A stretch of DNA of 50,477 bases. Origin: a virus. Taxonomy: Duplodnaviria > Heunggongvirae > Uroviricota > Caudoviricetes. Where the stretch lies: IMG/VR virus record IMGVR_UViG_2695420874_000004, one strand, 5' to 3'. The notes under the pieces were generated by a model, which ran no database searches, was not told where the DNA came from, and saw only the letters and a program-made list of their open reading frames with translations. How positions within the stretch are numbered: position 1 is the first letter of the stretch; every line of letters begins with the position of its first letter. The position numbers were made by a program, and so were the translations under genes. Shown in pieces: positions 1 through 50,477 of the stretch.

Positions 1-483
1 ATGACGAAGAAAAAAGCACATAAACCTGGTTCAGCGACCATCGCGCTTAACAAGCGCGCCCGTCACGAATACTTTATCGAAGAAGAGTTCGAAGCGGGAC
101 TTGCCCTGCAAGGCTGGGAAGTTAAATCCCTGCGCGCAGGAAAAGCCAATATCAGCGACAGCTACGTCCTTCTGCGTGACGGAGAGGCATTTCTGTTTGG
201 CGCTAACATCACGCCAATGGCCGTGGCCTCCACGCATGTGGTGTGCGATCCTACCCGTACCCGCAAGTTACTTCTCAACCAGCGCGAACTGGACTCATTG
301 TACGGTCGCGTCAATCGAGAAGGCTATACCGTAGTGGCGCTCTCCCTGTACTGGAAAAATGCCTGGTGCAAAGTGAAAATCGGCGTCGCCAAAGGTAAGA
401 AACAGCACGATAAACGTTCAGATATCAAAGAGCGCGAATGGCAGGTGGATAAAGCACGTATCATGAAAAACGCCCACCGTTAA
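1..483 (+). CDS. smpB: SsrA-binding protein SmpB
   Basis: 160-aa ORF whose sequence I recognise as enterobacterial SmpB; lies immediately upstream of the tmRNA gene as in E. coli/Salmonella. Confidence 0.95.
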
Positions 484-697
484 ACCTGCACTCCAATTAT
501 TGACCAGTTCCTCACCGCGCCTCCCTCTCCGGCGGCGCGAATGAACATCTTATTGGCTATCACATCCGACACAAATGTTGCCATCCCATTGCTTAATCGA
601 ATAAAAATCAGGCTACATGGGTGCTAAATCTTTAACGATAACGCCATTGAGGCTGGTCATGGCGCTCATAAATCTGGTATACTTACCTTTACACATT

Positions 698-1060
698 GGG
701 GCTGATTCTGGATTCGACGGGATTTGCGAAACCCAAGGTGCATGCCGAGGGGCGGTTGGCCTCGTAAAAAGCCGCAAAAAATAGTCGCAAACGACGAAAA
801 CTACGCTTTAGCAGCTTAATAACCTGCTTAGAGCCCTCTCTCCCTAGCCTCCGCTCTTAGGACGGGGATCAAGAGAGGTCAAACCCAAAAGAGATCGCGT
901 GGAAGCCCTGCCTGGGGTTGAAGCGTTAAAACTTAATCAGGCTAGTTTGTTAGTGGCGTGTCCGTCCGCAGCTGGCAAGCGAATGTAAAGACTGACTAAG
1001 CATGTAGTACCGAGGATGTAGGAATTTCGGACGCGGGTTCAACTCCCGCCAGCTCCACCA
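698..1060 (+). ncRNA. ssrA: tmRNA (transfer-messenger RNA, SsrA)
   Basis: Starts GGGGCTGATTCTGGATTCGACGGG and ends with a tRNA-like acceptor arm ...GGTTCAACTCCCGCCAGCTCCACCA; contains the tag reading frame GCAAACGACGAAAACTACGCTTTAGCAGCTTAA (ANDENYALAA*). 363 nt. Confidence 0.93.
1016..1060. repeat. attL core: 3' end of ssrA, repeated at 36413..36457
   Basis: 45-bp sequence ATGTAGGAATTTCGGACGCGGGTTCAACTCCCGCCAGCTCCACCA is present identically at 36413..36457. Confidence 0.75.
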
Positions 1061-1070
1061 AATAAATCAA

Positions 1071-1103
1071 GGGGTTACGTGAAAGCGTAGCCCCTTTTTC
1101 TTT
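1071..1103 (+). terminator. Putative rho-independent terminator downstream of ssrA
   Basis: Stem GGGGTTACG / CGTAGCCCC (one G-U pair) followed by TTTTTCTTT, directly after the tmRNA 3' end, in prophage-derived DNA. Confidence 0.5.
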
Positions 1104-1183
1104 GGTAGTGGCGGCAAAATGGCGACAGACTTTTGCGTCCATCTTGCCTGTCGCCATCTTGAAATCATGCAAAGAGGTTTCAC

Positions 1184-1666
1184 ATGGAAGAACTTCACTT
1201 TGTTTACATCAATGCAAATGGTCGTATCGGTGTTCACTCAATACAGAGCATCAGTTATAGCGAAAATCATATACAGGGCATTTGTAAGAACACCGATCGA
1301 ATAAAAACCTTCCGAAAAGACCGCATTCTTAAACAGTACGATTCACCAGAACAAGCCATTCAGGAATGCGCGTCATTCCTCCCCGAAAACTACTCACATC
1401 TCACTAAGCAGTCTGGTCCGAAAAAAAATACATTCGATGTGTGCTTCACCGGATTTAAGAAAGCAGATAAAGAAAGATTAGTTGATAAGGCGAATGAACA
1501 AGGATTAACGGTAAGAACCTCTGTAACCCAAAGCCTTCAGATGCTCTGTTGCGGTTACAATGCAGGCCCATCAAAAGTATCGGCAGCCAGGATGAAAGGC
1601 ACAATCATCATAGATGAGCCTGGCTTTATACATTTTCTTGAAACGGGTGAGATCCCAGATGAATAA
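1184..1666 (+). CDS. Cargo protein with WYL-like N-terminal region and BRCT-like C-terminal domain
   Basis: ORF with AGAGG Shine-Dalgarno-like sequence upstream; N-terminal ...GRIGVHSIQSIS...DRIKTFRKDRI resembles the WYL signature (R-x-F-R-x-D-R-I); C-terminal TFDVCFTGF...GLTVRTSVTQ...GYNAGPSKVSAARMKGTIIIDEPGFIHFL follows the BRCT pattern of LigA. Sits between attL and ogr where P2 has no gene. Confidence 0.5.
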   Translation: MEELHFVYINANGRIGVHSIQSISYSENHIQGICKNTDRIKTFRKDRILKQYDSPEQAIQECASFLPENYSHLTKQSGPKKNTFDVCFTGFKKADKERLVDKANEQGLTVRTSVTQSLQMLCCGYNAGPSKVSAARMKGTIIIDEPGFIHFLETGEIPDE

Positions 1667-1694
1667 AAACCTGCCGTAGCAGGTTCTCTTTCTC
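1660..1694. terminator. Putative bidirectional terminator between the WYL/BRCT gene and ogr
   Basis: Hairpin AACCTGC-CGTA-GCAGGTT flanked by an A-run on one side and a T-rich run on the other; lies between two convergent stop codons. Confidence 0.45.
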
Positions 1695-1908
1695 AAAAAT
1701 TCATATGCCCCTGACCACCTGGCAATGGATGTGGAGGGGCTGTAGCAATCAATGCAGGTGCCACAATAAACCGGACCACTGTTTCATGGGTAACAAAAGT
1801 GCTCCCGCAGTTAATATTTTGGCACTGGCAGTAACGCTCTTTGGTGCTTTCTGTTACTTGAAAACTGCTCCTTGTGTGCGCCGCATGACCACACTTCGGA
1901 CAATTCAT
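1693..1908 (-). CDS. ogr: Ogr-like zinc-finger late-gene transcription activator
   Basis: MNCPKCGHAAHTRSS...CQCQNINCGSTF has the Cys4 arrangement and strong similarity to P2 Ogr; start trimmed to the second of two adjacent Met codons (the one aligning with the P2 Ogr N-terminus). Confidence 0.8.
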   Translation of the reverse strand: MNCPKCGHAAHTRSSFQVTESTKERYCQCQNINCGSTFVTHETVVRFIVAPALIATAPPHPLPGGQGHMNF

Positions 1909-1979
1909 CATATCCAGATCCCTACCTTTGCTATCAGAATCATTGTAATGATACACAAAATATCAATATTGAGAACACT

Positions 1980-3080
1980 TTATTCCATTTCAAGATCACC
2001 AATCTTCACTTCGAGTTCAATACTGGTTGTAAAACCGTTATCCGGGCTGACGGTATGTGTCAGAGTCGTAATGGTCCATTCCGCATCATCTATCGGCTGT
2101 TTAAAGCCACTGACTTTCACTGGCATTTCCGTGTAGAGATCTGCCCGACCTTCCGCCAGTTGTAGCGAGAATGACGCAACGCCGCGTTGCAGGCGTTCCC
2201 ACTGCATTTTCGCTGCCCGTTCAGCGTTGCTCCGGTTGGCATAAGTGCGATTAAGTACCAGCACGTTTTCATCCGTACCCACCAGGTAATCGCCCTGCTT
2301 CGCTTCCGGCTCTTTCTTCTGCTTTGCGGTCCTGCGCTTACGCTTCACCGTGGTGCTTTCTTTCTTCGCGGGTTCGCGGGTATGCAACCAACTGGCAATT
2401 ACGCCCGTATAGGCTCCGCGATCTGCCAGGGTAAAGCGGTGACTGTCGCCGTCCTTGCGTGTGATAGTGATCACCGGCAGAGGTTTACCGCTGGCGCTTT
2501 TGCCCTGTCCCTGCCGGATGAATAACAGATTGCCATTTTTCACCGACGCAATAGCACCGTACTGGCGCGCCAGCCGCATCAGAAAACTGCCGTCACTCTC
2601 ATTGGTCTGGTCTATATGTTCCACGGGCTTATCCGACAGGTCTTTACCCAGTGCCATCTTCAGCTTGTGCCGCGCGGCTATTTCCTTCACCACTTCCCCG
2701 ACGGTGGTCTTGTGCCACGACTTTTCACGACGGGTATTCAGCGTTTCCCGAAAATCAGCACTTCGCGCCCGGATAGTCAGGCGGTCCGGTGCGCCAATGT
2801 GTTCAATCTCGTCCACCGTGAATGCCCCTTTAGGGAAAAGCGGCTGCCCCTTCCAGCCCAGCGCCAGCGTAATGACCGCACCACGGCGCGGCAGCACGAT
2901 TTTTCCGTCGGCATCGTCCAGCTCCAGATCAAGCTGGTCCGCTTCAAAGCCCCGATTGTCCGTCAGAGTCAAACTCATCAGGCGGTTATCCAGCACAGTG
3001 GTGATATCCCTGCCCTCAATACTGATGCTGAATTCGGGAGTTTTGTTGCCTTTGTTAAGCAGTTCAGAGCTGAAATTCAC
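1980..3080 (-). CDS. D: P2 gpD-like tail protein
   Basis: 366-aa ORF at the position and with the character of P2 gpD, following U and T. Confidence 0.88.
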   Translation of the reverse strand: MNFSSELLNKGNKTPEFSISIEGRDITTVLDNRLMSLTLTDNRGFEADQLDLELDDADGKIVLPRRGAVITLALGWKGQPLFPKGAFTVDEIEHIGAPDRLTIRARSADFRETLNTRREKSWHKTTVGEVVKEIAARHKLKMALGKDLSDKPVEHIDQTNESDGSFLMRLARQYGAIASVKNGNLLFIRQGQGKSASGKPLPVITITRKDGDSHRFTLADRGAYTGVIASWLHTREPAKKESTTVKRKRRTAKQKKEPEAKQGDYLVGTDENVLVLNRTYANRSNAERAAKMQWERLQRGVASFSLQLAEGRADLYTEMPVKVSGFKQPIDDAEWTITTLTHTVSPDNGFTTSIELEVKIGDLEME

Positions 3081-3562
3081 GACAGCAGCCCTCCCACCGT
3101 TTTACTGATATCACTTAAGGCAGATGTTGCCGTGTCCTGCAGATTATTCAGTTGCGTACTGAGATCACCGAACATATCGGACAGGGATTCATCCACCCGT
3201 TTGAGCGACAGGGTGAACTCAATCCGACGCGGCATACCGTCGCGGAAAAACTCCGTTTTAGTCAGATTCAGTCCCTCAATCACATACATGCCGTAAATCG
3301 TGCCGCTGCCTTCAATCAGGGGCCATGCTTTTCCCTGTTCTGCCATCTGCTCCAGAGCCAGCAACGACAGCCTGCCGCCCGTTATCTCCGGCATAAGAAC
3401 ACCAGAAAGCGTCAGCATGTCGTTGTCCGGTCCCAGAAACTGCGTGGACGGACGACGGTTTACCCGGCTGTTTGCCGCATGTCGCCAGCTGCGTTGATAC
3501 TGCAGTTCCTGATACGGAACGGTGCGCAGCATAAACACGTACAATCCCAGCACCATCATCAT
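3077..3562 (-). CDS. U: P2 gpU-like tail protein
   Basis: 161 aa, recognised as gpU-like; overlaps D and T ends as in P2. Confidence 0.88.
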   Translation of the reverse strand: MMMVLGLYVFMLRTVPYQELQYQRSWRHAANSRVNRRPSTQFLGPDNDMLTLSGVLMPEITGGRLSLLALEQMAEQGKAWPLIEGSGTIYGMYVIEGLNLTKTEFFRDGMPRRIEFTLSLKRVDESLSDMFGDLSTQLNNLQDTATSALSDISKTVGGLLS

Positions 3563-6500
3563 GCGTCGTATCCCCCCTGATCGCTGTAGTTACTCCTGGC
3601 TTTTGCCTTCAGCCTGCGTTCACGTTCATCAAGCTGGCGTGCCACCTCCCGCGCAATATCCTGCGCACTTTGTCCTGGCTGCGTCTGAATGATGATCTGC
3701 GTCGGTGCCTCAATCCGGTGAACGGGCGGCACAGTGGCTGCACGACTCACCATCGCTTCGCCGCCTTTCGCGGGAAGTGCCAAAGGATGCAACGGTGGAA
3801 GCTCTGCAGGCGCGGCAGCAACGCCCATCATTCCGGCAACAACGGCAGCCAGTGCAGCTGTATTTCTCCGGCTGGTCACATTTGCCGGGCCGTTAACAAT
3901 TTCCGGCCCGTTTTCACCGACGATGCCAAACTGCCCGCGCGGGATATAGCCGCCGCTGTCATACATCCCCGCAAAGCCATATCCCCATGACGGAAAACCA
4001 CCCGGTGGCATCATTACTTTACCGTCTGCATTCACCGTCGCAGGTTGCTGACGCGTCACTCTTTCCGGCAGTTTCGCCTTTGCAGCCTCTTTACTGACAA
4101 TGCCGAGTTTCTCCAGCAACCAGGAAACGCCGGATTTCAGGGAGTCCAGCGGATGCATTACCATATTCAGCCCTTCCGCCAGTGCCTCCCCGAATCGTCG
4201 CCCCATTGCCGCTGCGCTCTGCAGTTCGGCAGAGGTCGACTTAACGGGCGTCAGCAGATCAGTAAACCAGCCCCACAACGCCTGCACTTTGTCGCCAATC
4301 CACTGAAACACAGGCTTAAGTGGTTCGAATGCTGCACTGATGGGACCTGCCGCCGCTTTGAATCCTTCCACCACACCAGCGAGAAATGCGGTGATGGGTT
4401 GCCAGTATTTCCAGACAACCAGCGCCACGCCCGCCAGTGCAGTAACCACAAGACCTATCGGACTGAGCAGAGCACCTAACAGACCAGATATGGCATACAG
4501 GGCAACGCGCAGCATCGCCAGCGGACCAGATGCAAGCACACGAAGCACCGCGCCTGCGGCAGCCAGTCCACCGCGCAGTACCGCCAGAGGATTCATAAAC
4601 ATCACAGCAACAGCACGTAAACCGGATAATCCGGACCGCAATAGTGCAACCGGCGCACCTGCTACAGTTTTCAGGACATTTCCCGTCAGTGATGCCGTAC
4701 GGCGCAAAGACGACAACGGCGCAGTAAGTAAACCCGCTGCGTTACCCGATGAAGCAAGCCCGCGTCGCAGCAGTATCAGTGGTGCGCCAGCCAGCCAGGA
4801 CAACGCGCTGCTGGTTCGAGTTACTGCTGCCGTAACGGAAGGTAACGTTTTGATACCCAGCACAGAGAATCCCAGACGGATCACTGCCAGCGGCCCCAGC
4901 ACTGCAGCCAGCGCCACCGCTAAGGTGCCGAGGCCGACAGTAACCGCAGCCACAACAGCCGCTGCTTTCATCAGTGCGCCTGTCAGTTCCGGGTTAGCTT
5001 CCACCCAGCGGCGCAACGCCCCCGTGATGCTTTTCACCGTGTACAGAATATCCATCAGCGGCTGGCGCAGCGTTTCGCCCAGGCTGCTGAAGGTGTTCTG
5101 CGCTCCGGTTTTGACCAGCAACCACTGAGCAGAAAGTGAGTCTTTGTTGATGTCGGATTCTTTCTGCATGGAACCGAGCGCATCATTGCCCGCTGTCAGT
5201 TTTAGCTGACGCTGCAGTTCCGGAAGGTTGTTTGCCAGTTTCGCCGCGTCATCACCAAACTCTTTACCAAACAACATGGTCATGGCAGACAGACGCTTGT
5301 CCTGCGGCAGTGCGTTCACCTTCTCCAGCACGCGCTGGATGGTTCCCATCGCATCCTTCGTCATCTGCTTTTCAATCACTTCAGGATTGAGTTTCAGCAG
5401 ATTCATCCCTTCAAAGAAACTCTTGCTTTGCATGGTGGCAATGGACAATTCACGCACCATCGCGTTTGCTGCACTGGCTGCAACCTCTGGCGCAGCGCCC
5501 AGTGTCAGGAAGGTGGAACCCAGCGCCGCCGCTTTACGATAATCCAGACGATCAGCCACACCGCCCAGGCGTTGCATGACATCAATGATGTCTGCACCTT
5601 TCGACATGGCGTTATCATCCAGATAGTTCAGCGCATCACCGAGCTGTTCAATATTGCGGGTAGGGATTTTGTAGAGCTGGGCGATTTTCCCCAGACTTTC
5701 TGACAGTTCATCCGCTGGCAGCTCAAAGGCTGTTGCCGCCTTTGCTGCCGTACTGGCGAAGGCCAGCAGGTCACGTTTCTGGTCTTCCCAGCTGTCGTCA
5801 GGGTTTGCGACGTTCATGCGCGCACCACCTTCAACCAGTGCAGCGAAATCCACCGCACCGTTTTCCATCGGCAACTGTTCGCTGGCAGCCTTGATGGCAT
5901 CCTGCATTTCATAAAAACGTGCAGTGCGGTTGCCATTATCGTCACGCAGACCATTGACCTGCTTTGCCACACCTTTCATGGCATCTTCCATGCTGGTATA
6001 GCTTTTTACTGCCGCCATCACTGGTGCGCCCATTGCCAGCCCTGCAGCCGTGGTGGTGGCTCCGGCACCTGCAATCCGATCCCTTACTTCAAGACGCCTG
6101 GCGTAAGCCCCCCGGGCGGCGTGCATTTTTCGCTGTTGCTCCCCGACACGTCGTAACCTCGCTTCCTGCTCAGAAAGCTGCCTGTTATAACGCATCGTTT
6201 CACGGGTAATGCGGGCCGTCGCACTGGCACCATCATTAGCTGAAATACCAGCACGATAAAGTTCTGCACGCACAAGCGCCGTCTGCTGCTGCAGCTTTTT
6301 CTGGCGTTCTTCCAGGCGCTGAACAGCCAGCCGTTGACGGCCCAGAGCAACAACCTGACGTTGCGAAGGCGGCCCCATCGCTCCCAGTTCCTGACTGAGC
6401 AAATTTGCACGCTGGCAGGCATAGCTCAGCCTGTCGCCTAATTTCTGATTTTCTGCCTGCAGCTTTCGGAAGCTGTCCAGACTGCTCCCGGCCTGATCAA

Positions 6501-6636
6501 GCTGCTTTATTGAATCGCGGGATTTTTTGACAGCAGCAGCCAGTTCTCTTGAACTGGCCTGCGCAGATCGAAATGGGCGGGTGAGCTTGTCAACCGCATT
6601 AAGAATGACCTGCAGACGCAGGTTATTGTCACTCAT
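3559..6636 (-). CDS. T: Tail tape measure protein (gpT-like)
   Basis: About 1000-aa Ala/Gly-rich protein with coiled-coil N-terminus and hydrophobic central region, between E and U; start set to the ATG at 6634..6636 (MSDNNLR...) rather than the upstream GTG. Confidence 0.88.
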   Translation of the reverse strand: MSDNNLRLQVILNAVDKLTRPFRSAQASSRELAAAVKKSRDSIKQLDQAGSSLDSFRKLQAENQKLGDRLSYACQRANLLSQELGAMGPPSQRQVVALGRQRLAVQRLEERQKKLQQQTALVRAELYRAGISANDGASATARITRETMRYNRQLSEQEARLRRVGEQQRKMHAARGAYARRLEVRDRIAGAGATTTAAGLAMGAPVMAAVKSYTSMEDAMKGVAKQVNGLRDDNGNRTARFYEMQDAIKAASEQLPMENGAVDFAALVEGGARMNVANPDDSWEDQKRDLLAFASTAAKAATAFELPADELSESLGKIAQLYKIPTRNIEQLGDALNYLDDNAMSKGADIIDVMQRLGGVADRLDYRKAAALGSTFLTLGAAPEVAASAANAMVRELSIATMQSKSFFEGMNLLKLNPEVIEKQMTKDAMGTIQRVLEKVNALPQDKRLSAMTMLFGKEFGDDAAKLANNLPELQRQLKLTAGNDALGSMQKESDINKDSLSAQWLLVKTGAQNTFSSLGETLRQPLMDILYTVKSITGALRRWVEANPELTGALMKAAAVVAAVTVGLGTLAVALAAVLGPLAVIRLGFSVLGIKTLPSVTAAVTRTSSALSWLAGAPLILLRRGLASSGNAAGLLTAPLSSLRRTASLTGNVLKTVAGAPVALLRSGLSGLRAVAVMFMNPLAVLRGGLAAAGAVLRVLASGPLAMLRVALYAISGLLGALLSPIGLVVTALAGVALVVWKYWQPITAFLAGVVEGFKAAAGPISAAFEPLKPVFQWIGDKVQALWGWFTDLLTPVKSTSAELQSAAAMGRRFGEALAEGLNMVMHPLDSLKSGVSWLLEKLGIVSKEAAKAKLPERVTRQQPATVNADGKVMMPPGGFPSWGYGFAGMYDSGGYIPRGQFGIVGENGPEIVNGPANVTSRRNTAALAAVVAGMMGVAAAPAELPPLHPLALPAKGGEAMVSRAATVPPVHRIEAPTQIIIQTQPGQSAQDIAREVARQLDERERRLKAKARSNYSDQGGYDA

Positions 6637-7065
6637 GGCTGGCCCCACTTCTCTGAATCGCTTTATACCGCCATTCCAGCACTTCGGTCAGCGGCATAAC
6701 GTCAGTAACGGATGGCGGCCAGTGAAAGATGGTGGCGATATCAGCCACCAGATCGTCAACCGTCAGGCTGTCGGTAAACCGGCAAGCACCGACTTCTTCA
6801 ACAAAAAAGTGACAACCTCAACCGACATGGCAGTGAGATCTGCCGGGTCCATCTCTGCAATTTCCTGTGCAGTCAGTGCCGGACTGGAGATGCGGGGGAT
6901 CACGGTCATCATCGCGTTCACATCCATATCCATAATGGCCTGCAGGCGTGTGCCGCGCAGCGCACCGGACTGCGGTTTACGCAGCACAATTTCGGTGACT
7001 TCTGTTTTACCGCGCATGATGGGGGTATCCAGTTGAATGGTCTTTTCAGTCTGCTTATCGCTCAT
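6629..7065 (-). CDS. E': gpE+E' -1 programmed-frameshift product (tail assembly chaperone, long form)
   Basis: Manual translation: a -1 shift at TTTTTTG (plus-strand 6802..6808) opens a frame that runs to a TGA at 6629..6631, overlapping the T start; product about 145 aa, matching the known P2 E/E' arrangement. Confidence 0.6.
6763..7065 (-). CDS. E: Tail assembly chaperone gpE
   Basis: 100-aa ORF upstream of T; contains T_TTT_TTG slippery heptamer near its 3' end. Confidence 0.85.
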   Translation of the reverse strand: MSDKQTEKTIQLDTPIMRGKTEVTEIVLRKPQSGALRGTRLQAIMDMDVNAMMTVIPRISSPALTAQEIAEMDPADLTAMSVEVVTFLLKKSVLAGLPTA

Positions 7066-7119
7066 TTTGTTGTCCTGTAAATTGGGTTCTGGCGCGGAAT
7101 CCCGTGCCGTTCAGATACA

Positions 7120-7635
7120 TCAGAGGCCGAGGGCGTTGCGGTGCGCTTCCATCAGGTCCACACCGTTCACAATTTCCACCATGTTGATAAGGTCCACTTC
7201 ATAGAGCACCTCACCATTGATGGTCAGCTTCGCGTAGCTGTTGGTACTGGTCACTTTGGTGGTGTTGCTTTCGCCCGTCTTCCACTCGCCGGAATCCACT
7301 TCTTTGTGACGTCCACGCACCACAAGCTCCACGGCCTGCACTTCCCCGGTATCATCACGCTGGATAGAGCCGGTAAAGCGCAACTGGATGCCATCCACCG
7401 TGGCTTTGCCCATCTGTTTAAACAGCAGCAGTTCAGTACCACCAATGGAAAATTCTGTGTCCAGAGCACTGTCATCAAGCCCCAGATCCACATCCACTGC
7501 ACCCGGCATTCCGCCGCCGCGATACTTCTCATATTTGCGGGTGAATTTCGGCAGCGTCAGAGACTCTACGATCCCCTGCCAGTTGTTCCCGTCGTTAAAC
7601 AGGTTCAGATGTTTTAATTTGCGTGGTAAAGCCAT
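7120..7635 (-). CDS. FII: Tail tube protein (gpFII-like)
   Basis: 171-aa ORF recognised as P2 FII-like, directly downstream of the sheath gene. Confidence 0.9.
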   Translation of the reverse strand: MALPRKLKHLNLFNDGNNWQGIVESLTLPKFTRKYEKYRGGGMPGAVDVDLGLDDSALDTEFSIGGTELLLFKQMGKATVDGIQLRFTGSIQRDDTGEVQAVELVVRGRHKEVDSGEWKTGESNTTKVTSTNSYAKLTINGEVLYEVDLINMVEIVNGVDLMEAHRNALGL

Positions 7636-7644
7636 GTTGTCCCC

Positions 7645-8817
7645 TTACGCGCTGACCTGGCTGGCAAAATTCACCAGGTACTGATCGGTGATGCGCTGAC
7701 GCAGCATCAGATTTTCAAGTGGCGGCACTGGCGTGTAGTCATAGTCGATGGTGAGTTTTCCGGCTTTCAGCGTGTCTTTGTCGTTCACCGACTCGTCCAG
7801 CCAGCAATCACCACCAATGAGATACCCCTGACTGACCAGGCTGCGCATTTTGGCGCGGATACCTTCGATAATGTCGCGGGCCAGCGACGGGTTCAGCGGT
7901 TTGTCCACCGCCCACATATGCGCTTCTGCCATCGTGTCCATCAGTACCTGCGCCGTGCGGGTGTAGTTTTCGAAGGCAAAGAGCGGGTCATCACTCAGGC
8001 AGCGGGAACCCCAGAAGCGGAAACCGTCTTTGCGGATAAGCGTGGTGACGTCGTTCTGGTTAAGCAGTCCCGCATCGGTTGCCGGGTCCTGCAGATCCCA
8101 GAACACATCTGCAGAAATTCCGGTGACACCGTTCACGCCCACGTTGGACAGGCTTTTGTGCCACCCGGTCTGCTCATCAATTTTGGCGCGCAGACCAAGC
8201 GCACGGGCGGTGGCATATGCCGTTGCTTCGGCATTCAGCACCGTGTCCCAGCCAGTAAAGTCAGGCCAGATCAGCATTCCTTCGCGCTGGCTGAAGTTTT
8301 CACGGTAAGTGATCGCCTCCTGTACCGTCTTGCAGCCATATGCTGACAGGTAGGCAAACCCACGCAGGCTTTGCGCCACACTCAGCAACTCAGTAGCAAC
8401 GGCTTTGTTATCATGACCTGGCACGCCGAGAATGCGCGGTTTAACGCCGAGCTGTGTCTGAGCAGATAACAGGGCTTTCATGCCTGTTTTTTTTCCTTCA
8501 GCGGTCACTGCACCGATGATATTGGTCGTGGTTTCTTCTTCCGTTTCACCCTGCGGCACACGCACAACAACGGTCACGGGTTTTGCCTGGTCAGCGATGG
8601 CGTCCAGCGAACGGGCCAGCGTGCCGGACTCACCCGCTTTACCGCTGGCAGTCAGCACATCAGTGATCAGTACGGGTTTATTAAGAGGAAACATTTTTGC
8701 ATCGGCATCATCGCCCGTGCAGACCATGCCCACGATGGCTGTGCTCACCGTGGTAATGGATCGGGTGCCTTCGTTGACTTCAACAACGCGCACCCCGTGG
8801 TGGTAATCCTGAGCCAT
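7645..8817 (-). CDS. FI: Contractile tail sheath protein (gpFI-like)
   Basis: 390-aa ORF recognised as P2 FI-like sheath protein. Confidence 0.92.
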
Positions 8818-8893
8818 AGTGGCGAACCTCCTGGTTGGATTAGGCTTCGCCCTATGTTGAAGTGATTGTGCCTGACAAACAGCTAAGCGCAGT

Positions 8894-8911
8894 TGTACCG
8901 TTATTCACACA
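8894..8911 (-). promoter_or_regulatory. Ogr-type late promoter dyad (TGT-N12-ACA) upstream of the FI operon
   Basis: TGTACCGTTATTCACACA about 85 bp upstream of the FI start codon; nearly the same sequence recurs in the O/P intergenic region. Confidence 0.45.
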
Positions 8912-8959
8912 AAATGACGGTATTTGTCTGCTTTCAGGGATAATCAAAATAAAGCTGAT

Positions 8960-9526
8960 TCAGGGAGATTCATTGCTCTTATTTGCCGGAAATTTTCGAT
9001 AAATGGTAGAAACGCCTACATCAAAAATCAGTGCAATACGCTGTCTTGATTCTCCGGCCTCGAGTAAACGCCCAATCTGTGCCCACTGTTCGCTGGTCAA
9101 CTTAGGACGGCGTCCACCTACTCTGCCTTTAACACGAGCTGCAGCCAGCCCTGCCCTGGTACGTTCAACTATCAGTTCGCGTTCCATTTCAGCCAGGGCA
9201 CCCATGACATGAAAAAAGAAACGGCCCATTGGGGTACTGGTATCAATACTGTCAGTCAGGCTTCGGAAATTCACGCCACGCTGGCGCAACTCTTCTATCA
9301 GCGTAACAAGATGCCGCATACTGCGCCCCAACCTGTCCAGCTTCCAGACAACCAGCGTGTCTCCTGCCGATAGTGTCCTGAGCAGTTTTTTCAGCCCCGG
9401 TCTGTCGGACTTAGTGCCACTGATTTTGTCCTCAAAAATCCGCTCACATCCCGCGCAGTTCAGTGCATTACGTTGCAAATCGGTGTTCTGGTCATTTGTT
9501 GACACGCGTACATAGCCAATAAGCAT
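8960..9526 (-). CDS. Site-specific DNA invertase, Gin/Cin/Pin/Hin family serine recombinase
   Basis: MLIGYVRVSTNDQNTDLQRNAL...LVVWKLDRLGRSMRHL...GRFFFHVMGALAEMEREL... is near-identical in pattern to Gin/Cin; start trimmed to the Met aligning with Gin. Confidence 0.9.
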   Translation of the reverse strand: MLIGYVRVSTNDQNTDLQRNALNCAGCERIFEDKISGTKSDRPGLKKLLRTLSAGDTLVVWKLDRLGRSMRHLVTLIEELRQRGVNFRSLTDSIDTSTPMGRFFFHVMGALAEMERELIVERTRAGLAAARVKGRVGGRRPKLTSEQWAQIGRLLEAGESRQRIALIFDVGVSTIYRKFPANKSNESP

Positions 9527-9581
9527 GATCATCCCCCTGAATAAAAACCGGAGATGATGCCAGTTAGCCGTAATCTCTGCA

Positions 9582-9607
9582 TTTTCTTAAACGTTGGTTT
9601 GGGAGAA
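9582..9607. repeat. Invertase crossover site (gix/hix-like), left
   Basis: TTTTCTTAAACG TT GGTTTGGGAGAA: 26-bp site with two 12-bp half-sites; its right half is the reverse complement of the left half of the site at 11424..11449. Confidence 0.6.
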
Positions 9608-9943
9608 TTATCTCTGGCTGGCACTGCATCGGGTGTCATTGGTCTGAATGGGTATGTAACGATTCCGTTAATTATTTCAGGTTCCCGGAGAACACTGATT
9701 ATTCAGTGGGGGCAGGCGAGATTTGGTGGGTCTGGTGGTGAAGATGCCGGATATCTTAATGATTTTCCTTTTGCCTTTCCGTCAGCATGTTATGGAATGA
9801 TAGTTAGTCATGTGGGGCATACACCTTCAGGCGCAGGAATCCTGTCGGCTTCTGCAATTACATCAAATCAGTTCCGCGGTTTTTCAAGCATAGCGACTGC
9901 TGCAAACGCTGTATTAGGTCGTTATATCGCTATAGGGGTGTAA
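9608..9943 (+). CDS. Alternative tail-fibre C-terminal segment (promoterless in this orientation; 5' part supplied by H after inversion)
   Basis: ORF begins at the crossover site and ends 1 bp before the opposite-orientation assembly gene; Gly/Ser-rich fibre-tip-like composition. Coordinates approximate. Confidence 0.45.
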   Translation, partial: LSLAGTASGVIGLNGYVTIPLIISGSRRTLIIQWGQARFGGSGGEDAGYLNDFPFAFPSACYGMIVSHVGHTPSGAGILSASAITSNQFRGFSSIATAANAVLGRYIAIGV

Positions 9944-9944
9944 T

Positions 9945-10382
9945 ATGTTTTATAGTCCATCTTTAAACATTTTTGTGAATCCTGCACTTAAGGATGATTA
10001 CATTAATGCAAATTCATGGCCAGATGATGCTCTGGCTGTCAGTGATGATGTTTATAATGAATTTGCAATAAATACGCCCCCAGATGGCAAAATTCGTGTT
10101 GCAGGAGAAAATGGATTACCCACATGGGCACTAATACCTCCACCATCACATGAAGAACTTATTCAACAGGCAGAATCAGAAAGGCAATTATTGCTTAATC
10201 TGGCCAACGAATACATGAACAGTAAACAATGGCCCGGTAAAGCCGCTATTGGTCGTCTGAAAGACGAGGAACTGGCGCAATATAATTTGTGGCTGGATTA
10301 CCTGGACGCACTGGAGCTGGTTGATACCTCCAGTGGGCCAGATATTGAATGGCCTACGCCTCCGGCAGTTCAGGCCAGATGA
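9945..10382 (+). CDS. Alternative tail fibre assembly protein (G'/U'-like)
   Basis: 145-aa ORF; C-terminal ...LWLDYLDALELVDTSSGPDIEWPTPP parallels the C-terminus of the minus-strand assembly protein (...LDYIDAVTATDTSTAPDVIWPELP). Confidence 0.65.
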   Translation: MFYSPSLNIFVNPALKDDYINANSWPDDALAVSDDVYNEFAINTPPDGKIRVAGENGLPTWALIPPPSHEELIQQAESERQLLLNLANEYMNSKQWPGKAAIGRLKDEELAQYNLWLDYLDALELVDTSSGPDIEWPTPPAVQAR

Positions 10383-10956
10383 CATCCGGCGCTGTGCTGG
10401 TATCTGTTGCCGTCACCGCGTCAATGTAATCCAGCACAGTGTTAAGTCGGGTGGTCTCTGCCTGCATCAGCTGCCGCCCGGCCTGCAATTTAAGTTGAAT
10501 CAGACTAATGGAAGCCATTGCAGTATTAATCAGTGACTGACGCTGTACTTCTGCCGCGTCTACTGCGGCGCTATGCTGTGCCTCAGTATCGGTCACCCAT
10601 TTCTTACCATCCCATTTATCGAATGGCGTTAACGGGGCGATAGTGGTTGTATTTTCAGGATAATCACCTGGAGCTGTGATTTCTTTGGCGTCTCCCGTTT
10701 CGGTGTTATAGACGATTTCACCGCGATGGTCTGGCACATATTCCCATGAGTTTAAATCCATCGAACGGCAGATAGCATAACCCGCCTTATGTATACCAGG
10801 TTCATCCAGACAGGAATATGCAGGGATACCGACACCAATGGCAAGATATTCATTTGAAGTAGAAATATATTCCCGAGTTTTACCATCATAGTTATAGACG
10901 GTAATATTCCCCGCCTTCGTGGCAATAAGCTCGCTATTTAATACGGCGTTATCCAT
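10354..10956 (-). CDS. G: Tail fibre assembly protein (gpG-like)
   Basis: 200-aa ORF overlapping the H stop by 1 nt (ATGA); conserved assembly-protein C-terminus. Confidence 0.8.
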   Translation of the reverse strand: MDNAVLNSELIATKAGNITVYNYDGKTREYISTSNEYLAIGVGIPAYSCLDEPGIHKAGYAICRSMDLNSWEYVPDHRGEIVYNTETGDAKEITAPGDYPENTTTIAPLTPFDKWDGKKWVTDTEAQHSAAVDAAEVQRQSLINTAMASISLIQLKLQAGRQLMQAETTRLNTVLDYIDAVTATDTSTAPDVIWPELPEA

Positions 10957-12485
10957 TATGCAGCCCTCACGATATAGTTAAATGCAATATTTCGTGGACG
11001 GGTTTCACTCCCGCCAGTATTACCGATACTCCCTCGTGAATGAAGTGTCGGTGATGGGATCAGACTCCCTCCTGTATTTGTGGCATCAAGTCCCCGTCCT
11101 TGTGTGTATGTCTTTTTGAAAATCGTAGCCAGTTCCCATTCATCTTTTGTGTCGTAACCATCATTGGCAACAACAATATGGCGGTGTTTTTCCAGCATCC
11201 CTGTCTGAATGCTCAATAAAACACGTCCTGCATCAATACCGCGCCCGTCATCCCAGCCACGAATAAACTCACCACGTAAATCAGGCAATTTATTTGTCGG
11301 ATAAGCCTTTGCCAGTTCCGGGTATTCTTCAGCAGAAAAAGCCGCACCGTTGCATTTCAGCCAGCCTGTTGGCGGTGTGGCTGAAGGCCATGGAACAGGC
11401 ACACCAACAGGTAATGCAGAGCCTTCTCCCAAACCAAGGTATGTGAGAAGACCAGCTACATCCTTTCCACTCAAATTAGTCAGCGTATTGTCCAGCGGTT
11501 GTTTACCTGCCAGTGCATTAAGCATTGTCGTGGCAAAGTTCGGGTCATTCCCCAGCGCCGCCGCCAGTTCGTTCAGTGTATCCAGTGCCGCAGGTGCAGA
11601 ACCCACCATTGCTGCAATCGCCGATTTCACAAAAGCCGTGGTGGCAATCTGTGTATTGTTGACCGACTGTGCCGCAGTAGGTGCTGTTGGCGTTCCGGTA
11701 AGTGCCGGACTCGACAGCGGCGCTTTCAGTGCCAGCGCATTGTTAATGGTGGTGCTGAATTTCGGGTCATTGTTAATGGCTGCGGTTATTTCTTTCAGTG
11801 TGTCCAGCGTGGCTGGCGCACCATTAATAAGAGCCGTCAGTGCCGCCTGTACAAACGCGGTGGTCGCAACCTGCGTGGTATTATTCCCTGCCGCTGGCGT
11901 TGGCGCTTTGGGGGTTCCGGTAAATGTCGGGCTGGCTTTTGGCGCGTACTGTGAATGCGGATCTGGTGCGGCAAGGTGTTTTGCCATCAGATCATCCACA
12001 TACACCTTCAGCTCCAGTGCCTTGTCATCCACATACTTGCGGGTTGCCAGCACGACGGCAGGATCGATTTTCAGGGTGATATTGTCCGTGCTGCTGGTTA
12101 TCAGCACTATACGCACGGTCTGGGTGCGCCCGCTGCCTTCAGCCAGTTGCGGCTTATAGCTTTCCGGGCAGTTGCCCACGGCAATCAATGCCCCTGACTC
12201 ATCAAACAGGCCCACTTCACGTATCCACCAACCGCCCTCGTTTTCAGGGATCACCTGTTCAGCAATAATCTGGCTGCTGTTCTGCGGGTCGATATAGAGC
12301 ATATTCAGCGCAGCCCGGCGTTTCTCATTTACCAGTGCAGTCTGCTTTGCGTCCGGCGTCGGCAATGCTCCGCCGCCATCCCCCACCGCCATATGGGTAA
12401 TTTTAAGCGGCACACCAAGTGCAGTGGCGCTGGCAAGTTTCGCCGCACCAATCTCCGTCAGCAGGGTATAAAATTTTGTGCTCAT
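10956..12485 (-). CDS. H: Tail fibre protein (gpH-like), constant N-terminal part fused to variable C-terminal part
   Basis: 509-aa ORF with phage fibre-like repeats; the gix-like site at 11424..11449 falls inside the coding sequence. Confidence 0.85.
   Translation of the reverse strand: MSTKFYTLLTEIGAAKLASATALGVPLKITHMAVGDGGGALPTPDAKQTALVNEKRRAALNMLYIDPQNSSQIIAEQVIPENEGGWWIREVGLFDESGALIAVGNCPESYKPQLAEGSGRTQTVRIVLITSSTDNITLKIDPAVVLATRKYVDDKALELKVYVDDLMAKHLAAPDPHSQYAPKASPTFTGTPKAPTPAAGNNTTQVATTAFVQAALTALINGAPATLDTLKEITAAINNDPKFSTTINNALALKAPLSSPALTGTPTAPTAAQSVNNTQIATTAFVKSAIAAMVGSAPAALDTLNELAAALGNDPNFATTMLNALAGKQPLDNTLTNLSGKDVAGLLTYLGLGEGSALPVGVPVPWPSATPPTGWLKCNGAAFSAEEYPELAKAYPTNKLPDLRGEFIRGWDDGRGIDAGRVLLSIQTGMLEKHRHIVVANDGYDTKDEWELATIFKKTYTQGRGLDATNTGGSLIPSPTLHSRGSIGNTGGSETRPRNIAFNYIVRAA
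11424..11449. repeat. Invertase crossover site (gix/hix-like), right, inside the fibre gene
   Basis: TTCTCCCAAACC AA GGTATGTGAGAA; its first 14 bp equal the reverse complement of the end of the 9582..9607 site. Confidence 0.6.
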
Positions 12486-13087
12486 GGATTCACTCTCACT
12501 GTGTCAATAACGTGGACTGCCCCGCCCTCATGCGCGGTGCCGCCGGAAATAATCGTTTCGTTGATATACGGATAGATCGTGATTTCTTCGCCAAGATAGC
12601 TGGCAGCCCCTACCCAATGCGGACCGCTGGTCTGCAGATTGATGGACATGCCAGTCATGTGACGGCTGCATGGTTTGGCATCGCTTATCAGCCGCTCAAG
12701 TTCCAGATAGGTATCTTCAGTGATGCCCTGGTCCTGCACGCCAATATCCAGGCGAAACGTGCCGGGTGTTTCTCCGGTCTGCCACCACTCAATAATGCGG
12801 ATCAGGAAGCCGAACGGCTCCACCACCCGCCGCACGGCACTGGTGGTTCCTTTATGCTGATGTATATAAAAAGCATCCTTCACCACCTGGCGTTTGACGC
12901 TTTCCGTCCAGCCCTCGTCCCATCGATCCACAGAGAACCCCCAGGCGAGATAAGGCAGGAAACTGACCGGACAGGTAGCCGGATCCCACAGGTCACGCAG
13001 CGGCACCTGCAAATCAGAAATCCCGCTGCAGGTTTGTGCCAGTCGGCGCTCCAGTGGTGTTGAACCCGGTGGCAGCAGACTATTCAT
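12482..13087 (-). CDS. I: Baseplate protein gpI-like
   Basis: 201-aa ORF recognised as P2 I-like, between H and J. Confidence 0.85.
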   Translation of the reverse strand: MNSLLPPGSTPLERRLAQTCSGISDLQVPLRDLWDPATCPVSFLPYLAWGFSVDRWDEGWTESVKRQVVKDAFYIHQHKGTTSAVRRVVEPFGFLIRIIEWWQTGETPGTFRLDIGVQDQGITEDTYLELERLISDAKPCSRHMTGMSINLQTSGPHWVGAASYLGEEITIYPYINETIISGGTAHEGGAVHVIDTVRVNP

Positions 13088-13988
13088 CCGTTCCCCCGTT
13101 GGTCACGCTCCACTCCGTACATGATGCCGCCTGCGTTTTGTTCAGGACCACATCCGCCAGCGGGGAAGCCAGTTCCACACGCTGAACACCCTCAACATGC
13201 AGCGCGGCAAAAATGGCGCTACGGCGAATATCCCGACCAAGCCGCGTCTGACTGGCAATGTACCTCTGCAGGCTGGCTTTTGCCGCTGCCATTACCGGCT
13301 CTGCTTCCGGCCCCGGATAGAGAAAAATGGTAGCTTCCACGCGGTACGGGATGATTTCTGCACTGCGAACCGTCAGACGGTCAGCCACCGGGCGGACGTT
13401 CTCACTGTTCAGGGCTTTCTCCACCACATCCAGCAGGTCTTTTTCTGCTGTTCCATCGCCTTCGCGGCTAAGGACAGTCAGCACCACCTCTGCAGGTGCC
13501 GGGCTGGTTGCACTGGCATCCGCCACCCGACCGTCGGCGCTTCGGGCATGAAATTCATAAGCTGCAGTTGGCCCCGCAACTGAAAGCCCCTCAAAGGCTG
13601 CAGGCACACGCAGGCGTAACGCTTCATCGCTTTCCATCACAGCTGCAACGGGCGGCACAGCGTCATCATCAGCAGGCGTCACCGTCAGGCGTTTCACGTT
13701 GTAGTTGGCAGCGAGCTGGTCCAGATCGCCGCCCATCGCGTAAGCCACCATTACCGCCTGCGCGGCTTCGTTAATGCGCTGGCGCAGAAGCAACTCACGG
13801 TAAGCGTTCTCCTGCAGCAATTTGGTGACGGGTTCAGATTCCAGTTCCAGCGTGCGGATCACAGCCTCCACCTCATCTTTCGGATGAAGCGCCACAAATT
13901 CTGCCTTGCGTTCGGCAAGCAGCGTCTCAAAGTTCGGCACATCCACAATCTGCGGCGCAGGCAACTGCGAAAGGTCAATCACTGCCAT
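13080..13988 (-). CDS. J: Baseplate protein gpJ-like
   Basis: Recognised as P2 J-like; start set to the internal ATG (MAVIDLSQLPAP...) that overlaps the W stop. Confidence 0.85.
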   Translation of the reverse strand: MAVIDLSQLPAPQIVDVPNFETLLAERKAEFVALHPKDEVEAVIRTLELESEPVTKLLQENAYRELLLRQRINEAAQAVMVAYAMGGDLDQLAANYNVKRLTVTPADDDAVPPVAAVMESDEALRLRVPAAFEGLSVAGPTAAYEFHARSADGRVADASATSPAPAEVVLTVLSREGDGTAEKDLLDVVEKALNSENVRPVADRLTVRSAEIIPYRVEATIFLYPGPEAEPVMAAAKASLQRYIASQTRLGRDIRRSAIFAALHVEGVQRVELASPLADVVLNKTQAASCTEWSVTNGGTDE

Positions 13989-14334
13989 TCTCTGCTCCTG
14001 TTGATACGGAAAGGGACACAGGCACACCGTTATTCCGCCGCCCGGTCAGCTCCACCACCATTGAACCGTCAAAATTGCTGTTGATGGTGATGGAATCCAG
14101 CGTCAGCCGTGGCTCCCAGCGACTCAGTGCCACATACACAGCCGACATGACCTGCAGGCGTAACGCCGGATTTTGTGGCTGATCTATTAAAGCCGACAGC
14201 AGGGAACCATATTCCCGGCGGGCAATGCGGCTACCCTGCGGTGTCAGCAGAATGTCCCGCACCGACTGGCGCAGATGGTCAATATCAGTAACAGCTTTAC
14301 CGCTGGTATTGTTCATCCCGATATAAAGCGTCAT
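13975..14334 (-). CDS. W: Baseplate protein gpW-like
   Basis: 119-aa ORF recognised as P2 W-like. Confidence 0.85.
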   Translation of the reverse strand: MTLYIGMNNTSGKAVTDIDHLRQSVRDILLTPQGSRIARREYGSLLSALIDQPQNPALRLQVMSAVYVALSRWEPRLTLDSITINSNFDGSMVVELTGRRNNGVPVSLSVSTGAENGSD

Positions 14335-14909
14335 ACCGGGCCTCCGGTTGTGTCGCCGCCTTTCAGGACGCCAGTATGCTGATGCGCATCAACCACGATC
14401 CCGTTAGAATTCATTGCACCGCCGCCCTGGGTAACGCCACCATTGATCACCACTTCGCTGTTAATACGCGTGCGGTCAGCCTCCAGCACAAACTCACTGG
14501 TTTTCAGGGTGATGTTGTCGGCAGCCTCAATGACCATGGATTTGATGCCCCTGACATACCAGCGCCCGGTGGCTGGTTCGTATTCAAACCAGCCACCATC
14601 AGGATGTTCTGTCACGCAGGCTTCCGCCGACGTTGACGGCGGTGCGAACTGATTCGAATAGATGGCGGGCAACGCAAAGGCGGTTTCCAGATTGCCACCC
14701 AGGCTGAACAGCACAACCTGCTCGCCCACAGACGGTTTCCACCAGGTGCGCGATTTGCCCGCGCGCAGTGTCAGCCAGTTAATCCAGTTGGTTTCAAGGT
14801 CGCCCGTTTTCACCCGGCAAAGCCAGTTCTCCCGGTCCACCTCGGTGACTACACCAGTGCGGATCAGGTTGGTGATAAGGCGCATGATTTCAGTCAGTTG
14901 TGCATTCAT
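14331..14909 (-). CDS. V: Baseplate spike gpV-like
   Basis: Recognised as P2 V-like; start trimmed to the ATG (MNAQLTEIMRL...) aligning with the P2 V N-terminus. Confidence 0.85.
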   Translation of the reverse strand: MNAQLTEIMRLITNLIRTGVVTEVDRENWLCRVKTGDLETNWINWLTLRAGKSRTWWKPSVGEQVVLFSLGGNLETAFALPAIYSNQFAPPSTSAEACVTEHPDGGWFEYEPATGRWYVRGIKSMVIEAADNITLKTSEFVLEADRTRINSEVVINGGVTQGGGAMNSNGIVVDAHQHTGVLKGGDTTGGPV

Positions 14910-14957
14910 GAGAGCGATCCTTGCACAACCGGGTGGAGTGATGTAATACAGAGCGTA

Positions 14958-14975
14958 TGTATGGAGAACCACACA
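14958..14975 (-). promoter_or_regulatory. Possible Ogr-type late promoter dyad upstream of V
   Basis: TGTATGGAGAACCACACA is a TGT-N12-ACA dyad; spacing to the V start is short, so the assignment is tentative. Confidence 0.3.
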
Positions 14976-15004
14976 AAAGAGAAACAATTTCTAAGGTATT
15001 TAAG

Positions 15005-15871
15005 ATGACACAAATCGCAATTTATGGATTTAATTTCACTAAAAAAATCACATTTGACGGTGGTGAGTTAACTCCTATTTTCAGTTCATGGAGTGAGTTA
15101 AAAAAAAATGGCTGGGCTAATGATAGGTACATCCTCACTGGTTTTTTCAAACCAAACTCGAATAACTACGCCACTCAACAGCAGCTTATTTTTGATTTAC
15201 AAGCAGTTCTTAGTTTTATTGAACAAAAAAATGTAATCATTTCAGGAGAACTTGAAAATGATGAAACCCCTTTCAATTTCAAACCATCTCTACCCAAAAA
15301 GCTTGACAAAAAAAGAGATAAGGGTGCGGGCATTATCATCATGGAAGATTATTTTGCACCAAACAGCCGAGAAAATTTTATTTGCTTAGCCATGGAAAAA
15401 CTAAATAGTAAAGCCATGCTAAAACAAGATGCCTTTAGAACATCATTTTTTAAATCAATGCTAGCTTTCCGCGACTCAATAAATTATATCGACGTCAGAT
15501 ATTATTTATTATTCTCGGCACTAGAAGCACTTTGCAGATTTATTAAAAATGACTACTCCCCTGCCAAAACACCACAAATAATTACTCAGGTTTTAAAAGA
15601 ATATGGTTTTAATGTCGAAAAAACAGGACATACATTAGCTCAAAGAAACATTATGCATTACTGCAAACTCCGTCACTCGCTGTTCCACAATGGTAAATAC
15701 ATTGCCTATCTTGATGAAAAAAACTCAGATGGCACAATTGAAATTCAAGATTACTCATCAAATTTGAATTTACTGGTGCCACTTGTACTAATGAAATTCA
15801 TAGGATTTGATGACAATTATATAAACTGGGACTCATGGATTGATAGGAATCCATTTATCAGTAAAAAGTAA
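15005..15871 (+). CDS. Hypothetical cargo protein (289 aa) in the S/V (P2 orf30) variable locus
   Basis: Clean AT-rich ORF on the opposite strand to the flanking tail genes, with AAGG ribosome-binding-like sequence upstream of the ATG at 15005; no motif I recognise. Confidence 0.7.
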   Translation: MTQIAIYGFNFTKKITFDGGELTPIFSSWSELKKNGWANDRYILTGFFKPNSNNYATQQQLIFDLQAVLSFIEQKNVIISGELENDETPFNFKPSLPKKLDKKRDKGAGIIIMEDYFAPNSRENFICLAMEKLNSKAMLKQDAFRTSFFKSMLAFRDSINYIDVRYYLLFSALEALCRFIKNDYSPAKTPQIITQVLKEYGFNVEKTGHTLAQRNIMHYCKLRHSLFHNGKYIAYLDEKNSDGTIEIQDYSSNLNLLVPLVLMKFIGFDDNYINWDSWIDRNPFISKK

Positions 15872-15897
15872 ACTAAATTTTATAAATGTGGTTTTAT

Positions 15898-16344
15898 TTA
15901 TCTCTGTAACCAATTTAGCAAAGCATCCTGAATGACAGTTTCCACATCATCATTTACGCCTAGGAGACGACGCTCTGCGTAACGGACCTCCGGTCCTCTT
16001 CGACTGATGCGATCACGCAGGCCGTAGTGATGAACGCGGGCAATGCGCTGCACCTTACCTTCAAACTGCACGCTGGCAGAATCGGCGCTGGCGGCAGTTT
16101 TCAGGTATTTTGTGGTGCGCAGCTTTGTAAACATCTGACGTTTGATGCGCCCCTTTTTGCTGCGTGCTGTTACCCGTCGCGGCTCATAACTGCTGCCATC
16201 TGGATTGCGCTGCATCCTGATGTTCTGCTGCTGTGTCCGGCGCAGTTCCTGCGCCAGCTGGCGCATCATGCGGCTTCTTGCGGCTGGCTCCAGATTCGCC
16301 AGCAAGGCACTCAGCCAGTCGTCCACCTTCTGCAATTCAGCCAC
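15898..16344 (-). CDS. S: Tail completion protein gpS-like
   Basis: 148-aa ORF recognised as P2 S-like. Confidence 0.85.
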   Translation of the reverse strand: MAELQKVDDWLSALLANLEPAARSRMMRQLAQELRRTQQQNIRMQRNPDGSSYEPRRVTARSKKGRIKRQMFTKLRTTKYLKTAASADSASVQFEGKVQRIARVHHYGLRDRISRRGPEVRYAERRLLGVNDDVETVIQDALLNWLQR

Positions 16345-16789
16345 GTTTCACCGTCCACATTTCTTCAGGTTCATCAGGTTCCGCTATAGCTTCAACGCTC
16401 GACACACTGCCGTCAGTGCTGACCAGCACACGCTCCGTCAGTTGCAGGTTCAGGCTGATATCACAGACATCGTTGCGCAGAATATCCACCTCAAAGGTGA
16501 ATAGTTTTTCCCGTAACGCCGGGTTATTGATGGCATCGGGCTGGTTATCCCGCAGCCACAGCAAAACCGGGGCCATCAGCAGATTCTGGTCGCCGCTGAA
16601 ATCCTCAATCACTGCGTTCAGGGTGTAACGGTACTCCCACGACATGGAGCTGGTCCCCGTGGCAACCAGCGAACCGTTATCCACAAACAGATGCAGTTTG
16701 TCCGGGTTATTGCGGACATAAGGCACTGCTTTATTAAGGGCGTGGCGCAGGGATTGTGGTTTGTTCACTGTTTCGCTCCTGACACGCAA
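16337..16789 (-). CDS. R: Tail completion protein gpR-like
   Basis: 150-aa ORF recognised as P2 R-like; true start may be a few codons downstream. Confidence 0.8.
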   Translation of the reverse strand: MRVRSETVNKPQSLRHALNKAVPYVRNNPDKLHLFVDNGSLVATGTSSMSWEYRYTLNAVIEDFSGDQNLLMAPVLLWLRDNQPDAINNPALREKLFTFEVDILRNDVCDISLNLQLTERVLVSTDGSVSSVEAIAEPDEPEEMWTVKRG

Positions 16790-17021
16790 TAATCATGTCC
16801 ACTTTGTCTGCACAGACCGCCCAGGCGGCCTCCGTTTCATCCAGCAACGCGTTCAGCTCACCGTTAGTGCGCGGCGCTGTCTGATCCAGCCGACACGGCG
16901 TCACTCGCGGACAACCACTGACGGTAAGCTGCACCTCCGGTGAGTGCCGGACGTTCCCGCAGCCGGATAATGTCAGCAGGCAAAGGAGTATCAGCCCAGC
17001 GGCGTAAATCCTCGTTCTCAC
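16734..17021 (-). CDS. lysC: LysC-like outer-membrane spanin lipoprotein (Rz1-like), embedded out of frame in lysB
   Basis: Lipobox-like LTLSGC signal near the N-terminus, Pro-rich; starts inside lysB in another frame and extends beyond it, the classic embedded-spanin arrangement. Confidence 0.7.
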   Translation of the reverse strand: MRTRIYAAGLILLCLLTLSGCGNVRHSPEVQLTVSGCPRVTPCRLDQTAPRTNGELNALLDETEAAWAVCADKVDMIIACQERNSEQTTIPAPRP

Positions 17022-17292
17022 GTTTCAGTTCCTCAATCCGGCGTTGTCGTTGTTTCAGCAGCGCGTTGGTCTGTTCTGCGTCGGCATAGAGCCGCGCCTG
17101 CTCCCGGTTATTGGTTTCAGTCAGAATGGACAGGCTGATAAGCTGGCTGTTGCTCTTTGCCAGTGCCTGGCTTTTGCTCTGCAGCTCGTCCGCCTGCGTG
17201 CTGATGGTCCGGCTGGCATCAGCCAGCCGCCACGTCTGCCAGCCCAGCGCCGCCAGTAATAACGCCAGCATAACCAGCAGCAACCGGTTCAT
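16864..17292 (-). CDS. lysB: LysB-like inner-membrane spanin (Rz-like)
   Basis: N-terminal transmembrane segment LLLVMLALLLAALGW followed by a coiled-coil-type region. Confidence 0.8.
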   Translation of the reverse strand: MNRLLLVMLALLLAALGWQTWRLADASRTISTQADELQSKSQALAKSNSQLISLSILTETNNREQARLYADAEQTNALLKQRQRRIEELKRENEDLRRWADTPLPADIIRLRERPALTGGAAYRQWLSASDAVSAGSDSAAH

Positions 17293-17666
17293 GCTGCTAC
17301 CTGTTGCGCCATCTGATTACGGGTGATCCAGAAGGCAATAACGGTCAGTAGATAAAAGACCAGGGTAATAGCCCACCCCGTCCAGACGAGACTTACGACA
17401 ATCAGCAATCGCATCACCCAGCTGATAAATACGTTTTCTTTTCGGGTAATGGTCTTCAGCAAAGATACCCTCAACTCCTGCCAGAGCGAGCCATTCTTAA
17501 TTAACGCAGCCAGTGCTACCGGAATTGCCGCCCATGTCAGTAAACAGGCTACCCAAACGCCGGACGCTGCCAGTACCGGAAAAATCCCCTGCGGATACAC
17601 CATTGCTGCGATTAACAGCGCCATCCATAACATCAGAAACAGTCCGCTGATTAATTTCTTTTTCAT
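17289..17666 (-). CDS. lysA: LysA-like lysis regulator, multi-pass membrane protein
   Basis: Several hydrophobic helices; start set to ATG at 17664..17666 (MKKKLISG...). Confidence 0.75.
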   Translation of the reverse strand: MKKKLISGLFLMLWMALLIAAMVYPQGIFPVLAASGVWVACLLTWAAIPVALAALIKNGSLWQELRVSLLKTITRKENVFISWVMRLLIVVSLVWTGWAITLVFYLLTVIAFWITRNQMAQQVAA

Positions 17667-17667
17667 T

Positions 17668-18180
17668 TCAGTTTGCTCCCTGTAAGCACCAGGCCATCTC
17701 CCGCGCACGGCGGTTATCCAGCCCCTGATTAAACACACCTTTCACATACACCCAGCGCGGCAACTGTCGGCACGCATCCGCCCAGCGCCGCTGATTGAGC
17801 AATTTCACCAGCGTGGAGCTGCAGGCATTGCCTGTCCCCACGTTGAAGGCAAATGACACCACCGCGTCATACACTTTCTGCGGTGGCTGTTGCTTCACAC
17901 ACCTTTCCAGTGACCGCTCCACACGCAGCACGTTGGAGATAAGCCCTTCTGCTGCCTGTCGTTCCGTAATGGTTTTGCCGGGAATGACGCCCGACGTATT
18001 ACCAATGCCGTCAGTCCATACACCCGCGCTGCACTGATACGGCTGCAGACGACAGCCTTCGTAATCGGCAATCAGTTTCAGTCCCTCCACGGAGGTGTGA
18101 AGCTGCTGAAAACCCGGCAGCGTGGCAGCAATAGCCAGCACGACCCCGACAAGGCAGCGTTTAACGATTGATGGATTCAT
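17668..18180 (-). CDS. K: Endolysin (gpK-like lysozyme) with N-terminal hydrophobic SAR-like segment
   Basis: 170 aa; N-terminal CLVGVVLAIAATLPG hydrophobic stretch followed by a lysozyme-like domain with EG...D...T catalytic pattern. Confidence 0.85.
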   Translation of the reverse strand: MNPSIVKRCLVGVVLAIAATLPGFQQLHTSVEGLKLIADYEGCRLQPYQCSAGVWTDGIGNTSGVIPGKTITERQAAEGLISNVLRVERSLERCVKQQPPQKVYDAVVSFAFNVGTGNACSSTLVKLLNQRRWADACRQLPRWVYVKGVFNQGLDNRRAREMAWCLQGAN

Positions 18181-18376
18181 AATCCTCCCGCGAGATCTGC
18201 CCGTCGCGCAGAAGCTGGTAGGCTTTGTGTTTGTAGTACCAGTTGATAGCCAGCATCAGTACACCAATCATCAGGCCGCCCAGCGTTGAGGCATCCTTGA
18301 TGGACAAATCGCCCAGCCAGGCCAGCACGACGGCGATGCAATACGTGATAAAGGCGCTGATTCGCTCAAGCGTCAT
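18161..18376 (-). CDS. Y: Holin (gpY-like)
   Basis: 71-aa protein with two hydrophobic helices and a charged C-terminus, immediately upstream of the endolysin. Confidence 0.7.
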   Translation of the reverse strand: MTLERISAFITYCIAVVLAWLGDLSIKDASTLGGLMIGVLMLAINWYYKHKAYQLLRDGQISREDYESINR

Positions 18377-18379
18377 AAT

Positions 18380-18583
18380 TCAGTCCCATAGCTGGACGGT
18401 CTGCACGGTGGTGGTTGTCGGAATGTCCGGCAGCTCCACCTGCAGCCCGTGAGGTAAAAAGGGGCCGTATTCGGCAAGCCCCGGATTTGCCTTCAGTACC
18501 TGCTCCGTGACACCCTGCGTGCGCCCGTAATGACGCCAGCAAAGTGCGTCCACCGTGTCATACTGATGCGCACGCACTTTCAT
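18380..18583 (-). CDS. X: Tail protein gpX-like
   Basis: 67-aa ORF between L and Y, same size and position as P2 X. Confidence 0.75.
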   Translation of the reverse strand: MKVRAHQYDTVDALCWRHYGRTQGVTEQVLKANPGLAEYGPFLPHGLQVELPDIPTTTTVQTVQLWD

Positions 18584-19110
18584 CAGATAAGCTCCACTGT
18601 GCAGTGCGGCGCATCCTGCACCCGGCTGATGGCCCAGCGGGCGTCACGCCATAAATCACCGCTTGCTTCCGCCAGTTCCTCGCCTCGCTTCGCACCGGAT
18701 GCCGTGGCGTCATAGTCCTGGTAACGTTCGTTGAGCATGGCGCGTGCCCAGCAGTAAACCGCGTTGAAATAGTGCTGAATGCGCTCGCTTTTGCCGTCCA
18801 GTTGTTCCGTCGGGACTTCTGCCAGCGAGGCATACCCCAGCATCTGCTGGCGTCTGCGAAACTCATACAGCTCTGCGTTGACCTCCGAAATTGCCGACAG
18901 CGCAACCTGCTTTAAACGCGGCTGCGTCACCGTGCCGTCAGTGCGCATGACACTGCGAAACTCCGACAGGTCCACATCAGGCCAGAACGGCGTATTTCTG
19001 ATGATTTCCGCCTGTTCCGGTGCCTGTTCTGGCGCAACAAACTTCATGCTGCTTTCTCCTGAAATAAAGGGCGGTGGACGGGGTTTTGATGTGGCAGTGC
19101 CTTTCGCCAC
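18583..19110 (-). CDS. L: Head completion protein gpL-like
   Basis: Recognised as P2 L-like; N-terminal extent uncertain. Confidence 0.8.
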   Translation of the reverse strand: MAKGTATSKPRPPPFISGESSMKFVAPEQAPEQAEIIRNTPFWPDVDLSEFRSVMRTDGTVTQPRLKQVALSAISEVNAELYEFRRRQQMLGYASLAEVPTEQLDGKSERIQHYFNAVYCWARAMLNERYQDYDATASGAKRGEELAEASGDLWRDARWAISRVQDAPHCTVELI

Positions 19111-19142
19111 CCCGTGCCGCCCGTGCGCGGGGGCACGTTCTG

Positions 19143-19793
19143 TCAGCGGCTGTCATTGCGCAGTCTGCGCTCCAGCTGCTGTTTGTCTTTTTTCACGCCA
19201 CAGCGGGGATCGAGCTGTAACGCATGGTTGAGATGATTAAGGGCGGAAGCCGGATTGCTTTCACTCAGGACAGCGCCAATCGCTTTATGCAGACGCGCCC
19301 GTGACTGGTCCGGCATATCCAGACCGTCTGTCAGCTCCAGCGTCTGCAGCAACAGATCGGCATCAAAGCCGGTGGCGGCAAGCATTGCGCTCTGCGCTGC
19401 ATCTGCCATTTCCTCTGCCAGCACGGTCTGCACGTTGCGGTTACCCAGCGGCATCACCCAGCCATGACGCAGGGCATGACGCCCGATCTCCAGCGCCCCG
19501 GCATAATCTCCGGCATCAATGCGCCACAGCATCACGTACATCAGCACGTCATCCTGTTGAGCGCCTCCGGCAGCCAGGACGCCCTCCGCCCAGGCGGCAT
19601 ATTTCGGCAGCAGCTCCACCTTGATTTCCGCTTTTTTCACCGTGGACTGAACGCCCTTGAGACGGCGGCGGTCTTCCGTCAGTTGCAGCAGCATCAGGTC
19701 ATAGCCCGACGCGTGGCGAACGCTGCCGCCCTCGCGGGCGGCCTGTTCAGCCTGAACGCGCAGGCGATGCTGCCGTGCGGGACTCAGGCTCAT
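19143..19793 (-). CDS. M: Terminase small (endonuclease) subunit gpM-like
   Basis: 216-aa ORF recognised as P2 M-like, downstream of the capsid gene. Confidence 0.85.
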   Translation of the reverse strand: MSLSPARQHRLRVQAEQAAREGGSVRHASGYDLMLLQLTEDRRRLKGVQSTVKKAEIKVELLPKYAAWAEGVLAAGGAQQDDVLMYVMLWRIDAGDYAGALEIGRHALRHGWVMPLGNRNVQTVLAEEMADAAQSAMLAATGFDADLLLQTLELTDGLDMPDQSRARLHKAIGAVLSESNPASALNHLNHALQLDPRCGVKKDKQQLERRLRNDSR

Positions 19794-19796
19794 GGT

Positions 19797-20855
19797 TTAC
19801 GCTCCGGCTTCTGCTGCGGCGGCGCTGAAGTCGCCAATCTGGATGTTTTCCACCAGTGCGGCGCAGCGGTAGTCCTCAACCACGTAGGCTTCGTTAACGG
19901 ATTCAAAATTTTCAATCCGGTCACGTTTCGGGTTGTCGATAACTGAACGGCGGCGGGTGTCTTCCTGCCAGTAGATGGACAAGTTATCCAAACGGGTGAT
20001 CAGCAGCGCATTCGGCGGGAAGAACGGCGCACGCACGGCCTGCAGACCGCCCATGCGTTTCTGACTGATAATCATATCGGCTGCCAATTTTTCACTGTTT
20101 TCCTGCTCTTTGTTGACCAGCGGGAAATACTTGTCAGACAGCAGTTCACGACCGCAAATCACCACCAGATCGTCATCGTCCTGGTAGACCACGTCGATAA
20201 GCTCATTGACCGCATCCATCACCACAGCGTCCAGGTTGGCATATTCGCCACCTTTCCCGACTTTCACCGCACCCGGTGTGGTTTCGCCGCCCGTGGTGGT
20301 GCTGCCCATGACGTGATCCGGTGCATCCTCACGGATTTTCTGCAGCCAGCCTTTGTTCACATCCTGCAGCAGCGGGTTTTCACTACGGTTGGAGGTTTTC
20401 GCACGCTTCACGCCGTTAAAGCCGATCATGATGCGGTCCAGTGCCTGACGTTTCACGATGGCGTCACGGATACGCACCTGGAAATCCTGAAACTTCGCCC
20501 ACAGGTCCAGCTTCGCGTAGGTCAGCACCGTGTCAAAGTTGGTCTGCTCGCATTTATATTCCACATCGACCATCAGCGTCGGATCGACAGGTTCACGCTC
20601 TTTCGCGGTGGTGTCAGTGGTTCCGGCAATGGTGCTGCCAACACCCAGCCCCAGCAGCTGACCGGACTGCTCAGTCACTGGCGTGACGTTAATCAGCGTC
20701 AGGAAAGCGGCGGACTGCTGGATCTGGTCTTCCAGCGTCTGCTGCACAGACGGCTCCACAGTGAATTTGCTGGACAGTTCTTCAACTGCCACACCGTTCA
20801 GACGCGCCAGCTGCTGCAGGTAAGCGTTAAAAGCAAAGCGGGTATTCTTCTTCAT
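19797..20855 (-). CDS. N: Major capsid protein gpN-like
   Basis: 352-aa ORF recognised as P2 N-like. Confidence 0.92.
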   Translation of the reverse strand: MKKNTRFAFNAYLQQLARLNGVAVEELSSKFTVEPSVQQTLEDQIQQSAAFLTLINVTPVTEQSGQLLGLGVGSTIAGTTDTTAKEREPVDPTLMVDVEYKCEQTNFDTVLTYAKLDLWAKFQDFQVRIRDAIVKRQALDRIMIGFNGVKRAKTSNRSENPLLQDVNKGWLQKIREDAPDHVMGSTTTGGETTPGAVKVGKGGEYANLDAVVMDAVNELIDVVYQDDDDLVVICGRELLSDKYFPLVNKEQENSEKLAADMIISQKRMGGLQAVRAPFFPPNALLITRLDNLSIYWQEDTRRRSVIDNPKRDRIENFESVNEAYVVEDYRCAALVENIQIGDFSAAAAEAGA

Positions 20856-20871
20856 CGGGTTTTGTGCTCCA

Positions 20872-21705
20872 TCAGCAATTGGTCAGAGTGTCAGCGGGGG
20901 CGTTACCGCCTGTTGCACGCTGACGGTAGTCCTGGCGGCTGTCTTCATGACTCAGCTTGTCCACCAGTTCGTTAAAGGCGGTTTGCTGTGCCTGCAGGGC
21001 AGTCTCCAGCTCAGACAGGCGTTCTTCCTGCTCAGACAGGGATTTTTCAGTGCGTGCGCTCAGGTTCTGCTGCTCAGTGGCGACCAGCTCCACGGCCTTA
21101 TGCACATCAGAGAACCGGGCGTCATCGGACTGCTCTTTTTTGGTAAATAGCGCCGTGACGCGGGCAAACAGGGACGGTTTGTCGTCCTGGATTTCTTCCA
21201 GTTCGATCACCGTTTCCTCTGCAGCGGTAAAGAGATTGGCAGGATTCTGCTTGCGGTTTGCCAGCGGGTTATGGGCTGCACTGGCGCTGAATGTCAGCAT
21301 TTCCGTACCCAGACTGGCAGGATCATCAGTGGCAGCCAGGCCGACCAGGTAGGCTTTGCCCGTATCAGCGAACTTCGGGCTGACTTCCATAGAGGTGAAT
21401 AATTTCTGGCCTTTTTTCACCAGTTCCACCAGGGACTCCGTTGGCTCAACGTCGGCATACAGCGCCATCTTGCCTGCCAGCGGACCTTCCGTGATTTCTT
21501 CAGCAAACAGCGCCGTCACCTTGCCGTAGCGGTTAAAGGTGCTGTCCGGCAGATAAGACTTGATGTGCTCAAGGTTAATCAGCGCGGTATACACCGCCGG
21601 GTTGTAGTTGGCTGCCATCTGTTCCAGCCATTCACGCTGGATTTCGCGTCCGTCGGTGGTGGCACCTTCCACCCCGATGCGAAAACGCTTTGCTTTCACT
21701 GTCAT
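20872..21705 (-). CDS. O: Capsid scaffolding protein gpO-like
   Basis: 277-aa ORF with coiled-coil acidic C-terminus, recognised as P2 O-like. Confidence 0.88.
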   Translation of the reverse strand: MTVKAKRFRIGVEGATTDGREIQREWLEQMAANYNPAVYTALINLEHIKSYLPDSTFNRYGKVTALFAEEITEGPLAGKMALYADVEPTESLVELVKKGQKLFTSMEVSPKFADTGKAYLVGLAATDDPASLGTEMLTFSASAAHNPLANRKQNPANLFTAAEETVIELEEIQDDKPSLFARVTALFTKKEQSDDARFSDVHKAVELVATEQQNLSARTEKSLSEQEERLSELETALQAQQTAFNELVDKLSHEDSRQDYRQRATGGNAPADTLTNC

Positions 21706-21783
21706 GAGCCGTGCTCCGTTAGAAAAAACTTACTGGAGCCTTATGGTTGCGGTGATGGGGGCAGTGAAACAATGCTCGGTATT

Positions 21784-21801
21784 TGTACCGACAACCACAC
21801 A
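21784..21801. promoter_or_regulatory. Ogr-type late promoter dyad (TGT-N12-ACA) in the divergent O/P intergenic region
   Basis: TGTACCGACAACCACACA about 80 bp upstream of the O start; shares TTGTACCG...CACACAAA with the FI-upstream site. Confidence 0.45.
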
Positions 21802-21847
21802 AACCGCAGGCGGGGAAAGCCTTCATTCAAGGCTGTAGGTTTGTGCC

Positions 21848-23614
21848 ATGAACACCACACTGACACCCGCAGATCTCGATCCCCGTCGGCAGGCCATGCT
21901 GCTGTACTTTCAGGGATACCGCGTAGCCCGCATTGCTGAAATGCTGGGCGAGAAAGTTGCAACCGTTCACAGCTGGAAAAAACGCGACAAGTGGGGTGAC
22001 TATGGGCCGCTGGATCAGATGCAGCTCACCACCGCCGCACGCTACTGCCAGCTCATTATGAAGGAGCACAAAGAAGGGAAAGATTTCAAAGAGATTGACC
22101 TGCTGGCGCGCCAGTCGGAGCGCCATGCGCGGATCGGCAAGTTTAACAATGGCGGCAACGAAGCCGACTTAAACCCTAACGTCGCCAACCGCAACAAAGG
22201 CCCGCGCCGTCAGCCGGAAAAGAACGTTTTCACCGATGAACAGATTGAGAAGCTGGAAGAAATCTTCCATTCCTCCATGTTCAACTACCAGCGCCACTGG
22301 TGGGAAGCCGGAAAAACCAACCGCATCCGCAACCTGCTGAAGTCACGCCAGATCGGCGCGACCTTCTATTTTGCCCGTGAAGCCCTGATTGACGCCCTGC
22401 TAACCGGGCGTAACCAGATTTTCCTTTCCGCCAGCAAGGCTCAGGCCCACGTCTTTAAGCAGTACATCATCGACTTCGCCAAAGAAGTGGAGGTGGAGCT
22501 GAAAGGCGATCCGATGGTGCTTCCTAACGGGGCCACGCTGTACTTCCTCGGCACCAATGCCCGCACGGCCCAGAGTTACCACGGCAACCTGTATCTGGAT
22601 GAATATTTCTGGATACCGAAATTCCAGGAGCTGCGCAAAGTGGCTTCCGGTATGGCTATTCACAAAAAATGGCGACAAACCTATTTTTCCACGCCATCCA
22701 GCCTGACCCACAGTGCTTATCCGTTCTGGTCCGGTGCGCTGTTCAACCGAGGGCGCAACAAAGCCGATAAGGTGGACATCGACCTGTCCCACAGCAATCT
22801 AGCCCCCGGCCTTCTGTGCGCAGACGGGCAGTACCGCCAGATAGTCACTGTGGAAGATGCGGTGCGCGGAGGCTGTAACCTGTTCGACCTCGACCAGTTG
22901 CGCATGGAGTACAGCCCGGACGAATACCAGAACCTGCTGATGTGTGAGTTCGTGGACGATCTCGCGTCCGTGTTCCCGCTCAGCGAGCTGCAGGCGTGCA
23001 TGGTGGACAGTTGGGAAGTCTGGACCGACTTTCATGCACTGGCGCTGCGCCCGTTTGGCTGGCGCGAAGTGTGGATCGGTTATGACCCGGCAAAAGGTAC
23101 GCAGAACGGCGACAGCGCCGGATGCGTGGTGGTGGCACCGCCAGCCGTGCCGGGCGGTAAGTTCCGCATTCTTGAGCGTCACCAGTGGCGCGGGATGGAC
23201 TTCCGCGCCCAGGCTGACGCCATCAAAAAACTGACTGAACAGTACAACGTGACCTACATCGGTATCGACTCGACAGGTGTCGGCCACGGGGTTTACGAGA
23301 ACGTGAAAGCGTTTTTTCCAGCCGTCCGGGAGTTTGTCTACAACCCCAACGTTAAAAACGCCCTGGTACTCAAGGCCTACGACATTATCAGCCACCGCCG
23401 TCTGGAGTTTGACGCCGGACACACCGACATAGCGCAGTCATTTATGGCAATCCGTCGCGCCACCACCGCCAGCGGCAACCGCCCGACCTATGAAGCCAGC
23501 CGCAGCGAAGAAGCCAGCCATGCAGATCTGGCCTGGGCAACAATGCACGCACTGTTTAACGAACCGCTGCAGGGCGAGTCCGCCAATACCAGCAATATTG
23601 TGGAGATTTTTTGA
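21848..23614 (+). CDS. P: Terminase large (ATPase) subunit gpP-like
   Basis: 588-aa ORF recognised as P2 P-like. Confidence 0.93.
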   Translation: MNTTLTPADLDPRRQAMLLYFQGYRVARIAEMLGEKVATVHSWKKRDKWGDYGPLDQMQLTTAARYCQLIMKEHKEGKDFKEIDLLARQSERHARIGKFNNGGNEADLNPNVANRNKGPRRQPEKNVFTDEQIEKLEEIFHSSMFNYQRHWWEAGKTNRIRNLLKSRQIGATFYFAREALIDALLTGRNQIFLSASKAQAHVFKQYIIDFAKEVEVELKGDPMVLPNGATLYFLGTNARTAQSYHGNLYLDEYFWIPKFQELRKVASGMAIHKKWRQTYFSTPSSLTHSAYPFWSGALFNRGRNKADKVDIDLSHSNLAPGLLCADGQYRQIVTVEDAVRGGCNLFDLDQLRMEYSPDEYQNLLMCEFVDDLASVFPLSELQACMVDSWEVWTDFHALALRPFGWREVWIGYDPAKGTQNGDSAGCVVVAPPAVPGGKFRILERHQWRGMDFRAQADAIKKLTEQYNVTYIGIDSTGVGHGVYENVKAFFPAVREFVYNPNVKNALVLKAYDIISHRRLEFDAGHTDIAQSFMAIRRATTASGNRPTYEASRSEEASHADLAWATMHALFNEPLQGESANTSNIVEIF

Positions 23615-24645
23615 TGGGAAAGAGTAAGAAGAACCGCGCTGCATCGACGAACCAGATCCAGCCTAAAAGCCAAACTTCAGCCGAAGCATTCAGCTTCGGT
23701 GATCCCGTTCCTGTTCTGGACCGCCGCGAACTGCTGGACTATGTGGAATGCGTACAAACAGATCGCTGGTATGAGCCGCCAGTAAGCTTTGACGGACTGG
23801 CGCGCACCTTCCGCGCTGCCGTGCATCACAGTTCCCCGATTGCAGTAAAGTGCAACATTCTGACTAGTACCTATATCCCTCATCCTCTGCTCAGCCAGCA
23901 AGCTTTTTCGCGTTTTGTGCAGGACTATCTGGTATTTGGCAACGCCTATCTGGAGAAACGCACGAACCGCTTCGGTGAAGTGATCGCCCTTGAACCTGCG
24001 CTGGCAAAATACACCCGACGCGGATTAGACCTGGATACCTACTGGTTTGTGCAATACGGTATGACAACCCAGCCGTATCAGTTCACGAAAGGCAGCATTT
24101 TTCATCTGATGGAACCGGATATTAATCAGGAGATCTACGGCCTGCCCGGTTATCTTTCTGCCATTCCGTCAGCCCTGCTCAACGAGTCCGCCACGCTGTT
24201 CCGTCGCAAGTATTACATTAACGGCAGTCATGCGGGCTTTATCATGTACATGACCGATGCCGCGCAAAACCAGGAGGATGTAAACAACCTCCGCAACGCA
24301 ATGAAAAGCGCCAAAGGACCAGGCAACTTCCGTAACCTGTTTATGTACTCGCCTAACGGCAAAAAGGACGGGCTTCAGATCATCCCGTTGTCAGAAGTCG
24401 CGGCGAAGGATGAGTTTCTGAACATCAAGAACGTGAGCCGGGATGACATGATGGCGGCGCATCGTGTGCCACCGCAAATGATGGGGATTATGCCTAATAA
24501 TGTCGGGGGGTTTGGGGATGTGGAGAAGGCGAGCCTGGTGTTTGTACGTAACGAGTTAATACCGTTACAAAAAAGAATGATGGAAATAAATAAATTGGTA
24601 AGTGAGAACATTGTTAAATTTGATAGTTATAAACTAGCTACTTAA
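23611..24645 (+). CDS. Q: Portal protein gpQ-like
   Basis: 344-aa ORF recognised as P2 Q-like, overlapping the P stop. Confidence 0.92.
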   Translation: MMGKSKKNRAASTNQIQPKSQTSAEAFSFGDPVPVLDRRELLDYVECVQTDRWYEPPVSFDGLARTFRAAVHHSSPIAVKCNILTSTYIPHPLLSQQAFSRFVQDYLVFGNAYLEKRTNRFGEVIALEPALAKYTRRGLDLDTYWFVQYGMTTQPYQFTKGSIFHLMEPDINQEIYGLPGYLSAIPSALLNESATLFRRKYYINGSHAGFIMYMTDAAQNQEDVNNLRNAMKSAKGPGNFRNLFMYSPNGKKDGLQIIPLSEVAAKDEFLNIKNVSRDDMMAAHRVPPQMMGIMPNNVGGFGDVEKASLVFVRNELIPLQKRMMEINKLVSENIVKFDSYKLAT

Positions 24646-24752
24646 CGTAATAACTAAATGAGGTTCTTTAACACAACTAAAAAAAGTTATTAATAGCCAG
24701 CAGTTTTTATGAATTTCTTCAGCGTGCAGATACACGCTGAAGATGCAAAAAA

Positions 24753-25442
24753 TCATATGAGACGACCGTCTGGACTTCTGTTACCTAAATGTAATTCACA
24801 GAGTATCCACCTAATCACATCAGGTCGAATTAACCCAGCTACAAAAACCGAATTCCAATTATTTTTACCTTTATGTTTTTCATCCAACAGCAACAACTCG
24901 CGAGTCAACAACTCATATACATCGCTATAAGTAGAAAGACTCTTATTCAGTCCTCTAATAACAAGCTCAGGATATAAGTAAAACGACTCCCATTGTTCAG
25001 ACAAATACCCCTTAATATTATTCTTGATAACAACATTATCAAGATGATACTTAACATTGTTATATTCTGGTGACATTGGGTCAATTATGATTTTTACATC
25101 AATTGTAGGTGTTCGCCCTAATTTAGAAAAATTAGCACATATTAATCTTTGTTTTAATATATTATCAAAATATGGATGCAGCATCCGATGGCCTGCAGAA
25201 TTAGCTATAGTAGTACTTTTGAAAGTATTACATTTGCAAGCAGGAACCAAATTCTTAGTGAATAAAGAAAATTCTGGATAGTTTTCCTTGGGTAAAACAT
25301 GATCCAAAGTCCCGCTATGCATTGAACCACACATTGGACATAGAGAGTTAGAATTAGCTGCTCTTATATCATCAATTATAGATAAACACTTTGCGGGATT
25401 GTTATAATAATATCTCAAAGCTTCAGCAATATTGTTACTCAA
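24753..25442 (-). CDS. HNH endonuclease-like protein (candidate Septu PtuB-like effector)
   Basis: CPMCGSMHSGTLDHVLPKENYPEF...NLVPACKCN has the C-x2-C / DH / N / C-x-C-N arrangement of HNH nucleases; AT-rich; no ATG at the 5' end (probable TTG start). Confidence 0.7.
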   Translation of the reverse strand: MSNNIAEALRYYYNNPAKCLSIIDDIRAANSNSLCPMCGSMHSGTLDHVLPKENYPEFSLFTKNLVPACKCNTFKSTTIANSAGHRMLHPYFDNILKQRLICANFSKLGRTPTIDVKIIIDPMSPEYNNVKYHLDNVVIKNNIKGYLSEQWESFYLYPELVIRGLNKSLSTYSDVYELLTRELLLLDEKHKGKNNWNSVFVAGLIRPDVIRWILCELHLGNRSPDGRLI

Positions 25443-25616
25443 TACGCCACAAGAATTGACATTAAGATACCCTTTATTCTTTATGTACGATCTATATGCA
25501 TTAAGTATAAATGTATCCTGTTCATTCAGAACAGAATGATGTTTTAATCTCTTATTTGCAGATAGTTTTTAAATGCAGAATAATCTTTAAAAACAGGTCT
25601 TTTTAATTTATTCATT

Positions 25617-27266
25617 TCAATTGCCCATTTCATTTCTCAACGCAGTTAATACATTAAGTGATAAGTCCTCGCTATATTTAGATTCAACATCATCCCAAGA
25701 CATATTCTTTGCAATTATATTATTTTTTACTTTATTTAAAATTTGAGTTGGTTCACTCTCACCGAAAACAAAATATGAGATATTTCCTATATTCGCCCCA
25801 AAAGTACTCAATCTCGGTTTTTCGCTAACAATTACCCCATCATCTCGTCTTCTGAGTATTGTCACTTGCTCCTTAAAAACCTCCCGAACAAGATAAACCG
25901 AATGCGTTGCTATGATAGCTGAAGAGCCTGTCTTTTCTAATAAATTATCAAGCAATGCCATAAATTTATTAATAAATGAAGGATGGAGATGTGTTTCTGG
26001 CTCATCTATTAATAGAAGAGTCCCATTCTCAATATACAAACAGACTTGTACACAAAACTTAATAAACGATATTTCCCCACTACTCAAAGGATAACATTTA
26101 TTTTCAATAAGCCTCAAAGGCTCGCCAGAGAGAATAATTTCAGAATATAATGATAGTCTGGATTCTTCGCCTCGAGAATTAAGCTCATTTAATTTAACAA
26201 ATGGTGAATTTTCACCGTTACATTTGATTACTAAATCGTTGTTACTATTTAGAACACTCAGTGCATCAACAAATATATTCCACCTTTGATTATAGCCGAT
26301 AGCGTCGTTACTCCTCGCTAGTTGCACTATTAAATCATTCAAGTTTAATTTGGATTTTGATTCACGATTTAAAGTCAATCTTTTGTACCATATCAATGAT
26401 TTTATTCTTTTATCGGTTGGAAATGAACACTTACTTTCATTTGTTGGAGAAAAAGCAATGAGCCTACTAATTTGAATTCGTTCTTCAATGCTCACACCGT
26501 TAGAATCAACTACAGCCACCAAATTATCCTTTCCTTTAATCGCAGCCAATGCGATTTCTCTAAGCGTTTGGCTTTTTCCTACACCATTCTCGCCTATAAT
26601 TATGGAAATTCTTTTTGGTAAATCATGCTCGTGATCAAAATTAAAAACATAAGATACATCTTCTTCATTAACTTTATTCGAATAGCTAATCTTGATGTGC
26701 TGTGATAAATTACCCAACTCCTCATATTGAATACCGGAAAGAACTGTTCCTGCATTTTTGAAAGTAAAATACGACTCAGACTCTCTAATGAAAGATTTAT
26801 TAAAGATATCAGAAGAGATTGCTTTTTTCCTCAAATTCTCTGCACTAGCGTCACTTTTCTTAGAAACAACATCATTAATGAAATTTAATATATATTTGGA
26901 TTCATTCACCCCAAAAAATCTTACTAGTCTTCGATAATTATTCATATCCTGAAGCATGACAAAATAATCATTAAACCCCTCATCCTTTAAATTAGATTCT
27001 TCCTTTTTCTTCACTCGCCTTATCAGTTCTGCTTTTCCATTTCGTTCCTCCTCTGAATTCAAAAAACCAATATAACCATTCAGTGAAATTATATCCTTAC
27101 ACTCTTTTTTATTAAAAATAGATATTTCGACTCTACTCAAATATCCAAAATCATTCCAATCGCTTCTTGATGGGACTATTTTTATATAATTACCAGAATC
27201 AGATATCTGTTGATTATTTGTAATTAAAAAATATAAACTATAATTTTTATTTTTCTTGACTAACAT
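25617..27266 (-). CDS. ABC/AAA15-type ATPase (candidate Septu PtuA-like) with about 200-aa N-terminal extension
   Basis: Walker A IIIGENGVGKSQTL, ABC-signature-like LSSGE, Walker B/D-loop LLLIDEPETHLHP; AT-rich. Confidence 0.8.
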   Translation of the reverse strand: MLVKKNKNYSLYFLITNNQQISDSGNYIKIVPSRSDWNDFGYLSRVEISIFNKKECKDIISLNGYIGFLNSEEERNGKAELIRRVKKKEESNLKDEGFNDYFVMLQDMNNYRRLVRFFGVNESKYILNFINDVVSKKSDASAENLRKKAISSDIFNKSFIRESESYFTFKNAGTVLSGIQYEELGNLSQHIKISYSNKVNEEDVSYVFNFDHEHDLPKRISIIIGENGVGKSQTLREIALAAIKGKDNLVAVVDSNGVSIEERIQISRLIAFSPTNESKCSFPTDKRIKSLIWYKRLTLNRESKSKLNLNDLIVQLARSNDAIGYNQRWNIFVDALSVLNSNNDLVIKCNGENSPFVKLNELNSRGEESRLSLYSEIILSGEPLRLIENKCYPLSSGEISFIKFCVQVCLYIENGTLLLIDEPETHLHPSFINKFMALLDNLLEKTGSSAIIATHSVYLVREVFKEQVTILRRRDDGVIVSEKPRLSTFGANIGNISYFVFGESEPTQILNKVKNNIIAKNMSWDDVESKYSEDLSLNVLTALRNEMGN

Positions 27267-27335
27267 TATTACCCTCTCACTTCATTAGTGATGATTTATT
27301 TTGGAATTATTTTACACACTTATACCTAGCGCGCA

Positions 27336-27354
27336 ATCGTATCCCCGCCACGCC
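27336..27354. other. Candidate cos site (cohesive-end core)
   Basis: Minus-strand GGCGTGGCGGGGATACGAT resembles the 19-nt P2/186 cohesive end as I remember it (first 13 nt identical to my recollection of 186); GC-rich patch in AT-rich surroundings. Identification from memory only. Confidence 0.35.
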
Positions 27355-27558
27355 TGCCCGCTTTATGTAGTGGTTTTCATGCACCTGCATGATCTACGCA
27401 AAAGCCCGCCAGTTCTGGCGGGCCTTAGCAAAAACGATCCTCAAACGATCATGCGATCTCATGCGGCATAGACATGCACTACAGAGCTAACGCCTCGCAA
27501 GGGCTCGTTGTTCAACCTTGCTGACGCCAGAAGCAAGTTCAGACGCCAGCAACGTTTC

Positions 27559-27792
27559 TTAATGCAGCCAGCTGTCGTCTTCCCACACCTTCTGCATAAT
27601 TTTCATCACTTGTTTTCTTTCTTCGTCCAGTTGCAATCCGGTAAGTTCCACACCGTTAGAGCTACCTTTGCGGATACGAATTACCGTTTTGGGATACAGA
27701 GGGCGCAGATTGCGGTAAAGCTCGGATTCAAGGGCGTCCAGGGTAGACTGGCTAATCTTCTGCTCTTTATCGATCATTATTTCAATGCGCAT
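27559..27792 (-). CDS. DinI-like protein
   Basis: 77 aa: MRIEIMIDKEQ...DALESELYRNL...WEDDSWLH parallels E. coli DinI (MRIEVTIAK...DALAGELSRRI...WESADDWF). Confidence 0.75.
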   Translation of the reverse strand: MRIEIMIDKEQKISQSTLDALESELYRNLRPLYPKTVIRIRKGSSNGVELTGLQLDEERKQVMKIMQKVWEDDSWLH

Positions 27793-27803
27793 AAAAAGTC
27801 ACC

Positions 27804-27992
27804 TCAACTGATGACATCCATTGAGCGGTTGTATTCGTGGGTTCTGATTTTTGCCATGAGTTCATCTGTTAGTTCAGAAACCCACTGCAAAGCCAGCCCC
27901 TTCTCTTCATCACTACACTCACTAGCCGCTACAAGCTTAAGAAAAAAATCAATGCGCTGGAGCTTCAAAGACTCCAAAAAATAGTCCTGCAT
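27804..27992 (-). CDS. Small hypothetical protein upstream of the DinI-like gene
   Basis: Short ORF between A and the DinI-like gene on the same strand; start chosen at the internal ATG (MQDYFLES...). Confidence 0.4.
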   Translation of the reverse strand: MQDYFLESLKLQRIDFFLKLVAASECSDEEKGLALQWVSELTDELMAKIRTHEYNRSMDVIS

Positions 27993-28145
27993 CTTTCCTC
28001 CTATGACACCACAAGAAATACTGTATACATAACCACTGTTTATATTTACAGTATATAATAATCTTACTGATGTAAAACGTTTTTTTACGTTCATCAGCCT
28101 GATATGCCTTGTATTATTAAGAGCACGAATTGTTAACCCGCGTAA

Positions 28146-30587
28146 TTAATACAGGTTCCGCCACTTATCATCTTCCCGCAAACGCTGGTTCCGATAGAAG
28201 ATACGCAAGCCTGCTCCTGACGGAATACTGCCACCGCGAAGGAGCAAATCGACTTCTTTCTCGCTGCCATCAAATCCTCTGGACTTCAGTTCATAGACGA
28301 GCTGCTGATGCTGATGATCTGTAATTCGCTGTTTGTAGTCTTTACGCCGTTTCGGTTTCACCAAGCGCAACCTTGCTGCCAGCCCCCGGCGATCTTTTTT
28401 GCTCATACTGTGCAGGTAATCGTGCAATTCCTTGTCATCCATGCGGGTAATGTCCGTTCTGGTGCCCCCATCAGCTGATTTGTCTTTCCCTTGTTGGTAC
28501 AAATTTTCAGCAAGGGGACAGTTATTGCCACGAGTCCAAGGGGCGCAAGCGCCCTGGTCGGCTGCCGCCTCCTGAACGTCAACGGCTTTACGAACCATTT
28601 TCCACTTCACTGCATGAGTGCAGATCTTGCCCTCTGCAATGGGTGACCAGATGCCATAAATACGAATACCGTGATCGCCATAGGCGGTCGGCTCTTCGTT
28701 GATTTCATAAGCGGTTCTGATGAGGTGATATTTACGGGGAACCAGTACGCCGCCCTGCTTCATGATGTAGGTGGCAAAGCAACCAGCATCAGCTGCAGCC
28801 AGAATGGCATCAAGGCGCGGGTTATCCAGTACCGGCGCACCTGCTTTTTTGTCACCCTGTTGCCTTGCCGCCTGACCAGCCAGCAATCGCAGTTCACGGT
28901 AAGCCTGACGCCCCGGAATGCCAAAGAAGCGGAATTGCTGAACACGATGCAGAGACGCCCAGGCATTAACGTATTCAGCGTTATCACGCAGAGATTTACC
29001 CGTTTCCTTGCTGATCTCGCCAGCCAGACCACGCCCGTCAATGTTCTTACTGATATATTTCGCGATGTAGCTTGTCGGCGTTCCTTTACGCGGGTTAATC
29101 AACTCAGACTTAAAGCGCGGCCCAGTGTTATTGCCCAGCTCCTCGCGGTCTTCACGGATGGCAAACTTACGCAGTAATGCAGTGATGGCGCGGCGGTCTT
29201 TTTTGCGCATAAAACACAACAGGTGCCAGTGAACTGTACCGTCATGATGCGGCTCAGCCACCCGCACGCCATACCAGCGCAATCCGGCTTTGTGCATCGC
29301 CTTACGAAATGCAGCAAACATGCCGACCAGATAGTCGCTGCTTTGTCTTACCGTCGAGTTTGTCCAGGTCGGGTTGGGTCTGCCGTTATTGAGCGTGGAA
29401 TGGAAACGCGACGGACAGGTGATAGTGTAGAAAACGGCGCAGTCACTGCGCATTTCCGCGATAAGCTCCAGACCTTTAACACAGGCCATCATCTCATTGC
29501 GGCGATGCGCCGGGTTGCTGCTGCTGGCGTTTACCACATCTTCCATATCCAGCGTGTCGCCGTCTTCGTTCACCAGTTCATGAGAACGGAAAAACTCCAG
29601 CGACTTACGGCGCTGCTCACGTTTATGCATCACGGCTTCATAGCTGACATAGGGGGATGCTTTTTTGCTGACCAGGCAGACAGCACGCAACTGCTCTTCC
29701 CGCCATTCGCAACGCATCTTCCATAATTTCCGATACCACCAGTCGGCACACAACATACGCGCCAGCGAACCCGGAATGAGTTCATAGGGCACGGGTTTAC
29801 GGCGGTTTCTTTTCCGACGGAGTTGCTCAAACGCAGGCGGAATAACATCCAGACGCAGGGTTTCCGCTGCCACCTTTTCCCATGTTTTGCGGATTTCTTC
29901 TGGCTTAACGTCATCGGTGGCATACAAATCACCACAAGCGGCATCAAGGCACATGCTCATATGCGCAGCGACAAGGGTAGACAGGCGCTTCACCTGATCC
30001 TGACTCATTTCAGGCAGGATAAGCAGGCCATCCAGCCCTTCATGGCTTGCCATAAAGCGAAAAGAAGTGGATAGCTGACAGTCGCGGACATGCTCCAGTC
30101 GTTCCAGACATGGCTTAATCGTCTCACGCAAATAGCGGGAATAAGCCTTTGGCCTGCCCAGGCTGCTGAAATATTCAATACGTTGCATCAGCGGCTTGCT
30201 GATATGGGAAGGCTGGGCGTTGACGTCAGCCAGAATGACCATGTCTGGATTAAAACGCTGCTGCTCATGCGCCAGCTTTGCCCGGCTAATGAGCTTATCC
30301 TGCTCCATTTCGCGCTGGACAGGATCACGGGATTCATTAAAGAAATAACGCTCCCAGACCTGATCACTCAGTGCCTCGCGGCGCAGTTGTTCCTGCTCGT
30401 TATCGGCAGCGTACAGAGTGATCAGGTTTGAAAGTGCAGAAACCGGCGCAACTTCCGCCGGGTCCAGATAAGGGTTAATGGCCTTTTTTGGGCTGTTCCA
30501 TGAGAATGCTGCGGCGACCTCGTTAAAGCCGCTGCAGTTGTTCATATCAGCATGGCTCATGCACGCACTCCGTACACGGCGGAACAA
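28146..30587 (-). CDS. A: Replication initiation protein gpA-like (rolling-circle nickase)
   Basis: Large ORF with [15 protein letters not shown] and [12 protein letters not shown] motifs typical of P2 A; exact start uncertain (several Met codons overlap the dam stop). Confidence 0.9.
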
Positions 30588-31414
30588 TCCACGCCACGCG
30601 AAGGATCAAATCCTACCCAGCAGCGCGGCCCGGAAACAGCAATGATTTCTGTTGCAGATTTACTCTCACCAGCTGCCACGCCGATGCTGCGTTTTGCCTT
30701 GATGTAGTGGTGAGTAAAATTGCGATACAGCGAACGGATCAGGGATGTGTCACTGTTAGAAATAATGACCGGATATCCTTCTGATGACCGATGTTCAAGA
30801 ACAGATGCCAGGTGATACTGGTCATCTTCAGTGAAACCATCAGTGTGATAGCCTGAAAACGTACCGTCATAAGGCGGATCGCAATACACCACATCCCCCG
30901 CGTGCAACATCGCCAGCGTTTCATCGAAGCTGGCGCAGATAAACGTTGCCCGCTGGGCTTTTACTGCAAATGTACGAATTTCTTTTTCAGGAAAATACGG
31001 ATTTTTATAATTACCGTAGGGAATGTTGAAATGCCCGCTCTTGTTATAGCGACATAAACCACGGTAACCGTGACGATTGAGATACAGGAAATATATCGCT
31101 TTCATGAAATCAGTAATTTCAGTTGAGTAATTAAACTCCTTCCTTATGTTGTAATAATCCATCTCCCTGTTTGCGTTCTCAAATAAAACTCTGGCGCGAG
31201 ATATAAACGATTCACAATCAGCGGCAACCTTTTTATAGAGGTTGATTAAATCAGGATTAATATCCGCAACCAGATAGCTGGGATAATCCGTCTCCATCAT
31301 CACAGCACAGGAACCCGCGAAAGGTTCAACCAGTCGCGGGCCAGCAGGAAGATGTTTTTTCAGTTCGGACATTATGGCAGTTTTATTTCCCGCCCATTTC
31401 AGGATGGTGCTCAT
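30557..31414 (-). CDS. DNA adenine methyltransferase (Dam family, orphan)
   Basis: LKWAGNK near the N-terminus and DPPY motif; start at ATG overlapping the upstream stop (ATGA). Confidence 0.85.
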
Positions 31415-31638
31415 ACAGCACCTCCGTTGTAATGTTTGCCTTTCAGCTCTGCGATTTCCTGACAGGTAATGCAAAGCTGCACACCCGGAATGGCACGGCG
31501 GCGTGCTGGCGGAATTGGCGCTTCACACTCAATGCAAAGCACGCGGGACACGCCCGGCGTTTTGGCACGGGCAGCACGGATATGGCGTTGGCGTTCTTCT
31601 TCAACGCGCTGCTGTACGAGATCCATTGCATCAGCCAT
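31411..31638 (-). CDS. TraR/DksA-family C4 zinc-finger protein
   Basis: CIECEAPIPPARRRAIPGVQLCITCQ: four-cysteine finger typical of the DksA/TraR family found in P2-like early regions. Confidence 0.7.
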   Translation of the reverse strand: MADAMDLVQQRVEEERQRHIRAARAKTPGVSRVLCIECEAPIPPARRRAIPGVQLCITCQEIAELKGKHYNGGAV

Positions 31639-31877
31639 TAGTGGATCTCCTGCGCTTCGTTCTGGATTGCTTCAGCAGTCACACGAAGCAGTTCTGCCGC
31701 TTCGACGTGGGTTAGCTGGCGGGATGTGATATGACACGCCAGGCTATCAAGGCGAGCTGCCATTGCTTCAGCCCTTGCCCGGCGTTCTTCCAGACGAGCC
31801 TCTGTCAGTAAAATATTTAGCCCTGCGTCATCCGGTCCGGTTTGGGTCGAGAGGGTTTCAATATTACGCATAATCAA
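31638..31877 (-). CDS. Hypothetical early-region protein
   Basis: 79-aa ORF on the same strand in the early operon. Confidence 0.5.
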   Translation of the reverse strand: MIMRNIETLSTQTGPDDAGLNILLTEARLEERRARAEAMAARLDSLACHITSRQLTHVEAAELLRVTAEAIQNEAQEIH

Positions 31878-31938
31878 TTCTCCTGAATTTAGATAAAGGG
31901 ATGCCCGGCGGGTTTACGCCATTAATTTCATTAGTTGG

Positions 31939-32280
31939 TTAATTCGGCATGGTTAGCCGTCTGGGAAATAAGCTCACCACTGCACGAAAATGATTCATTG
32001 CTTTAATCAACTCCCGCTTTTCGTCAGTGGTCAGCTCATTAATGCTGATGCTATGACGTTCAGCTGGAATTTTTGCCATAAAGAATATGGCAGCCAGTGC
32101 CCGTTTATTTTGTTCGCTATTAATATCGCGTAGATCACGCATATCTTTAATAAACCGCTCAAGCTCTGACTCAATATTCAGACCAAAAACTTTCGCCCTT
32201 AACTCCGCAATGTGATTAAGTCCATTCAGGCGTTCACCGGGGCCTAATGGAACAGTCGCCGCAGCGCCATTAATTGCCAT
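31939..32280 (-). CDS. Hypothetical early-region protein
   Basis: 113-aa ORF on the same strand in the early operon. Confidence 0.5.
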   Translation of the reverse strand: MAINGAAATVPLGPGERLNGLNHIAELRAKVFGLNIESELERFIKDMRDLRDINSEQNKRALAAIFFMAKIPAERHSISINELTTDEKRELIKAMNHFRAVVSLFPRRLTMPN

Positions 32281-32302
32281 AATTCATATTCCCAAAACGC
32301 AA

Positions 32303-32527
32303 CTATCGCTCTTTGTTCTTACGGTAACGCTCAAGAGGAGATATATTTTTTCGTATCATCTCTTTAACCTGCTCTCCCCGTAAAAACGTCCCATCCTTTA
32401 GCGTGAAAAAGTAACTGCCATCGCCCGACAACGACGGATAACAACAGAGCAAATCATCTTCAGATACTGAATAACTCTCCCCTCTGTAACGAAACTGATA
32501 AACCACTTCACTTTCCGCTGCATACAT
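32303..32527 (-). CDS. Hypothetical early-region protein
   Basis: 74-aa ORF; overlaps an alternative-frame ORF, so the call is tentative. Confidence 0.4.
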   Translation of the reverse strand: MYAAESEVVYQFRYRGESYSVSEDDLLCCYPSLSGDGSYFFTLKDGTFLRGEQVKEMIRKNISPLERYRKNKER

Positions 32528-32701
32528 TTTGACTTTCTCCGTTTCCCCGTGGTCAATTCAGACAGCAATTCATCTTGTGAACGGCACGGATGCCAGCGTT
32601 TACCATCCTCACCCATGATCCAGCCGTGACCGTAGTGCATTGCCGGACTTTGTTTTACCAGCAGCGATGCAAATGATGGTTCTTTCGTCAGCATAAGCAC
32701 C

Positions 32702-33211
32702 TCACAGCAATCCGAATGAAGCACCGAGGCCAGTTACGGTATCAACTGCACTTGCCATCGCAGGATTAGCCTGTAAACGGGCCTGCAATGAAACAGCAGC
32801 CAGCGCCATCAGTCGTGTAACAGAGTTAATGCTGCTGATCGCATCACGACGGCCTGCACTGGTTTTTACATCGCCAGAAACCGCACCAGCCGCGACACGC
32901 CCTATCTCTGCAGTTGCACTCATGACGTAATGCGGCAGTTTCTCTTTTGCCACCTCATTAATCGGAACACATGGCAGACAATGAATCTGTGCCAGAAAAC
33001 CATCTACCAGCGTTGAATCTTCAGTCAGATCGGTAAGTAGCCAGATATCTCGTGCAGTGAGCTGATGCGGTTGTTCCGGGTTCAGCTTGTTACGCAGCGT
33101 CTGGACGTTCATTCCCGCGAGTTCTGCTAGCTTCGCCATATTGTGACGTAGTGCAAAAGCTCTACAGGCTTCATCAAAATGCGGATGTTTGGAAATCTTG
33201 TAATCAAACAT
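32702..33211 (-). CDS. B: Replication protein gpB-like
   Basis: 169-aa ORF recognised as P2 B-like, downstream of the cox-like gene. Confidence 0.8.
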   Translation of the reverse strand: MFDYKISKHPHFDEACRAFALRHNMAKLAELAGMNVQTLRNKLNPEQPHQLTARDIWLLTDLTEDSTLVDGFLAQIHCLPCVPINEVAKEKLPHYVMSATAEIGRVAAGAVSGDVKTSAGRRDAISSINSVTRLMALAAVSLQARLQANPAMASAVDTVTGLGASFGLL

Positions 33212-33243
33212 GGTGCTCCCTTAGAAAGTTCCCATAATTGAAA

Positions 33244-33486
33244 TTACTTACCAACAATGACGCGGAAGTTAGAATGACCGAGGGATTCACGGACCTGATC
33301 AGTTTTGTACATTAGATAACGCAGGCTTACGCGGCCTTTGTTTTTTTCTTTCTTGACCATGTACTTAGCGAGTTGACCATGGTGAATTTTTTGGTAAACA
33401 GACCCGCGGGAAATCCCTTCCCATTCAGCGAATTCAGCAGGCGTAGCCATCTCTTTTGGTACACGAATTGAAATATCTGTGCTCAT
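33244..33486 (-). CDS. Cox/Apl-like excisionase and transcriptional regulator
   Basis: 80-aa protein transcribed divergently from the repressor gene, at the Cox/Apl position; assignment positional, sequence diverged. Confidence 0.55.
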   Translation of the reverse strand: MSTDISIRVPKEMATPAEFAEWEGISRGSVYQKIHHGQLAKYMVKKEKNKGRVSLRYLMYKTDQVRESLGHSNFRVIVGK

Positions 33487-33532
33487 AGTGCAGTATCTCT
33501 TGGTTTAAGCTCGTTTTATGATGTTTAACCCC

Positions 33533-33559
33533 AACTTCTAAACTCTCATATTAGAAGTT
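33533..33559. promoter_or_regulatory. Candidate operator: perfect 9-bp inverted repeat in the lysis-lysogeny switch region
   Basis: AACTTCTAA-N9-TTAGAAGTT between the divergent cox-like and CI-like genes. Confidence 0.4.
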
Positions 33560-33588
33560 AAATACAAAAATACGATCTCGTTATTGGA

Positions 33589-34239
33589 TTGTCAAATGGA
33601 GAGTTCATCTTGAAGATTAATACAGGTGCAAATACGGGAGGGAGAGAGACCATCAAAAGGCTGATGACAGCCTATGGTTTCAACACTCAGATAGCGTTGG
33701 TTGAACACCTCGAAGCATCAAAAAGCACCATGGCAAACAGGATGTTACGTGATAGCTTCCCTGCTGACTGGGTTATTCAATGTGCCCTTGAAACAGGTAT
33801 TTCTCTTCTTTGGCTGACAACGGGCCAAGGGGAAATGTATCCTCAAACAGAAGAAAAAAATAAGTTCAAAAACGAGAGTTCACCTACAGTTCGCCCCCTT
33901 TCAAAGATAGTTATCCCATCAGTAAGGCAGGCAACTATTGAGAACGGAACTCTCGAAGAGATGGGGGATGTTTTCCTTGATCAGACTTTGATACCCGGAA
34001 AAGCCGAATATTGTTTGTACGTCAAAGCTAACGACGGCAATTACATTGTTGATACATCAACAAAACAGCTTAGTAACGGAATTTGGCTCATAGACATCGA
34101 CGGTATGAAAAACATCGTCAAAATTGCGCGCATACCTGGAAACAAAATAGTAGTTAACCAAGATGACACGTCATTTGAATGTTCTGTAGATGATGTGGAA
34201 GTCGTAGGACGTGCAGTCAAAGTAATCAAGAACCTCTAA
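33589..34239 (+). CDS. CI-type immunity repressor (phage 186 CI-like)
   Basis: ...AYGFNTQIALVEHLEASKSTMANRM...CALETGISLLWLTTGQGE parallels the 186 CI N-terminal DNA-binding region as I recall it. Confidence 0.8.
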   Translation: MSNGEFILKINTGANTGGRETIKRLMTAYGFNTQIALVEHLEASKSTMANRMLRDSFPADWVIQCALETGISLLWLTTGQGEMYPQTEEKNKFKNESSPTVRPLSKIVIPSVRQATIENGTLEEMGDVFLDQTLIPGKAEYCLYVKANDGNYIVDTSTKQLSNGIWLIDIDGMKNIVKIARIPGNKIVVNQDDTSFECSVDDVEVVGRAVKVIKNL

Positions 34240-34242
34240 CTT

Positions 34243-35262
34243 ATGACCATAAGAAAACAGCCGAACGGAAAATGGTTGTGTGAGTGCTATCCCAATGGAC
34301 GCAATGGTAAGCGCGTGCGTAAGCAATTTGCTACCAAAGGCGAAGCTATTGCATTTGAAAGCTTCACAATGGAAGAAGTGAACAAAAAACCATGGCTGGG
34401 GGAAAAGGAAGATCGGCGACATTTATCAGAATTAATTGAGCTGTGGTATTCCCTGTATGGTCAAACACTCACAGACCCCAAGCGCCTCATGGCGAAACTT
34501 AGTATTATCTGTAATGGTCTAGGCGATCCCATCGCTTCAGAACTGACAGCCGGTGACTTTACGAAATACCGCGAAGCACGGTTAAAAGGTGAAGTACGAA
34601 ATGAAGATGGCACGCTTATGTCGCCCGTTAAGCCCCGCACGGTAAACCTTGAACAGCGCAATCTATCATCTGTTTTTGGTACACTGAAAAAGCTGGGCCA
34701 CTGGTCAGCCCCCAACCCGCTTGCCGGGCTGCCAACATTTAAAATTGCTGAGAGTGAATTGGCGTTCCTGACCCCGGAAGAAATTAAACGTCTGCTGGAT
34801 GCCTGTGCTGATTCTCAAAGCTCTAGTCTGCTGACGGTTGCAAAAATATGTCTGGCCACCGGCGCGAGATGGAGTGAAGCCGAAAACCTGCAGGGCCATC
34901 AATTATCAAAATACCGGATCACTTACACCAAAACTAAAGGCAAGAAAAACCGAACCGTACCGATATCTCAGGAGCTATATGAAGAACTCCCCAAAAACAG
35001 AGGGAAACTATTCACGCCCTGCAGAAAAGCTTTTGAGCGCGCAGTAAAACGAGCCGGTATAGACCTGCCTGAAGGCCAGTGCACACACGTGTTGCGCCAT
35101 ACATTCGCCAGTCACTTCATGATGAATGGCGGAAACATATTGGTACTACGCGATATTCTTGGTCACTCTGATATAAAAATGACGATGGTTTATGCTCATT
35201 TTTCGCCAGATCATTTAGAAGATGCTGTAACAAAAAATCCACTGGCTATGTTGGGATACTGA
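34243..35262 (+). CDS. int: Tyrosine integrase (P2/186 Int family)
   Basis: 339 aa with C-terminal HVLRHTFASHFMMNGG...LGHSDIKMTMVYAHF catalytic box (R...H-x-x-R...Y). Confidence 0.92.
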   Translation: MTIRKQPNGKWLCECYPNGRNGKRVRKQFATKGEAIAFESFTMEEVNKKPWLGEKEDRRHLSELIELWYSLYGQTLTDPKRLMAKLSIICNGLGDPIASELTAGDFTKYREARLKGEVRNEDGTLMSPVKPRTVNLEQRNLSSVFGTLKKLGHWSAPNPLAGLPTFKIAESELAFLTPEEIKRLLDACADSQSSSLLTVAKICLATGARWSEAENLQGHQLSKYRITYTKTKGKKNRTVPISQELYEELPKNRGKLFTPCRKAFERAVKRAGIDLPEGQCTHVLRHTFASHFMMNGGNILVLRDILGHSDIKMTMVYAHFSPDHLEDAVTKNPLAMLGY

Positions 35263-35264
35263 TA

Positions 35265-36296
35265 ATGGAAAAAAGCATTAGCACATTTATGTACCTATCC
35301 GTTTTATTAGGTTGTATATTCTTATTTATAAAATATCGACTTTATGTTCTCGATCATAGAAGCTTGTTCCAACAACCCTTGTTCTGGGCTGCAATAGGCC
35401 TACCTTTATTCACCAGCCTTTACTTTGGTTCTTTTGTCTGGATAGATAAAATACACTCTTTTAGTCTTACAAGTCACGGTTATGAGAGATTTTTAGATAT
35501 CTCGAAATTACCATTACTCATCCTTGCATCTGCAGTACCTTTAGTTTCAATAGTAAACAACCTACACAGAACCAAACAAACAGAAAAACAGATCTCAGAG
35601 GCAGAAAGGAAAAACAGGGTAGATTTATATTACAACCACATGAAATTTCATCTTGATTTATATAAAAAAATCGAAGGGAAAAGAATAGGCAGCTACTACC
35701 CGGTTCAGGAAGCTCAAGCTGAAGCAATCTACCAACATTTTATAAAACATCCACAAGAACTATATAGAAAAGCATACCCACAATCTACGCCTGATGATTC
35801 TCAACAATTAGATATTAATGAGCAATTTGTTATTGATTTACACAAATGTTGGGTAGAAATCAACGCAAGACTCAAGCAATTATCCGAGAGTGAAAATCAA
35901 ATACATCCTACAGAGGAACTTTGCACAACAAAGATGAGAATATTTGTAGGAGTTATGATTATTTATGAAAAAACTTGTAAACTGTTGTGTTTAGGTGGAT
36001 TTCATTATAAAAAGTCATTTGTAATAAATGATAGTTATAATAAATACCAAGTTTATTCACCATTTTATGATTTTGGCACTCTGTACGAATCACTGCAATC
36101 CTTAGAAGAGATAACCTACGCCTTCTTGGATACTTGCAGAAATGAAGTGGTAAACTTGTACTTCCCTATAGAAGATAAAATTTTGATATATGGTGAAGGG
36201 ATTCTAGAGAATTGGTTCAAGTATTCTCAGTTCTTGATCACTATAGCTTATCAACCCGCCAAGATGTCTCGCTTACCCCAGCTGAGACGCGATTGA
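35265..36296 (+). CDS. Hypothetical membrane-anchored cargo protein between int and attR
   Basis: 343-aa AT-rich ORF starting 2 bp after the int stop; two N-terminal hydrophobic helices (LSVLLGCIFLFI, LFWAAIGLPLFTSLYFGSFVW) and a large soluble C-terminal part. Confidence 0.65.
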   Translation: MEKSISTFMYLSVLLGCIFLFIKYRLYVLDHRSLFQQPLFWAAIGLPLFTSLYFGSFVWIDKIHSFSLTSHGYERFLDISKLPLLILASAVPLVSIVNNLHRTKQTEKQISEAERKNRVDLYYNHMKFHLDLYKKIEGKRIGSYYPVQEAQAEAIYQHFIKHPQELYRKAYPQSTPDDSQQLDINEQFVIDLHKCWVEINARLKQLSESENQIHPTEELCTTKMRIFVGVMIIYEKTCKLLCLGGFHYKKSFVINDSYNKYQVYSPFYDFGTLYESLQSLEEITYAFLDTCRNEVVNLYFPIEDKILIYGEGILENWFKYSQFLITIAYQPAKMSRLPQLRRD

Positions 36297-36412
36297 TGAT
36301 GGCGACATTTTGGCGGCAGAGCTTTAAAAACAGATAAAACTGTCAAACACCACATAACACTAACGTATTGTTTTTAAAAATAAATCATTATTTTTTCTGT
36401 AGTAAAAATGGT

Positions 36413-36457
36413 ATGTAGGAATTTCGGACGCGGGTTCAACTCCCGCCAGCTCCACCA
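36413..36457. repeat. attR of the P2-like prophage / attL of the downstream island: partial ssrA 3' end
   Basis: Exact 45-bp copy of 1016..1060. Confidence 0.75.
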
Positions 36458-36582
36458 ATTTTTGATATATTGAAGTTCAGTGAAGTCTATCAAGCCCGCA
36501 TGGAACCAGCCTTGCGGGCTTTTTTACGTCTATAGTAGTCTACCGAGAATTGCTAGAATCTACTCGTTATGGCACCCTTTTT

Positions 36583-36627
36583 GGGACCCAACACAAAGGG
36601 TCCAAAACATGAGGGTCCCAAACATGG
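36583..36627. repeat. Three tandem 15-bp imperfect repeats overlapping the island integrase start codon
   Basis: GGGACCCAACACAAA / GGGTCCAAAACATGA / GGGTCCCAAACATGG in direct succession; the third contains the int ATG. Confidence 0.4.
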
Positions 36628-37853
36628 CAAAAATCGCTAAGAAGCTCACTGACACTGAAATCAAAAGCACCAAACCTGCCGAGAAAGAGGTTAACCTTTT
36701 TGACGGCGATGGTTTGCTCCTGCGAATCGCCCCCTTAGCGAAGGGAGGAAAGAAAAATTGGTATTTCAGATATGCAGTGCCTGTGACCAAAAAGCGAACT
36801 AAGGTGAGCTTAGGAACCTATCCTCACCTTACACTTGCGAAGGCACGAGCTTTACGTGATGAGTACTTGTCGTTGCTTGCAAATGGTATAGACCCACAAG
36901 TTCATAACACCCACAAAGCCAATGCCCTTAAGGATGCAACGGAACATACATTTCAAGCAGTAGCCAAGAAGTGGCTTGATGAGAAAGTCAAAACGTCAGG
37001 CATCTCCCAGGATCATGCTAACGACATCTGGCGAAGCCTAGAGAGAAATATCTTTCCAACGTTGGGTGATACCCCCATTAAGGAGATTCGCCCTAAAATG
37101 CTTAAACAGCATTTAGACCCCATAGAAAAACGAGGTGTCCTTGAAACACTTCGCCGCGTCATATCCCGCCTGAATGAAATTTTCCGCTATGCAGCAACAG
37201 AAGAACTCATAGAATTCAATCCGGCTGACAACCTGGGGCAACGGTTCAGCAAGCCAAAAAAACAGAATATGCCAGCATTACCCCCTTCCGAACTCCCCCG
37301 CTTCCTGGTTGCTCTAAACAATGCTTCTATCCGTTTAGAAACAAGGCTACTGATTGAGTGGCAACTTCTCACATGGGTTCGCCCTGGTGAAGCTGTTCGC
37401 ACAAGATGGTCAGATATTGATATAGAAACCAGCATGTGGAACATCCCGGCGGAGTTTATGAAAATGAAGAAGCCTCACAAAGTTCCACTGAGCAAAGAAT
37501 CTTTGCGAGTCTTGGATTCAATGAAAGCCATCAGCGGGCATAGAGAGTGGGTTTTTCCCAGTATCAAAGCTCCACTCAATCACATGCATGAACAAACAGC
37601 TAATGCGGCTATAATCCGTATGGGCTTCGGAGGTGAGCTTGTAGCTCATGGTATGCGATCAATCGCTAGAACGGCGGCTGAGGAGTGTGGCAAGTTTAGA
37701 ACTGATGTCTTAGAAGCCGCCCTTGCCCACTCGAAAAAAGATGAAATAATTGCAGCCTACAATCGTGCAGAGTATCTCACAGAACGTGTGGTTCTCATGC
37801 AATGGTGGAGTGACTATGTTTCGTCTCAAAAATACAAAGTTATTGCCGCATAA
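36624..37853 (+). CDS. P4-type tyrosine integrase (CP4-57 IntA-like)
   Basis: N-terminal LTDTEIKSTKP...GDGLLLRIAP...WYFRY arm-binding region and blocks DIWRSLERNIFP, QKKNMPAL, AHGMRSIARTA, EAALAH, AYNRAEYL, MQWWSDYV shared with IntA as I recall it. Confidence 0.9.
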   Translation: MAKIAKKLTDTEIKSTKPAEKEVNLFDGDGLLLRIAPLAKGGKKNWYFRYAVPVTKKRTKVSLGTYPHLTLAKARALRDEYLSLLANGIDPQVHNTHKANALKDATEHTFQAVAKKWLDEKVKTSGISQDHANDIWRSLERNIFPTLGDTPIKEIRPKMLKQHLDPIEKRGVLETLRRVISRLNEIFRYAATEELIEFNPADNLGQRFSKPKKQNMPALPPSELPRFLVALNNASIRLETRLLIEWQLLTWVRPGEAVRTRWSDIDIETSMWNIPAEFMKMKKPHKVPLSKESLRVLDSMKAISGHREWVFPSIKAPLNHMHEQTANAAIIRMGFGGELVAHGMRSIARTAAEECGKFRTDVLEAALAHSKKDEIIAAYNRAEYLTERVVLMQWWSDYVSSQKYKVIAA

Positions 37854-38135
37854 CTCTTCCATGATGGGTTAACTATCTTGATTTATTTGAAGAATTAATG
37901 ATCACACCATTAACCTATGTGGACTAAGCATAGCCATTTACAAATGGGTACCTTGAGGCCACATAACGAAAGCTGTCGGTCATATCAGCTAAATAATTCA
38001 CATCTCTTCTCGATTATCATACACCTCGAAGAACTACCAAATTCGCTCTAATCAATGATAAAACAGTTGAATTCGGTTAAAATTTGATCAATTTTATCCT
38101 CTACATTGTATTGAATCATCCATGAGGTTTTGTGC

Positions 38136-39692
38136 ATGGCTAGCGGAAATGAAAAAAATCATAGAGTTAGGGTCGCACAGTACTTGAGGATGTCTACCGA
38201 CCATCAGCAATATTCTTTACATAATCAGTCTGAATATATCAAAGATTATGCTGAAAAGAACAATATGGAAATCGCTTATACCTACGATGATGCAGGTAAG
38301 AGCGGAGTCAGTATCGTAGGCAGGCATTCTTTGCAGCAGTTACTTAGCGATGTAGAACAAAAGAAAATAGATATACAGGCTGTATTATTTTATGATGTGA
38401 GCCGTTTTGGTCGTTTTCAAAATAGTGATGAAGCTGCATATTATTCCTTTCTATTTGAAAGAAATGGTGTAGATCTTATATATTGTTCCGAACCTATACC
38501 CACTAAAGATTTCCCTTTAGAGTCCTCTGTTATACTGAATATAAAAAGATCAAGTGCTGCATATCACAGCAGGAATCTATCTGAAAAGGTATTTATAGGG
38601 CAAGTAAATTTAATAAAGCTTGGTTATCATCAAGGCGGTATGGCTGGTTATGGGCTGAGACGTCTTTTAGTAGACGAAAATGGCATAGCTAAAGAAATAT
38701 TGAATTTCCGCAAAAGAAAGAGTATTCAAACAGATAGGGTAATATTAATTCCGGGACCAAAAAATGAAATAAAAATTGTAAATAGAATCTATGATCTCTT
38801 TATAGATAGTAACGTCCCAGAATTCATTATTGCTGAGAGATTAAATGAACAGAGCATACCTGCAGAAAATGGAACATCATGGACTCGTGCAAAAATACAT
38901 CAAATTTTGACAAATGAAAAATATATTGGAAACAACATATATAACAAAACCTCATCTAAACTAAAAAGTAAGCTTGTAAAAAACCCCAAACATGAATGGA
39001 TTAGATGTGACAAGGCATATAAACCAATTATTTCAAAGAAAAAATATAATAAAGCTCAAGAAATAATTCAGCTCCGATCCATTCATTTGACTAATGAAGA
39101 TCTATTAGAAAAGCTAAAAGAAAAATTAGAATCTAATGGAAAACTATCAGGCTTTATCATTGATGAAGATGATACAGGCCCTTCATCTTCTGTTTATAGA
39201 ACCCGATTTGGTGGTCTTTTAAGAGCATATACTTTGATTGGTTATAAGCCAGAACATGATTACAGCTATCTCCAAATAAATGAAGCACTAAGATCATTTT
39301 ACTCAGAGATAATTGAGGATTTTAAGGGCGAAATATTAAAAAGTAACTGTCATATAGACGAGTATAAATATTACCCAATGCTTTACATCAATGATGAGTT
39401 TTTAATTTCCGTCCTTGTTACTAAATGCATACATATGAAATCAGGTAAACTTAGATGGAAAGTCCGGTTTGATAACTCACAGAAAGCAGACATAACAATT
39501 GTTATACGAATGAATTCACAAAATATTTCACCTCTTGATTTTTATATCATACCAAAGATTGAAAACGAATATAGTAAAATGTGTATGATGGAAACAAACA
39601 ACATTCGGTTAGATCTCTATAGATTTGATAATCTTGATAAATTTCTACAAATTATTACTCGCATGAAAGTGAGGGAACTATATGCTGCCTGA
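38136..39692 (+). CDS. Large serine recombinase
   Basis: N-terminal resolvase-type catalytic region VAQYLRMSTDHQ...YDDAGKSG...R followed by a long recombinase extension; total about 518 aa. Confidence 0.8.
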   Translation: MASGNEKNHRVRVAQYLRMSTDHQQYSLHNQSEYIKDYAEKNNMEIAYTYDDAGKSGVSIVGRHSLQQLLSDVEQKKIDIQAVLFYDVSRFGRFQNSDEAAYYSFLFERNGVDLIYCSEPIPTKDFPLESSVILNIKRSSAAYHSRNLSEKVFIGQVNLIKLGYHQGGMAGYGLRRLLVDENGIAKEILNFRKRKSIQTDRVILIPGPKNEIKIVNRIYDLFIDSNVPEFIIAERLNEQSIPAENGTSWTRAKIHQILTNEKYIGNNIYNKTSSKLKSKLVKNPKHEWIRCDKAYKPIISKKKYNKAQEIIQLRSIHLTNEDLLEKLKEKLESNGKLSGFIIDEDDTGPSSSVYRTRFGGLLRAYTLIGYKPEHDYSYLQINEALRSFYSEIIEDFKGEILKSNCHIDEYKYYPMLYINDEFLISVLVTKCIHMKSGKLRWKVRFDNSQKADITIVIRMNSQNISPLDFYIIPKIENEYSKMCMMETNNIRLDLYRFDNLDKFLQIITRMKVRELYAA

Positions 39693-40578
39693 AAAAAATG
39701 AATTCCCAATAATTCAAATTGAGATTGCAAAAATAAAATTTCTTAACCCACGAACAAGAAATAAGGTAGTGCATGAAGAAATAAAGGAAAGCATAAAAAA
39801 AAGAGGATTAAGCAAGCCTATAAGCGTAAGAGCTATTGATGAAGACGATTTCAAATATGCTTTAATTTGTGGTCAAGGGAGAATAGAGGCTCTTGTTGCA
39901 TTAGGTGAAACTATTATTCCAGCAATTATAAGAGATGTATCAGAAGAAGATGCTTACGTTATGAGTTTAGTTGAAAACATTGCAAGGAGAAGACCACGTT
40001 CTAATGAGTTATTACAGGTGATTAAAGACATGAAAATCAGAGGACTTTCAGACTCCGAAATAAGTGAGATTACTGGATATTCATCGAACTGGGTGAGCAG
40101 TATTAATATGCTTCTTGATAAGGGAGAGCATAAACTTCTCTCAGCAGTCGAACGGGGTAATTTGCCTCTGTATCTCGCAGTGCAATTTGCAAGATGTGAA
40201 ACTGAGGAAGCACAAGATATTCTTACCGAAGCATATGATAAAAAATTAATAAAAAGTCGGGACATTATAAAGATAAAATACATTCTAAATCAAAGAACAG
40301 TTGGGAATAAAGGTGCAAAAGCAGCCGGATTTTATTATCACAAACCATCAAAAAGGATGACTGCAGAGGAGTTGATTGAGCTTTATGAAAATAGTATCGC
40401 TGAACATAAATCTGTTTATAACAACTCGAAATTTATAAAAACCAATCTACTAATAATAAATGAGATTTTTAACATCATAATGATGAATAAAAGCTTTCAA
40501 AATATACTTGAACAAGAGAATCTTTCAGAACTACCATCTCAGATATTAAACCCAGTAAACAAAGAGGTATCAAAATGA
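39682..40578 (+). CDS. ParB-like (ParB/Srx-fold) protein 1
   Basis: PISVR...YALICGQGRIEA...MSLVENIARR plus HTH-like GLSDSEISEITGYSSNWVSS match the ParB N-terminal domain pattern; overlaps the recombinase stop. Confidence 0.7.
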   Translation: MLPEKNEFPIIQIEIAKIKFLNPRTRNKVVHEEIKESIKKRGLSKPISVRAIDEDDFKYALICGQGRIEALVALGETIIPAIIRDVSEEDAYVMSLVENIARRRPRSNELLQVIKDMKIRGLSDSEISEITGYSSNWVSSINMLLDKGEHKLLSAVERGNLPLYLAVQFARCETEEAQDILTEAYDKKLIKSRDIIKIKYILNQRTVGNKGAKAAGFYYHKPSKRMTAEELIELYENSIAEHKSVYNNSKFIKTNLLIINEIFNIIMMNKSFQNILEQENLSELPSQILNPVNKEVSK

Positions 40579-41471
40579 TTCAGATACGTTTTGGCAAAAA
40601 TTTTATTTACCTGGAAACTAATAAGTTAATTCCATCTAAGGAATTATTAGAAAACGTAAAGCGAAGCCATAAATATCATCAAATAGTTACCTCTATCGAA
40701 AGCTTGGGTATTATTGAACCAATAATAGTATTCTATGACAAAGATAAAGATGTCACTAAGATACTTGATGGCCATTTAAGGGTTGAGGCTTTAAAAGACT
40801 TAGATATAGAAAAAGCTCCATGTATACTTTCGAGCATAGATGATGCTTTCACTCCTAACAAACAAGTGAATCATATAAATGTAGTTGAAGAACATAGAAT
40901 GATAATTAAGTCTCTGGCAAAAGTATTAATTGAAAAACTTAGTGCTGCTTTGGGCATATCTGTTGATGCCATAAAAGATAAAGCTAATGTGATGAACGGC
41001 ATAGATCCAAGTGTAATTGCGAAACTTTCTGATAAACCTATACCTAAGGCTACATTTGACGTTTTGAGGAAAATGAAGCCAATTCGTCAAATTGAAGCAG
41101 TCGGTACAATGATTAATTTTGATAATTATAGTAAAAAATTTGCAATGAGCATCTTGGATGCAACACCGTCATCGATGATAGTAAATAAAGGGAAAAACAC
41201 TCCCTATAAAAAGGACATAAAAAAAACCATACTTCGTCTGGAACAAGAAATGGCAACAACTTCGGAAGAAACGAAAAAACTTCAAACCGAGTATGGTTCA
41301 GATATGTTGAAATTCGTTATAATCCAGTCATATATTAATAAATTACTTGGCAACTCTAAAGTTCTTCATTGGTTCTTAGAAAACGAGGTTGATTATCTTA
41401 ATGAGTTAAAAAGAATTTCTAGAATAAATTCTTTGGATGATAAGACTCTTACTGAAAACAGCCAGTCATAG
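40575..41471 (+). CDS. ParB-like (ParB/Srx-fold) protein 2
   Basis: IIEPIIVF...ILDGHLRVEALKDL resembles the ParB N-terminal motif; overlaps the upstream stop (ATGA). Confidence 0.6.
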   Translation: MIQIRFGKNFIYLETNKLIPSKELLENVKRSHKYHQIVTSIESLGIIEPIIVFYDKDKDVTKILDGHLRVEALKDLDIEKAPCILSSIDDAFTPNKQVNHINVVEEHRMIIKSLAKVLIEKLSAALGISVDAIKDKANVMNGIDPSVIAKLSDKPIPKATFDVLRKMKPIRQIEAVGTMINFDNYSKKFAMSILDATPSSMIVNKGKNTPYKKDIKKTILRLEQEMATTSEETKKLQTEYGSDMLKFVIIQSYINKLLGNSKVLHWFLENEVDYLNELKRISRINSLDDKTLTENSQS

Positions 41472-42523
41472 TCATGGTTTTATATAGCCTAAATAAACCA
41501 AGAAGTATACTTACACAACGACCTTCACGCCGAAGAAGCTGTCAGATACGCCAGCAACCAAAGCATTGCGTTTAAGAGTCAGTCATTGATACGAAGGGAT
41601 AACTGCGTATCAGCAGCCGGACATTGAGTCGAATAAAGGCTGGTAGAGAGGGACAGTTCTGTGTCACCGGGAGATTAGTCAGAAACATCAGCGGCAGAAC
41701 AGATGAACCAGCAATTGGTAGTGTACAGAAAACTCTCCAGTATATAATTATTCAACTTAACACTAAAAAAAATCACATAGTTAATATCATAATTTTTCTT
41801 TGGTCTACTTATGCGAGAGATATTGTGGCTTCAACCTGGTATTAGGAGTCGTTTCAGATAAAAGATGTTCTTCGATTCGACTGGACTTGGTAATAGCAAT
41901 AAGTAATCGTGAATATTGAAGGACGAAAGGCTACTTCAAAACAAAGTAACCTTTCCAATATTCCCATATATGGGACAAGTGGCACATTAACTGCACATAG
42001 TGCAGGATACATATGACATAAAACTTTTTATTTATGGCATACATTAAGAATAACTTTTATTTTACGAATGTCAATAGGCTCTTGCTTAATACTTTTAAAA
42101 TAATTAATTGATTTTTTATTATAGCTTCGCTTGTACAAGCGAAGATCCTATTGTTCTTGAATGAATAATGCCAATTATAAAAGAAGCAAGGGCTAACCCT
42201 ACGAAGCCGCTGCGCTTGTTTCTTTGGGTTCCCCTTGCTTTTCTTCCCTTCGGTTAGAAAAGAAAATCCAGCCCAGTTTATCAACTATCTACAGTATTCC
42301 CACTAAAGAGTAACCGCCACTTTATACTCCGTTTGTGAGCTGAGGCTACTGTAGCATTTTTGGGTTTAAATTTTCTATCATTACCAGTTGTTGTGTCGGG
42401 ATAAAAATATTTTCTCGCATCCAACCATAAAGATATCAGATTTGCTATCATCATCACTTCACATAATGAAACTTTTTAAGTAGGCCTAAAATACAAGGCC
42501 TACTTAATAGCCGGAGATAGTTA

Positions 42524-43429
42524 TTATTTAGATGCTAAAATAGTATTTTTATTGAATTTTTCATCAGCATCTGTAAGCTTTTTCATTATTAAAGCAGGGG
42601 CTATATCCTGAAGCTCCGTAGATTTTATGAAAAAATAATTACAAAGGTAAATTATATTATTAAGATTAATTGGTATATCAATATTATAATCTAACATTAA
42701 CGATAACAAACGATCTCTGTCAATTCTATAAAACTTTTTACCAAGCTCTTTCTCATTAATTATTGAAATTATCTTTTCATCAAGCTTATCGTCCATTCTC
42801 AATCTTAATTTATTTCTTAGCATAGCGGACCATGCGCTTGACTTATAATTTCTATATGCTAAATCCTCAAATAACTTCATTATTCCCCAATCAGATGTTT
42901 CCAAAGAGGCGTAAATTCCATTCAGCGCGCGACTAAGGTCATTATGCTCAACCCAATCCTCTTTGCACTTATAGCGTAGATCATGCTCAACTTCATGCCA
43001 TCCTTCAGATAAAATAGTTCTAAATTGGACTTCAAAAGTAGTATCAATATAAGAATATTTCTTTAATAAGACACTATCATTTGATAATACTTCTGGTAAC
43101 TTAAAGACGTAATTGCATCGAGTTGCCGCAAAGAGATTAGCCGTGGTTTCGTCTACGGTTTTAGATTCAATTTCGAATAATTTCTCCAGTGTTTTTTGAG
43201 CAATAAATAAATCATCAGGAAAATATAATATTATCCTAACCCCAAATAAGTCTTGAATTTTTTTACCATCCTCTGAGTATTTATTAGGCTCTTTTTCATA
43301 TTTCTTAATTATTGAGCTTTCTGATTTTGTCCTCGAAAAAAAACGATAAAGTAATCCAATACGATTAAGTTCATCTTCTATATCTTTTTGCAAACTTTGA
43401 ATAATTCGCAATTCATTCCCGTTATACAT
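42524..43429 (-). CDS. RelA/SpoT-like nucleotidyltransferase (small alarmone synthetase / toxSAS-like)
   Basis: Three synthetase-fold motifs in order: SRTKSESSIIKK (GRxKS-type), DLFGVRIILYF (D-x-x-G-x-R), FEVQFRTILSEGWHEVEHDLRYK (E-x-Q-x-R-T...H...Y-K); about 140-aa C-terminal extension. Confidence 0.7.
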   Translation of the reverse strand: MYNGNELRIIQSLQKDIEDELNRIGLLYRFFSRTKSESSIIKKYEKEPNKYSEDGKKIQDLFGVRIILYFPDDLFIAQKTLEKLFEIESKTVDETTANLFAATRCNYVFKLPEVLSNDSVLLKKYSYIDTTFEVQFRTILSEGWHEVEHDLRYKCKEDWVEHNDLSRALNGIYASLETSDWGIMKLFEDLAYRNYKSSAWSAMLRNKLRLRMDDKLDEKIISIINEKELGKKFYRIDRDRLLSLMLDYNIDIPINLNNIIYLCNYFFIKSTELQDIAPALIMKKLTDADEKFNKNTILASK

Positions 43430-45534
43430 CAGAAATTCCTCCCAAGAATTGCTTTAATCTCTGATATTCTTGCCATGTTAAGTTCAAGGAACGAACGCTT
43501 GTCTGGCGTAAGTAAAAGACCGTCTTTCCTCAATTTATCTAAAGAATGGAGTATTTCACTTAACTGAAATTGATTGTTGTTAGAACATAAGCCTTTTATA
43601 GGCCGATGCTTATGATAGCTAACACTCCCTCTGGGACAGAACTTCTCTAAGATGTAAATATCACAATCTGTAATATCGTGATCATTTTCACTGTTTATCT
43701 CGACAGATTTTTTATTAATAGCATCATTGTCACATTCACATCCCAAAAAATAAATATCTTCCCTACCACTTAATTCGTTAAAACTACAATCTATAAAAGA
43801 ACAGTTCACGAATGTAACGTTTTTATAATTACCACAGGTAAATATGCTGCTAAAAAACGAACAATCAACAAAGATAGTATCATGTATTATATTTATATCG
43901 CCTAAAGAAAGTTTTGATATAGACAATTGCTCAACACTATCATTTTTTAAATCTAATGGAACTTTTCCTATAAGCAAATGACTATAAAGGATTTTATCAT
44001 TACCTGACATAAAATATAAAGCAAACTCTAAGCTATGCCAAAGTAATTCTTTTTCATCATCGATCCTCGGCATATAAGATTGCACTGCTGGTTCTATAAA
44101 ACGTTTATCACCAATCCATTCATTTGACTTATCATTAATAATATTTTCAGAAACAAAATTACCAAGAACAAATTCATTAACAAATCCAATACCTTGGTTT
44201 TCTGAGCCTGACCGATCTAATAGAGCATGCGATGCTAATTTATTAACTAATTCGTCAGTAGTTGGTCTTTCATCTACAGTATAAAGCTTTCTTGTAGCCT
44301 CCAAGAGTTGTTGATTCTTTTCAGTTATGACTAACGATATATACTCTCTAGACTCAGATGTGTAGTTACCCTCGACCATGTCGTCAGCTATTATTTTTAG
44401 TATAGTATATTGATCTTCAATAGACATTAATAAATCTTGTCTTTTTCTTTCTCGCTCAAGCATTGAATCAAAATACTTCCTCACTATAGTTGTTGGGTCG
44501 CTTATAACTTTATTAAAGTCGGTGTCGTCGATGCATCTTAGAAATGATAGCAGTACAGGGTTTGATAATTTGTTAAGAGGAAATCCTGTCGATGAAATTT
44601 CATCTAAACGTTGACCTGGAAGCCAGTCTTCAATTTGTGGTTCATGAATTCTTATTCTTATCACATCAAAATCTTCTTGATGTGATGCTATCCACTGATG
44701 GAATTCATCTCCGTCAAATATAGCTGTTCTTCGAGTTGTCAAAACCACTTTTGCACTATCAGTTAGAAGCTCACTTATTGTTTCCAGCATTGGCTCTGTT
44801 TTTTCATAATTATTTTCAATTCCGTTTGTACTTTCATGCAATAGTTCATCAAACCCGTCAAGTATAACTGGTACATTTCCTGCTCTTATTTCATTCCTTA
44901 CTAAGGCTGAGCTTAACAAAGGAAAACTTCTATCAATTTCATCTAATAGTACATACCTGAATATTTTTGCTTGCCTATTCCTTGATAGTTCTGAAAATAA
45001 TGGTATTTTCCCTATATTGTTAACTATAATCTCCCTCAATAATTCATACGCCGTGCAAGTCTTTCCAAAACCGGCTGCAGCCTCAATCAAAAACAGAATT
45101 GGACGCCTATGTTGTATTCTCTCTAATATTTCCGTAACAACACTAGCTTCGCCAATAACACCATTTAAGTAATATTTTGAATTTATGTAGGAATAAGTTG
45201 CAGTAGGTGAGTGAATTTTTACAATTGAATCTGTGAAAGTATTATAATCTTTAATCAACCTTTCTTTAGTTGAATCGACGCTAAAGAAGCCATTAAATAA
45301 TTCCTTATGTGCTTCTTCATAAGACTGATATTTTTTAATTTGACATGCATAACCTAACTGCCTATATTCTTCAAAGGTTTGATTTACATTAACCTCATTA
45401 TTTAGTGGAAGTATGTCCGCGTTATGGTAGTGCCCTGTTTTAATAGAATATACAGCAATACTTTCGTTACCTGTATTTTCTTCAGTAAAACCAAACCTTT
45501 TATATATCTCTGTAAGTTTGCTTTTTCGTAACAT
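43429..45534 (-). CDS. NACHT-type STAND NTPase with repeat-rich C-terminal region
   Basis: Walker A LIEAAAGFGKTCTA and NACHT-type Walker B VPVILDGFDELLH; C-terminal Cys/Phe-rich repeat-like region; start set to the ATG at 45532..45534, which has a strong AGGAGGT Shine-Dalgarno 7 nt upstream. Confidence 0.8.
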   Translation of the reverse strand: MLRKSKLTEIYKRFGFTEENTGNESIAVYSIKTGHYHNADILPLNNEVNVNQTFEEYRQLGYACQIKKYQSYEEAHKELFNGFFSVDSTKERLIKDYNTFTDSIVKIHSPTATYSYINSKYYLNGVIGEASVVTEILERIQHRRPILFLIEAAAGFGKTCTAYELLREIIVNNIGKIPLFSELSRNRQAKIFRYVLLDEIDRSFPLLSSALVRNEIRAGNVPVILDGFDELLHESTNGIENNYEKTEPMLETISELLTDSAKVVLTTRRTAIFDGDEFHQWIASHQEDFDVIRIRIHEPQIEDWLPGQRLDEISSTGFPLNKLSNPVLLSFLRCIDDTDFNKVISDPTTIVRKYFDSMLERERKRQDLLMSIEDQYTILKIIADDMVEGNYTSESREYISLVITEKNQQLLEATRKLYTVDERPTTDELVNKLASHALLDRSGSENQGIGFVNEFVLGNFVSENIINDKSNEWIGDKRFIEPAVQSYMPRIDDEKELLWHSLEFALYFMSGNDKILYSHLLIGKVPLDLKNDSVEQLSISKLSLGDINIIHDTIFVDCSFFSSIFTCGNYKNVTFVNCSFIDCSFNELSGREDIYFLGCECDNDAINKKSVEINSENDHDITDCDIYILEKFCPRGSVSYHKHRPIKGLCSNNNQFQLSEILHSLDKLRKDGLLLTPDKRSFLELNMARISEIKAILGRNF

Positions 45535-46373
45535 TAAACTCACCTCCTGATATTTTTCGCAATGATGCTATAGTCGCTGTATGAACTTTTAATATAATAT
45601 TACAAAAACCATCTACATAGCTACCGCCTAAGCAATAATAGCTATGTAGAGATTATCTGTAAGAGAACAGTTCAACGGTTACGTGCACGTTATGACATCG
45701 TTCTAACTTCATGGGGTGCTCAGTAACAGAACTTTTAAGCCATTCTTGCTCGCTGAACATGCAGTCATACCTATCACAAGCAGTACAACCATTACTTAGC
45801 AGACCTCTGCTTCTTGTTCCAAAAGGAACGTAAACCAGATGTTAGAGTTAACAAAACTGAAAGCCACTGCCCCCCAAATCTCCAAGTCAAACATTAGAGA
45901 CTTTAAGTGAGCTCAGCCCAGATTATGCATTCTAATCAATTTCCAAATAATCAATCGGGCTAAGCCGTGGTGGTCATCGCGCCAATCCCCATAATGAAGG
46001 ATACATCTTGGCTGTATCATCTTCCTTACAGCTGCGTTTCAACATGTGCTGAACAACACTCAAGTTAATGTAAATGAGCCAGTGAATACAACATCTGTTT
46101 CAAATCACTTTGAAGTTTTCTTCACTTAATGTGTACGCCAAAATTATCCGGATAAACATAGAGTAACGGTCGACCGGGATTACAATCAACCAGTTTCATC
46201 TCTAGTAAGCGATATTCTTATGGCGGCAGCGGAATGTTCTGACAACCCCACTGAGGCGGTGCTACAGAATCTTATCGAAGCCAAACATCAGCTACGTTTC
46301 CCTAGATGTTAAAATCAGTAGTCGCAGGGCCAATGCTAATGATCCACACATTGACCGTGAAGGGGCCTTTCAG

Positions 46374-46646
46374 GTGGGTACGACTGCATTCCAAGTGACC
46401 ACCGCACCTATGGAGAAATTGATTTCACACTGTATCAAAATCAAACGCGCAGGCTACAGGCCGGTCATCCTAACTCTTGAAAGCAAGGTCATTGCAGCAC
46501 GCCAGCTGGCTGATAACGTTGGTATGTCTGAACTGATAGCCATCCAGGCAGCTGAAACTTTCATTGGTAACAATATTGAAGAGATTGCTATTTATGACGG
46601 CGATAAAATCCGTGAGAGTCTCGCAAGATTGATACATCTCTTATGA
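46374..46646 (+). CDS. Hypothetical protein
   Basis: 90-aa ORF of moderate GC in an otherwise non-coding stretch; no recognisable motif. Confidence 0.35.
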   Translation: MGTTAFQVTTAPMEKLISHCIKIKRAGYRPVILTLESKVIAARQLADNVGMSELIAIQAAETFIGNNIEEIAIYDGDKIRESLARLIHLL

Positions 46647-47227
46647 TTGATGAGCCTCTTGGATCGTTAACTTACTGACCGACTCCTGAAATACATAGAG
46701 CTCAGTAAGCTTAACGAGTCGCTTTTTTCCACCATACCTAAGCCCCAAAACTAAAGCACTACGGCTTGATTGGGCTGGCGTAAGTCTGCACACCGAGCCT
46801 TTTGCACTATAAATTTCTCAGAATATATAACCAATATGTCAGTAAAGGTTTAAAGTGAATGATTCGTTTTGGCAGGATACTTACGATTATCACAACACTA
46901 TCACATATTGTGTCTCACACACAAAGTTGAAAATCAAAACAGAAGTAAAAGATATAATATTCCCCTGCTAAAATACGATTCACTTCAAACATTTAATATT
47001 AATGGGATATATTTCCCCCTAAGCAATGGGGAAAAACGCCCATCAATCAACCATGAAATAAAAATAGCACTTTTTGCAAACTATGAATTTATTTATATAA
47101 AACATTACATTAAATTAGTTTATTCAAAAGAAAACGCTTGCTTATTTTTTATTATTAAAAATAAATTTGATTTTTATTTATTTGATAATATACATTCATT
47201 TCATCAAAATAATAAAGGAGAATAAAA

Positions 47228-47668
47228 ATGAAAAAACAAAACTATTCAACCCTGACAAGTTACCTATCTAAAACAAAAAAGAATACAGATCTCTACCGTC
47301 TGTATAACCCTCACTTTTCAATATTCTGTAAAAATAGCATTGAAGATCATGTTTTTTATCTTAATTATTTTTCCAGACATATGGTGACGGAAAGAAATAT
47401 TCTGACCATATTTGCTATCCATACCTTTTTCTCTTATAGCATGGAAAAAAAAGACACCATAAAAGCTTTTACCCGTTTTCTTAAAGAGGAGAATCACGAT
47501 ACTTTCTATCAGTCATTTTCTTTTCGTGGCTGCAATATCATTTACACAAACAAAAAAGGCGAAGTGAAAGAGATCTCATGGTTTTCTTTTTCACGGATCT
47601 ATGACGAGATCATTAAGATAAAAGAATATGAATACAACAATAATACCTGGCACAAAACGACCGCTTAA
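47228..47668 (+). CDS. Hypothetical protein (AT-rich)
   Basis: 146-aa ORF with AGGAG upstream of the ATG; immediately upstream of the ankyrin gene. Confidence 0.5.
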   Translation: MKKQNYSTLTSYLSKTKKNTDLYRLYNPHFSIFCKNSIEDHVFYLNYFSRHMVTERNILTIFAIHTFFSYSMEKKDTIKAFTRFLKEENHDTFYQSFSFRGCNIIYTNKKGEVKEISWFSFSRIYDEIIKIKEYEYNNNTWHKTTA

Positions 47669-47682
47669 AAAGGAGAACGCCC

Positions 47683-48636
47683 ATGAGTAACTATACAGAA
47701 GATAATTTATTTGACAGCAAAACTAAAAAAGACGTCCAGAATTGCATTGCTGCAGGCATTGACATTAACACACTTAATGAACACGGTGAAAACGCCCTTT
47801 TCGGTTGCGACAGTATCGGGGCTTTAAAAGCCATGATTGAAGCAGGCATAGCGCTGAACCATACAGATTGTTATGGTAATAATGCCCTGTTTAGCAGAAA
47901 AAGCCCACGTGCAGTGAGGCTATTGATAAAGTCAGGTATTAACGTTCACCACAAAAATAATAAAGGCCAGTCCTGTCTTCACTGGCAGCGCTACGCCATA
48001 GATTGTGCGGAACTCCTCATAAACGCGGGCATTGATATCCACAGCACAGATAACGAAGGACAAACGCTTCTTTATGACCTCCTCGATCATGACGTCTTTG
48101 ATTACTGGGTAAATAAAGGGTGTGACATAAACCACAGAGATTATGGTGGCAAAGCGGTGCTGGATCTTCCGACTGACAACGAGTGGTGGATATATGATTT
48201 CAGTATTAATGCCCTCAAACGCCATGTTGATAGAATAGACAGCACGCCAGTATTATTTAAACATGTTTCAACTGAGGCTTTGCCTCTAATTGCTTTGCTT
48301 CATGAAAAAGGGCGTAATATCCTTATCGCTGAACACTGTTCCTTCGCATTATATGTCAAAAACATGAAGTACTTCTTTACCTCACTGAAAAAATATACCG
48401 ATATCAGTCATGTTCAGTTTTATAATTGTTATCATGATAAACATATTGGTATCTACACCGGCATAGAAAGTGTGAAATGGTTCATTCGAAATGGTATCCG
48501 AATGGACGACGATATACTCAGACAGCGTTCTGACTCCGATAAGATTTTTTCTTATATCGCAGCAAGAGAGAAAAAAGACCTGTTAAAAGAAATGAAGCCA
48601 GAGATCCCCCGTTCATCTGTACGAAAAAGACTCTAA
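47683..48636 (+). CDS. Ankyrin-repeat protein
   Basis: Repeated 33-aa units of pattern G-x-N/T-A/L-L...A...G...I/V...H/N...D...G (e.g. HGENALFGCDSIGALKAMIEAGIALNHTDCYGNNALF), at least four repeats, followed by an unrelated C-terminal region. Confidence 0.7.
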   Translation: MSNYTEDNLFDSKTKKDVQNCIAAGIDINTLNEHGENALFGCDSIGALKAMIEAGIALNHTDCYGNNALFSRKSPRAVRLLIKSGINVHHKNNKGQSCLHWQRYAIDCAELLINAGIDIHSTDNEGQTLLYDLLDHDVFDYWVNKGCDINHRDYGGKAVLDLPTDNEWWIYDFSINALKRHVDRIDSTPVLFKHVSTEALPLIALLHEKGRNILIAEHCSFALYVKNMKYFFTSLKKYTDISHVQFYNCYHDKHIGIYTGIESVKWFIRNGIRMDDDILRQRSDSDKIFSYIAAREKKDLLKEMKPEIPRSSVRKRL

Positions 48637-48837
48637 AACTCTGGAGTAAACAACCCTTTTCTTAGTCTGCAAGGATTCATTTAATGACCATTAATCTGAT
48701 ATGTCCTCGTGGGTATACTATTTGTCAAATGGTATACCTTTTTTAATCCAGATAATTAAATTATTTATCCCGTAACAACTTGACTTATTCATTTCATCGG
48801 TTATCTGTAGTAATAAACATGAAATAAAAGGATAACT

Positions 48838-49245
48838 ATGAACAGTGACATGAGTAATGATGATGATATAACCAGAGTATCAAAACGCGGTAAATTCCAT
48901 ACTGACAAATTTCCTGAGAATGAAATACGACATCACTGCATCAGTGTCAGATTAAATGAAGAAGAATTAATTATTCTCGACAGTAAAAGAGGTCAGTATA
49001 AAAAAGGAGAATGGCTCAGGATGGCTTCCCTGAATAAACTCCCGCCGGTTCTGCCAGAAATCAATCGTGAAGCATGGATAAAACTTGGCAGCCTTTCACA
49101 GGATTTAAACTACCTGTTGAGTCATCTCGACAGCAAAAGCCCTGACAGCGAACTGACCCGTACAGAACTCTTCGCCCTGCGCAGACAAATCAAAACTCTC
49201 AGGGATCACCTTATTCCCTCAACATTTCTGGAGTCAGACCCATGA
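48838..49245 (+). CDS. MobC-like relaxosome accessory protein
   Basis: 135-aa protein immediately upstream of and overlapping the relaxase gene; the central ...SVRLNEEELIILDSKRGQ... region resembles MobC family proteins. Confidence 0.6.
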   Translation: MNSDMSNDDDITRVSKRGKFHTDKFPENEIRHHCISVRLNEEELIILDSKRGQYKKGEWLRMASLNKLPPVLPEINREAWIKLGSLSQDLNYLLSHLDSKSPDSELTRTELFALRRQIKTLRDHLIPSTFLESDP

Positions 49246-50477
49246 AAGGCATGCAGAAAATAAAAAGGGGTAAACAATTCACAGGTGTGGTTATTTATAG
49301 CCTGAAGTCAGGTTCTCACCACAAAATCACGCCTTATGTCATCGGTGGCAACATGACGGGTAGCACTGCTGCTGAGCTTATAAGTGAATTTGAAGGCACC
49401 CGACTGCTGCGTCCCGATGTCGCCAAACCTGTCTGGCATAATTCACTTCGCCTGCCAAAGGGTGAGAAACTGTCAAACAGACAGTGGGCAGCATTCGCTG
49501 ACGATTATATGGCCCGAATGGGCTTCACTGACACCCATCTTCGCTGCTATATCATGCACGATGATCCGGATGGGCAGCATATTCATATCATTGCAAGTCG
49601 TATTAACATGGTCGGTGGAAAACTGTACCTGGGGAAAAATGAAAATCTTATCGGCACACGGATTATCAGTGAGCTGGAGAGAGTACACGGCCTCACCGAA
49701 ACTACGGGTGTAACCGGCAGTAGCCGCCAGGATAAAAGGAAGCCTTCCCGTAATGAACTGATGATGGCAGAACGCACAGCAGCTCCCTGCCCTAAGTCAC
49801 TGTTGCAGGCCCTGCTCGACAATGCATTAACACACCATCCCGATTTACTAACCTTTGTTCGCTTACTGGAACAGGAAGGAGTGACCTGCAAACCCAATAT
49901 CGCCACTACGGGTAAAATGAGTGGATTTTCATTTCAATACCAGGGTATTGCCTTTAAAGCATCTCAGTTGGGTAAAAAATATGGCTGGTCTTCCCTGCAA
50001 GCACTGATTGATTTTACGCCTGAGCATCTGAGTTTACTGAAAGAAGCCCAGAGGCCAATAGAACCTACAACCGCGCCAGTGCCAGTGCCAGTGCCAGTGC
50101 CAGTGCCAGTGCCAGTGCCATCATGCGAGTCTGAAGAGCAGGCTGCAAACCGGGAAACGATTCTGGAGAAAATCCATCAGCTTGAAGAAAAAATTCGTCT
50201 GGAAAGACAACAGGAGACAGTGGGTATCATCCAGCTCAGGAGCAATCTGCACAATACAGCTCGTCAGATACCCCGCCAGCGTCGTCTGTATTCATGGCTT
50301 GTATTGCTCGTCCATATTGTGGCACTTCTCAGGCGCAGAGGCATGTCTCTGTTACATGCCACTGCACATCCTTTCCACCAAATCCTCCACCTACATATTC
50401 TGACACCCTGTCATCCCATGACAACAAATACCAATAAAGAACAATCATTTAAAAACAACAACCATCCTGCACCATAA
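49242..50477 (+). CDS. Relaxase (MobA/VirD2-family mobilisation nuclease)
   Basis: HDDPDGQHIHIIASRIN has the H-x-D...H-x-H relaxase motif; central (PV)n linker; stop codon is the last three bases of the window. Confidence 0.8.
   Translation: MKGMQKIKRGKQFTGVVIYSLKSGSHHKITPYVIGGNMTGSTAAELISEFEGTRLLRPDVAKPVWHNSLRLPKGEKLSNRQWAAFADDYMARMGFTDTHLRCYIMHDDPDGQHIHIIASRINMVGGKLYLGKNENLIGTRIISELERVHGLTETTGVTGSSRQDKRKPSRNELMMAERTAAPCPKSLLQALLDNALTHHPDLLTFVRLLEQEGVTCKPNIATTGKMSGFSFQYQGIAFKASQLGKKYGWSSLQALIDFTPEHLSLLKEAQRPIEPTTAPVPVPVPVPVPVPVPSCESEEQAANRETILEKIHQLEEKIRLERQQETVGIIQLRSNLHNTARQIPRQRRLYSWLVLLVHIVALLRRRGMSLLHATAHPFHQILHLHILTPCHPMTTNTNKEQSFKNNNHPAP
50076..50120 (+). repeat. Hexanucleotide tandem repeat (CCAGTG)7 inside the relaxase gene
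   Basis: Seven perfect CCAGTG units encoding a Pro-Val linker. Confidence 0.9.

Follow-up and report, generated by a model that had tools for sequence, protein, structure and literature searches.

Islands that follow one another in tandem at a tRNA or tmRNA gene were reportedly described by Williams in 2003, in 'Traffic at the tmRNA gene'. Islander treats such arrays as a recognised category in which each member contributes one integrase and one gene fragment, and it records the tmRNA gene as the most enriched target and damaged fragments as a class (PMC4383910). Two kinds of element at this site, the tmRNA gene ssrA, are also already published. The P2-family phages SopEΦ and Fels-2 integrate into ssrA of Salmonella (Pelludat et al. 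2003, as cited in PMC3448106), and in Escherichia coli K-12 the element CP4-57, with its integrase IntA, AlpA and the pseudo-ssrA psaA, lies at ssrA.

We analyzed a single stretch of 50,477 nucleotides, here called the window, from the virus record IMGVR_UViG_2695420874_000004 of IMG/VR. Two integrative elements, each independent of the other, very probably lie in tandem at the 3′ end of E. coli ssrA in the window, and the layout is real: next to the gene is a Fels-2-type P2-like prophage, and beyond it a mobilizable island whose integrase is of the P4 type (Table 1). As in the tandem arrays of Islander and TIGER, an intact gene is followed by successive elements in the same orientation, each with its own integrase and a displaced 3′ fragment; there is no difference in kind, and what sets this locus apart is only which elements are paired and which cargo genes they carry. 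The prophage supplies an Int and a 46-bp fragment, while the island has its integrase in the window, its fragment having been seen only in relatives, including strain 300709.

Table 1 Features of the ssrA locus in the window.
Feature	Coordinates	Strand	Basis
ssrA, intact tmRNA gene	698..1060	+	ARAGORN; Rfam RF00023, 295.8 bits
Prophage attL core, last 45 nt of ssrA plus one base	1016..1061	+	Exact repeat; same core in Cartapus/Fels-2 attP
P2-family (Peduoviridae) prophage, 35.35 kb, Fels-2-type integration module	1062..36412	.	PHROG hits; nucleotide match
Phage-borne intrinsic terminator, now terminating ssrA	1069..1105	+	12-pair stem, then T tract
Candidate arm-type Int sites, P′ side, 3x GGCG[AG]CA	1110..1155	.	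Motif scan; kept in Cartapus and Fels-2
Cargo, PADLOC candidate defence pair PDC-M01 B and A, portal-to-replication hotspot	24753..27266	-	PADLOC
Cox/Apl-type excisionase and repressor	33244..33486	-	phrog_6912, phrog_575
186-type CI repressor	33589..34239	+	Pfam Phage_CI_repr, Phage_CI_C
Prophage tyrosine integrase, Fels-2/SopEΦ type, ssrA-specific	34243..35262	+	Pfam Int_N, Phage_integrase
343-aa cargo ORF between int and attR, abutting the second copy	35265..36296	+	Only phrog_17460 (unknown function)
Candidate arm-type Int sites, P side, GGCGACA and GGCGGCA	36301..36318	+	Motif scan; kept in Cartapus and Fels-2
Displaced ssrA 3′ fragment, prophage attR core and island left (attL) core	36413..36458	+	Exact repeat
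Left 14 kb of ~20.4-kb low-GC mobilizable island, running past the window end	36459..50477	.	Pfam; MRE162 identity
Island-borne intrinsic terminator	36494..36525	+	Hairpin GCCCGC...GCGGGC, then T6
Candidate arm-type sites for island integrase, GGG[AT]CC[CA]A	36582..36620	.	4/5 whole-window occurrences cluster here
P4-family (CP4-57 IntA-like) tyrosine integrase of island	36624..37853	+	Pfam, NCBIfam

The tmRNA gene is intact and ends at 1060, as an earlier note on this DNA had stated and as ARAGORN and Rfam agree; it encodes the tag peptide ANDENYALAA and is identical to K-12 ssrA at 363/363 positions. The earlier note had also reported that the last 45 bp of the gene recur downstream. The exactness of that repeat was borne out and its length was not, since the identical blocks measure 46 bp (1016..1061 = 36413..36458). 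By chance, ~3e-19 exact repeats of 46 bp would be expected in such a window, and a search across the window down to 15-mers found no third copy. Alignment with the ssrA–island junction of strain MRE162 begins exactly at 36413, and Rfam and PGAP both over-call a 177-nt tmRNA at 36281..36457, which is in truth a fragment only. Since nothing distinguishes the two long copies, the sequence tells neither which of them came from the phage nor at which point of the 46 bp they recombined.

As had been proposed, the interval between the repeats is filled by a P2-like prophage, with PHROG hits across gene classes and Pfam matches for CI and Int. Its limits are defined by the repeat together with the empty site in MRE162, a vacancy that provides comparative evidence for integration at ssrA, and the prophage is apparently complete. 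Strong PHROG matches cover D, tape measure, sheath, tail fibre, baseplate, capsid, terminase, portal, replication protein A and the Cox/Apl excisionase, with E-values from 1e-85 to 1e-290 for D, T, FI, H, J, N, P, Q and A. The nearest nucleotide relatives are E. coli Peduoviridae, among them a prophage record with 96% identity over 86% of the query. A P2/186 cos consensus found no match in the sequence, a result that speaks neither for nor against packaging competence. The two PDC-M01 components B and A were matched by PADLOC at E = 9e-32 and 2e-55, and the GC content of this cargo is about 31–32%.

The prophage integrase shares 92% identity with Fels-2 Int over 339 aa and 94% with the Int of phage Cartapus; 28 phage records fall at 90–95% identity to it, and the next group lies at ~55%. 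The reconstructed attP is contiguous in Cartapus, where the right end of the prophage runs through the 46-bp core into the left end and aligns in one piece at 94% identity, and the Fels-2 record shows the same contiguity, with the same core, arms and terminator annotated there as attP. The core is identical in Cartapus, Fels-2 and the window, and the terminator sequence also lies 3′ of the core in both phages. Judged by its sequence, the prophage has an attP of its own, separate from the island, and this attP regenerates the 3′ part of ssrA. The GGCG[AG]CA and GGCGGCA motifs flanking the core are putative Int-binding sites.

The prophage shows a closely related Int, an attP that regenerates ssrA, and P2-type genes with Cox/Apl, all as in the Fels-2/SopEΦ type. 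The core, arm motifs and phage-borne terminator are identical to those of Fels-2/SopEΦ, both have a switch of 186-type CI, CII and Apl, and their P2-type late genes follow the same order. The differences lie in the host, which here is E. coli, and in the cargo. The cargo at the other hotspots, PDC-M01 in the window prophage, differs from that of Fels-2/SopEΦ, and Fels-2 lacks the cargo ORF that the window prophage carries between int and attP. On account of this ORF the prophage Int does not sit next to the second copy, as the earlier note had it, and is instead 1.15 kb away. The 343-aa product has no match in Pfam, PADLOC or NCBIfam; the corresponding slot of related prophages is occupied by a dCTP deaminase, GapS1, or an HNH or RES protein.

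The note's P4/CP4-57-type integrase, placed about 165 bp past the second copy, is indeed present: its ATG at 36624 follows base 36458 by 166 bp, directly downstream of the ssrA fragment and in the same orientation (+). The protein has its full length, and the conserved R, H-x-x-R, H and Y positions can be read in its translation. It contains the Pfam domains Arm-DNA-bind_3 (PF13356), Phage_int_M (PF22022) and Phage_integrase (PF00589), and scores 445 bits on NCBIfam PRK09692, above the cut-off of 434. The GGG[AT]CC[CA]A cluster upstream of the gene may represent its arm-type sites, and the island-borne terminator is found in identical form 3′ of the intact ssrA of MRE162, so that it terminates ssrA in island-only strains. 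Further into the island, Pfam identifies a serine recombinase, two ParB/RepB proteins, a RelA/SpoT and NACHT pair, an ankyrin protein and a relaxase. No AlpA-family gene was found in the part of the island within the window, and one is present in the MRE162 copy (PF05930, E = 1e-19).

The distal repeat of the island lies beyond the window and was read only in relatives, whose islands are ~100% identical. There the island ends in a damaged ssrA remnant of 12–13 nt, followed by the backbone found on the psaA side in K-12: in MRE162 the end is reached ~6.4 kb past the equivalent of the window end, at CGCCAGCCCCCAA, before ypjA, and in 300709, a tandem strain, it is CGCCAGCCCCAA, then the same backbone. 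In K-12 the annotated psaA of CP4-57 reads CCGCCAGCCCACCA. The identity block of the island in these relatives spans ≤15 nt at the extreme 3′ end of ssrA and is nested inside the 46-bp block of the prophage. With a distal repeat that is degenerate, 12–13 nt long and seen only in relatives, the present ability of the island to excise is uncertain. The island resembles CP4-57 in having, immediately past the 3′ end of ssrA, a P4-family integrase of the same orientation, in the domain architecture of that integrase, including a passed PRK09692 threshold, and, in its relatives, in an AlpA-family gene and a distal end formed by a short damaged ssrA remnant before the same backbone and ypjA. Unlike CP4-57, it has an integrase only 49% identical to K-12 IntA, one or two more deletions in the remnant of its relatives than psaA, and a wholly different cargo, with the serine recombinase, ParB-like pair, NACHT and RelA/SpoT genes, and relaxase.

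Each element also occurs by itself. Among 5426 complete E. coli genomes, 1271 (~23%) have the island directly at ssrA without the prophage, 230 have the ssrA junction of this prophage type, and 84 have the middle junction of the tandem. Strain MRE162 carries the island after an intact ssrA with no prophage and is ~100% identical to the window from 36413 to its end. Strain 2011C-3911 has the same Int and cargo gene followed by the 46-bp copy and then directly the backbone (TCATGATTGGACGG), with no island, and strain 300709 contains both elements. By alignment, the middle junction is an ordinary island junction. The prophage–island tandem at ssrA is well known and occurs in dozens of sequenced E. 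coli genomes. That the duplicated 46 bp arose as an artefact, of assembly, as the earlier note allowed for, or of duplication, has nothing beyond general possibility in its favor. It is contradicted by independent complete genomes that share the junctions, 84 of them the middle one and 230 the left, and by flanks that match the phage attP exactly, and we regard it as practically refuted.

By parsimony we infer that the island arrived first, an order that fits the data because the prophage repeats are perfect while the island repeat is damaged, island-only genomes are far commoner, and the prophage is the element proximal to ssrA. The ~20-kb mobilizable island, with its P4-family integrase, its relaxase and, in identical copies, an AlpA-type excisionase, would have been the first resident beside ssrA; its integrase would have recombined within the last ≤15 nt of the gene and left a short ssrA remnant, now damaged, at the island's distal end, beyond the window. 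A Fels-2-type P2-like phage would later have entered the regenerated ssrA, bringing an attP in which an exact copy of the final 45 nt of ssrA, with one further base, lies between arm-type sites and is accompanied by the phage's own terminator. Recombination by Int within the 46-bp block would have rebuilt a fully functional ssrA at attL, supplied it with the phage-borne terminator, and moved the original 3′ end and the attached island 35.35 kb downstream. On this account the copy at 36413..36458, the displaced original 3′ end, is at once the attR core of the prophage and the attL core of the island. This agrees with the earlier proposal that one repeat forms the right end of the prophage and the left end of the island, as two separate elements, the prophage with its own attP and each occurring alone, share the middle repeat. 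The further proposal, that unrelated integrases used the same core, stands in part. The integrases are separate, and the core is shared only insofar as the ≤15-nt island block is nested in the 46 bp; they are unrelated as members of different tyrosine recombinase subfamilies without significant pairwise similarity (E = 0.018), and not as different classes of enzyme.

The alternative that survives best concerns the island as it is today. It could be a fixed, vertically inherited remnant with a decayed right site, leaving only the prophage live and the middle repeat now acting as prophage attR alone. We consider this possible but rather doubtful: the distal repeat in relatives is down to 12–13 nt, with deletions, and variable between strains, the island sits at the same locus in ~23% of genomes, and its relatives show IS insertions and deletions, whereas its Int is full length, keeps its conserved positions and passes the NCBIfam cut-off, the AlpA-family gene and relaxase are kept in relatives, and excision has been reported for CP4-57 of K-12, where the psaA repeat is imperfect in a similar way (Wang et al. 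2009, as cited in PMC5148205). This reading bears on present-day mobility only and is compatible with a historical tandem integration.

A reversed order, in which the phage came first and the island later used the displaced 46-bp fragment at attR, rather than the intact ssrA, as its attB, seems improbable. The fragment does hold the whole ≤15-nt identity block of the P4-type integrase, and a prophage-only genome with a pristine fragment beside the backbone would be a suitable recipient. However, the intact ssrA would compete as a target, the island alone is 15 times commoner than the tandem (1271 vs 84), and the old-looking damage to the distal repeat is common to island-only and tandem strains while the prophage repeats are perfect. 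We give very little weight to the broader idea that the stacking is functional, with the island, for example, exploiting the prophage through co-induction or through excision of a 56-kb composite via the outer ssrA copies, or that the island entered via the displaced fragment, and that the 343-aa ORF may be an undescribed anti-phage gene. If the island did enter via the displaced fragment, this would show prophage attR fragments to be secondary landing pads.

P2 is known as the helper of its satellite P4, and here a P2-family phage adjoins an element with a P4-family integrase, in 84 genomes. The likeness to that pair is confined to the integrase family. The annotation of the identical full-length island in MRE162 contains no psu, delta, sid or alpha primase; the Pfam hits on the ORFs of the window are to serine recombinase, ParB/RepB, RelA_SpoT, NACHT-associated, ankyrin and relaxase families instead, and we rejected the island as a P4-like phage satellite. 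Unlike P4, the island has a MOB relaxase, and it occurs without the prophage in 1271 genomes. A single composite element, with the P4-type integrase and downstream genes belonging to the prophage or the reverse, is contradicted by the separate occurrence of each element at ssrA, by phage genomes that close the attP circle without island DNA, and by an island annotation that has no P4 satellite core genes, the island carrying a relaxase instead, and can be set aside with near certainty.

The reading of two elements stacked at ssrA is correct, yet ordinary, and it raises no further question, since the phenomenon is already published and so are both pairings of integrase and site. For annotation, it gives the precise prophage limits of 1062..36412, shows that where Rfam and PGAP call a 'second ssrA', at 36281..36457, there is a fragment only, and marks out the cargo slots that hold defence genes. 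The locus is a clean worked example of integration at the tmRNA gene, in which each incoming element brings a copy of the ssrA 3′ end together with its own terminator, so that ssrA stays intact and older elements are pushed downstream.

The ssrA gene downstream of smpB is identical to that of E. coli K-12 over 363/363 nt and scores 295.8 bits against Rfam. It had been claimed in an earlier note that its last 45 bp recur exactly at 36413..36457, and when the two copies are aligned they do match exactly, but over 46 bp, one base longer than stated. The chance expectation for such a repeat in a window of this size is ~3e-19, and searches with 15-, 20- and 25-mers on both strands found no third ssrA-derived copy in the window. 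A further full-model tmRNA hit from Rfam covers 36281..36457 (+) with 52 bits, above the gathering score of 47; the real alignment is confined to the 46-nt fragment. The equivalent stretch of comparison locus L001 (22282..22458) is called ssrA by PGAP in RefSeq genome NZ_CP148275. Judged from the sequence, this "second ssrA" is an artefact of annotation whose span includes the end of a cargo ORF.

Positions of ssrA, the repeat copies and features of the two elements in the window
Feature	Coordinates	Strand	Basis or remark
smpB	1..483		upstream of ssrA
ssrA tmRNA gene	698..1060	+	ARAGORN, tag ANDENYALAA; sole ARAGORN tmRNA call
46-bp core, left copy	1016..1061		prophage attL
Terminator hairpin	1069..1105		immediately 3' of the core
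GGCG[AG]CA motifs	36301..36318 and 1110..1155		candidate arm sites
Cargo ORF, 304 aa	14957..15871	+	34% GC; phrog_4373 (function not assigned), sole match
Candidate defence pair PDC-M01	24753..27266	-	PADLOC; B E = 9e-32, A E = 2e-55
186-type CI	33589..34239		Pfam
Prophage tyrosine integrase (Int)	34243..35262		Pfam
Cargo ORF, 343 aa	35265..36296	+	between int and attR
46-bp core, middle copy	36413..36458		prophage attR and island attL
Terminator	36494..36525		past the middle copy
GGG[AT]CC[CA]A cluster	36582..36620		motif scan
Island integrase, 409 aa	starts 36624		166 bp past the middle copy; Arm-DNA-bind_3, Phage_int_M, Phage_integrase

We assign the interval between the repeats to a P2-family prophage, as had been proposed, and its integration module to the Fels-2 type. 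Strong PHROG matches link ORFs of the interval to the P2 gene set, including tail protein D, tape measure, sheath, tail fibre, baseplate J, major capsid, terminase, portal, replication nickase A and a Cox/Apl excisionase, while Pfam identifies the repressor and integrase, and the DNA matches Peduoviridae prophage records at 96% identity across 86% of the query. The Int is 92% identical to that of Fels-2 and 94% to that of phage Cartapus; in the phage collection, 28 records fall at 90-95% identity and the next group at ~55%. The Int gene does not adjoin the second copy, as had been supposed, since the 343-aa ORF stands between them. A scan for a P2/186 cohesive-end consensus gave no match at up to 2 mismatches, from which no conclusion is drawn about the cos site. 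Next to a Cin/Gin-type DNA invertase of 190 aa (Resolvase and HTH_7), both strands carry alternative ORFs for tail fibres and tail-fibre assembly, an arrangement (8960..10382) that points to an invertible segment for host range, like that of Fels-2. Between attL and an ogr-like gene lies a 160-aa ORF (1184..1666, +) whose C-terminus is weakly BRCT-like. Its PHROG match, phrog_2561, bears the label DNA ligase, and other records call the ORF DNA ligase or exonuclease; these labels look unreliable.

Joining the prophage right end, core and left end in silico gives a predicted attP that aligns to Cartapus in one contiguous piece at 94% identity, and the Fels-2 record annotates the equivalent site as attP. 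The prophage shares with both phages an identical 46-bp core, the terminator hairpin that follows it and the GGCG[AG]CA motifs that flank it on both sides. Published work describes SopEΦ and Fels-2 as integrating into ssrA (PMC3448106). The record of phage 500465-1 (NC_049342.1, L004) was rejected as attP evidence; it includes host genes from smpB through ratA, bamE, recN, nadK and grpE to ffh (30338..39179), and is a prophage with wrongly set limits rather than the genome of a virion, so Cartapus and Fels-2 were used instead.

The element beyond the middle copy carries a P4/CP4-57-type integrase at nearly the distance stated before (about 165 bp), which passes the curated NCBIfam model PRK09692 (445 bits, cut-off 434) and is 49% identical to IntA of the K-12 element CP4-57. 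It is followed, at 30-37% GC, by a serine recombinase, two ParB/RepB-like genes, a RelA/SpoT and NACHT pair, an ankyrin protein and a MOB relaxase whose stop codon is the window end. The region therefore represents the first 14 kb, from the left, of a mobilizable island, and a P4 satellite is rejected, since the annotation of the full-length copy lists none of psu, delta, sid and alpha. The large serine recombinase (520 aa) and the two overlapping ParB/RepB-like genes directly follow the integrase (38130..41471, +). The pair at 42524..45543 (-) is operon-like. One product, of 301 aa, has a RelA/SpoT domain; the other, of 704 aa, has a NACHT-associated inactive restriction endonuclease domain, goes by NACHT in RefSeq annotation and has no PADLOC match. 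The two genes may act together in defence, with an alarmone-synthetase-like protein as effector.

The two elements are found both apart and together in other E. coli strains. In MRE162 the prophage is absent and the island directly adjoins an intact ssrA; BLAST aligns this strain with window positions 36413 (the exact start) to 50477 at ~100% identity, and the terminator past the middle copy is the one that follows ssrA in this strain. The prophage Int and the 343-aa cargo gene recur in strain 2011C-3911, where the 46-bp copy is followed directly by backbone TCATGATTGGACGG... and a ypjA-type gene, a junction that shows the prophage-only state and, as read from its sequence, a pristine island-free site. 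Strain 300709 has the prophage and the island with a complete right end. These junctions bear out the view that one repeat serves as both the prophage right end and the island left end. Across 5426 complete E. coli genomes, in which the core alone occurs at 5881 places, ssrA joined to the core and prophage left arm is present in 230, intact ssrA joined to the island left end in 1271, and the tandem junction (prophage right arm, core, island left end) in 84. The tandem is therefore common, and an assembly artefact is rejected as the source of the repeat. FORC_081 (NZ_CP029057.1, ~4574763..4596732) retains an intact middle junction, but its P4-type integrase stops near window position 37088 and the island body is found upstream in inverted orientation, a layout that points to an inversion whose breakpoint falls inside the integrase gene.

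The earlier note had expected an ssrA-derived repeat at the island's right end, which lies beyond the window. We compared four junctions, each just before the common backbone: CGCCAGCTCCACCAA at the pristine site of 2011C-3911, CCGCCAGCCCACCA at psaA in K-12 (the annotated pseudo-ssrA at the CP4-57 right end), CGCCAGCCCCCAA in MRE162 and CGCCAGCCCCAA in 300709. From this comparison an ssrA-derived distal repeat exists in relatives, though short and damaged, and is of the same type as the CP4-57 remnant. In the sequenced strain we predict it ~6.4 kb past the window end, in a form like CGCCAGCCCC(C)AA followed by TCATGATTGGACGG... and ypjA. The remnants are 13 nt in comparison locus L002 (35396..35408), 12 nt in L007 (39008..39019) and 14 nt in L003 (23473..23486), differing between strains by single-base deletions in the C run, in what looks like recurrent damage at the island attachment site. 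In L001, scans for a third copy with a 32-mer (up to 3 mismatches) and 9-mer seeds returned only the middle copy or chance matches, because the remnant is too short and gapped; a fixed-spacing pattern gave zero matches because the copies differ by indels. The remnant came to light on inspection of the sequence that precedes ypjA, with the psaA annotation of K-12 as reference. The island identity block, at most 15 nt, is the extreme ssrA 3' end and is nested within the prophage's 46-bp block. The two integrases, proposed to be unrelated users of the same core, show no significant similarity (E = 0.018); their cores are nested, and the two enzymes may or may not cut at the same positions.

The perfect prophage repeats, the decayed island repeat, the predominance of the island-only state and the proximal position of the prophage lead us to favour an order in which the island arrived first and the phage second. 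The phage attP would have recombined with the ssrA 3' end, rebuilding ssrA intact because attP carries a terminator as well as the gene's last 45 nt, and the former 3' end, still joined to the island, would have become the prophage attR. The displaced fragment retains the island core and the adjacent GGG[AT]CC[CA]A cluster, so that in principle each element keeps a complete site pair and could leave separately, giving products that would resemble MRE162 or 2011C-3911. The island's present-day mobility is uncertain because its distal site is damaged, though K-12 CP4-57, whose repeat is similarly imperfect, is reported to excise (cited in PMC5148205).

The prophage also carries cargo genes. The 343-aa ORF has 37% GC and predicted N-terminal hydrophobic segments, with phrog_17460 (function not assigned) as its sole family match and no Pfam, PADLOC or NCBIfam match. 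Related ssrA prophages hold a dCTP deaminase, GapS1, HNH, thyX or RES-domain protein in the same slot, and the int-att interval has been reported as a minor defence hotspot of P2-like phages (PMC13586616); the ORF is a candidate undescribed anti-phage gene. The two-gene PDC-M01 cassette (31-32% GC), whose A protein is a PtuA-like AAA ATPase, sits between portal gene Q and replication gene A. The 304-aa ORF lies inside the late-gene block on the opposite strand, between baseplate and tail-completion genes, and is probably cargo at a known tail-region hotspot.

In essence the earlier observation and the reading given to it hold, and only minor points change, three in number: the repeat measures 46 bp, one gene separates Int from the copy, and the cores nest one within the other and are not demonstrably the same. 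Fels-2 and SopEΦ at ssrA, and CP4-57 at ssrA, are textbook cases. Islander, which cites a 2003 article by Williams, "Traffic at the tmRNA gene", describes tandem arrays at genes for tRNA and tmRNA in which every member has an integrase and a gene fragment of its own, finds the tmRNA gene to be the most enriched target and records damaged fragments as a class (PMC4383910). The stacking of two elements at ssrA is an ordinary finding, an instance of a phenomenon already established.

Follow-up and report, generated by a model that had tools for sequence, protein, structure and literature searches.

What does a 160-aa protein contribute to a 186/P2-like prophage that encodes it between the left attachment site and ogr, where P2 has no gene? 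The question is raised by positions 1184–1666 of the 50,477-nt stretch of viral DNA analyzed here, referred to as the window. An earlier note, made from the sequence, had described this open reading frame (ORF) as cargo whose product joins a WYL-like to a BRCT-like half. No functional study of a WYL-BRCT protein was found in literature searches.

The gene lies between attL and ogr of a prophage integrated in ssrA

The window opens with smpB (1–483), followed by ssrA. An exact 25-mer within the att core occurs at 1036–1060 and again at 36433–36457, and the att repeats bracket a 35.4-kb 186/P2-like prophage integrated in ssrA, whose left arm carries ogr, D, U and T. The features of this end are as follows.

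698–1060, plus strand: ssrA (tmRNA), detected by ARAGORN
about 1016–1061, and again about 36413–36458: att core (46 nt), the 3′ end of ssrA, from the attL/attR alignment
1069–1096, plus strand: phage-supplied intrinsic ssrA terminator, 12-bp stem and T-run (−19.8 kcal/mol, z −4.8)
1108–1128, plus strand: conserved block GTGGCGGCAAAATGGCGACAG, containing the direct repeat GGCGRCA-N4-GGCGRCA
1173–1177, plus strand: Shine-Dalgarno sequence AGAGG, 6 nt ahead of the ATG of the ORF, from the sequence
1184–1666, plus strand: WYL-BRCT coding sequence, ATG start, TAA stop, 160 aa, matched over its full length by phrog_2561 (2.2e-77)
1668–1685, both strands: hairpin terminator between the ORF and ogr
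1693–1956, minus strand: ogr/delta-type late activator, convergent with the WYL-BRCT ORF

The mapping of the att repeats and of ogr confirmed the earlier placement of the ORF between attL and ogr. The gene starts 123 nt beyond the tmRNA 3′ end, past the phage-supplied terminator. The hairpin that separates it from ogr folds with −11.8 kcal/mol (z −3.8) on the plus strand and −18.4 kcal/mol (z −4.6) on the minus strand. Because it folds on both strands, preceded by an A-run and followed by a T-rich run, it can terminate transcription in both directions, and the fold energies agree with the bidirectional terminator that had been postulated at this place.

The sequence 3′ of the reconstituted ssrA is phage DNA. 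Its terminator at 1069–1096 is kept, with compensatory changes in the stem, in five related ssrA prophages of Erwinia, Klebsiella, Plesiomonas, Tatumella and Citrobacter. In the integrated state the working ssrA uses this phage terminator, and the native one (36488–36527) remains with the displaced 3′ fragment at attR. The GTGGCGGCAAAATGGCGACAG block is nearly invariant in six ssrA prophages and the ∼50 nt that follow it are variable; the block probably serves Int as an arm-type site in attP. Shortly before the ORF, TGGCGACAG (1120–1128) and CTGTCGCCA (1148–1156) form a perfect 9-bp inverted repeat, seen in the window only.

The ORF is a genuine gene under strong purifying selection and not a chance reading frame. 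Its dN/dS against the homologue of phage Cartapus is 0.06, and against six prophages at ∼70% aa identity dN is about 0.2 with dS saturated. The exact same 160-aa protein occurs in at least 1000 contigs, and 171 of 5426 complete E. coli genomes carry the whole 1-kb region. Nearly all matches in an IMG/VR scan were near-identical E. coli prophages, so that independent synteny was not gained from them.

Between 1061 and 1190 there is no sigma-70-like promoter (8/12 or more matches), and no LexA box precedes the start codon of the WYL-BRCT gene. The ∼50 nt before the ORF start vary among related prophages. With no recognisable promoter, expression would need read-through of a terminator or an unrecognised promoter. 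In the lysogen, the source of such read-through would be ssrA; in the circular form it would be the cI-int operon. That operon lies at the far end of the prophage.

33589–36296, plus strand: lysogeny operon (Pfam)
33589–34239, plus strand: 186-type cI (Pfam)
34243–35262, plus strand: int (Pfam)
35265–36296, plus strand: orf343, cargo of unknown function, 343 aa, between int and attR

In the circular phage, attP and the WYL-BRCT gene come immediately after cI, int and orf343, with the four genes on one strand, and no clear terminator was found 3′ of orf343. The orf343 gene has a GC content of 34% and a full-length match to phrog_17460 (unknown function), with no Pfam or PADLOC match. Its slot holds a 401-aa ‘RES, NAD+ binding’ protein in Cartapus, which makes the int-attP interval look like a place for variable cargo.

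The protein joins a WYL-type barrel to a single BRCT domain

A WYL domain, a linker and a BRCT domain account for all 160 residues, with the WYL domain beginning at residue 3.

1184–1369, plus strand: WYL-type Sm-like beta-barrel, residues 1–62
1370–1432, plus strand: flexible basic linker, residues 63–83, pI 9.5; pLDDT falls to about 71, and its length varies in the alignment
1433–1651, plus strand: single BRCT domain of the LigA/RFC1 class, residues 84–156

Structure prediction, which had been suggested as a check, returned the complete two-domain fold with a pLDDT of 91.7 and a pTM of 0.52. The low pTM next to the high pLDDT, and the weaker linker, point to two domains that fold independently on a flexible basic tether. 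The protein as a whole is neutral (pI 6.95).

Residues 1–62 form a five-stranded Sm/SH3-like beta-barrel, with best fold matches to PafBC, CapW, BrxR and DriD. The window sequence by itself gave zero matches to PF13280 even at E≤10. Matches appear among its relatives, in 4 of 39 (best 1.5e-5) and in 24 of 45 (best 1.2e-8), and PADLOC WYL models match relatives down to 3.7e-9. The proposal of a WYL-like N-terminus is upheld by the fold matches and by these Pfam matches of family members; the profile search that was to support it succeeded with the relatives and not with the window sequence alone. Against solved structures the N-terminal profile had no significant match; the best one, 22 residues at E 3, is to the C-terminus of 8bnv, a chain named ‘AAA family ATPase’. 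The WYL identification was made by fold comparison because the sequence profile returned nothing significant against structures.

In a 39-sequence alignment, Y8 and T42 of this half are invariant and F43, R44 and D46 nearly so. The motif reads K41-T-F43-R44-K-D46-R47-I48. The R-x-F-R-x-D-R-I signature of the earlier note thus holds at all positions but the first, where this protein has K and homologues have R or K.

The WYL barrel is an ssDNA-binding module in CapW, DriD and PafBC, and the ssDNA-contacting residues of CapW have been mapped as S144, R164, R168 and R184. A sequence-level comparison, with no structural superposition, finds a plausible counterpart of these contacts in the family consensus for the FRxDR arginines alone. 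Both arginines occur in the window protein, R44 at a nearly invariant position and R47 as the motif's consensus residue. In CapW, arginines flank the W-Y-L strand; in the WYL-BRCT family the equivalent strand has the consensus H-I-Q-G-I-C, and those flanking arginines are missing.

The C-terminal half has the beta-alpha-beta-beta-alpha-beta-alpha fold of BRCT domains. With PF00533 the window protein scored 19.5 bits against a cut-off of 21.3 (E 0.0011), and 27 of 39 and 38 of 45 relatives matched (best 7.5e-21). Family profiles matched the BRCT domains of Thermus filiformis LigA and of RFC1 in the PDB (3e-5 and 1.5e-10). The BRCT assignment is marginal for the window sequence by itself and solid at the family level. 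T89, G90, F91 and K131 are invariant in the 39-sequence alignment; T89, G90 and K131 are the phosphate-pocket positions and align with FTG and GP.K of yeast RFC1. In RFC1, the Thr-Gly and Lys residues of this domain bind a 5′-phosphorylated DNA end (PDB 2k7f). Profiles, fold and pocket residues together bear out the BRCT domain of NAD-dependent ligase type that had been recognised by eye. Recent capture of the host LigA BRCT was considered and rejected: E. coli LigA is only a marginal profile match (E 0.05 and 0.0016). Among the stretches that the family conserves most is the tail LETGEIP(D/E) (1628–1663, residues 149–160), an acidic coil beyond the final helix of the BRCT domain that could serve as a short motif for protein docking.

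Searches of Pfam and NCBIfam found no helix-turn-helix (HTH) in the window protein, and it has neither a WCX domain nor a catalytic domain. It consists of two fused modules for nucleic-acid or phosphate binding and is not catalytic. Databases name it otherwise: ‘DNA ligase’ in phrog_2561 and RefSeq, which also has ‘BRCT domain-containing’, and ‘putative exonuclease’ in Cartapus; such names occur in GenBank as well. They are misnomers, because they rest on the BRCT domain and no catalytic domain is present. The LigA model TIGR00575 is matched solely at positions 549–650 of 652, and the DEDDh exonuclease model NF004719 solely at 229–307 of 331, with 26 bits against a cut-off of 389. The LigA adenylation (KxDG), OB-fold, Zn-finger and HhH domains are absent from the window protein, as is the DEDDh exonuclease domain. 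These names would lend themselves to reading the gene as a decayed, functionless fragment of a ligase or exonuclease gene. Such an origin is extremely improbable and was excluded, since only the BRCT part of either model is matched, the two-domain fold is complete at a pLDDT of 91.7, purifying selection is strong and hundreds of family clusters share the same architecture.

Many relatives carry a predicted membrane anchor

With clustering at 50% identity, an exhaustive profile search returned 207 family representatives at E≤1e-30; at 1e-10 the number is 899. Among the best 150 representatives, 88 are stand-alone proteins of <215 aa and 62 are longer (215 aa or more). Transmembrane (TM) helices, mostly one to three and N-terminal, are predicted in 43 of the 62 long ones, so that about 29% of these top representatives are membrane-anchored; none is predicted in the window protein. 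Basic residues typically follow the last TM helix, which would put the WYL-BRCT module in the cytoplasm. The absence of an HTH and the existence of anchored relatives argue against a classical WYL transcription regulator.

Other variants add a soluble N-terminal domain, a C-terminal domain (phrog_36782 type) or further BRCT domains. Apart from TM segments, the N-terminal extensions contain no Pfam domains, and the C-terminal ones are extra BRCT domains or have no assigned identity. A single HTH-like fusion (P0252) was judged by eye. With PADLOC, the window protein and ten longer relatives matched no known defence family besides the BRCT domain that they have in common with the candidate PDC-S48.

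The gene usually follows the repressor gene

P2 indeed lacks a gene at this place, as had been claimed: its ogr-int gap is 215 nt with no annotated gene. The WYL-BRCT gene is likewise missing from the Fels-2-like SEN8 and from most ogr-bearing phages; 28 phage records have it and 222 have an ogr homologue. The label ‘cargo’ therefore stands in the sense of accessory relative to P2, but not in the sense of a recent moron. The GC content of the gene is 41%, compared with 42% for the phage cI, 54–57% for structural genes and 32–34% for evident cargo, and its divergence is about the same as that of D, U, ogr, int and cII. GC content and divergence mark it as an old resident, and in distant P2-like phages it belongs firmly to the repressor-integrase module.

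Many of 55 genome loci are ordered cII (opposite strand), cI, WYL-BRCT, optional extra genes, int. The gene follows the repressor gene immediately, on its strand, in Mannheimia phage PHL101 and Vibrio phage PV94; in Burkholderia phages it is one gene further downstream, again on the strand of the repressor. The gap to the upstream gene is mostly −21 to +40 nt. Among same-strand upstream neighbours (n = 32), the 186-type repressor domain Phage_CI_repr occurs in 12, Peptidase_S24 together with an HTH in 7 and HTH_3 in 9, with several further HTH families in a few neighbours each. The post-repressor position holds for two unrelated repressor types, and both membrane-anchored forms (loci L043, L048, L052 and L063) and extended forms occupy the same slot. 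The downstream neighbours are many unrelated singletons, so there is no conserved partner gene. One locus (L066) has defence-like cargo, a TIR/SEFIR protein in the repressor-int interval and a NOV_C protein just past int. One homologue outside P2-like phages lies in an integrase island, adjoining an Mrr nuclease gene and with a DNA methylase gene near. At three loci a protein of ∼210–270 aa is encoded between the repressor and a soluble WYL-BRCT gene (L071, 5317–5955; L001, 3215–3964; L065, 4169–4975). It has a Flk_N match in L071 and a hydrophobic stretch, TM-like by eye, in L001; these interposed proteins might be the separate-gene counterpart of the fused membrane anchor.

The window clade (69% identity or more) departs from this order, with the gene across attP and beside ogr. 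The circular order in the free phage Cartapus is cI, int, cargo (a RES-domain protein), att, then WYL-BRCT facing ogr. Most lineages have the order repressor, WYL-BRCT, (variable cargo), int, and in that of E. coli, Klebsiella and Citrobacter the gene has shifted to the other side of attP. Once integrated, it consequently stands alone beside ssrA and ogr, split from the cI-int operon though its strand is kept.

The tight coupling to two unrelated repressor types, with stop and start codons that sometimes overlap, could point to a sensor of DNA damage or ssDNA by which the lysis-lysogeny switch is tuned. Its WYL domain would recognise ssDNA and its BRCT domain the 5′ end at a gap junction, the same structure that RecFOR uses for RecA loading; the protein would then modulate the RecA*-dependent signal, up or down, or else target the co-expressed repressor itself. 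Induction of both repressor types ultimately depends on RecA*, S24 repressors by self-cleavage and 186-type ones via a LexA-controlled antirepressor, which fits this alternative. Characterised WYL proteins detect ssDNA as a damage signal, and the GC content and divergence of the gene are like those of regulatory genes. A 2026 preprint independently noted cI-plus-BRCT modules in Roseobacter prophages and read them as DNA-damage regulators, a proposal only. We nevertheless consider damage sensing, the chief competitor of the reading favoured below, rather unlikely. The anchors on ∼29% of the top representatives are hard to square with a chromosomal gap or a soluble repressor, the protein has no HTH, and in the E. 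coli lineage the coupling to cI is lost on integration. Moreover, the window prophage already has a LexA-boxed operon with a DinI-like protein, and with self-cleaving S24 repressors elsewhere a second damage sensor is not obviously needed.

The order repressor, WYL-BRCT, int also accommodates a helper of lysogeny establishment, expressed early with cI and int, that would attach to recombination intermediates or the nicked cos junction and bring in or stabilise host factors, LigA for example; the LigA type of the BRCT domain speaks for it. We regard this role as improbable, as P2, the Fels-2-like SEN8 and most ogr-bearing phages lysogenise without the gene, and it leaves the membrane-anchored forms without account.

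A possible exclusion factor that acts by binding DNA ends

The family is normally found right behind the immunity repressor gene, so its proteins probably act on DNA in the lysogen and not as enzymes. We propose, with a probability of roughly 35%, that WYL-BRCT is a lysogen-expressed, non-catalytic binder of ssDNA and 5′-phosphate DNA ends that excludes incoming DNA. The protein would be made in the lysogen, co-transcribed with the repressor in most lineages; in the window prophage it would be expressed via read-through past the terminator of the very active ssrA, or from an unrecognised promoter. Like its nearest relatives in structure, the WYL domain would hold ssDNA, and the BRCT pocket, like that of RFC1 and LigA, would hold the adjacent 5′-phosphate. 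Such targets would include cohesive ends, as brought in by cos phages or satellites, and DNA with gaps or nicks, met in the cytoplasm or, for anchored relatives, at the inner face of the membrane. DNA bound in this way would be kept from circularization, ligation and use, and superinfection exclusion or prophage defence would follow without cutting.

We favour exclusion on three grounds: some relatives are membrane-anchored, the gene occupies a place where exclusion genes are typically found, and its neighbourhoods are rich in defence-like genes. In lambda, rexAB follows cI immediately, and lactococcal and streptococcal sie/ltp genes are found between those for repressor and integrase. Both are precedents for membrane-associated exclusion genes at the repressor-int position.

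Several observations speak against exclusion. The window protein has no membrane anchor and a neutral pI, the gene has no recognisable promoter and a strong terminator in front of it, and PADLOC finds no defence family match beyond the PDC-S48 BRCT. The family evolves slowly, in the manner of core genes and unlike many exclusion genes. The CapW-type arginines beside the WYL-equivalent strand are missing, and by sequence the FRxDR arginines alone seem comparable. Finally, the reading of cI-plus-BRCT modules in the 2026 preprint is a regulatory one.

Binding of ssDNA or ends could also serve the phage's own protection. As an anti-defence sponge or cap, the protein would sequester ssDNA fragments or DNA ends, so that CapW/BrxR-type ssDNA alarms or end-dependent nucleases are not triggered by the phage's own DNA. 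The barrel has the same ligand-binding fold as the host ssDNA alarm regulators, with the output domain missing, and end-binding by the BRCT domain could cap DNA ends. We give this little credence: the gene belongs to the lysogenic and not the lytic operon, a protein of neutral pI and presumably low copy number makes a poor sponge, and membrane anchoring is left without account.

Extended from the window protein to the family, exclusion by end binding would make WYL-BRCT a widespread, previously unrecognised class of exclusion factors that recognise ssDNA next to a 5′-phosphate, free or membrane-tethered, and are kept beside P2-like repressors. This generalization is put forward tentatively, as a possibility that we hold to be somewhat doubtful.

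Relation to known systems

WYL-BRCT lies outside the wHTH-WYL-WCX regulators, LigA, the DEDDh exonucleases and PDC-S48, and lacks part of the defining features of each. With the regulators (CapW, BrxR, DriD and PafBC) it shares the WYL fold; having neither the winged helix nor the WCX dimerisation domain, it is not a transcription factor of that type. The best sequence matches to its C-terminal half are the LigA and RFC1 BRCT domains, which have the same fold and the same Thr-Gly and Lys pocket. The BRCT domain is all that they have in common, as the adenylation, OB, zinc-finger, HhH and AAA+ modules of these proteins are absent from WYL-BRCT. With PDC-S48 it shares the C-terminal BRCT domain (the window protein at E 1.8e-7, relatives at down to 1.9e-13); only profile positions about 297–406 of 411 align, and the WYL half has no counterpart.

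Lambda rexAB, lactococcal sie and streptococcal ltp use the same slot as the family, after the repressor and before int, with lysogen expression presumed. They are unrelated to WYL-BRCT in sequence and fold and are not known to have such nucleic-acid-binding domains. Most distant homologues have the exclusion-gene location beside repressor and integrase genes, and in the window the gene is displaced from it across att.

The fusion itself is already known. Makarova et al. (2014; PMC4012209) listed it among WYL fusions, with the same architecture, as a catalogue entry without phage context, anchored forms or function. The phage context, the anchored forms and the post-repressor position are new.

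WYL domains have so far been understood as ssDNA-sensing switches coupled to transcription factors or nucleases. In WYL-BRCT, such a sensor would be coupled solely to a BRCT domain that binds DNA ends, often plus a membrane anchor. If exclusion by end binding is true, it would be a new defence principle, carried by common prophages of E. coli, Klebsiella, Yersinia, Vibrio, Burkholderia and Mannheimia; if tuning of induction is true instead, the family would provide a RecA/LexA-independent input to the lysis-lysogeny decision. The family is large and coherent with a distinctive genomic signature, and a small single-gene protein is easily tested. The present analysis also corrects a misannotation, as the wrong names DNA ligase and exonuclease are propagating in databases.

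Other features of the prophage

A near-consensus LexA box, TACTGTAAATATAAACAGT (about 28033–28052, minus strand), lies upstream of two ORFs within 27559–28052.

27992–27804, minus strand: ORF of 62 aa
27792–27559, minus strand: DinI-like ORF of 77 aa; E 2.7e-6 against E. coli DinI (PDB 1ghh)

The pair is similar to the SOS-controlled tum operon of phage 186, but the two halves are separate genes here. A LexA-boxed, tum-like operon suggests that the prophage is probably SOS-inducible via an antirepressor.

The position of P2 old/tin (24753–27266, minus strand) is taken by a two-gene defence candidate, with both genes at 32–33% GC: a 548-aa AAA_21/PtuA-like ATPase (PADLOC PDC-M01A, 2e-55) and a 228-aa HNH-like protein (PDC-M01B, 9e-32). 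A serine DNA invertase (Resolvase and HTH_7; 8960–9532, minus strand) adjoins a tail-fibre C-terminal fragment and a tail-fibre assembly gene (9554–10382, plus strand), an arrangement that suggests an invertible host-range switch.

Follow-up and report, generated by a model that had tools for sequence, protein, structure and literature searches.

A tail-fibre gene of an Escherichia coli prophage very probably carries a working site-specific inversion switch of the Gin/Cin type. The parts of this switch, their reading frame and the membership of the enzyme and its sites in known families are established. The type of switch is ordinary and well understood, and the finding itself is already known; the fibre carries the NCBI name "phage variable tail fiber protein". 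The stretch of DNA that was analysed (the window, 50,477 nucleotides, to which all positions refer) holds a complete 35-kb prophage of the P2/186 family integrated in ssrA, with 46-bp direct (att) repeats at 1016-1061 and 36413-36458. Megablast matches include P2-like phages, the predicted proteins of the prophage include Tail_P2_I, sheath, GPD, GPA, CI repressor and integrase domains, and the P2 gene order V-W-J-I-H-G-(Z/fun slot)-FI-FII-E-T-U-D is present. The cassette lies in the Z/fun slot, with the tail-fibre assembly gene G on one side and the sheath gene FI on the other. In P2 this slot is a hotspot at which DNA invertases with inverted neighbouring genes are reported to be common (bioRxiv 10.1101/2024.10.15.618418). 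The features of the cassette are collected in Table 1.

Table 1. Features of the invertible tail-fibre cassette (positions in the window).
Feature	Position	Strand	Basis or remark
Invertase open reading frame	8960..9532	(-)	Resolvase, E 1.7e-52; HTH_7, E 5.8e-16
Serine DNA invertase, 188 aa, Gin/Cin/Hin/Pin subfamily	8960..9526	(-)	Outside the invertible segment
Putative recombinational (Fis-dependent) enhancer	9437..9508	(-)	In the 5' end of the invertase gene; homology only
Left crossover site, cix/gix-like, TTTTCTTAAACG-TT-GGTTTGGGAGAA	9582..9607		Gap between invertase gene and segment
Invertible segment	9594..11437		Limits are the central dinucleotides, 9594-9595 TT and 11436-11437 AA
Alternative fibre C-terminus Sv' (silent), 115 aa from the shared GLGE motif onward	9596..9943	(+)	Gp53-like_C, PF21882, E 8.7e-13
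Alternative tail-fibre assembly chaperone U' (silent), 145 aa	9945..10382	(+)	Caudo_TAP, E 2.4e-33
Tail-fibre assembly chaperone of the expressed orientation, 200 aa	10354..10956	(-)	Caudo_TAP, E 3.8e-31
Whole fibre gene, 509 aa	10956..12485	(-)	Phage_tail_fib and Collar domains
Fibre C-terminus of the expressed orientation, Sv, 159 aa	10956..11437	(-)	Tail Collar, PF07484, E 4.3e-15
Right crossover site, TTCTCCCAAACC-AA-GGTATGTGAGAA	11424..11449		Within the fibre gene; encodes LLTYLGLGE
Sc, constant N-terminal portion of the fibre gene, about 350 aa	11438..12485	(-)	Phage_tail_fib, E 6.8e-65

The enzyme is assigned with little ambiguity. A Pfam domain search places the Resolvase domain (PF00239) at residues 5-137 and the HTH_7 domain (PF02796) at residues 140-183, and residues 1-184 match the Gin structures 3UJ3/4M6F of the PDB (E 8e-93). 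The second ATG, at 9526, is the likely start and agrees with the N-terminus of Gin. The catalytic serine is present in the motif VRVSTNDQ, Met114 is wild type and the stretch MLIGYVRVSTNDQ is the same as in Gin. Its identity is 74.6% with Gin of Mu, 78.6% with Cin of P1 and 98.9% with the Klebsiella phage KP12 invertase. A terminator-like hairpin at 9565-9546(-) was considered as a possible shield of the invertase from late read-through and was rejected, the fold of 9527-9610(-) being much like that of shuffled sequences (z = -0.93).

The two crossover sites emerge from independent searches. A search for inverted repeats returned them as 26-nt arms, 81% complementary and separated by 1816 nt. 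A cix/pix-type consensus with up to three mismatches has 2 matches in the 50-kb window, against 0.00 expected from 100 shuffles. The central dinucleotide (AA/TT) is identical in both sites and so are the inner half-sites (TTCTCCCAAACC), and therefore the sites are regenerated upon inversion. There is no third site in the window by the full-site pattern (up to three mismatches), nor in the cassette by a half-site search (up to two mismatches), and on these grounds a shufflon-like design such as that of one EPEC prophage was rejected. The sequence-only reading had placed a Gin/Cin/Pin-like invertase beside a 1.9-kb segment bounded by inverted 26-bp gix-like sites, one of them inside the fibre gene. 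The domains and identities of the enzyme bear out the first part, and the coordinates given for the sites were exact, with no other such pair in the window. The length was a fair one (1868 bp with both sites, 1842 bp between the crossover dinucleotides), and the right site does fall within the fibre gene, at approximately codons 346-354 of 509.

Switches of this type use an enhancer, for which there is a candidate here. Positions 9437-9508 align without gaps with the 72-bp stretch annotated in P1 as "enhancer of Cin-mediated C-segment inversion" (78% identity; 72% for Mu). The candidate contains two G-N13-C 15-mers that are 49 bp apart, as in Mu, and the centre of the nearer one is about 97 bp from the crossover point. 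However, the conservation of this stretch is confounded because the same bases encode the strongly constrained N-terminus of the invertase. Dependence on Fis and an enhancer is what the related systems would predict for this one.

The segment between the sites contains two tip-plus-chaperone pairs that converge on opposite strands, each tip being followed by its own Caudo_TAP chaperone. The constant part, Sc, is the counterpart of the P2 H N-terminus. The 200-aa chaperone is the counterpart of P2 G and Mu U (phrog_105, E 2e-96); the 3' end of its gene overlaps that of U' by 29 nt on opposite strands, and the two chaperones share 36% identity over the C-terminal 80 aa. U' matches phrog_188, tail fibre assembly (E 1e-59), and Sv' matches tail-fibre PHROGs. 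Comparing Sv with Sv' by blastp gives no match even at E 10, and their Pfam domains differ. These unrelated tips are consistent with a difference in adsorption specificity. Relatives of the Collar tip Sv occur in 1202 phage records, whereas those of Sv' occur in just 17 of 50,697, each less than 60% identical. A recurring annotation artefact makes the silent tip a stand-alone gene for a "gp53-like domain-containing protein", whose start is set at an ATG that precedes the crossover site. In reality this tip is no separate gene but an alternative 3' end of the fibre gene, comparable to an exon.

Would inversion produce an intact fibre? The segment was inverted in silico by cutting at the common central AA/TT dinucleotide, and both states are open: 509 aa as sequenced and 465 aa when inverted. 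The sequence-only reading had proposed that inversion swaps the fibre C-terminus and its chaperone for the pair at 9608..9943 and 9945..10382, and had pointed to the frame as one thing to check. The proposal stands, since the inverted fibre is not out of frame but a continuous hybrid. This hybrid is 98% identical to WP_113446437.1, an annotated fibre of E. coli ST95-32, which is of equal length and has the same YLGLGELSLAGT junction. The exact 465-aa hybrid is absent among 15 billion public proteins. This is weak counter-evidence because the fibre allele has been seen on 2 contigs only.

Comparison across genomes makes it clear that both orientations of the segment occur in nature and that the breakpoints lie at the sites. 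E. coli ST95-32 is collinear with the inverted window (97.7% over 3699 nt), and strain ST12468 with the window as sequenced (97.7%). BLAST breakpoints between the window and ST95-32 lie at 9594-9607 and 11424-11440, inside the 26-bp sites. The two strains have in common the invertase WP_021514975.1 and the chaperones WP_000368086.1 and WP_021514927.1, in the opposite arrangement. In a census of 5,426 complete E. coli genomes, 48 have the alternative tip silent beside the invertase and 27 have it fused to the constant part of the fibre. Dozens of RefSeq E. coli genomes have an annotated cassette that is nearly identical, as do phages such as 500465-1, KP12 and Cartapus. In related E. coli cassettes the chaperones are annotated as tfaE, and some related cassettes are broken by IS elements (IS421, IS1A).

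What if the switch is a frozen relic in this particular strain? In this scenario the parts are still recognisable, inversion has ceased through a degenerate left site or poor expression of the invertase, and the differences in orientation between genomes are ancient events. The left site is indeed the weaker match to the consensus: position 12 has G where C is expected, and the outer end reads TTTT. A simple scan found no sigma-70-like promoter upstream of the invertase, the total of the scan being below that of shuffled sequences, and the IS elements in related cassettes point the same way. However, the invertase reading frame is intact with its catalytic motif, and the region of the left site is 98.3% conserved among the top-listed cassette-bearing genomes. 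Near-identical prophages with an identical invertase are found in both orientations (48:27). Furthermore, homologous loci flip continuously in culture, as sequencing and PCR have established for P2-like prophages of EPEC E2348/69 (Goldberg et al. 2014, PMC4272514). A relic is therefore an unlikely explanation.

A working switch can be compared with several known systems, of which the C segment of P1 with Cin and its cixL/cixR sites is the closest of the classical ones. By manual count, 20 of the 26 positions of the right site agree with cixR, and the AA core and the GGTAT half-site are common to both. The likeness extends to Cin itself (78.6% identity), to the enhancer stretch (78%) and to the constant part of the P1 S fibre, which is 79% identical to Sc residues 181-340 (160 aa). 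However, cin runs toward cixL, and the site overlaps its 3' end, whereas the site described here is upstream of the invertase gene. The segment of P1 is also longer (4.2 kb) and its variable tips are unrelated.

The G segment of Mu has the same overall plan: a constant fibre part, an in-frame site in the fibre gene, two convergent tip-plus-chaperone pairs, a second site some 55 nt ahead of the invertase start, and an invertase gene outside the segment. Gin is 74.6% identical, and the 5' end of its gene aligns over the enhancer region. Nevertheless, there are differences. The Mu segment is about 3 kb and the present one 1.8 kb, and Mu is a transposable phage whereas this one is P2-like. The core of the Mu gix sites is GA rather than AA, and the present sites are closer to P1 cix. 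The variable tips and chaperones show no similarity by tblastn to Mu S/S'/U/U' or to the variable parts of P1. More distant likenesses are to Pin of e14 and to Hin and the hix sites of Salmonella, which share the invertase subfamily and the 26-bp site type; here the likeness is at the level of the family. Hin differs in flipping a promoter instead of coding ends, and e14 in being a defective lambdoid element. Fin of Fels-2, on which Kutsukake and colleagues reported in 2006, shares the invertase subfamily and site type.

The invertible loci of P2-like prophages in E. coli share the phage family, the slot between the fibre chaperone and the sheath, and the two-state design. Some of them have three sites and four states, in contrast to the two sites found here, and the pairing of Collar-type and Gp53-like tips is one of many mosaic combinations. 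Could one of the E2348/69 loci be the same locus? The one homologous place retrieved from that genome is rearranged and is not a simple cassette, and this candidate was rejected. Therefore, the link to the published flipping is by family and not through an identical locus.

Perhaps the switch is kept mainly for the bacterial host and not for the host range of the phage, either as part of a tailocin-like weapon or because the invertase works in trans on other segments. Genomes that match the region contain a median of 2 and a maximum of 9 related places, which makes cross-acting invertases likely, and host use of P2-type tails has been discussed in the literature (PMC4272514). However, the capsid, terminase, portal, replication, repressor and integrase genes, together with the intact att repeats, have the look of a viable phage and not of a tailocin. 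We consider this idea very improbable, and in any case it would change the beneficiary and leave the mechanism as it is. A final suggestion, that the database orientations arose by RecA-dependent recombination between inverted repeats or by assembly errors, is scarcely credible: inverted repeats can in principle recombine or mislead assemblers, but the two sites share no identical stretch longer than 14 bp, made up of the 12-bp inner half-site and the core dinucleotide. Neither efficient RecA recombination nor the misassembly of complete genomes is to be expected from so short a repeat, and the breakpoints coincide with the recombinase core.

A Gin/Cin-type switch in this fibre gene would operate as follows. 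The minus-strand late operon V-W-J-I-H-G would always transcribe the 350-codon constant part, and transcription would continue into whatever follows the crossover site at 11424-11449. As sequenced, this is the Collar-type tip and the 200-aa chaperone, while the Gp53-like tip and the 145-aa chaperone, encoded on the opposite strand, lack a promoter and stay silent. If the enzyme acts like Gin, Hin and Cin, its dimers would bind both 26-bp sites, and these would be brought together with the enhancer in the 5' part of the invertase gene, to which Fis would be bound. Both sites would be cut with a 2-bp stagger at the AA/TT core, one pair of half-sites rotated by 180 degrees and the ends religated. 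This strand-exchange chemistry is borrowed from those relatives. After inversion the constant part would continue in frame into the other tip, followed by the other chaperone. With alternating fibre tips, a population of lysogens would therefore release two kinds of virion that differ in the receptor-binding tip. The two tips probably mediate attachment to two kinds of host, and the existence of two host-range states, which the sequence-only reading had predicted, is suggested by what is known of Mu and P1.

What does this mean? As a type of switch there is nothing new here, and the significance beyond correct annotation is small. The case does illustrate that a classical programmed inversion is recognisable from raw sequence. 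A more tentative idea, and one that we regard as somewhat doubtful, is that the silent Gp53-like tip with its short chaperone may recognise a receptor outside those known from studied phages. The switch would in that case give access to an uncharacterised host range. In other words, there would be a new specificity within a known mechanism, the mechanism itself not being new. For phage typing or therapy that involves this strain, the practical point is that the prophage should be expected to release two types of virion.

The tail-fibre cassette is very probably a classical Gin/Cin-type inversion switch, and this is the best-supported reading of the locus. A sequence-only reading had described an invertase, a fibre gene, two chaperones and an alternative fibre C-terminus, with inverted 26-bp sites bounding an invertible segment. 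All of these parts stand. The PHROG matches of the coding parts agree with their Pfam assignments, and independent repeat and pattern searches both recover the sites, which form the top inverted repeat (arms of 26 nt with 81% complementarity, separated by 1816 nt). When up to 3 mismatches are tolerated, the degenerate cix/pix-type pattern TTCTCNNAAACCAAGGTTTNNGAGAA matches nowhere in the 50,477-base window but at these two sites. The number expected by chance is 0.00 (100 dinucleotide-preserving shuffles). A half-site search found no third crossover site in or near the cassette, so the design is one of two sites and two states.

Parts of the invertible tail-fibre cassette
Feature	Coordinates	Strand	Assignment
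Invertase	8960..9532	-	Pfam Resolvase + HTH_7
Candidate enhancer	9437..9508	-	
Left crossover site	9582..9607		
Alternative fibre C-terminus (silent tip)	9608..9943	+	Pfam Gp53-like_C
Chaperone (alternative)	9945..10382	+	Pfam Caudo_TAP
Chaperone	10354..10956	-	Pfam Caudo_TAP
Tail fibre	10956..12485	-	Pfam Phage_tail_fib N-terminus + Collar
Right (in-gene) crossover site	11424..11449		

Strand exchange by serine invertases needs identical cores. On the plus strand, the core at position 13-14 reads AA in the right site and TT in the left, and therefore the cores are identical in inverted orientation. The inner half-sites are also identical (TTCTCCCAAACC), so that inversion regenerates both sites. 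A 9-nt part of this half-site, GGTTTGGGA on the coding strand, specifies Gly-Leu-Gly in both reading directions. The sites are nearer in sequence to P1 cix than to Mu gix. They share the AA core with cix, and the right site matches cixR at 20 of 26 positions (hand count); the gix core is GA. Relative to the invertase start codon, the left site has the position that gix has upstream of Mu gin, and part of the spacer between site and start codon can be aligned with that of Mu.

The invertase is of the Gin/Cin/Pin type. From its second ATG (9526) it aligns end to end with the Mu Gin chains 3UJ3 and 4M6F (E 8e-93), with an identical catalytic motif (VRVSTNDQ) and the wild-type Met where both crystallised chains are mutated to Val. 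Identity is 74.6% to Mu Gin, 78.6% to P1 Cin and 98.9% to the invertase of the P2-like Klebsiella phage KP12. In the P1 record, an "enhancer of Cin-mediated C-segment inversion" of 72 bp is annotated, beginning 19 nt into cin. The corresponding stretch here has 78% identity with that enhancer and 72% with Mu. Two G-N13-C 15-mers lie within it, 49 bp from one another and in register with those of Mu. Measured to its centre, the closer of the two is about 97 bp away from the crossover point. The stretch is consistent with a candidate Fis-dependent enhancer and no more than that, since it also codes for the best-conserved part of the invertase.

The earlier reading had proposed an in-frame check of the inverted fibre. 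Inverting 9594-11437 in silico converts the 509-aa fibre into an open 465-aa fibre, not the out-of-frame product that this reading had named as a refutation. The junction changes from …LLTYLGLGE-GSALPVG… to …LLTYLGLGE-LSLAGTASG…, the stop codon falls at 9941-9943 and a 145-aa chaperone gene comes next. The predicted hybrid matches an annotated protein of E. coli ST95-32 at 98% (456/465 residues), with the same length and an identical junction. The exact 465-aa hybrid is absent from a collection of 15 billion proteins. The exact 509-aa fibre is present there, in one source under the name "phage variable tail fiber protein". In RefSeq the silent fibre end (window 9554-9943; 2158-2544 of the ST12468 locus, L002) is annotated as a free-standing "gp53-like domain-containing protein" gene, whose start ATG lies upstream of the crossover site and whose reading frame crosses it. 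Invertible cassettes typically give rise to annotation artefacts of this kind.

Both orientations occur across genomes. Of the 5,426 complete E. coli genomes examined, 27 hold the predicted 301-nt post-inversion junction (at least 80% of length covered, identity up to 99.0%). The reference junction with the alternative tip beside the invertase is found in 48 genomes and the reference fibre junction in 479. Strains ST95-32 and ST12468 have in common the invertase (WP_021514975.1), both chaperones (WP_000368086.1, WP_021514927.1) and the sheath and baseplate proteins, and carry the segment in opposite arrangements. By BLAST, the window inverted in silico is collinear with ST95-32 (97.7% over 3699 nt) and the unmodified window with ST12468 (97.7%). 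It is most unlikely that the cassette is a frozen relic. Where the orientations disagree, the comparisons place the inverted block at window 9594-11440, and overlaps are limited to 9594-9607 and 11424-11440, within the 26-bp sites. Inversion driven by RecA, or one derived from assembly, is likewise highly improbable.

Direct experimental support for this kind of switch comes from P2-like prophages of E. coli E2348/69, in which both orientations stably co-exist (Goldberg et al., 2014; PMC4272514). In the E2348/69 genome a constant fibre part ends at the crossover site and directly abuts a truncated virion-morphogenesis pseudogene (L005, the E2348/69 locus, 4151-5574; NC_011601 873369-874792), and V-W-J-I-H form a block whose orientation is opposite to that found relative to R and S elsewhere. 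The rearrangement of this locus is a larger one, and one of its ends lies at the crossover site of the invertase. Elsewhere in E. coli, IS421 or IS1A breaks homologous cassettes (NZ_CP047277, NZ_CP060065), so a fraction of such switches is probably disabled. The segment 9594-11440 is 99.7-99.8% identical between the window and both ST95-32 and ST12468, whereas the flanks are 96.0% (invertase side) and 95.3-95.4% (constant fibre side) identical. By these BLAST identities the segment goes back to a later common ancestor than the flanks do, which suggests exchange of the segment as a module.

How would the switch operate? Late transcription of the fibre operon would always read the constant part first, followed by whichever tip-and-chaperone pair stands downstream of the in-gene site at the time. 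The invertase would cut the synapsed sites with a stagger at the AA/TT cores and exchange half-sites, probably assisted by Fis on an enhancer within the invertase's own gene. The other tip-and-chaperone pair would then be expressed.

The right flank of the window is 100% identical to E. coli strain MRE162 and the DNA, judged by its sequence, is E. coli chromosome. The tmRNA gene ssrA (tag ANDENYALAA) occupies 698-1060, and a direct, exact repeat of its last 46 bp (1016-1061) is found at 36413-36458. These repeats are the att sites of a 35.4-kb P2-like prophage inserted in ssrA. The minus strand has the P2 gene order D, U, T, E, FII, FI, cassette, G, H, I, J, W, V, which places the cassette in the slot between the fibre-chaperone and sheath genes. 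The element also has capsid, terminase and portal genes, replication protein GPA, a CI-type repressor and an integrase. A host-serving tailocin or a trans-acting role is very improbable. Similar cassettes with annotated DNA invertases are found in related isolated phages. Among them are Escherichia phages 500465-1, Cartapus and a P2-like phage from O157:H43, as well as KP12 and the Kp48xx series from Klebsiella.

Two cargo genes on the minus strand (24753-27266), between the portal and replication genes at the P2 old/tin hotspot, encode a 549-aa AAA ATPase (PADLOC PDC-M01A, E 2e-55; also PtuA-like) and a 229-aa partner (PDC-M01B, E 9e-32), a candidate anti-phage defence pair. A 304-aa ORF (14957-15871, plus strand, opposite to the tail genes) directly beyond baseplate gene V matches one PHROG, phrog_4373, of unknown function (E 2e-142), and nothing in Pfam or PADLOC; it is possibly cargo of the moron type. 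E2348/69 has an ORF at the matching position. A 343-aa ORF (35265-36296, plus strand) between the integrase and the right att repeat matches phrog_17460, also of unknown function (E 5e-203), without a Pfam match. Another island (36480-50477) begins directly after the prophage at the old ssrA att site, opened by a second integrase (457 aa, Arm-DNA-bind_3 + Phage_integrase); in matching genomes its annotated genes include NACHT-domain, ankyrin-repeat, relaxase and recombinase genes. Two elements therefore lie in tandem.

The cassette shows the sequence-testable hallmarks of the Gin/Hin/Cin/Pin family and of the Mu G and P1 C cassettes. It differs from both in its smaller segment (1.8 kb), its unrelated variable tips and chaperones and its P2-family carrier. 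Across 160 aa, fibre residues 181-340 of the constant part (window 11466-11945) share 79% identity with the corresponding constant part of P1 tail fibre S, where the P1 record marks repeated elements a/b. This is another case of fibre mosaicism between unrelated phages. The sequence-only observation is confirmed, and its interpretation as a switch, predicted to give two host-range states, is supported. Nevertheless, the switch is already known and none of its differences is new, because near-identical cassettes are public in dozens of genomes, the fibre has already been named "variable" and flipping in P2-like prophages is published (PMC4272514). Among sequenced phage isolates the Collar tip, the fibre end in the sequenced orientation, has relatives in 1202 records, whereas those of the silent Gp53-like tip are few and distant (17 records, each less than 60% identical).

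Follow-up and report, generated by a model that had tools for sequence, protein, structure and literature searches.

A predicted HEPN protein encoded in the S/V slot of a P2-like phage and its possible role in abortive infection

HEPN domains in which the Rx4-6H motif is intact cleave RNA independently of metal and act as dimers with a composite active site. A number of HEPN systems that consist of a single protein are anticodon nucleases of the abortive-infection type, which are inactive until a phage cue is received. HepS is a solo HEPN anticodon nuclease of the Gifsy-1 prophage of Salmonella Typhimurium; it is made constitutively and is inactive until the phage tail-tip protein J triggers anticodon cleavage (Nature 2026, PMC13043305). 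ApeA is an abortive tRNA anticodon nuclease whose cue is deoxydinucleotides (bioRxiv 10.64898/2026.01.26.701840), and DARNA/PD-T7-3 has as its cue ssDNA bound by the phage SSB (bioRxiv 10.64898/2026.02.22.705581). MAE_18760-type HEPN proteins display a mostly beta-strand N-terminal domain of approximately 121 aa, MAE_18760-NTD1, e.g. gi 385800275 (Anantharaman et al. 2013, PMC3710099). With respect to location, the best-known hotspot studies of P2 cover only the Q/A and Z/fun loci; a 2026 NAR survey found defense systems located within the P2 tail genes (PMC13586616).

The gene described here is at positions 15005–15871 (plus strand) of the window, i.e. the whole 50,477 nucleotide stretch of DNA that was analyzed, which is from a P2-like phage (IMG/VR record IMGVR_UViG_2695420874_000004). 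We propose, at a probability of roughly 0.55, that this AT-rich foreign gene is a horizontally acquired moron and that it encodes a two-domain HEPN protein which causes abortive infection of other phages in the lysogen. The proposal is made because of the analogy with the single-protein HEPN systems and because the gene is cargo of a hotspot.

The open reading frame extends from 14957 to 15871 and is 304 aa when counted from its first ATG. The coding sequence is placed at 15005–15871, with a product of 288 aa, because the homologues and PGAP all use the methionine at 15005: this ATG is the start in all 34 homologues, and the same start is called by PGAP in E. coli MEI005. An AAGG sequence is present approximately 8 nt 5′ of it, and PHROG 4373 (“unknown function”) matches the protein end to end (E 1.7e-142). 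The MEI005 copy is 99.8% identical and its PGAP product is WP_001579974.1; a literature search gave no paper mentioning WP_001579974. The earlier note reported a 289-aa plus-strand frame among minus-strand tail and baseplate genes, which is confirmed, as 288 aa and the stop codon amount to 289 triplets. By our own arithmetic, about 33% GC leads to an expectation of one stop per ~13 codons, and 304 stop-free codons at the composition of the gene have a probability of ~1e-10; therefore this is not a chance reading frame. Informative pairs show a dN/dS of 0.12–0.15 (Nei-Gojobori). The gene is real, is accessory and is under purifying selection.

On the left the gene is flanked by the baseplate spike gene V (14334–14915, minus strand), which displays the Phage_base_V domain (PF04717, E 7e-18) and the GpV Apex motif (PF18946), and on the right by the tail-completion gene S (15898–16344, minus strand; Phage_tail_S, PF05069, E 1e-42). 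There are 89 nt of free space upstream and 26 nt downstream. The other tail and baseplate open reading frames of the run are all on the minus strand; the remaining tail, baseplate and lysis genes are also on this strand, as in the PGAP-annotated E. coli prophage that is 95–96% identical. In the P2 record, orf30 is located between S and V on the opposite strand, is non-essential, and is flanked by the terminator of the O operon and the activator site of the V promoter. Thus the Pfam flanks and the P2 record both place the gene in the slot of P2 orf30, as had been surmised from the sequence. The GC content is 0.33–0.35 across positions 14950–15999 versus 0.55–0.60 on either side, and the AT-richness claimed earlier is equally borne out. 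The gene resembles P2 Orf30 in having the same slot and orientation and in being AT-rich and non-essential, and it resembles P2 old, tin and fun(Z), which are AT-rich non-essential accessory genes at fixed slots between operons. Homology to P2 Orf30 was considered and is rejected (BLASTP E = 32); from its sequence, P2 Orf30 looks like a membrane protein.

The gene is part of an exchangeable AT-rich module at positions 14910–15940, which is delimited by blastn breakpoints and by the GC profile. Homology to relatives with an empty slot stops at 14910 and resumes at ~15940 (blastn against contigs L019, L047, L091, L179 and L260), and the empty-slot relatives have ~111 bp where the window has 14910–15940. 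The V-promoter region and the 3′-terminal ~14 codons of S are therefore part of the module. A span of 14910–15871 had been given in the earlier note; its left limit stands, but the non-homologous segment actually extends to 15940.

The terminal ~14 codons of S (15898–15940) are thus within the AT-rich block, and the C-terminal sequence of S varies with the type of cargo (L016, L047, L091, L258, L177 and others). A cargo swap therefore also rewrites the C-terminus of S, an essential tail protein.

A megablast search of positions 14300–16400 against 50,697 phage records gave 41 records in which only the flanks match and ~920 bp of the sequence in between is lacking. Of the 80 IMG/VR contigs whose gpS is most similar, 75 have an empty S/V slot (78-nt gap), three carry the HEPN gene at 99–100% identity and two have other cargo. 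Accessory status, as suggested in the earlier note, is shown by these counts. The earlier note had also named the contrary case, a structural gene conserved in all relatives, and the absence of the gene from 75/80 is against it. A structural or morphogenetic role in the tail cluster has only the position among tail genes in its favor, and its probability is negligible: the gene is on the opposite strand, has a foreign composition and is replaced by unrelated genes in other phages, and the fact that 75 of the 80 closest relatives lack it effectively refutes such a role.

The AlphaFold2 model of the protein (34-sequence alignment; pLDDT 89.9, pTM 0.90) consists of an N-terminal alpha/beta domain and a helical C-terminal domain. 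The C-terminal domain, at approximately aa 121–265 (positions 15365–15799, plus strand), is very probably a domain of the HEPN superfamily. In the model it forms a four-helix up-down bundle that is superposable on solved HEPN domains. The predicted catalytic motif, R223-H-S-L-F-H228 (positions 15671–15688, plus strand), is recognized by its conservation and is of the HEPN Rx4H type. It is at the end of helix 216–229 of the model; a beta-hairpin is inserted ahead of the last helix. The family consensus at the motif, LRNALFHNG, fits the textbook form, which has a polar residue after the R (Anantharaman et al. 2013, PMC3710099); the family pattern R223-[N/H]-x-L-F-H228 accordingly agrees with Rx4-6H and its polar residue.

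Residues D163, Y166, F170, S171, E174, R178, R223, L226, F227 and H228 show no variation in 34 sequences, nor does a C-terminal FDD..INW patch. In 63 sequences, which reach down to 19% identity, E174, R178, R223, F227 and H228 are still at least 90% conserved. E174 and R178 (LE..L.R; positions 15524–15538, plus strand) are recognized by conservation on the long helix that precedes the motif helix, and are probably additional active-site or dimer-interface residues. The earlier statement that the protein has no recognizable motif is therefore wrong, as an HEPN Rx4H motif with R223 and H228 invariant in 34 sequences is present. The invariant motif and the modeled HEPN-like fold agree with the abortive-infection or exclusion role that had been suggested.

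The N-terminal domain is at approximately aa 1–115 (positions 15005–15349, plus strand). Its modeled strands are at residues 4–7, 15–17, 20–24, 41–50, 78–82 and 99–103, and its helices at 29–34 and 58–73. Relatives of this domain were not detectable in whole-protein searches of Pfam, PDB and BFVD. The residues conserved in the 63-sequence alignment (G8, P24, L44, F71 and V77) are structural in nature and thus point to a module for regulation or sensing and not to a second enzyme.

Scans of the window protein against Pfam, NCBIfam and PADLOC gave zero matches, and the curated HEPN sequence models of Pfam and NCBIfam in particular show no significant match to it. Sub-threshold matches to Pfam HEPN_Apea were found in 3 of 63 relatives (best E 0.005). 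Searches of PDB by sequence, both with the single sequence and with a 63-sequence profile, gave no meaningful match, and Foldseek comparison of the model with PDB and BFVD gave nothing significant. The homology and structure searches that had been recommended yielded the Rx4H motif and an HEPN-like fold, with no significant match in Pfam, NCBIfam or PADLOC or by Foldseek. The support for the HEPN fold is real but modest. It is concluded that the domain is a divergent HEPN domain which fits no described family, HepS having been compared by description only. The HEPN assignment may also be an over-interpretation, in which case a non-catalytic HEPN-like or merely helical protein would have some other role in lysogenic conversion; the conservation of R and H argues against this, and we regard it as unlikely.

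The closest parallels to the proposed abortive-infection HEPN protein differ from it in size and domain organization. Like HepS, the window protein is encoded by a prophage as a single gene with no partner and displays an HEPN Rx4-6H motif, and HepS is used as the working model. However HepS (STM14_3211, catalytic H105) is a bare HEPN domain with homologues restricted to <250 aa and is found in a lambdoid siphovirus, whereas the window protein has an extra N-terminal alpha/beta domain of ~115 aa and is from a P2-like myovirus. DARNA/PD-T7-3 is likewise an abortive-infection tRNase in which one protein combines HEPN with a non-catalytic sensor domain, but at 456 aa it has the reversed order, i.e. 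HEPN at the N-terminal end and a helical sensor at the C-terminal end, and there is no PADLOC match between it and the window protein. MAE_18760-type proteins are a lead that was compared by description: they also combine a beta-rich N-terminal domain with HEPN. The Pfam MAE_28990/MAE_18760 HEPN model matched none of the 63 family members.

ApeA shares with the window protein a single-protein organization, a C-terminal HEPN with RNxxxH, and an N-terminal regulatory part, and an ApeA homologue is found in the identical S/V slot of another P2-like phage (L261). However ApeA has ~580 aa in three mostly helical domains and forms decameric/dodecameric rings, while the window protein has 288 aa and an alpha/beta N-terminus. 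The PADLOC ApeA and Pfam HEPN_Apea models do not match it. Alignment of the family by hhalign with an alignment of ApeA homologues places LRNALFHNG in register with YRTRNIIVHSG at a probability of 0.4%; a comparison with one ApeA-like sequence was not significant, although the catalytic motifs aligned. Membership in ApeA is rejected on account of the lack of a model match, the different size and architecture and the hhalign value. The window protein would work like HepS, ApeA or DARNA, by analogy, and is placed in none of these families.

A wider survey of S/V regions used gpS of P2, RE2010 and Klebsiella phage ST437-OXA245phi4.1 as queries and the best 80 loci per scan. It gave 248 non-identical S-to-V regions, 182 empty and 66 occupied; the numbers depend on which queries were chosen and on the best-80 scans, and are thus biased and not population frequencies. 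The inserts are 0.5–2.0 kb in length, have a GC content of 0.30–0.37, and are nearly all antisense to S and V, pointing away from the late operons. The 66 occupied regions contain at least 17 mutually unrelated, AT-rich cargo families. A P2 Orf30-like protein, membrane-bound by appearance, is in 23 regions and the HEPN family of the window gene is in 12. Others are a PDC-S31-like cargo (4 regions), a DUF6216 membrane protein (3 regions), PDC-S59 (2 regions, E 2e-197), Septu PtuA+PtuB (2 regions and one degraded copy, E 1e-140 and 5e-100), an ApeA homologue (1 region, L261, PADLOC E 1e-10), and further families without a match (several regions). Cargoes matching ApeA, Septu, PDC-S59 and PDC-S31 are on the P2-like IMG/VR contigs L261, L217/L256, L091/L285 and L267, respectively; Septu PtuA/PtuB and ApeA are named defense systems, and PDC-S59 and PDC-S31 are defense candidates. 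The junction, whose comparison for alternative cargo had been recommended, is therefore a variable slot with at least 17 unrelated AT-rich cargoes, some of which match defense models. Residence in the slot alone is no proof of defense, since many of the cargoes are membrane proteins or unknowns.

The S/V slot also houses approximately a dozen single genes that lack annotation, and several of these resemble small membrane proteins. One cargo protein of 278 aa (L122, L125, L176) has its own Rx4H-like motif, RNILTH.

Three other loci of the prophage were observed. Two AT-rich genes of 229 aa and 549 aa are at 24753–27266 (minus strand), in the classic portal/replication (old/tin) hotspot, and match the PADLOC candidate PDC-M01 (PDC-M01B, E 9e-32; PDC-M01A, E 2e-55); the PDC-M01A match is an AAA_21/AAA_15 ATPase. 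The E. coli MEI005 prophage, otherwise 95–96% identical, has an “ABC-three component system” in place of them. A serine DNA invertase of 190 aa (Resolvase and HTH_7) is at 8960–9532 (minus strand) beside the tail-fiber genes, within a stretch (8818–10361) that is absent from the sibling E. coli prophage; the invertase is probably the marker of a tail-fiber inversion switch in the Z/fun slot. The early region encodes a D12-class N6-adenine DNA methyltransferase at 30557–31474 (minus strand), a PADLOC “orphan MTase” (E 2e-110).

Copies of the S/V gene at 99.7–99.8% identity are present in 24 of 5,426 complete E. coli genomes and adjoin S in every case among the matches listed. Twenty-three of the 24 are intact; the copy in strain 61 is interrupted by IS1 (NZ_CP048326.1, 1553039–1554775). 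The 90%-identity cluster has 306 sequences, which are labelled Salmonella enterica and “MULTISPECIES”. When 1.84 billion cluster representatives were searched exhaustively with an HMM, 194 relatives were found, nearly all of ~280 aa and with the architecture of the window protein, and full-length homologues extend down to 19–29% identity. A distant member of 379 aa from a metagenome (P0213) displays a C-terminal extension after the HEPN part with GIY-YIG-like motifs (GVYMIV...VLYIGKAG); this could reflect either an infrequent fusion or an error of assembly.

The family is found in the S/V slot of three Peduoviridae genera, with copies 99% identical in Wadgaonvirus-like phages, to which the window belongs, 57% identical in Gegevirus (ST437-OXA245phi4.1), and 35% identical in Felsduovirus (RE2010). 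In a crude neighbor-joining tree the two P2-slot clades are split by a large clade from other contexts, which suggests repeated capture of the gene or its exchange between mobile elements. These other contexts are diverse. Homologues are in islands of Vibrio, Rahnella and Pseudoalteromonas that also carry integrases or resolvases, at a prophage edge adjoining a DNA invertase in Klebsiella, on a Vibrio plasmid, and as a single-gene insertion amid housekeeping genes in Acinetobacter. Neighbors include SIR2_2 with a ParA-like ATPase, a GmrSD_N gene and, in one context, PIN and other toxin-antitoxin-type genes. In 185,579 species-representative genomes, a pattern scan detected 26 loci, which belong to Gamma- and Betaproteobacteria, Desulfobacterota and Fodinibius; P2 flanks are present at none of the 26, and the GC content of the gene is usually below that of its surroundings.

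In Halomonas (L004–L006, gene at 8001–8858) the first gene that adjoins a divergent intI-like integrase (PF13495 and PF00589) is a homologue of 41% identity. It is followed by small co-oriented genes for a cupin, GNAT acetyltransferases and a Vgb lyase, and an inverted core, GTTCTAAC...GTTAGC, is 3′ of the homologue. The locus looks like a chromosomal integron cassette. This first position in an integron-like cassette array bears on another explanation, that the protein is a selfish toxin or a stress-dormancy module, i.e. an HEPN RNase which serves retention of the element or growth arrest instead of phage sensing. Such a role has been proposed for HEPN proteins of integron cassettes (Anantharaman et al. 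2013, PMC3710099), and the IS1 disruption in one E. coli genome is compatible with a fitness cost. However no antitoxin partner or conserved neighbor is found and the 89 nt upstream and 26 nt downstream are too tight for one, nor are there tandem repeats or an Rfam RNA that would hint at a type III antitoxin. A lone toxin without an antidote makes an addiction module impossible, and the explanation is considered improbable.

An HEPN-MNT or other toxin-antitoxin pair was considered separately and is rejected. There is no conserved partner gene in any of the contexts examined, and signs of an RNA antitoxin, i.e. tandem repeats or an Rfam RNA, are not found.

A TGT-N12-ACA box is located at positions 14958–14975 (minus strand) and, from its sequence and the P2 annotation, is the predicted Ogr-type activator site of the late V promoter. 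TGT-N12-ACA is the motif at the annotated activator site in the P2 record. In 20 of 21 junctions examined, empty or occupied (e.g. L019, L047, L091, L258, L177), the box is 58–77 nt upstream of the V ATG. The cargo is therefore always flanked by the end of one late operon on one side and, on the other, by the activator-dependent promoter that serves the next operon. The HEPN gene has its ATG 30 nt downstream of the end of the box (12 nt in RE2010-type copies).

This short distance makes a coupling to the lytic programme conceivable, and with it a function for the benefit of the phage itself, either as a counter-defense protein (e.g. an HEPN that degrades cyclic-oligonucleotide immune signals) or as an RNA-processing factor. 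Some HEPN domains deplete cyclic oligoadenylate signals. Against such a function, both late operons are read in the direction opposite to that of the gene, about three quarters of related phages lack it, the S/V slot also houses cargoes matching Septu and ApeA defense models, and the family is also found in chromosomal islands without phage genes. A phage-benefit function has a quite small probability in our view.

The preferred reading, abortive infection of other phages in the lysogen, leads to the following mechanism, each step of which we infer by analogy, the observed basis being the gene, its accessory status, the motif, the predicted fold and the neighborhood. The protein would be made in the lysogen from its own promoter, which would face away from the late operons of the phage. 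By analogy with HepS, ApeA and DARNA, it would be kept inactive, probably in the form of an HEPN dimer or a larger oligomer, with the N-terminal domain as the gate. A product of an infecting heterologous phage would release the inhibition, and the composite Rx4H site would then cut RNA, most likely tRNA anticodon loops or mRNA. Translation would stop and the infection would abort, and clonal lysogens and the resident prophage would be protected.

With regard to expression, a promoter scan found no consensus sigma-70 promoter upstream of the gene, and a scan for terminators found none between the convergent stop codons. Weak −10-like hexamers picked by hand (TATGGA, TATGAT and TATGGT) overlap the left half of the box. 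Silencing by H-NS is possible for DNA of such AT-richness. The start of every cargo gene is no more than a few tens of nt from a TGT-N12-ACA box, and cargo promoters may thus overlap the late-activator site. One speculative possibility is that binding of the activator in lytic growth could occlude the promoter of the gene and so spare the prophage's own cycle; because the scan found no consensus promoter, occlusion is put forward as a hypothesis. A more far-reaching version is a long shot: the protein would represent a new single-protein HEPN immunity family in which the N-terminal domain is a new infection sensor and overlap of the promoter with the Ogr-type box silences the phage's own nuclease in the late lytic phase. 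If true, self-targeting would be solved by promoter architecture and not by a “silent” trigger variant as in HepS.

The logic of the proposed defense is familiar to specialists, while no catalogue covers the family, its N-terminal domain or the wealth of cargo in the S/V slot. If the abortive-infection role is confirmed, an unannotated HEPN family, absent from Pfam, NCBIfam and PADLOC, would join the prophage-borne abortive-infection nucleases. The gene is small and has no partner and is therefore easy to test, and its new N-terminal domain would offer a fresh case of infection sensing by HEPN nucleases. Confirmation would also make the little-studied S/V (orf30) junction of P2-like phages a true defense hotspot, and the approximately one dozen unknown single-gene cargoes of this slot would become defense candidates in turn.

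What the first reader, a model, noticed from the sequence alone, without database searches (positions are those of the whole stretch)
24753..27266. Septu-like ATPase + HNH nuclease cassette inserted between the portal gene and the putative cos site
This is an AT-rich two-gene cassette on the strand opposite to P/Q. The first gene is an ABC/AAA15-type ATPase (Walker A GENGVGKSQ, LSSGE, LLLIDEPETHLHP); the second is an HNH nuclease (C-x2-C...DH...N...CxCN). That is the Septu (PtuA/PtuB) gene order, but the ATPase has an extra 200-aa N-terminal region not typical of PtuA as I remember it. The two ORFs are in the same reading frame, separated by two in-frame stops (25617..25619 and 25569..25571), and the HNH ORF has no ATG (probable TTG start at 25442). 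That could reflect a split ancestral fusion or an unusual initiation.
Basis: partly seen in the sequence, partly recalled or inferred. Interest (0 to 1): 0.65.

Follow-up and report, generated by a model that had tools for sequence, protein, structure and literature searches.

The report
Septu-like prophage defence cassette, nuclease frameshifted
This is an ordinary, already catalogued accessory gene pair (an ATPase plus an HNH nuclease, related to the Septu anti-phage system and to phage lambda's ea59-ea31 genes) in the usual cargo slot of a P2-like prophage, and the odd start of its nuclease gene comes from a one-base deletion.

Summary
An AT-rich (32% GC) two-gene cassette lies on the minus strand between the P2-type portal gene Q and the cos site (27336-27354).

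Both proteins are homologous over most of their length to phage lambda Ea59 and Ea31, and both hit PADLOC's candidate family PDC-M01. The 200-aa N-terminal region of the ATPase is a standard feature of this subfamily.

The pair is strictly syntenic: 77 of 80 species loci have the ATPase directly upstream of the nuclease gene. Only 3 of 5426 complete E. coli genomes carry the cassette. The exact proteins are system 155 in Table S5B of Rousset et al. 2022.

The "same frame, two stops, TTG start" pattern is an artefact. The real start is ATG 25615, overlapping the ATPase stop. An A6 tract is A5 here (25566-25570), which closes the normal 287-aa ORF after 23 codons. The split-fusion and unusual-initiation ideas are rejected.

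The nuclease gene is probably inactive in this copy, unless the deletion is an assembly error. Low novelty.

The parts
25617..27266 (-). ATPase gene (549 aa), PtuA-like / lambda Ea59-like ABC-type ATPase; appears intact
   Evidence: ORF. Pfam AAA_21 3.5e-16 and AAA_15 1.5e-8. PADLOC PDC-M01A 2.2e-55 and PtuA1 PDLC00282 9e-32 over residues 32-535. Foldseek top hits are PtuA. hhalign to lambda Ea59 gives 99.5% probability. Differs by 2 aa from the UPEC-245U allele.
26682..27266 (-). N-terminal ~195-aa family-specific domain of the ATPase: a beta-rich part followed by a helical part, with the conserved WNDFG motif
   Evidence: No Pfam hit. Found in 152 50%-identity clusters, almost always at the N-terminus of 530-580-aa proteins. 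Aligns with the lambda Ea59 N-terminus. AF2 pLDDT about 80.
26571..26594 (-). Walker A motif, GENGVGKS (K231)
   Evidence: Sequence; invariant in the 40-sequence alignment.
26073..26087 (-). ABC signature motif, LSSGE
   Evidence: Sequence; invariant L394-E398.
26001..26018 (-). Walker B motif, LLLIDE (D421, E422), followed by PETHLHP
   Evidence: Sequence; invariant.
24753..25615 (-). HNH nuclease gene (PtuB-like / lambda Ea31-like; 287 aa when intact), disrupted here by a 1-nt deletion. The 5' piece is 25544-25615 (23 codons plus stop); the 3' piece is open from 25568 to 24753.
25566..25570 (-). A5 homopolymer; it is A6 in intact alleles. Site of the frameshifting deletion.
25227..25340 (-). 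HNH core: C-x2-C ... D-H ... N ... C-x-C-N. In 287-aa numbering these are C93, C96, D105, H106, N122, C127, C129, N130.
   Evidence: Sequence. All are invariant in the 40-sequence alignment. The H-to-N spacing of 16 residues equals the H75/N91 spacing of Septu EcB88 PtuB (PMC13096335).
27336..27354 (-). cos core (cohesive-end sequence), of P2/186 type
   Evidence: 16 of 19 match to the 186-type cos, with none in 100 shuffles. Alignment with P2 cosR and the TGCGCGCT flank.
27400..27426 (-). Terminator-like GC hairpin plus U tract downstream of the DinI-like gene; it probably insulates the cassette from the early operon
   Evidence: RNA fold -27.6 kcal/mol, z = -5.1.
24717..24742 (.). 10-bp perfect inverted repeat between the convergent HNH and Q stop codons, with no U tract on either strand
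   Evidence: Sequence; folds with z about -4 on both strands.
23611..24645 (+). Portal gene Q (left border of the cargo slot)
   Evidence: ORF; annotated as phage portal protein in near-identical prophages.
27559..27792 (-). DinI-like gene (first conserved gene on the other side of cos)
   Evidence: Pfam DinI 6.6e-23; annotation in relatives.

Best explanation
The region is a horizontally acquired accessory cassette in the cos-proximal variable slot (between genes Q and A) of a P2-like prophage. It encodes a two-protein system of the Septu kind. More precisely, it belongs to the subfamily that contains phage lambda Ea59 and Ea31 and that PADLOC calls PDC-M01.

Shown here:
- Gene 1 is an intact ABC/SMC-type ATPase with a subfamily-specific N-terminal domain.
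- Gene 2 is a PtuB-fold HNH nuclease.
- The two genes are a conserved, translationally coupled pair. The nuclease start ATG overlaps the ATPase stop.
- In this window the nuclease gene carries a one-base deletion in an A6 tract, so its normal reading frame ends after 23 codons.

Inferred from work on Septu and retron-Eco7 PtuAB:
- The ATPase oligomerises and holds the nuclease through C-terminal helices.
- An infection cue, possibly read by the N-terminal domain, releases or activates the nuclease.
- The nuclease then cuts DNA or tRNA and aborts the infection.

Inferred for this copy: the effector is not made in full length, so the system is probably inactive, unless the deletion is an assembly error.
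For: Family:
- PADLOC gives PDC-M01A/B and PtuA1. Pfam gives AAA_21 and AAA_15.
- Foldseek's best PDB matches for the ATPase model are PtuA of Ec83, Ec78 and E. coli Septu, at 5e-8 to 2e-6.
- hhalign gives 98.5% probability over 250 columns to a PtuB that Rousset et al. labelled Septu.

Lambda link:
- tblastn and hhalign match Ea59 (96% coverage, 99.5% probability) and Ea31 (98% probability). Gene order is the same and the lambda genes overlap by 4 nt.
- Ea59 and Ea31 themselves hit PDC-M01A (4e-201), PtuA1 (5e-184) and PDC-M01B (6e-113).

Functional unit:
- In 77 of 80 species-representative loci the ATPase lies directly upstream on the same strand.
- One relative sits next to SIR2+HerA, and another sits in a Serratia P2-like prophage beside the portal gene.

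Cargo status:
- 32% GC against 54% for the backbone. Only 3 of 5426 genomes carry it, while 1219 share the cos flank.
- The same slot holds HIRAN plus a hypothetical gene, or retron Ec67, in other prophages.
- The exact proteins are system 155 (12 occurrences) in Table S5B of PMC9122126.

Frameshift.

Mechanistic precedent:
- PMC12819146 and PMC13096335.
- The title of Zhou et al. 1994 names a Streptomyces phage-resistance gene similar to the lambda ea59 endonuclease gene.
Against: - No member of this subfamily (PDC-M01, lambda ea59-ea31) has a defence phenotype documented in the papers I could read. Rousset et al. list this system but do not report testing it.
- Sequence similarity to the solved PtuA and PtuB is marginal: phmmer gives E 0.0017 for PtuA and no hit for PtuB. 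Foldseek for the nuclease was not significant (E 0.75).
- Pfam HNH models do not hit the nuclease.
- Generic ABC transporters score almost as well as PtuA in Foldseek.
- From my own knowledge: lambda ea59 and ea31 are early lytic genes rather than lysogen-expressed genes. A role other than prophage-encoded defence is therefore possible.
- I confirmed the A5 allele in only one assembly, so it may be an assembly error.
Confidence: 0.8

Rival explanations
1. The nuclease gene is intact in the real organism, and the missing A is a sequencing or assembly error in a homopolymer. The window would then carry a complete, functional cassette.
For: Apart from the single missing base, the gene has no other lesion. 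The reconstructed product differs from the intact allele at only 2 of 287 residues. I confirmed the A5 allele only in GCA_001277755.1, which is identical to the window. A second contig that carries the 229-aa product ends before the A tract.
Against: A6 is a short homopolymer and is rarely miscalled. RefSeq holds the truncated 229-aa product as a MULTISPECIES protein, WP_241555678.1. An independent read-set assembly (SRR33210429) carries a different one-base deletion 25 nt downstream that yields the same truncated ORF. Real disruptions in this 5' region therefore do seem to occur.
Confidence: 0.2
2. The frameshifted allele still yields an active nuclease. This could happen by initiation at TTG 25442 (giving a 229-aa protein that lacks 58 N-terminal residues) or by -1 ribosomal slippage on U-AAA-AAC, which would restore a 287-aa protein with K17N.
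For: The HNH core and the C-terminal helical domain lie downstream of TTG 25442. A -1 shift at AAA-AAC restores the frame exactly.
Against: - The lost N-terminal 58 residues include invariant or nearly invariant positions (N2, P7, D11, Y41, Y44, G49 in 287-aa numbering) and three confidently modelled helices.
- By eye, there is no good Shine-Dalgarno sequence before the TTG.
- The A tract is not conserved in relatives at 70-80% identity, which read AFKEMS or AFRLLS, and every relative has a single ORF. This argues against a programmed event.
- The heptamer is imperfect, and I found no stimulatory structure.
Confidence: 0.1
3. The cassette is not an anti-phage defence system. It would instead be a nuclease that serves the phage's own life cycle or host takeover (DNA processing, recombination, packaging, competition with plasmids), as was once proposed for the lambda-specified endonuclease.
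For: The closest classical relatives, lambda ea59 and ea31, are non-essential b-region genes used as insertion sites. [quoted passage not shown] 1982, as cited in PMC5241400). From my own memory, that enzyme is Ea59 plus Ea31. The cassette is co-directional with the early replication genes.
Against: - It is present in only 3 of about 1219 related prophages, and it is replaced by defence-type cargo such as retron Ec67 in the same slot.
- Relatives sit in chromosomal defence contexts, for example next to SIR2+HerA.
- A terminator-like hairpin separates it from the early operon.
- Both proteins have PtuA/PtuB folds.
- A Streptomyces ea59-like gene is titled as a phage-resistance gene.
Confidence: 0.15
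4. The two ORFs are the remains of an ancestral ATPase-HNH fusion protein that was split by nonsense mutations.
For: In this window the 3' part of the nuclease ORF happens to be in the same frame as the ATPase.
Confidence: 0.01
5. The ATPase is an NLR-like (STAND) sensor with a nuclease effector, as labelled in Table S5B of Rousset et al.
For: [quoted passage not shown] There are weak P-loop-only hits to NACHT (16.6 bits) and nSTAND5 (16.1 bits).
Against: Both hits fall below the Pfam cut-offs (26.7 and 34 bits) and cover only the Walker A region. The protein has the ABC signature LSSGE, a D-E Walker B motif and an H-loop. Its structural neighbours are PtuA and other ABC ATPases, not STAND proteins.
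Confidence: 0.03

Closest known systems
Phage lambda ea59-ea31 (b-region early genes; RefSeq 'AAA family ATPase' and 'HNH endonuclease')
   Same: The gene order is the same (ATPase, then HNH, with overlapping stop and start). Homology covers 96% of the ATPase, including the N-terminal domain, and about 200 columns of the nuclease. Both pairs fall in PADLOC PDC-M01.
   Different: Only about 24% identity for the ATPase and about 37% in the HNH core. The lambda pair lies in the b region next to att, not next to cos. By classical knowledge it is expressed as early lytic genes. No defence phenotype was found in the literature I searched.
Septu (PtuA/PtuB): E. coli Septu structures 8EE4/8EE7/8EEA, Septu EcB88, and the PtuAB module of retron-Eco7/Ec78 and Ec83
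   Same: An ABC-type ATPase followed by an HNH nuclease with a helical C-terminal domain. These are the best structural matches for both proteins. The catalytic His-to-Asn spacing is the same as in EcB88 PtuB.
   Different: The ATPase has an extra ~190-aa N-terminal domain: Walker A lysine is at 231, against K43 in EcB88. The nuclease has a longer N-terminal helical region (287 aa against about 200-243). Sequence similarity is marginal. The NCBIfam PtuA model scores 41.6 bits against a cut-off of 500.
PADLOC candidate system PDC-M01 (PADLOC-DB v2)
   Same: Both proteins hit PDC-M01A and PDC-M01B models best, and the genes are adjacent.
   Different: None structurally. PDC-M01 is a computational candidate. 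I found only census papers that mention it.
System 155 of the P2 gpA-gpQ hotspot catalogue (Rousset et al. 2022, Table S5B)
   Same: The proteins are essentially identical (MLVKKNKNYSLYF......MNKLKRPVFKDY...) and the locus is the same. It has 12 occurrences among 18,150 loci.
   Different: [quoted passage not shown] Their copy has an intact nuclease gene, while the window's copy is frameshifted.
P2 Old, PARIS AriA/AriB, Gabija GajA (ABC-type ATPase plus TOPRIM nuclease)
   Same: The ATPase is of the same AAA_15/AAA_21 class. P2 old occupies the same Q-A hotspot.
   Different: The effector here is an HNH protein on a separate polypeptide, and there is no TOPRIM domain. P2 old and tin lie on the other side of cos.

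Membership tests
Septu (PtuA/PtuB) | Two adjacent co-directional genes, with the ATPase first and the HNH nuclease second | tested here: met
   ORFs. Intact alleles have the nuclease ATG overlapping the ATPase stop. Synteny holds in 77 of 80 loci.
Septu (PtuA/PtuB) | PtuA is an ABC-type (AAA_15/AAA_21) ATPase with Walker A, signature, Walker B and H-loop motifs | tested here: met
   Motifs are present in the sequence and invariant in the alignment. Pfam AAA_21 and AAA_15 score above their cut-offs.
Septu (PtuA/PtuB) | The ATPase resembles solved PtuA more than it resembles other ATPases | tested here: inconclusive
   Foldseek's top 7 hits and most of the top 30 are PtuA chains (E 5e-8 to 2e-6). 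But ABC transporters follow closely and TM scores are about 0.3. phmmer against 8ee4 gives E 0.0017, over the C-terminal part only.
Septu (PtuA/PtuB) | Match to a Septu PtuA profile | tested here: met
   PADLOC PtuA1 PDLC00282 gives E 9e-32 over residues 32-535 (profile positions 22-500 of 520). This same model matches lambda Ea59 at 5e-184.
Retron-type PtuA (NCBIfam NF041760 equivalog) | Score above the curated cut-off (500 bits) | tested here: not met
   41.6 bits, over the C-terminal 120 residues only.
Septu (PtuA/PtuB) | PtuB is an HNH (beta-beta-alpha-Me) nuclease with catalytic His and Asn and a helical C-terminal domain | tested here: met
   [not shown]
Septu (PtuA/PtuB) | ATPase core starts at the N-terminus, as in the solved stand-alone PtuA | tested here: not met
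   The Walker A lysine is K231, after a conserved ~190-aa domain. It is K43 in Septu EcB88.
Septu (PtuA/PtuB) | PtuA oligomer binds PtuB; nuclease activity is regulated by ATP; anti-phage phenotype | not testable with these tools
   This needs biochemistry and plaque assays. The precedents are in PMC12819146 and PMC13096335.
PADLOC PDC-M01 | Adjacent genes that match the PDC-M01A and PDC-M01B models | tested here: met
   PDC-M01A 2.2e-55 and PDC-M01B 8.7e-32 (8.4e-33 with the upstream extension).
Lambda Ea59/Ea31 pair | Homology of both proteins over most of their length, with the same gene order | tested here: met
P2 gpA-gpQ hotspot cargo (Rousset et al. 2022) | Lies between Q and A next to cos, varies among related prophages, and has atypical base composition | tested here: met
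   Listed as system 155.
OLD / PARIS / Gabija class | TOPRIM (or DUF4435) nuclease domain joined to, or partnered with, the ATPase | tested here: not met
   There is no TOPRIM hit. The partner is an HNH protein.
STAND / NLR-like NTPase | NACHT or NB-ARC domain above the family threshold | tested here: not met
   NACHT scores 16.6 bits (cut-off 26.7) and nSTAND5 scores 16.1 bits (cut-off 34), over the P-loop only. The ABC signature motif is present.
Programmed frameshift / phase-variable tract | The slippery tract and the two-frame arrangement are conserved among relatives | tested here: not met
   All relatives have a single 287-288-aa ORF. The A6 tract is absent from homologues at 70-80% identity.

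The most novel reading that the evidence does not exclude
The Ea59/Ea31-type pair (this cassette, PADLOC PDC-M01, lambda ea59-ea31) may be a mechanistically distinct branch of Septu. In this reading, the conserved N-terminal domain of the ATPase is the infection sensor, for example for single-stranded DNA or replication intermediates. That would match the ssDNA-dependent lambda-specified endonuclease described in 1982. It would give the long-unexplained lambda b-region genes ea59 and ea31 a role in inter-phage warfare. It would also read the recurrent 5' frameshifts in the nuclease gene as selection against a toxic effector.
Probability: 0.3. Interest if true: 0.5.

Novelty: already known. Interest (0 to 1): 0.22.

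Why it matters
It matters little for novelty. The cassette fits the established picture of P2-like prophages carrying swappable anti-phage cargo next to cos, and these very proteins are already in a published catalogue and in PADLOC and PHROG models.

Three points are useful:
- The apparent anomaly (no ATG, in-frame stops) is a one-base deletion. It should be annotated as a disrupted gene, not as a 229-aa HNH protein as RefSeq does (WP_241555678.1).
- The published 'NLR-like' label for this system should read 'Septu-like ABC ATPase plus PtuB-like HNH'.
- The clear homology to lambda ea59-ea31 offers a tractable classical model for testing what this untested Septu branch does.

Tried and rejected
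- Pfam and NCBIfam scans of the nuclease gave no HNH hit even at E up to 10.
- phmmer and hmmsearch of the nuclease, and of a 40-sequence profile, against PDB sequences gave only noise plus a generic HNH at E 0.22.
- Two Septu-labelled PtuB sequences from Rousset et al. do not themselves match the solved PtuB significantly. A transitive sequence link was therefore not possible.
- hhalign of the ATPase profile against a short P4-hotspot PtuA aligned only the C-terminal half.
- The N-terminal domain has no Pfam family.
- The promoter scan found no more sites than in shuffles (15 against 14.6). It did not report the DinI-proximal hairpin that folding later confirmed. By eye I see a candidate promoter, TTGCGC-16 nt-TAAAAT, at 27309-27336, but it is unverified.
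- A literature search for PDC-M01 returned only census papers. No paper in the library mentions both ea59 and Septu. Li et al. 2024 and Benchimol et al. 1982 are not held.
- Rejected readings: split fusion, programmed frameshift, phase variation, and NLR-like identity (see rival explanations and membership tests).
Full report
**1. Observation**

The window is a P2-like prophage. The terminase gene P (21848-23614, +) and the portal gene Q (23611-24645, +) are followed on the opposite strand by two ORFs:
- 25617-27266: 549 aa, ATG start.
- 24753-25442: 229 aa, first possible start TTG.

The cassette is 31.9% GC, against 54% for P/Q and 53% for the replication gene A.

The ATPase carries GENGVGKS (Walker A, K231), LSSGE and LLLIDEPETHLHP. 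The second ORF carries CPMCG...LDH...NLVPACKCN.

A 19-nt cos core sits at 27336-27354. It matches the 186-type cohesive end at 16 of 19 positions, with no match in 100 shuffles, and it is followed by the same TGCGCGCT flank as in P2. The cassette therefore lies between Q and cos. In P2 itself that interval is 167 bp without genes, and old and tin lie on the other side of cos.

**2. The odd start of the nuclease gene is a one-base deletion**

Aligned to these, the window lacks one A of an A6 run, so it has A5 at 25566-25570. The consequences are:
- The true start (ATG 25615) now opens only a 23-codon ORF, MNKLKRPVFKDYSAFKNYLQIRD*.
- The rest of the gene is shifted into the frame of the ATPase.

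Re-reading one base at the tract restores a 287-aa protein that differs from the intact allele only at K17N and G32E. There are no further lesions.

Homologues across Proteobacteria are uniformly 287-288 aa. They begin MNKLP.P.FDD, and the first 58 residues include invariant or nearly invariant positions. A TTG-initiated product would lose these.

The A tract is not conserved in relatives at 70-80% identity. Programmed slippage or phase variation is therefore unlikely.

The window is identical to contig CYCG01000010.1 of GCA_001277755.1. An independent read-set assembly (SRR33210429) has the A6 run intact but a different one-base deletion 25 nt downstream, which gives the same truncated ORF. 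RefSeq carries the 229-aa product as WP_241555678.1.

I cannot exclude an assembly error for the window itself. I give that about 0.2.

**3. What the two proteins are**

*ATPase.*
- Pfam gives AAA_21 and AAA_15 above their cut-offs.
- PADLOC gives PDC-M01A (2.2e-55) and the PtuA1 model PDLC00282 (9e-32, residues 32-535).
- An AlphaFold model (pLDDT 79) has PtuA chains of retron Ec83, retron Ec78 and E. coli Septu as its best PDB matches, at E 5e-8 to 2e-6. Generic ABC ATPases follow closely.

*Nuclease.*
- No Pfam or NCBIfam hit.
- PADLOC gives PDC-M01B at about 1e-32.
- A profile of the family aligns over 250 columns (98.5% probability) with a PtuB that Rousset et al. labelled Septu.
- The zinc-binding cysteines and the catalytic D-H...N are invariant. 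The His-to-Asn spacing equals that of the essential H75 and N91 of Septu EcB88 PtuB.

**4. The N-terminal extension is a subfamily hallmark**

Homologues of the ATPase cover 94-100% of its length. The first 195 residues alone retrieve 152 clusters at 50% identity. Almost all place this domain at the N-terminus of 530-580-aa proteins.

Among species-representative genomes, 77 of 80 loci with the nuclease have the ATPase directly upstream on the same strand. In 67 of them the alignment reaches the first 60 residues.

The domain has no Pfam family. Its role is unknown. By analogy with the N-terminal extension of Ec78 PtuA, which binds the reverse transcriptase and the ncRNA (PMC12819146), I infer a sensing or regulatory role.

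**5. Link to phage lambda**

tblastn against phage genomes finds lambda Ea59, covering residues 21-549 of the ATPase (E 3e-13), and lambda Ea31 for the HNH core (E 3e-8). Profile comparisons give 99.5% and 98% probability.

In lambda the genes have the same order and overlap by 4 nt.

Ea59 hits PADLOC PDC-M01A at 4e-201 and the PtuA1 model PDLC00282 at 5e-184. Ea31 hits PDC-M01B at 6e-113.

This cassette, lambda ea59-ea31 and PDC-M01 therefore form one subfamily of the Septu kind.

No paper in the searchable library mentions ea59 together with Septu. One paper cites Benchimol et al. 1982 for a lambda-specified single-stranded-DNA-dependent endonuclease. My recollection that this enzyme consists of Ea59 and Ea31 could not be checked here. 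A 1994 paper title describes a Streptomyces lividans phage-resistance gene similar to the lambda ea59 endonuclease gene.

**6. Context**

The slot is the known P2 hotspot between gpA and gpQ (PMC9122126).
- In other E. coli prophages that share the same cos flank, the space between Q and cos holds a HIRAN-domain gene plus a hypothetical gene, or retron Ec67.
- Only 3 of 5426 complete genomes have this cassette, while 1219 share the flank.
[quoted passage not shown] The main text does not report testing it.
- That label is not supported. The NACHT and STAND hits are sub-threshold and cover only the P-loop, while the ABC signature motif is present.
- Distant relatives lie next to SIR2+HerA in Cupriavidus, and beside the portal gene of a Serratia P2-like prophage.
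- PHROGs already holds both families, as phrog_8066 and phrog_18937, with function unknown.

A strong hairpin plus U tract after the DinI-like gene (27400-27426, z = -5) probably insulates the cassette from the early operon. The promoter was not identified.

**7. Mechanism**

Shown: a conserved, translationally coupled pair made of an ABC ATPase and a PtuB-fold HNH nuclease, carried as variable prophage cargo.

Inferred from the Septu and retron-Eco7 literature:
- The ATPase oligomer sequesters the nuclease through C-terminal helices.
- An infection cue releases or activates the nuclease.
- The nuclease nicks DNA and/or causes tRNA-Tyr cleavage, and this aborts the infection.

In this window the effector gene is interrupted, so the system is probably inactive.

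**8. Verdict**

The Septu-like interpretation is supported. The split-fusion and unusual-initiation ideas are rejected. The system is already catalogued and detectable with existing models, so novelty and interest are low. The modest added value is threefold: the frameshift diagnosis, a corrected family label, and the explicit homology to lambda ea59-ea31.

Noticed in passing
window 698-1060 (+): A tmRNA (ssrA) gene with tag peptide ANDENYALAA lies at the left edge of the window. The P2-like prophage genes begin just after it, so the prophage seems to sit next to ssrA.
   Followed up: no
window 14957-15871 (+): An AT-rich (about 34% GC) 304-aa ORF lies on the strand opposite to the surrounding tail and baseplate genes. 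It has no Pfam or PADLOC hit. It looks like a second moron or cargo slot inside the late region.
   Followed up: partly
window 35265-37853: Right after the P2-type integrase (34243-35262) come a 343-aa ORF with no Pfam hit (35265-36296) and a second tyrosine integrase of P4 type (36480-37853). This suggests a second integrated element in tandem.
   Followed up: partly
window 38130-45543: An AT-rich island (30-36% GC) holds a large serine recombinase (38130-39692). It also holds a convergent pair: a RelA/SpoT-domain protein (42524-43429, -) and a 704-aa protein with an N-terminal NACHT-associated inactive restriction endonuclease domain (43429-45543, -). No PADLOC model hits either protein. This may be an uncharacterised defence-type pair.
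   Followed up: partly
locus L009 (Logan SRR33210429 contig), aligned to window 25540-25550: An independent assembly carries a different one-base deletion (GATTAAAAC to GATTAAAC) in the 5' part of the same nuclease gene. It gives the same truncated 229-aa ORF, so disruption of this gene's 5' region may be recurrent.
   Followed up: partly
[not shown]
   Followed up: no
window 24717-24742: A perfect 10-bp inverted repeat with a 6-nt loop lies between the convergent stop codons of Q and the nuclease gene. It has no U tract on either strand, so it is not a canonical intrinsic terminator.
   Followed up: partly

Follow-up and report, generated by a model that had tools for sequence, protein, structure and literature searches.

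The question raised by this locus is where a P2-like prophage carrying an ATPase/HNH cassette next to its portal gene has its DNA-packaging site (cos), and on which side of that site the cassette lies. The original prediction had proposed as cos a 19-nt minus-strand stretch resembling the P2/186 cohesive end, located 2.7 kb past the portal gene Q, which would place the cassette between Q and cos rather than at the gpA-side old/tin position. In the window, that is, the whole stretch of DNA analysed here (50,477 nt), comparison with P2-family genomes allows the segment 27329-27489 to be assigned with high confidence as the predicted cos region of a 186/Fels-2-type prophage, complete and 35.4 kb long, with the cassette inserted in a portal-side slot.

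The element is a P2-family prophage integrated at ssrA (Table 1). Genes M, N, O, P and Q are all full length, the gpM homologue being equal in length and position to the protein annotated as "terminase endonuclease subunit" in CP049845, and the structural genes are collinear with the annotated Escherichia coli prophage of that sequence, with only 4 gap openings in 17 kb of alignment. Genes for CII, CI and an integrase are also carried by the element.

Table 1. Position, strand and basis of assignment of the features of the prophage and its cos region (window coordinates).
Feature	Position	Strand	Basis
tmRNA gene (ssrA)	698-1060		
attL, 46-nt 3' end of ssrA	1016..1061	+	repeat
gpM homologue, terminase small/endonuclease subunit, intact, 216 aa	19143..19793	-	
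N	19797-20855	-	
O	20872-21705	-	
gpP homologue, terminase large subunit, intact, 588 aa	21848..23614	+	Pfam Terminase_6N, Terminase_6C, Terminase_5
Portal gene Q	23611..24645	+	Pfam Phage_portal
HNH-like nuclease partner	24753..25616	-	PADLOC PDC-M01B 8.7e-32; RefSeq name "HNH endonuclease"
ABC-type (AAA_21/AAA_15) ATPase, 549 aa, first cassette gene	25617..27266	-	Pfam AAA_21 3.5e-16
AT-rich leader, cos core to ATPase start codon	27267..27328	-	
55-bp cos core of P2-family phages and P4 satellite	27329..27383	-	junction alignment
Predicted 19-nt 5' cohesive-end sequence, GGCGTGGCGGGGATACGAT	27336..27354	-	homology to 186, P2 and SEN8 ends
Conserved gpA-side cos flank with repeated TGCAT/GCATGA-type motifs	27384..27489	-	conservation profile
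GC-rich hairpin with U-tract, intrinsic terminator candidate	27400..27424	-	-29.1 kcal/mol, z = -3.95
DinI-family gene, 77 aa	27559..27792	-	Pfam DinI 6.6e-23; NCBIfam DinI
62-aa ORF with upstream AGGAGG ribosome-binding site, first gene of the SOS operon	27804..27992	-	
LexA-box-like sequence CTGTAAATATAAACAG (CTGT-N8-ACAG), upstream of the small ORF and the DinI gene	28036..28051	-	read from sequence
Replication gene A	28146..30587	-	Pfam Phage_GPA 5.2e-126
attR, exact 46-nt repeat of attL	36413..36458	+	repeat

Several additional features of the locus were observed. Just outside attR, a second integrase with an arm-binding domain (36480-37853, plus strand) suggests a tandem element at ssrA. 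A 343-aa ORF without Pfam match (35265-36296, plus strand) lies between the prophage integrase and attR, an interval mentioned as a minor defence slot in a 2026 NAR paper. Another ORF without Pfam match (304 aa, 14957-15871, plus strand) is found on the opposite strand inside the tail/baseplate block. The alignment with CP049845 breaks there, at 14891-15995, and a DUF5677 gene occupies the equivalent place in that sequence; the site of the 304-aa ORF is probably another variable cargo slot.

The cassette is a 2.6-kb AT-rich two-gene module, convergent with Q, and differs clearly in composition from the phage backbone (GC 0.27-0.35 across 24600-27300, about 32% for the cassette itself, versus 0.50-0.60). 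Its ATPase gene is transcribed away from cos, toward Q, with the start codon 69 nt past the overhang. The best PADLOC match of the encoded protein was PDC-M01A (2.2e-55), PtuA being also matched (9e-32), and the score against the NCBIfam PtuA equivalog was 41.6 bits, the cut-off being 500. The partner protein was assigned as HNH-like because of a CPMC..DH..N..CKCN motif (His-Me-finger-like), its match to PADLOC PDC-M01B and its RefSeq name. No Pfam HNH domain was detected in either the truncated or the intact 287-aa partner protein, and PtuB was absent from the 25 listed of 44 PADLOC matches to it, all 25 being PDC-M01B. From these similarities, the cassette appears to be a Septu-like ATPase/HNH module with a putative defence function. 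The idea that its ATPase is a displaced old homologue was rejected, since the likeness to P2 Old is confined to ABC ATPase motifs (32% over 116 aa, E = 5e-9, covering only the region from Walker B to the H-loop).

The HNH-like gene encodes 287 aa and abuts the ATPase gene both in CP049845 and in an IMG/VR locus (L018). A run of A6 in these two sequences reads A5 in the window near position 25571, a 1-nt deletion that shifts the frame after codon 16 and leaves a 229-aa ORF (24753-25442) starting from an internal TTG. This frameshift is either a real inactivation or a single homopolymer sequencing error; a noisy assembly is an unlikely source, given the few gap openings found against CP049845. 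The L018 cassette is identical to that of the window. The end of Q, the cassette and cos (24300-27800) are 99.6% identical to CP049845, whereas the surrounding backbone (15995-33214) shows approximately 95-97% identity, which is consistent with recent transfer of the module between different backbones. In addition, a 10-bp inverted repeat, CTTCAGCGTG-cagata-CACGCTGAAG, is located at 24717-24742, where Q and the HNH-like gene converge, between their stop codons; this repeat may act as a bidirectional terminator replacing tQ/tW, but it has no canonical T-tract and was not flagged by the terminator scan.

For the comparison of cohesive ends, circular junctions of P2, 186 and P4 were built from records whose ends are annotated as cosL, cosR or cos; the ends of these three references are experimentally defined. 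The plus strand of the window reads ATCGTATCCCCGCCACGCC at the candidate site, the reverse complement being the predicted cohesive end GGCGTGGCGGGGATACGAT. This 19-mer is identical at 16 of 19 positions to the cohesive end of 186 (GGCGTGGCGGGGAAAGCAT), at 14 of 19 to that of P2 (GGCGAGGCGGGGAAAGCAC), and at 18 of 19 to the annotated "putative cos site" of Salmonella phage SEN8 (bases 1-19 of its record). The three substitutions relative to 186 fall in the 3' third of the overhang (ATACGAT versus AAAGCAT). No experimentally mapped end was found for the ATACGAT/ATACGAG overhang variant, that of SEN8 being annotated only as putative; the records of SEN8 and Erwinia phage EtG are linearised exactly at this boundary, ending with the base that precedes the predicted overhang.

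Similarity extends to both flanks of the 19-mer. A 55-bp conserved core is attributed by later papers to Ziermann & Calendar (1990), and in the core aligned here the 19-nt overhang is preceded by 29 nt on the gpA side and followed by 7 nt (TGCGCGC) toward Q. The whole of this core is conserved in the window when aligned with P2, 186 and P4: the gpA-side flank reads ATGCAGGTGCATGAAAACCACTACATAAAGCGGGCA in the window versus ATGCAACTGCATTAAAACCGACCCATAAAGTGGGCA in 186, and on the portal side YGCGCGC continues in all four sequences. The candidate thus matches the published P2 and 186 cos sequences in the 19-mer and in both flanks, as the original prediction had required, and its position between the gpA side and the portal gene is that of a P2-family genome encoding a gpM plus gpP terminase. 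The alignment supports the candidate as a homologue of the P2/186/P4 cos, and the 19-nt stretch is very probably the real packaging site of a complete P2/186-type prophage. By analogy with the reference phages, the nicks would fall between 27355 and 27354 on the minus strand and between 27335 and 27336 on the plus strand.

Among the alternative explanations, the one that survives best is that the site is a true cos homologue that is no longer used, the prophage being cryptic or defective and the site a relic. The HNH frameshift, which is unique to the window, means that the element carries at least one disruptive change, or else a sequencing error, and the second integrase just outside attR implies a complex locus history. 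Against this, the packaging and head genes are full length, the att repeats are exact, the cos intergenic segment (27267-27558) and its counterpart in CP049845 are 100% identical, the 55-bp core is conserved throughout, and the alignment with CP049845 is nearly free of gaps. A relic is consequently regarded as improbable, and a functional cos remains by far the preferred reading.

A chance GC-rich resemblance, with the real cos lying elsewhere, for example directly after Q, was considered of negligible probability. This explanation draws on the fact that the cos of P2 and 186 lies 170-180 nt from the portal stop codon, whereas 2,690 nt separate the Q stop codon (24645) from the 19-mer in the window. 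However, nothing resembling a cos is present in the 107 AT-rich nucleotides directly 3' of the Q stop, in agreement with the earlier observation that no GC-rich cos-like sequence follows Q. A 31-nt degenerate core (GGGCRGGCGWGGCGGGGANNNNNNYGCGCGC) was built from P2, 186 and P4 together with the window itself; its single occurrence in the window is at 27329-27359 on the minus strand, and none of 100 dinucleotide-preserving shuffles contained it. The shorter 13-mer GGCGWGGCGGGGA has the cos candidate as its sole perfect match in the window and four further hits, each with 2 mismatches and without the flanks; the total of five hits, against 1.27 expected, was equalled or exceeded in 3 of 100 shuffles and is thus a modest excess over chance. 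Furthermore, approximately 135 nt of flank are conserved with the cos regions of P2-family phages. A cos directly after Q, at the P2/186 position, is effectively refuted by the uniqueness of the core and the AT-rich sequence following this gene.

The homology to P2-family cos regions, which supports the site at 27336-27354, is markedly asymmetric. Conservation on the gpA side extends well beyond the 55-bp core, and homology with distant relatives begins at approximately 27477. A profile of 113 non-redundant cos regions showed conserved blocks on this side at -135..-95 (the TGCAT/GCATGA repeats), -70..-55 (the terminator hairpin) and -40..-1, and loss of conservation on the portal side by about +10, the loci having been chosen by a pattern that fixes positions -5..+25, so that the independent evidence comes from the outer flanks. 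At 8-12 nt past the overhang the window stops resembling 186 and P2: it continues as TGCGCGCTAGGT and then turns into AT-rich DNA, departing from 186 and P2 at the same boundary as P4. The terminase of P2 packages satellite P4, and what the two have in common is limited to the overhang with some 29 nt before it and 7 nt after it. The gpA-side flank is therefore a candidate terminase-binding region, and if the recognition determinants are located on this side, as the profile suggests, the DNA just past the core on the portal side would be free to vary.

On these grounds, the following sequence of events can be proposed for the preferred reading. After induction, the terminase formed by the gpM and gpP homologues would recognise the gpA-side flank and introduce nicks staggered by 19 nt, giving a virion DNA left end that begins 5'-GGCGTGGCGGGGATACGAT. 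On the portal side, the conserved signal would stop about 7-10 nt after the overhang, as in P4, leaving the adjacent DNA free to vary, and in the window the usual cos-Q terminator spacer of approximately 150-210 nt would have been replaced by the 2.6-kb Septu-like module. That cos and cassette together constitute a separate mobile element (a P4-like satellite or an integrated island) inside the prophage is scarcely credible: such satellites have the same cos core and defence cargo on the same side, and 8 P4-like loci were found among the at least 120 IMG/VR matches listed, but in the window the site is flanked by gpA and DinI upstream and by Q downstream, the order seen in other P2-type loci, and it is the sole cos-like one in a 35.4-kb element that, as a phage, needs one. 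No psu, delta or P4-integrase homologues were found next to the window cos, and an origin from a P4-like satellite was discarded on this ground.

With respect to transcription around the packaging site, the terminator candidate located 46 nt before the overhang closes the DinI/SOS operon, in a position analogous to that of t95b in 186. No consensus sigma-70 promoter above the scan threshold was found between cos and the ATPase start codon; the promoter of the cassette presumably lies in the AT-rich leader.

The interval between gpA and cos (approximately 790 nt) contains this SOS operon only, and no old/tin homologues were found in it as cargo. The DinI gene corresponds to the DinI-like part of 186 tum, and the 62-aa ORF is a 189-nt hypothetical gene in CP049845, present also in Fels-2 and 813R9. 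The operator-like sequence CTGTAAATATAAACAG is a putative LexA box, analogous to the LexA site at 186 p95. Together with the DinI/tum-like operon, it suggests that the prophage is inducible by the SOS response. A mechanical call of a 96-aa ORF starting at 28094 overlaps this operator and is probably too long. An interval of about the same size recurs in about ten relatives among the IMG/VR matches listed. The segment on the gpA side is a 186-type p95/tum SOS operon belonging to the backbone of the lineage, not cargo that has replaced old/tin. Regarding the original prediction, its claim that the cassette sits between Q and cos, and not at the old/tin position, is borne out by the junction alignment and the gene order; the DinI-like and small genes do lie on the gpA side of cos, as it had proposed, but are not stand-ins for old/tin.

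To what extent the slot between cos and Q is occupied in other elements was determined in a scan of IMG/VR with the core pattern, which yielded at least 120 loci, 95 of them with a downstream portal gene among the matches listed. The gap between cos and Q measured 154-213 nt in 49 of these 95 loci, which were considered empty, as in P2 and 186, and 374-4398 nt (median 1779 nt) in the remaining 46, considered occupied. The longest ORF of the occupied slot was directed away from cos, as in the window, in 41 of 45 loci among the matches listed. The sizes of the portal-side and gpA-side gaps were anticorrelated (Spearman -0.61, p = 4e-8, n = 68, IMG/VR matches listed), in a sample chosen by pattern and with statistics that ignore phylogeny. 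Occupancy also followed the type of overhang: among the matches listed, the portal side was occupied in 22 of 26 loci with ATACGAG/T overhangs, and empty in 27 of 31 with P2-type overhangs. These data suggest that the gpA-gpQ hotspot is in effect a pair of slots, one on either side of cos.

The flanks of the region were matched in 1,284 of 5,426 complete E. coli genomes, the cassette in three only. Other cargo found between the portal and DinI genes in E. coli includes DUF262, P-loop NTPase, TIR and HEPN genes, ParA with RelA/SpoT, and retron Ec67, and genes between cos and the portal gene are present also in Fels-2, SEN8, 500465-1 and 813R9. The window has the attributes expected of a cargo slot, in that the usual spacer is replaced by unrelated DNA and the gap measures 2,690 nt, the cargo differs among close relatives, and its GC content is atypical of the backbone.

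The composition of the 3' end of Q gives indications about the other boundary of the module. In the window, the last ~25 codons of this gene (about 24568-24645) have the AT-rich composition of the cargo (GC 0.24 in the tail versus 0.51 in the body), and this tail still aligns with other portals at the protein level. The same was observed in the 46 occupied loci among the matches listed, in which the last 75 nt of Q have a GC content of 0.378, close to that of the slot (0.381) and below that of the Q body (0.524). The tail reached 0.521 in 47 empty loci among the matches listed (occupied versus empty, Mann-Whitney p = 1.6e-13), and four empty-slot loci of the same overhang lineage as the window, also among the matches listed, showed a normal tail GC of 0.48-0.55. 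The GC content of the tail follows that of the slot across the occupied loci (rho = 0.57, IMG/VR matches listed), this evidence being correlative and without phylogenetic correction. From the match between Q tail and slot, the limits of the cargo modules seem to be the cos core on one side and, on the other, a junction within the 3' end of Q, which fits the idea of recombination at cos ends.

A tentative model, which we hold to be possible but short of probable, is that the two sides of cos are distinct, lineage-specific and largely alternative sub-hotspots, with portal-side modules being swapped between a boundary at the cos end and a crossover in the Q tail. If true, each cargo module would bring its own AT-rich portal C-terminal tail, the portal C-terminus would belong to the exchanged module, and recombination initiated at cos ends, raised as speculation in the discussion of Rousset et al. 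(2022), would gain sequence-level support.

The placement of cos fixes the map of the virion genome, in which the Septu-like cassette comes at the very left end of the DNA that is packaged. It is also useful for annotating P2-like prophages and for mining them for defence systems, given that the gpA-gpQ "hotspot" would consist of two slots separated by cos. What is known about packaging and defence hotspots in the P2 family is unchanged by this finding: the cos placement is correct, and the arrangement is already known and common.

Indeed, cargo in this position has been described repeatedly. Dodd & Egan (1996) described the position of the cargo for retron Ec67 and Ec86 insertions in 186-related prophages, and a cosL-gpQ cargo slot has been noted for phiCTX and phiRSY1, with the suggestion that it is a foreign-gene hotspot of P2-like phages, the works of Simon et al. 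and Askora et al. being part of this earlier literature. The cargo of these cases is a retron or a toxin gene, whereas that of the window is an ABC ATPase plus HNH-like pair; retron Ec67 was found in the same slot, with the same flanks as in the window, in one E. coli prophage (H125). More recently, gpA-gpQ was presented as the main defence hotspot, adjacent to cos, by Rousset et al. (2022) and in the 2026 NAR paper, and the slot of the window falls within this interval; in the accessible text of both, it is treated as a single hotspot carrying diverse anti-phage systems, without separation of the two sides of cos.

Compared with 186 and P2, the cos of the window has the same 19-nt register and two-sided core (…ATGCA..TGCAT.AAAACC….AAAG.GGGC, overhang, TGCGCGC), it is likewise placed between the gpA-side operon and the portal gene, and the terminase gene set is the same. 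Further differences are that the portal gene of 186 and P2 is separated from cos by a GC-rich spacer of approximately 170 nt with the tQ/tW terminator, where the window carries 2.6 kb of cargo, and that P2 bears old/tin on the gpA side of cos, whereas the cassette of the window lies on the portal side. The resemblance to P4 concerns the cosL side, where the satellite has the overhang and 7 nt in common with P2, followed by unrelated AT-rich DNA and the variable gop-beta-cII genes. The defence genes of P4 read away from cos, in the same position and orientation as the cassette, but P4 has psu upstream of cos and lacks structural genes, while the element in the window is a full phage. As for Septu (PtuA ATPase plus PtuB HNH), the two-gene order of an ABC-type ATPase followed by an HNH-like nuclease is shared with the window, from which it differs in that the window ATPase scores below the NCBIfam PtuA cut-off, its partner has no Pfam HNH domain and its nuclease gene is frameshifted.

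A close correspondence was also found with Fels-2 and SEN8 (Felsduovirus) and with Escherichia phages 500465-1 and vB_EcoM-813R9, in which the segment from cos to DinI is 92-99% identical to that of the window. All four have the same backbone, namely gpA, small ORF, DinI, cos, cargo and portal, and differ in what fills the slot: a 565-aa ORF in Fels-2, a hypothetical protein plus an HNH protein in SEN8, a TIR protein in 500465-1 and a Hypoth_Ymh protein in 813R9.
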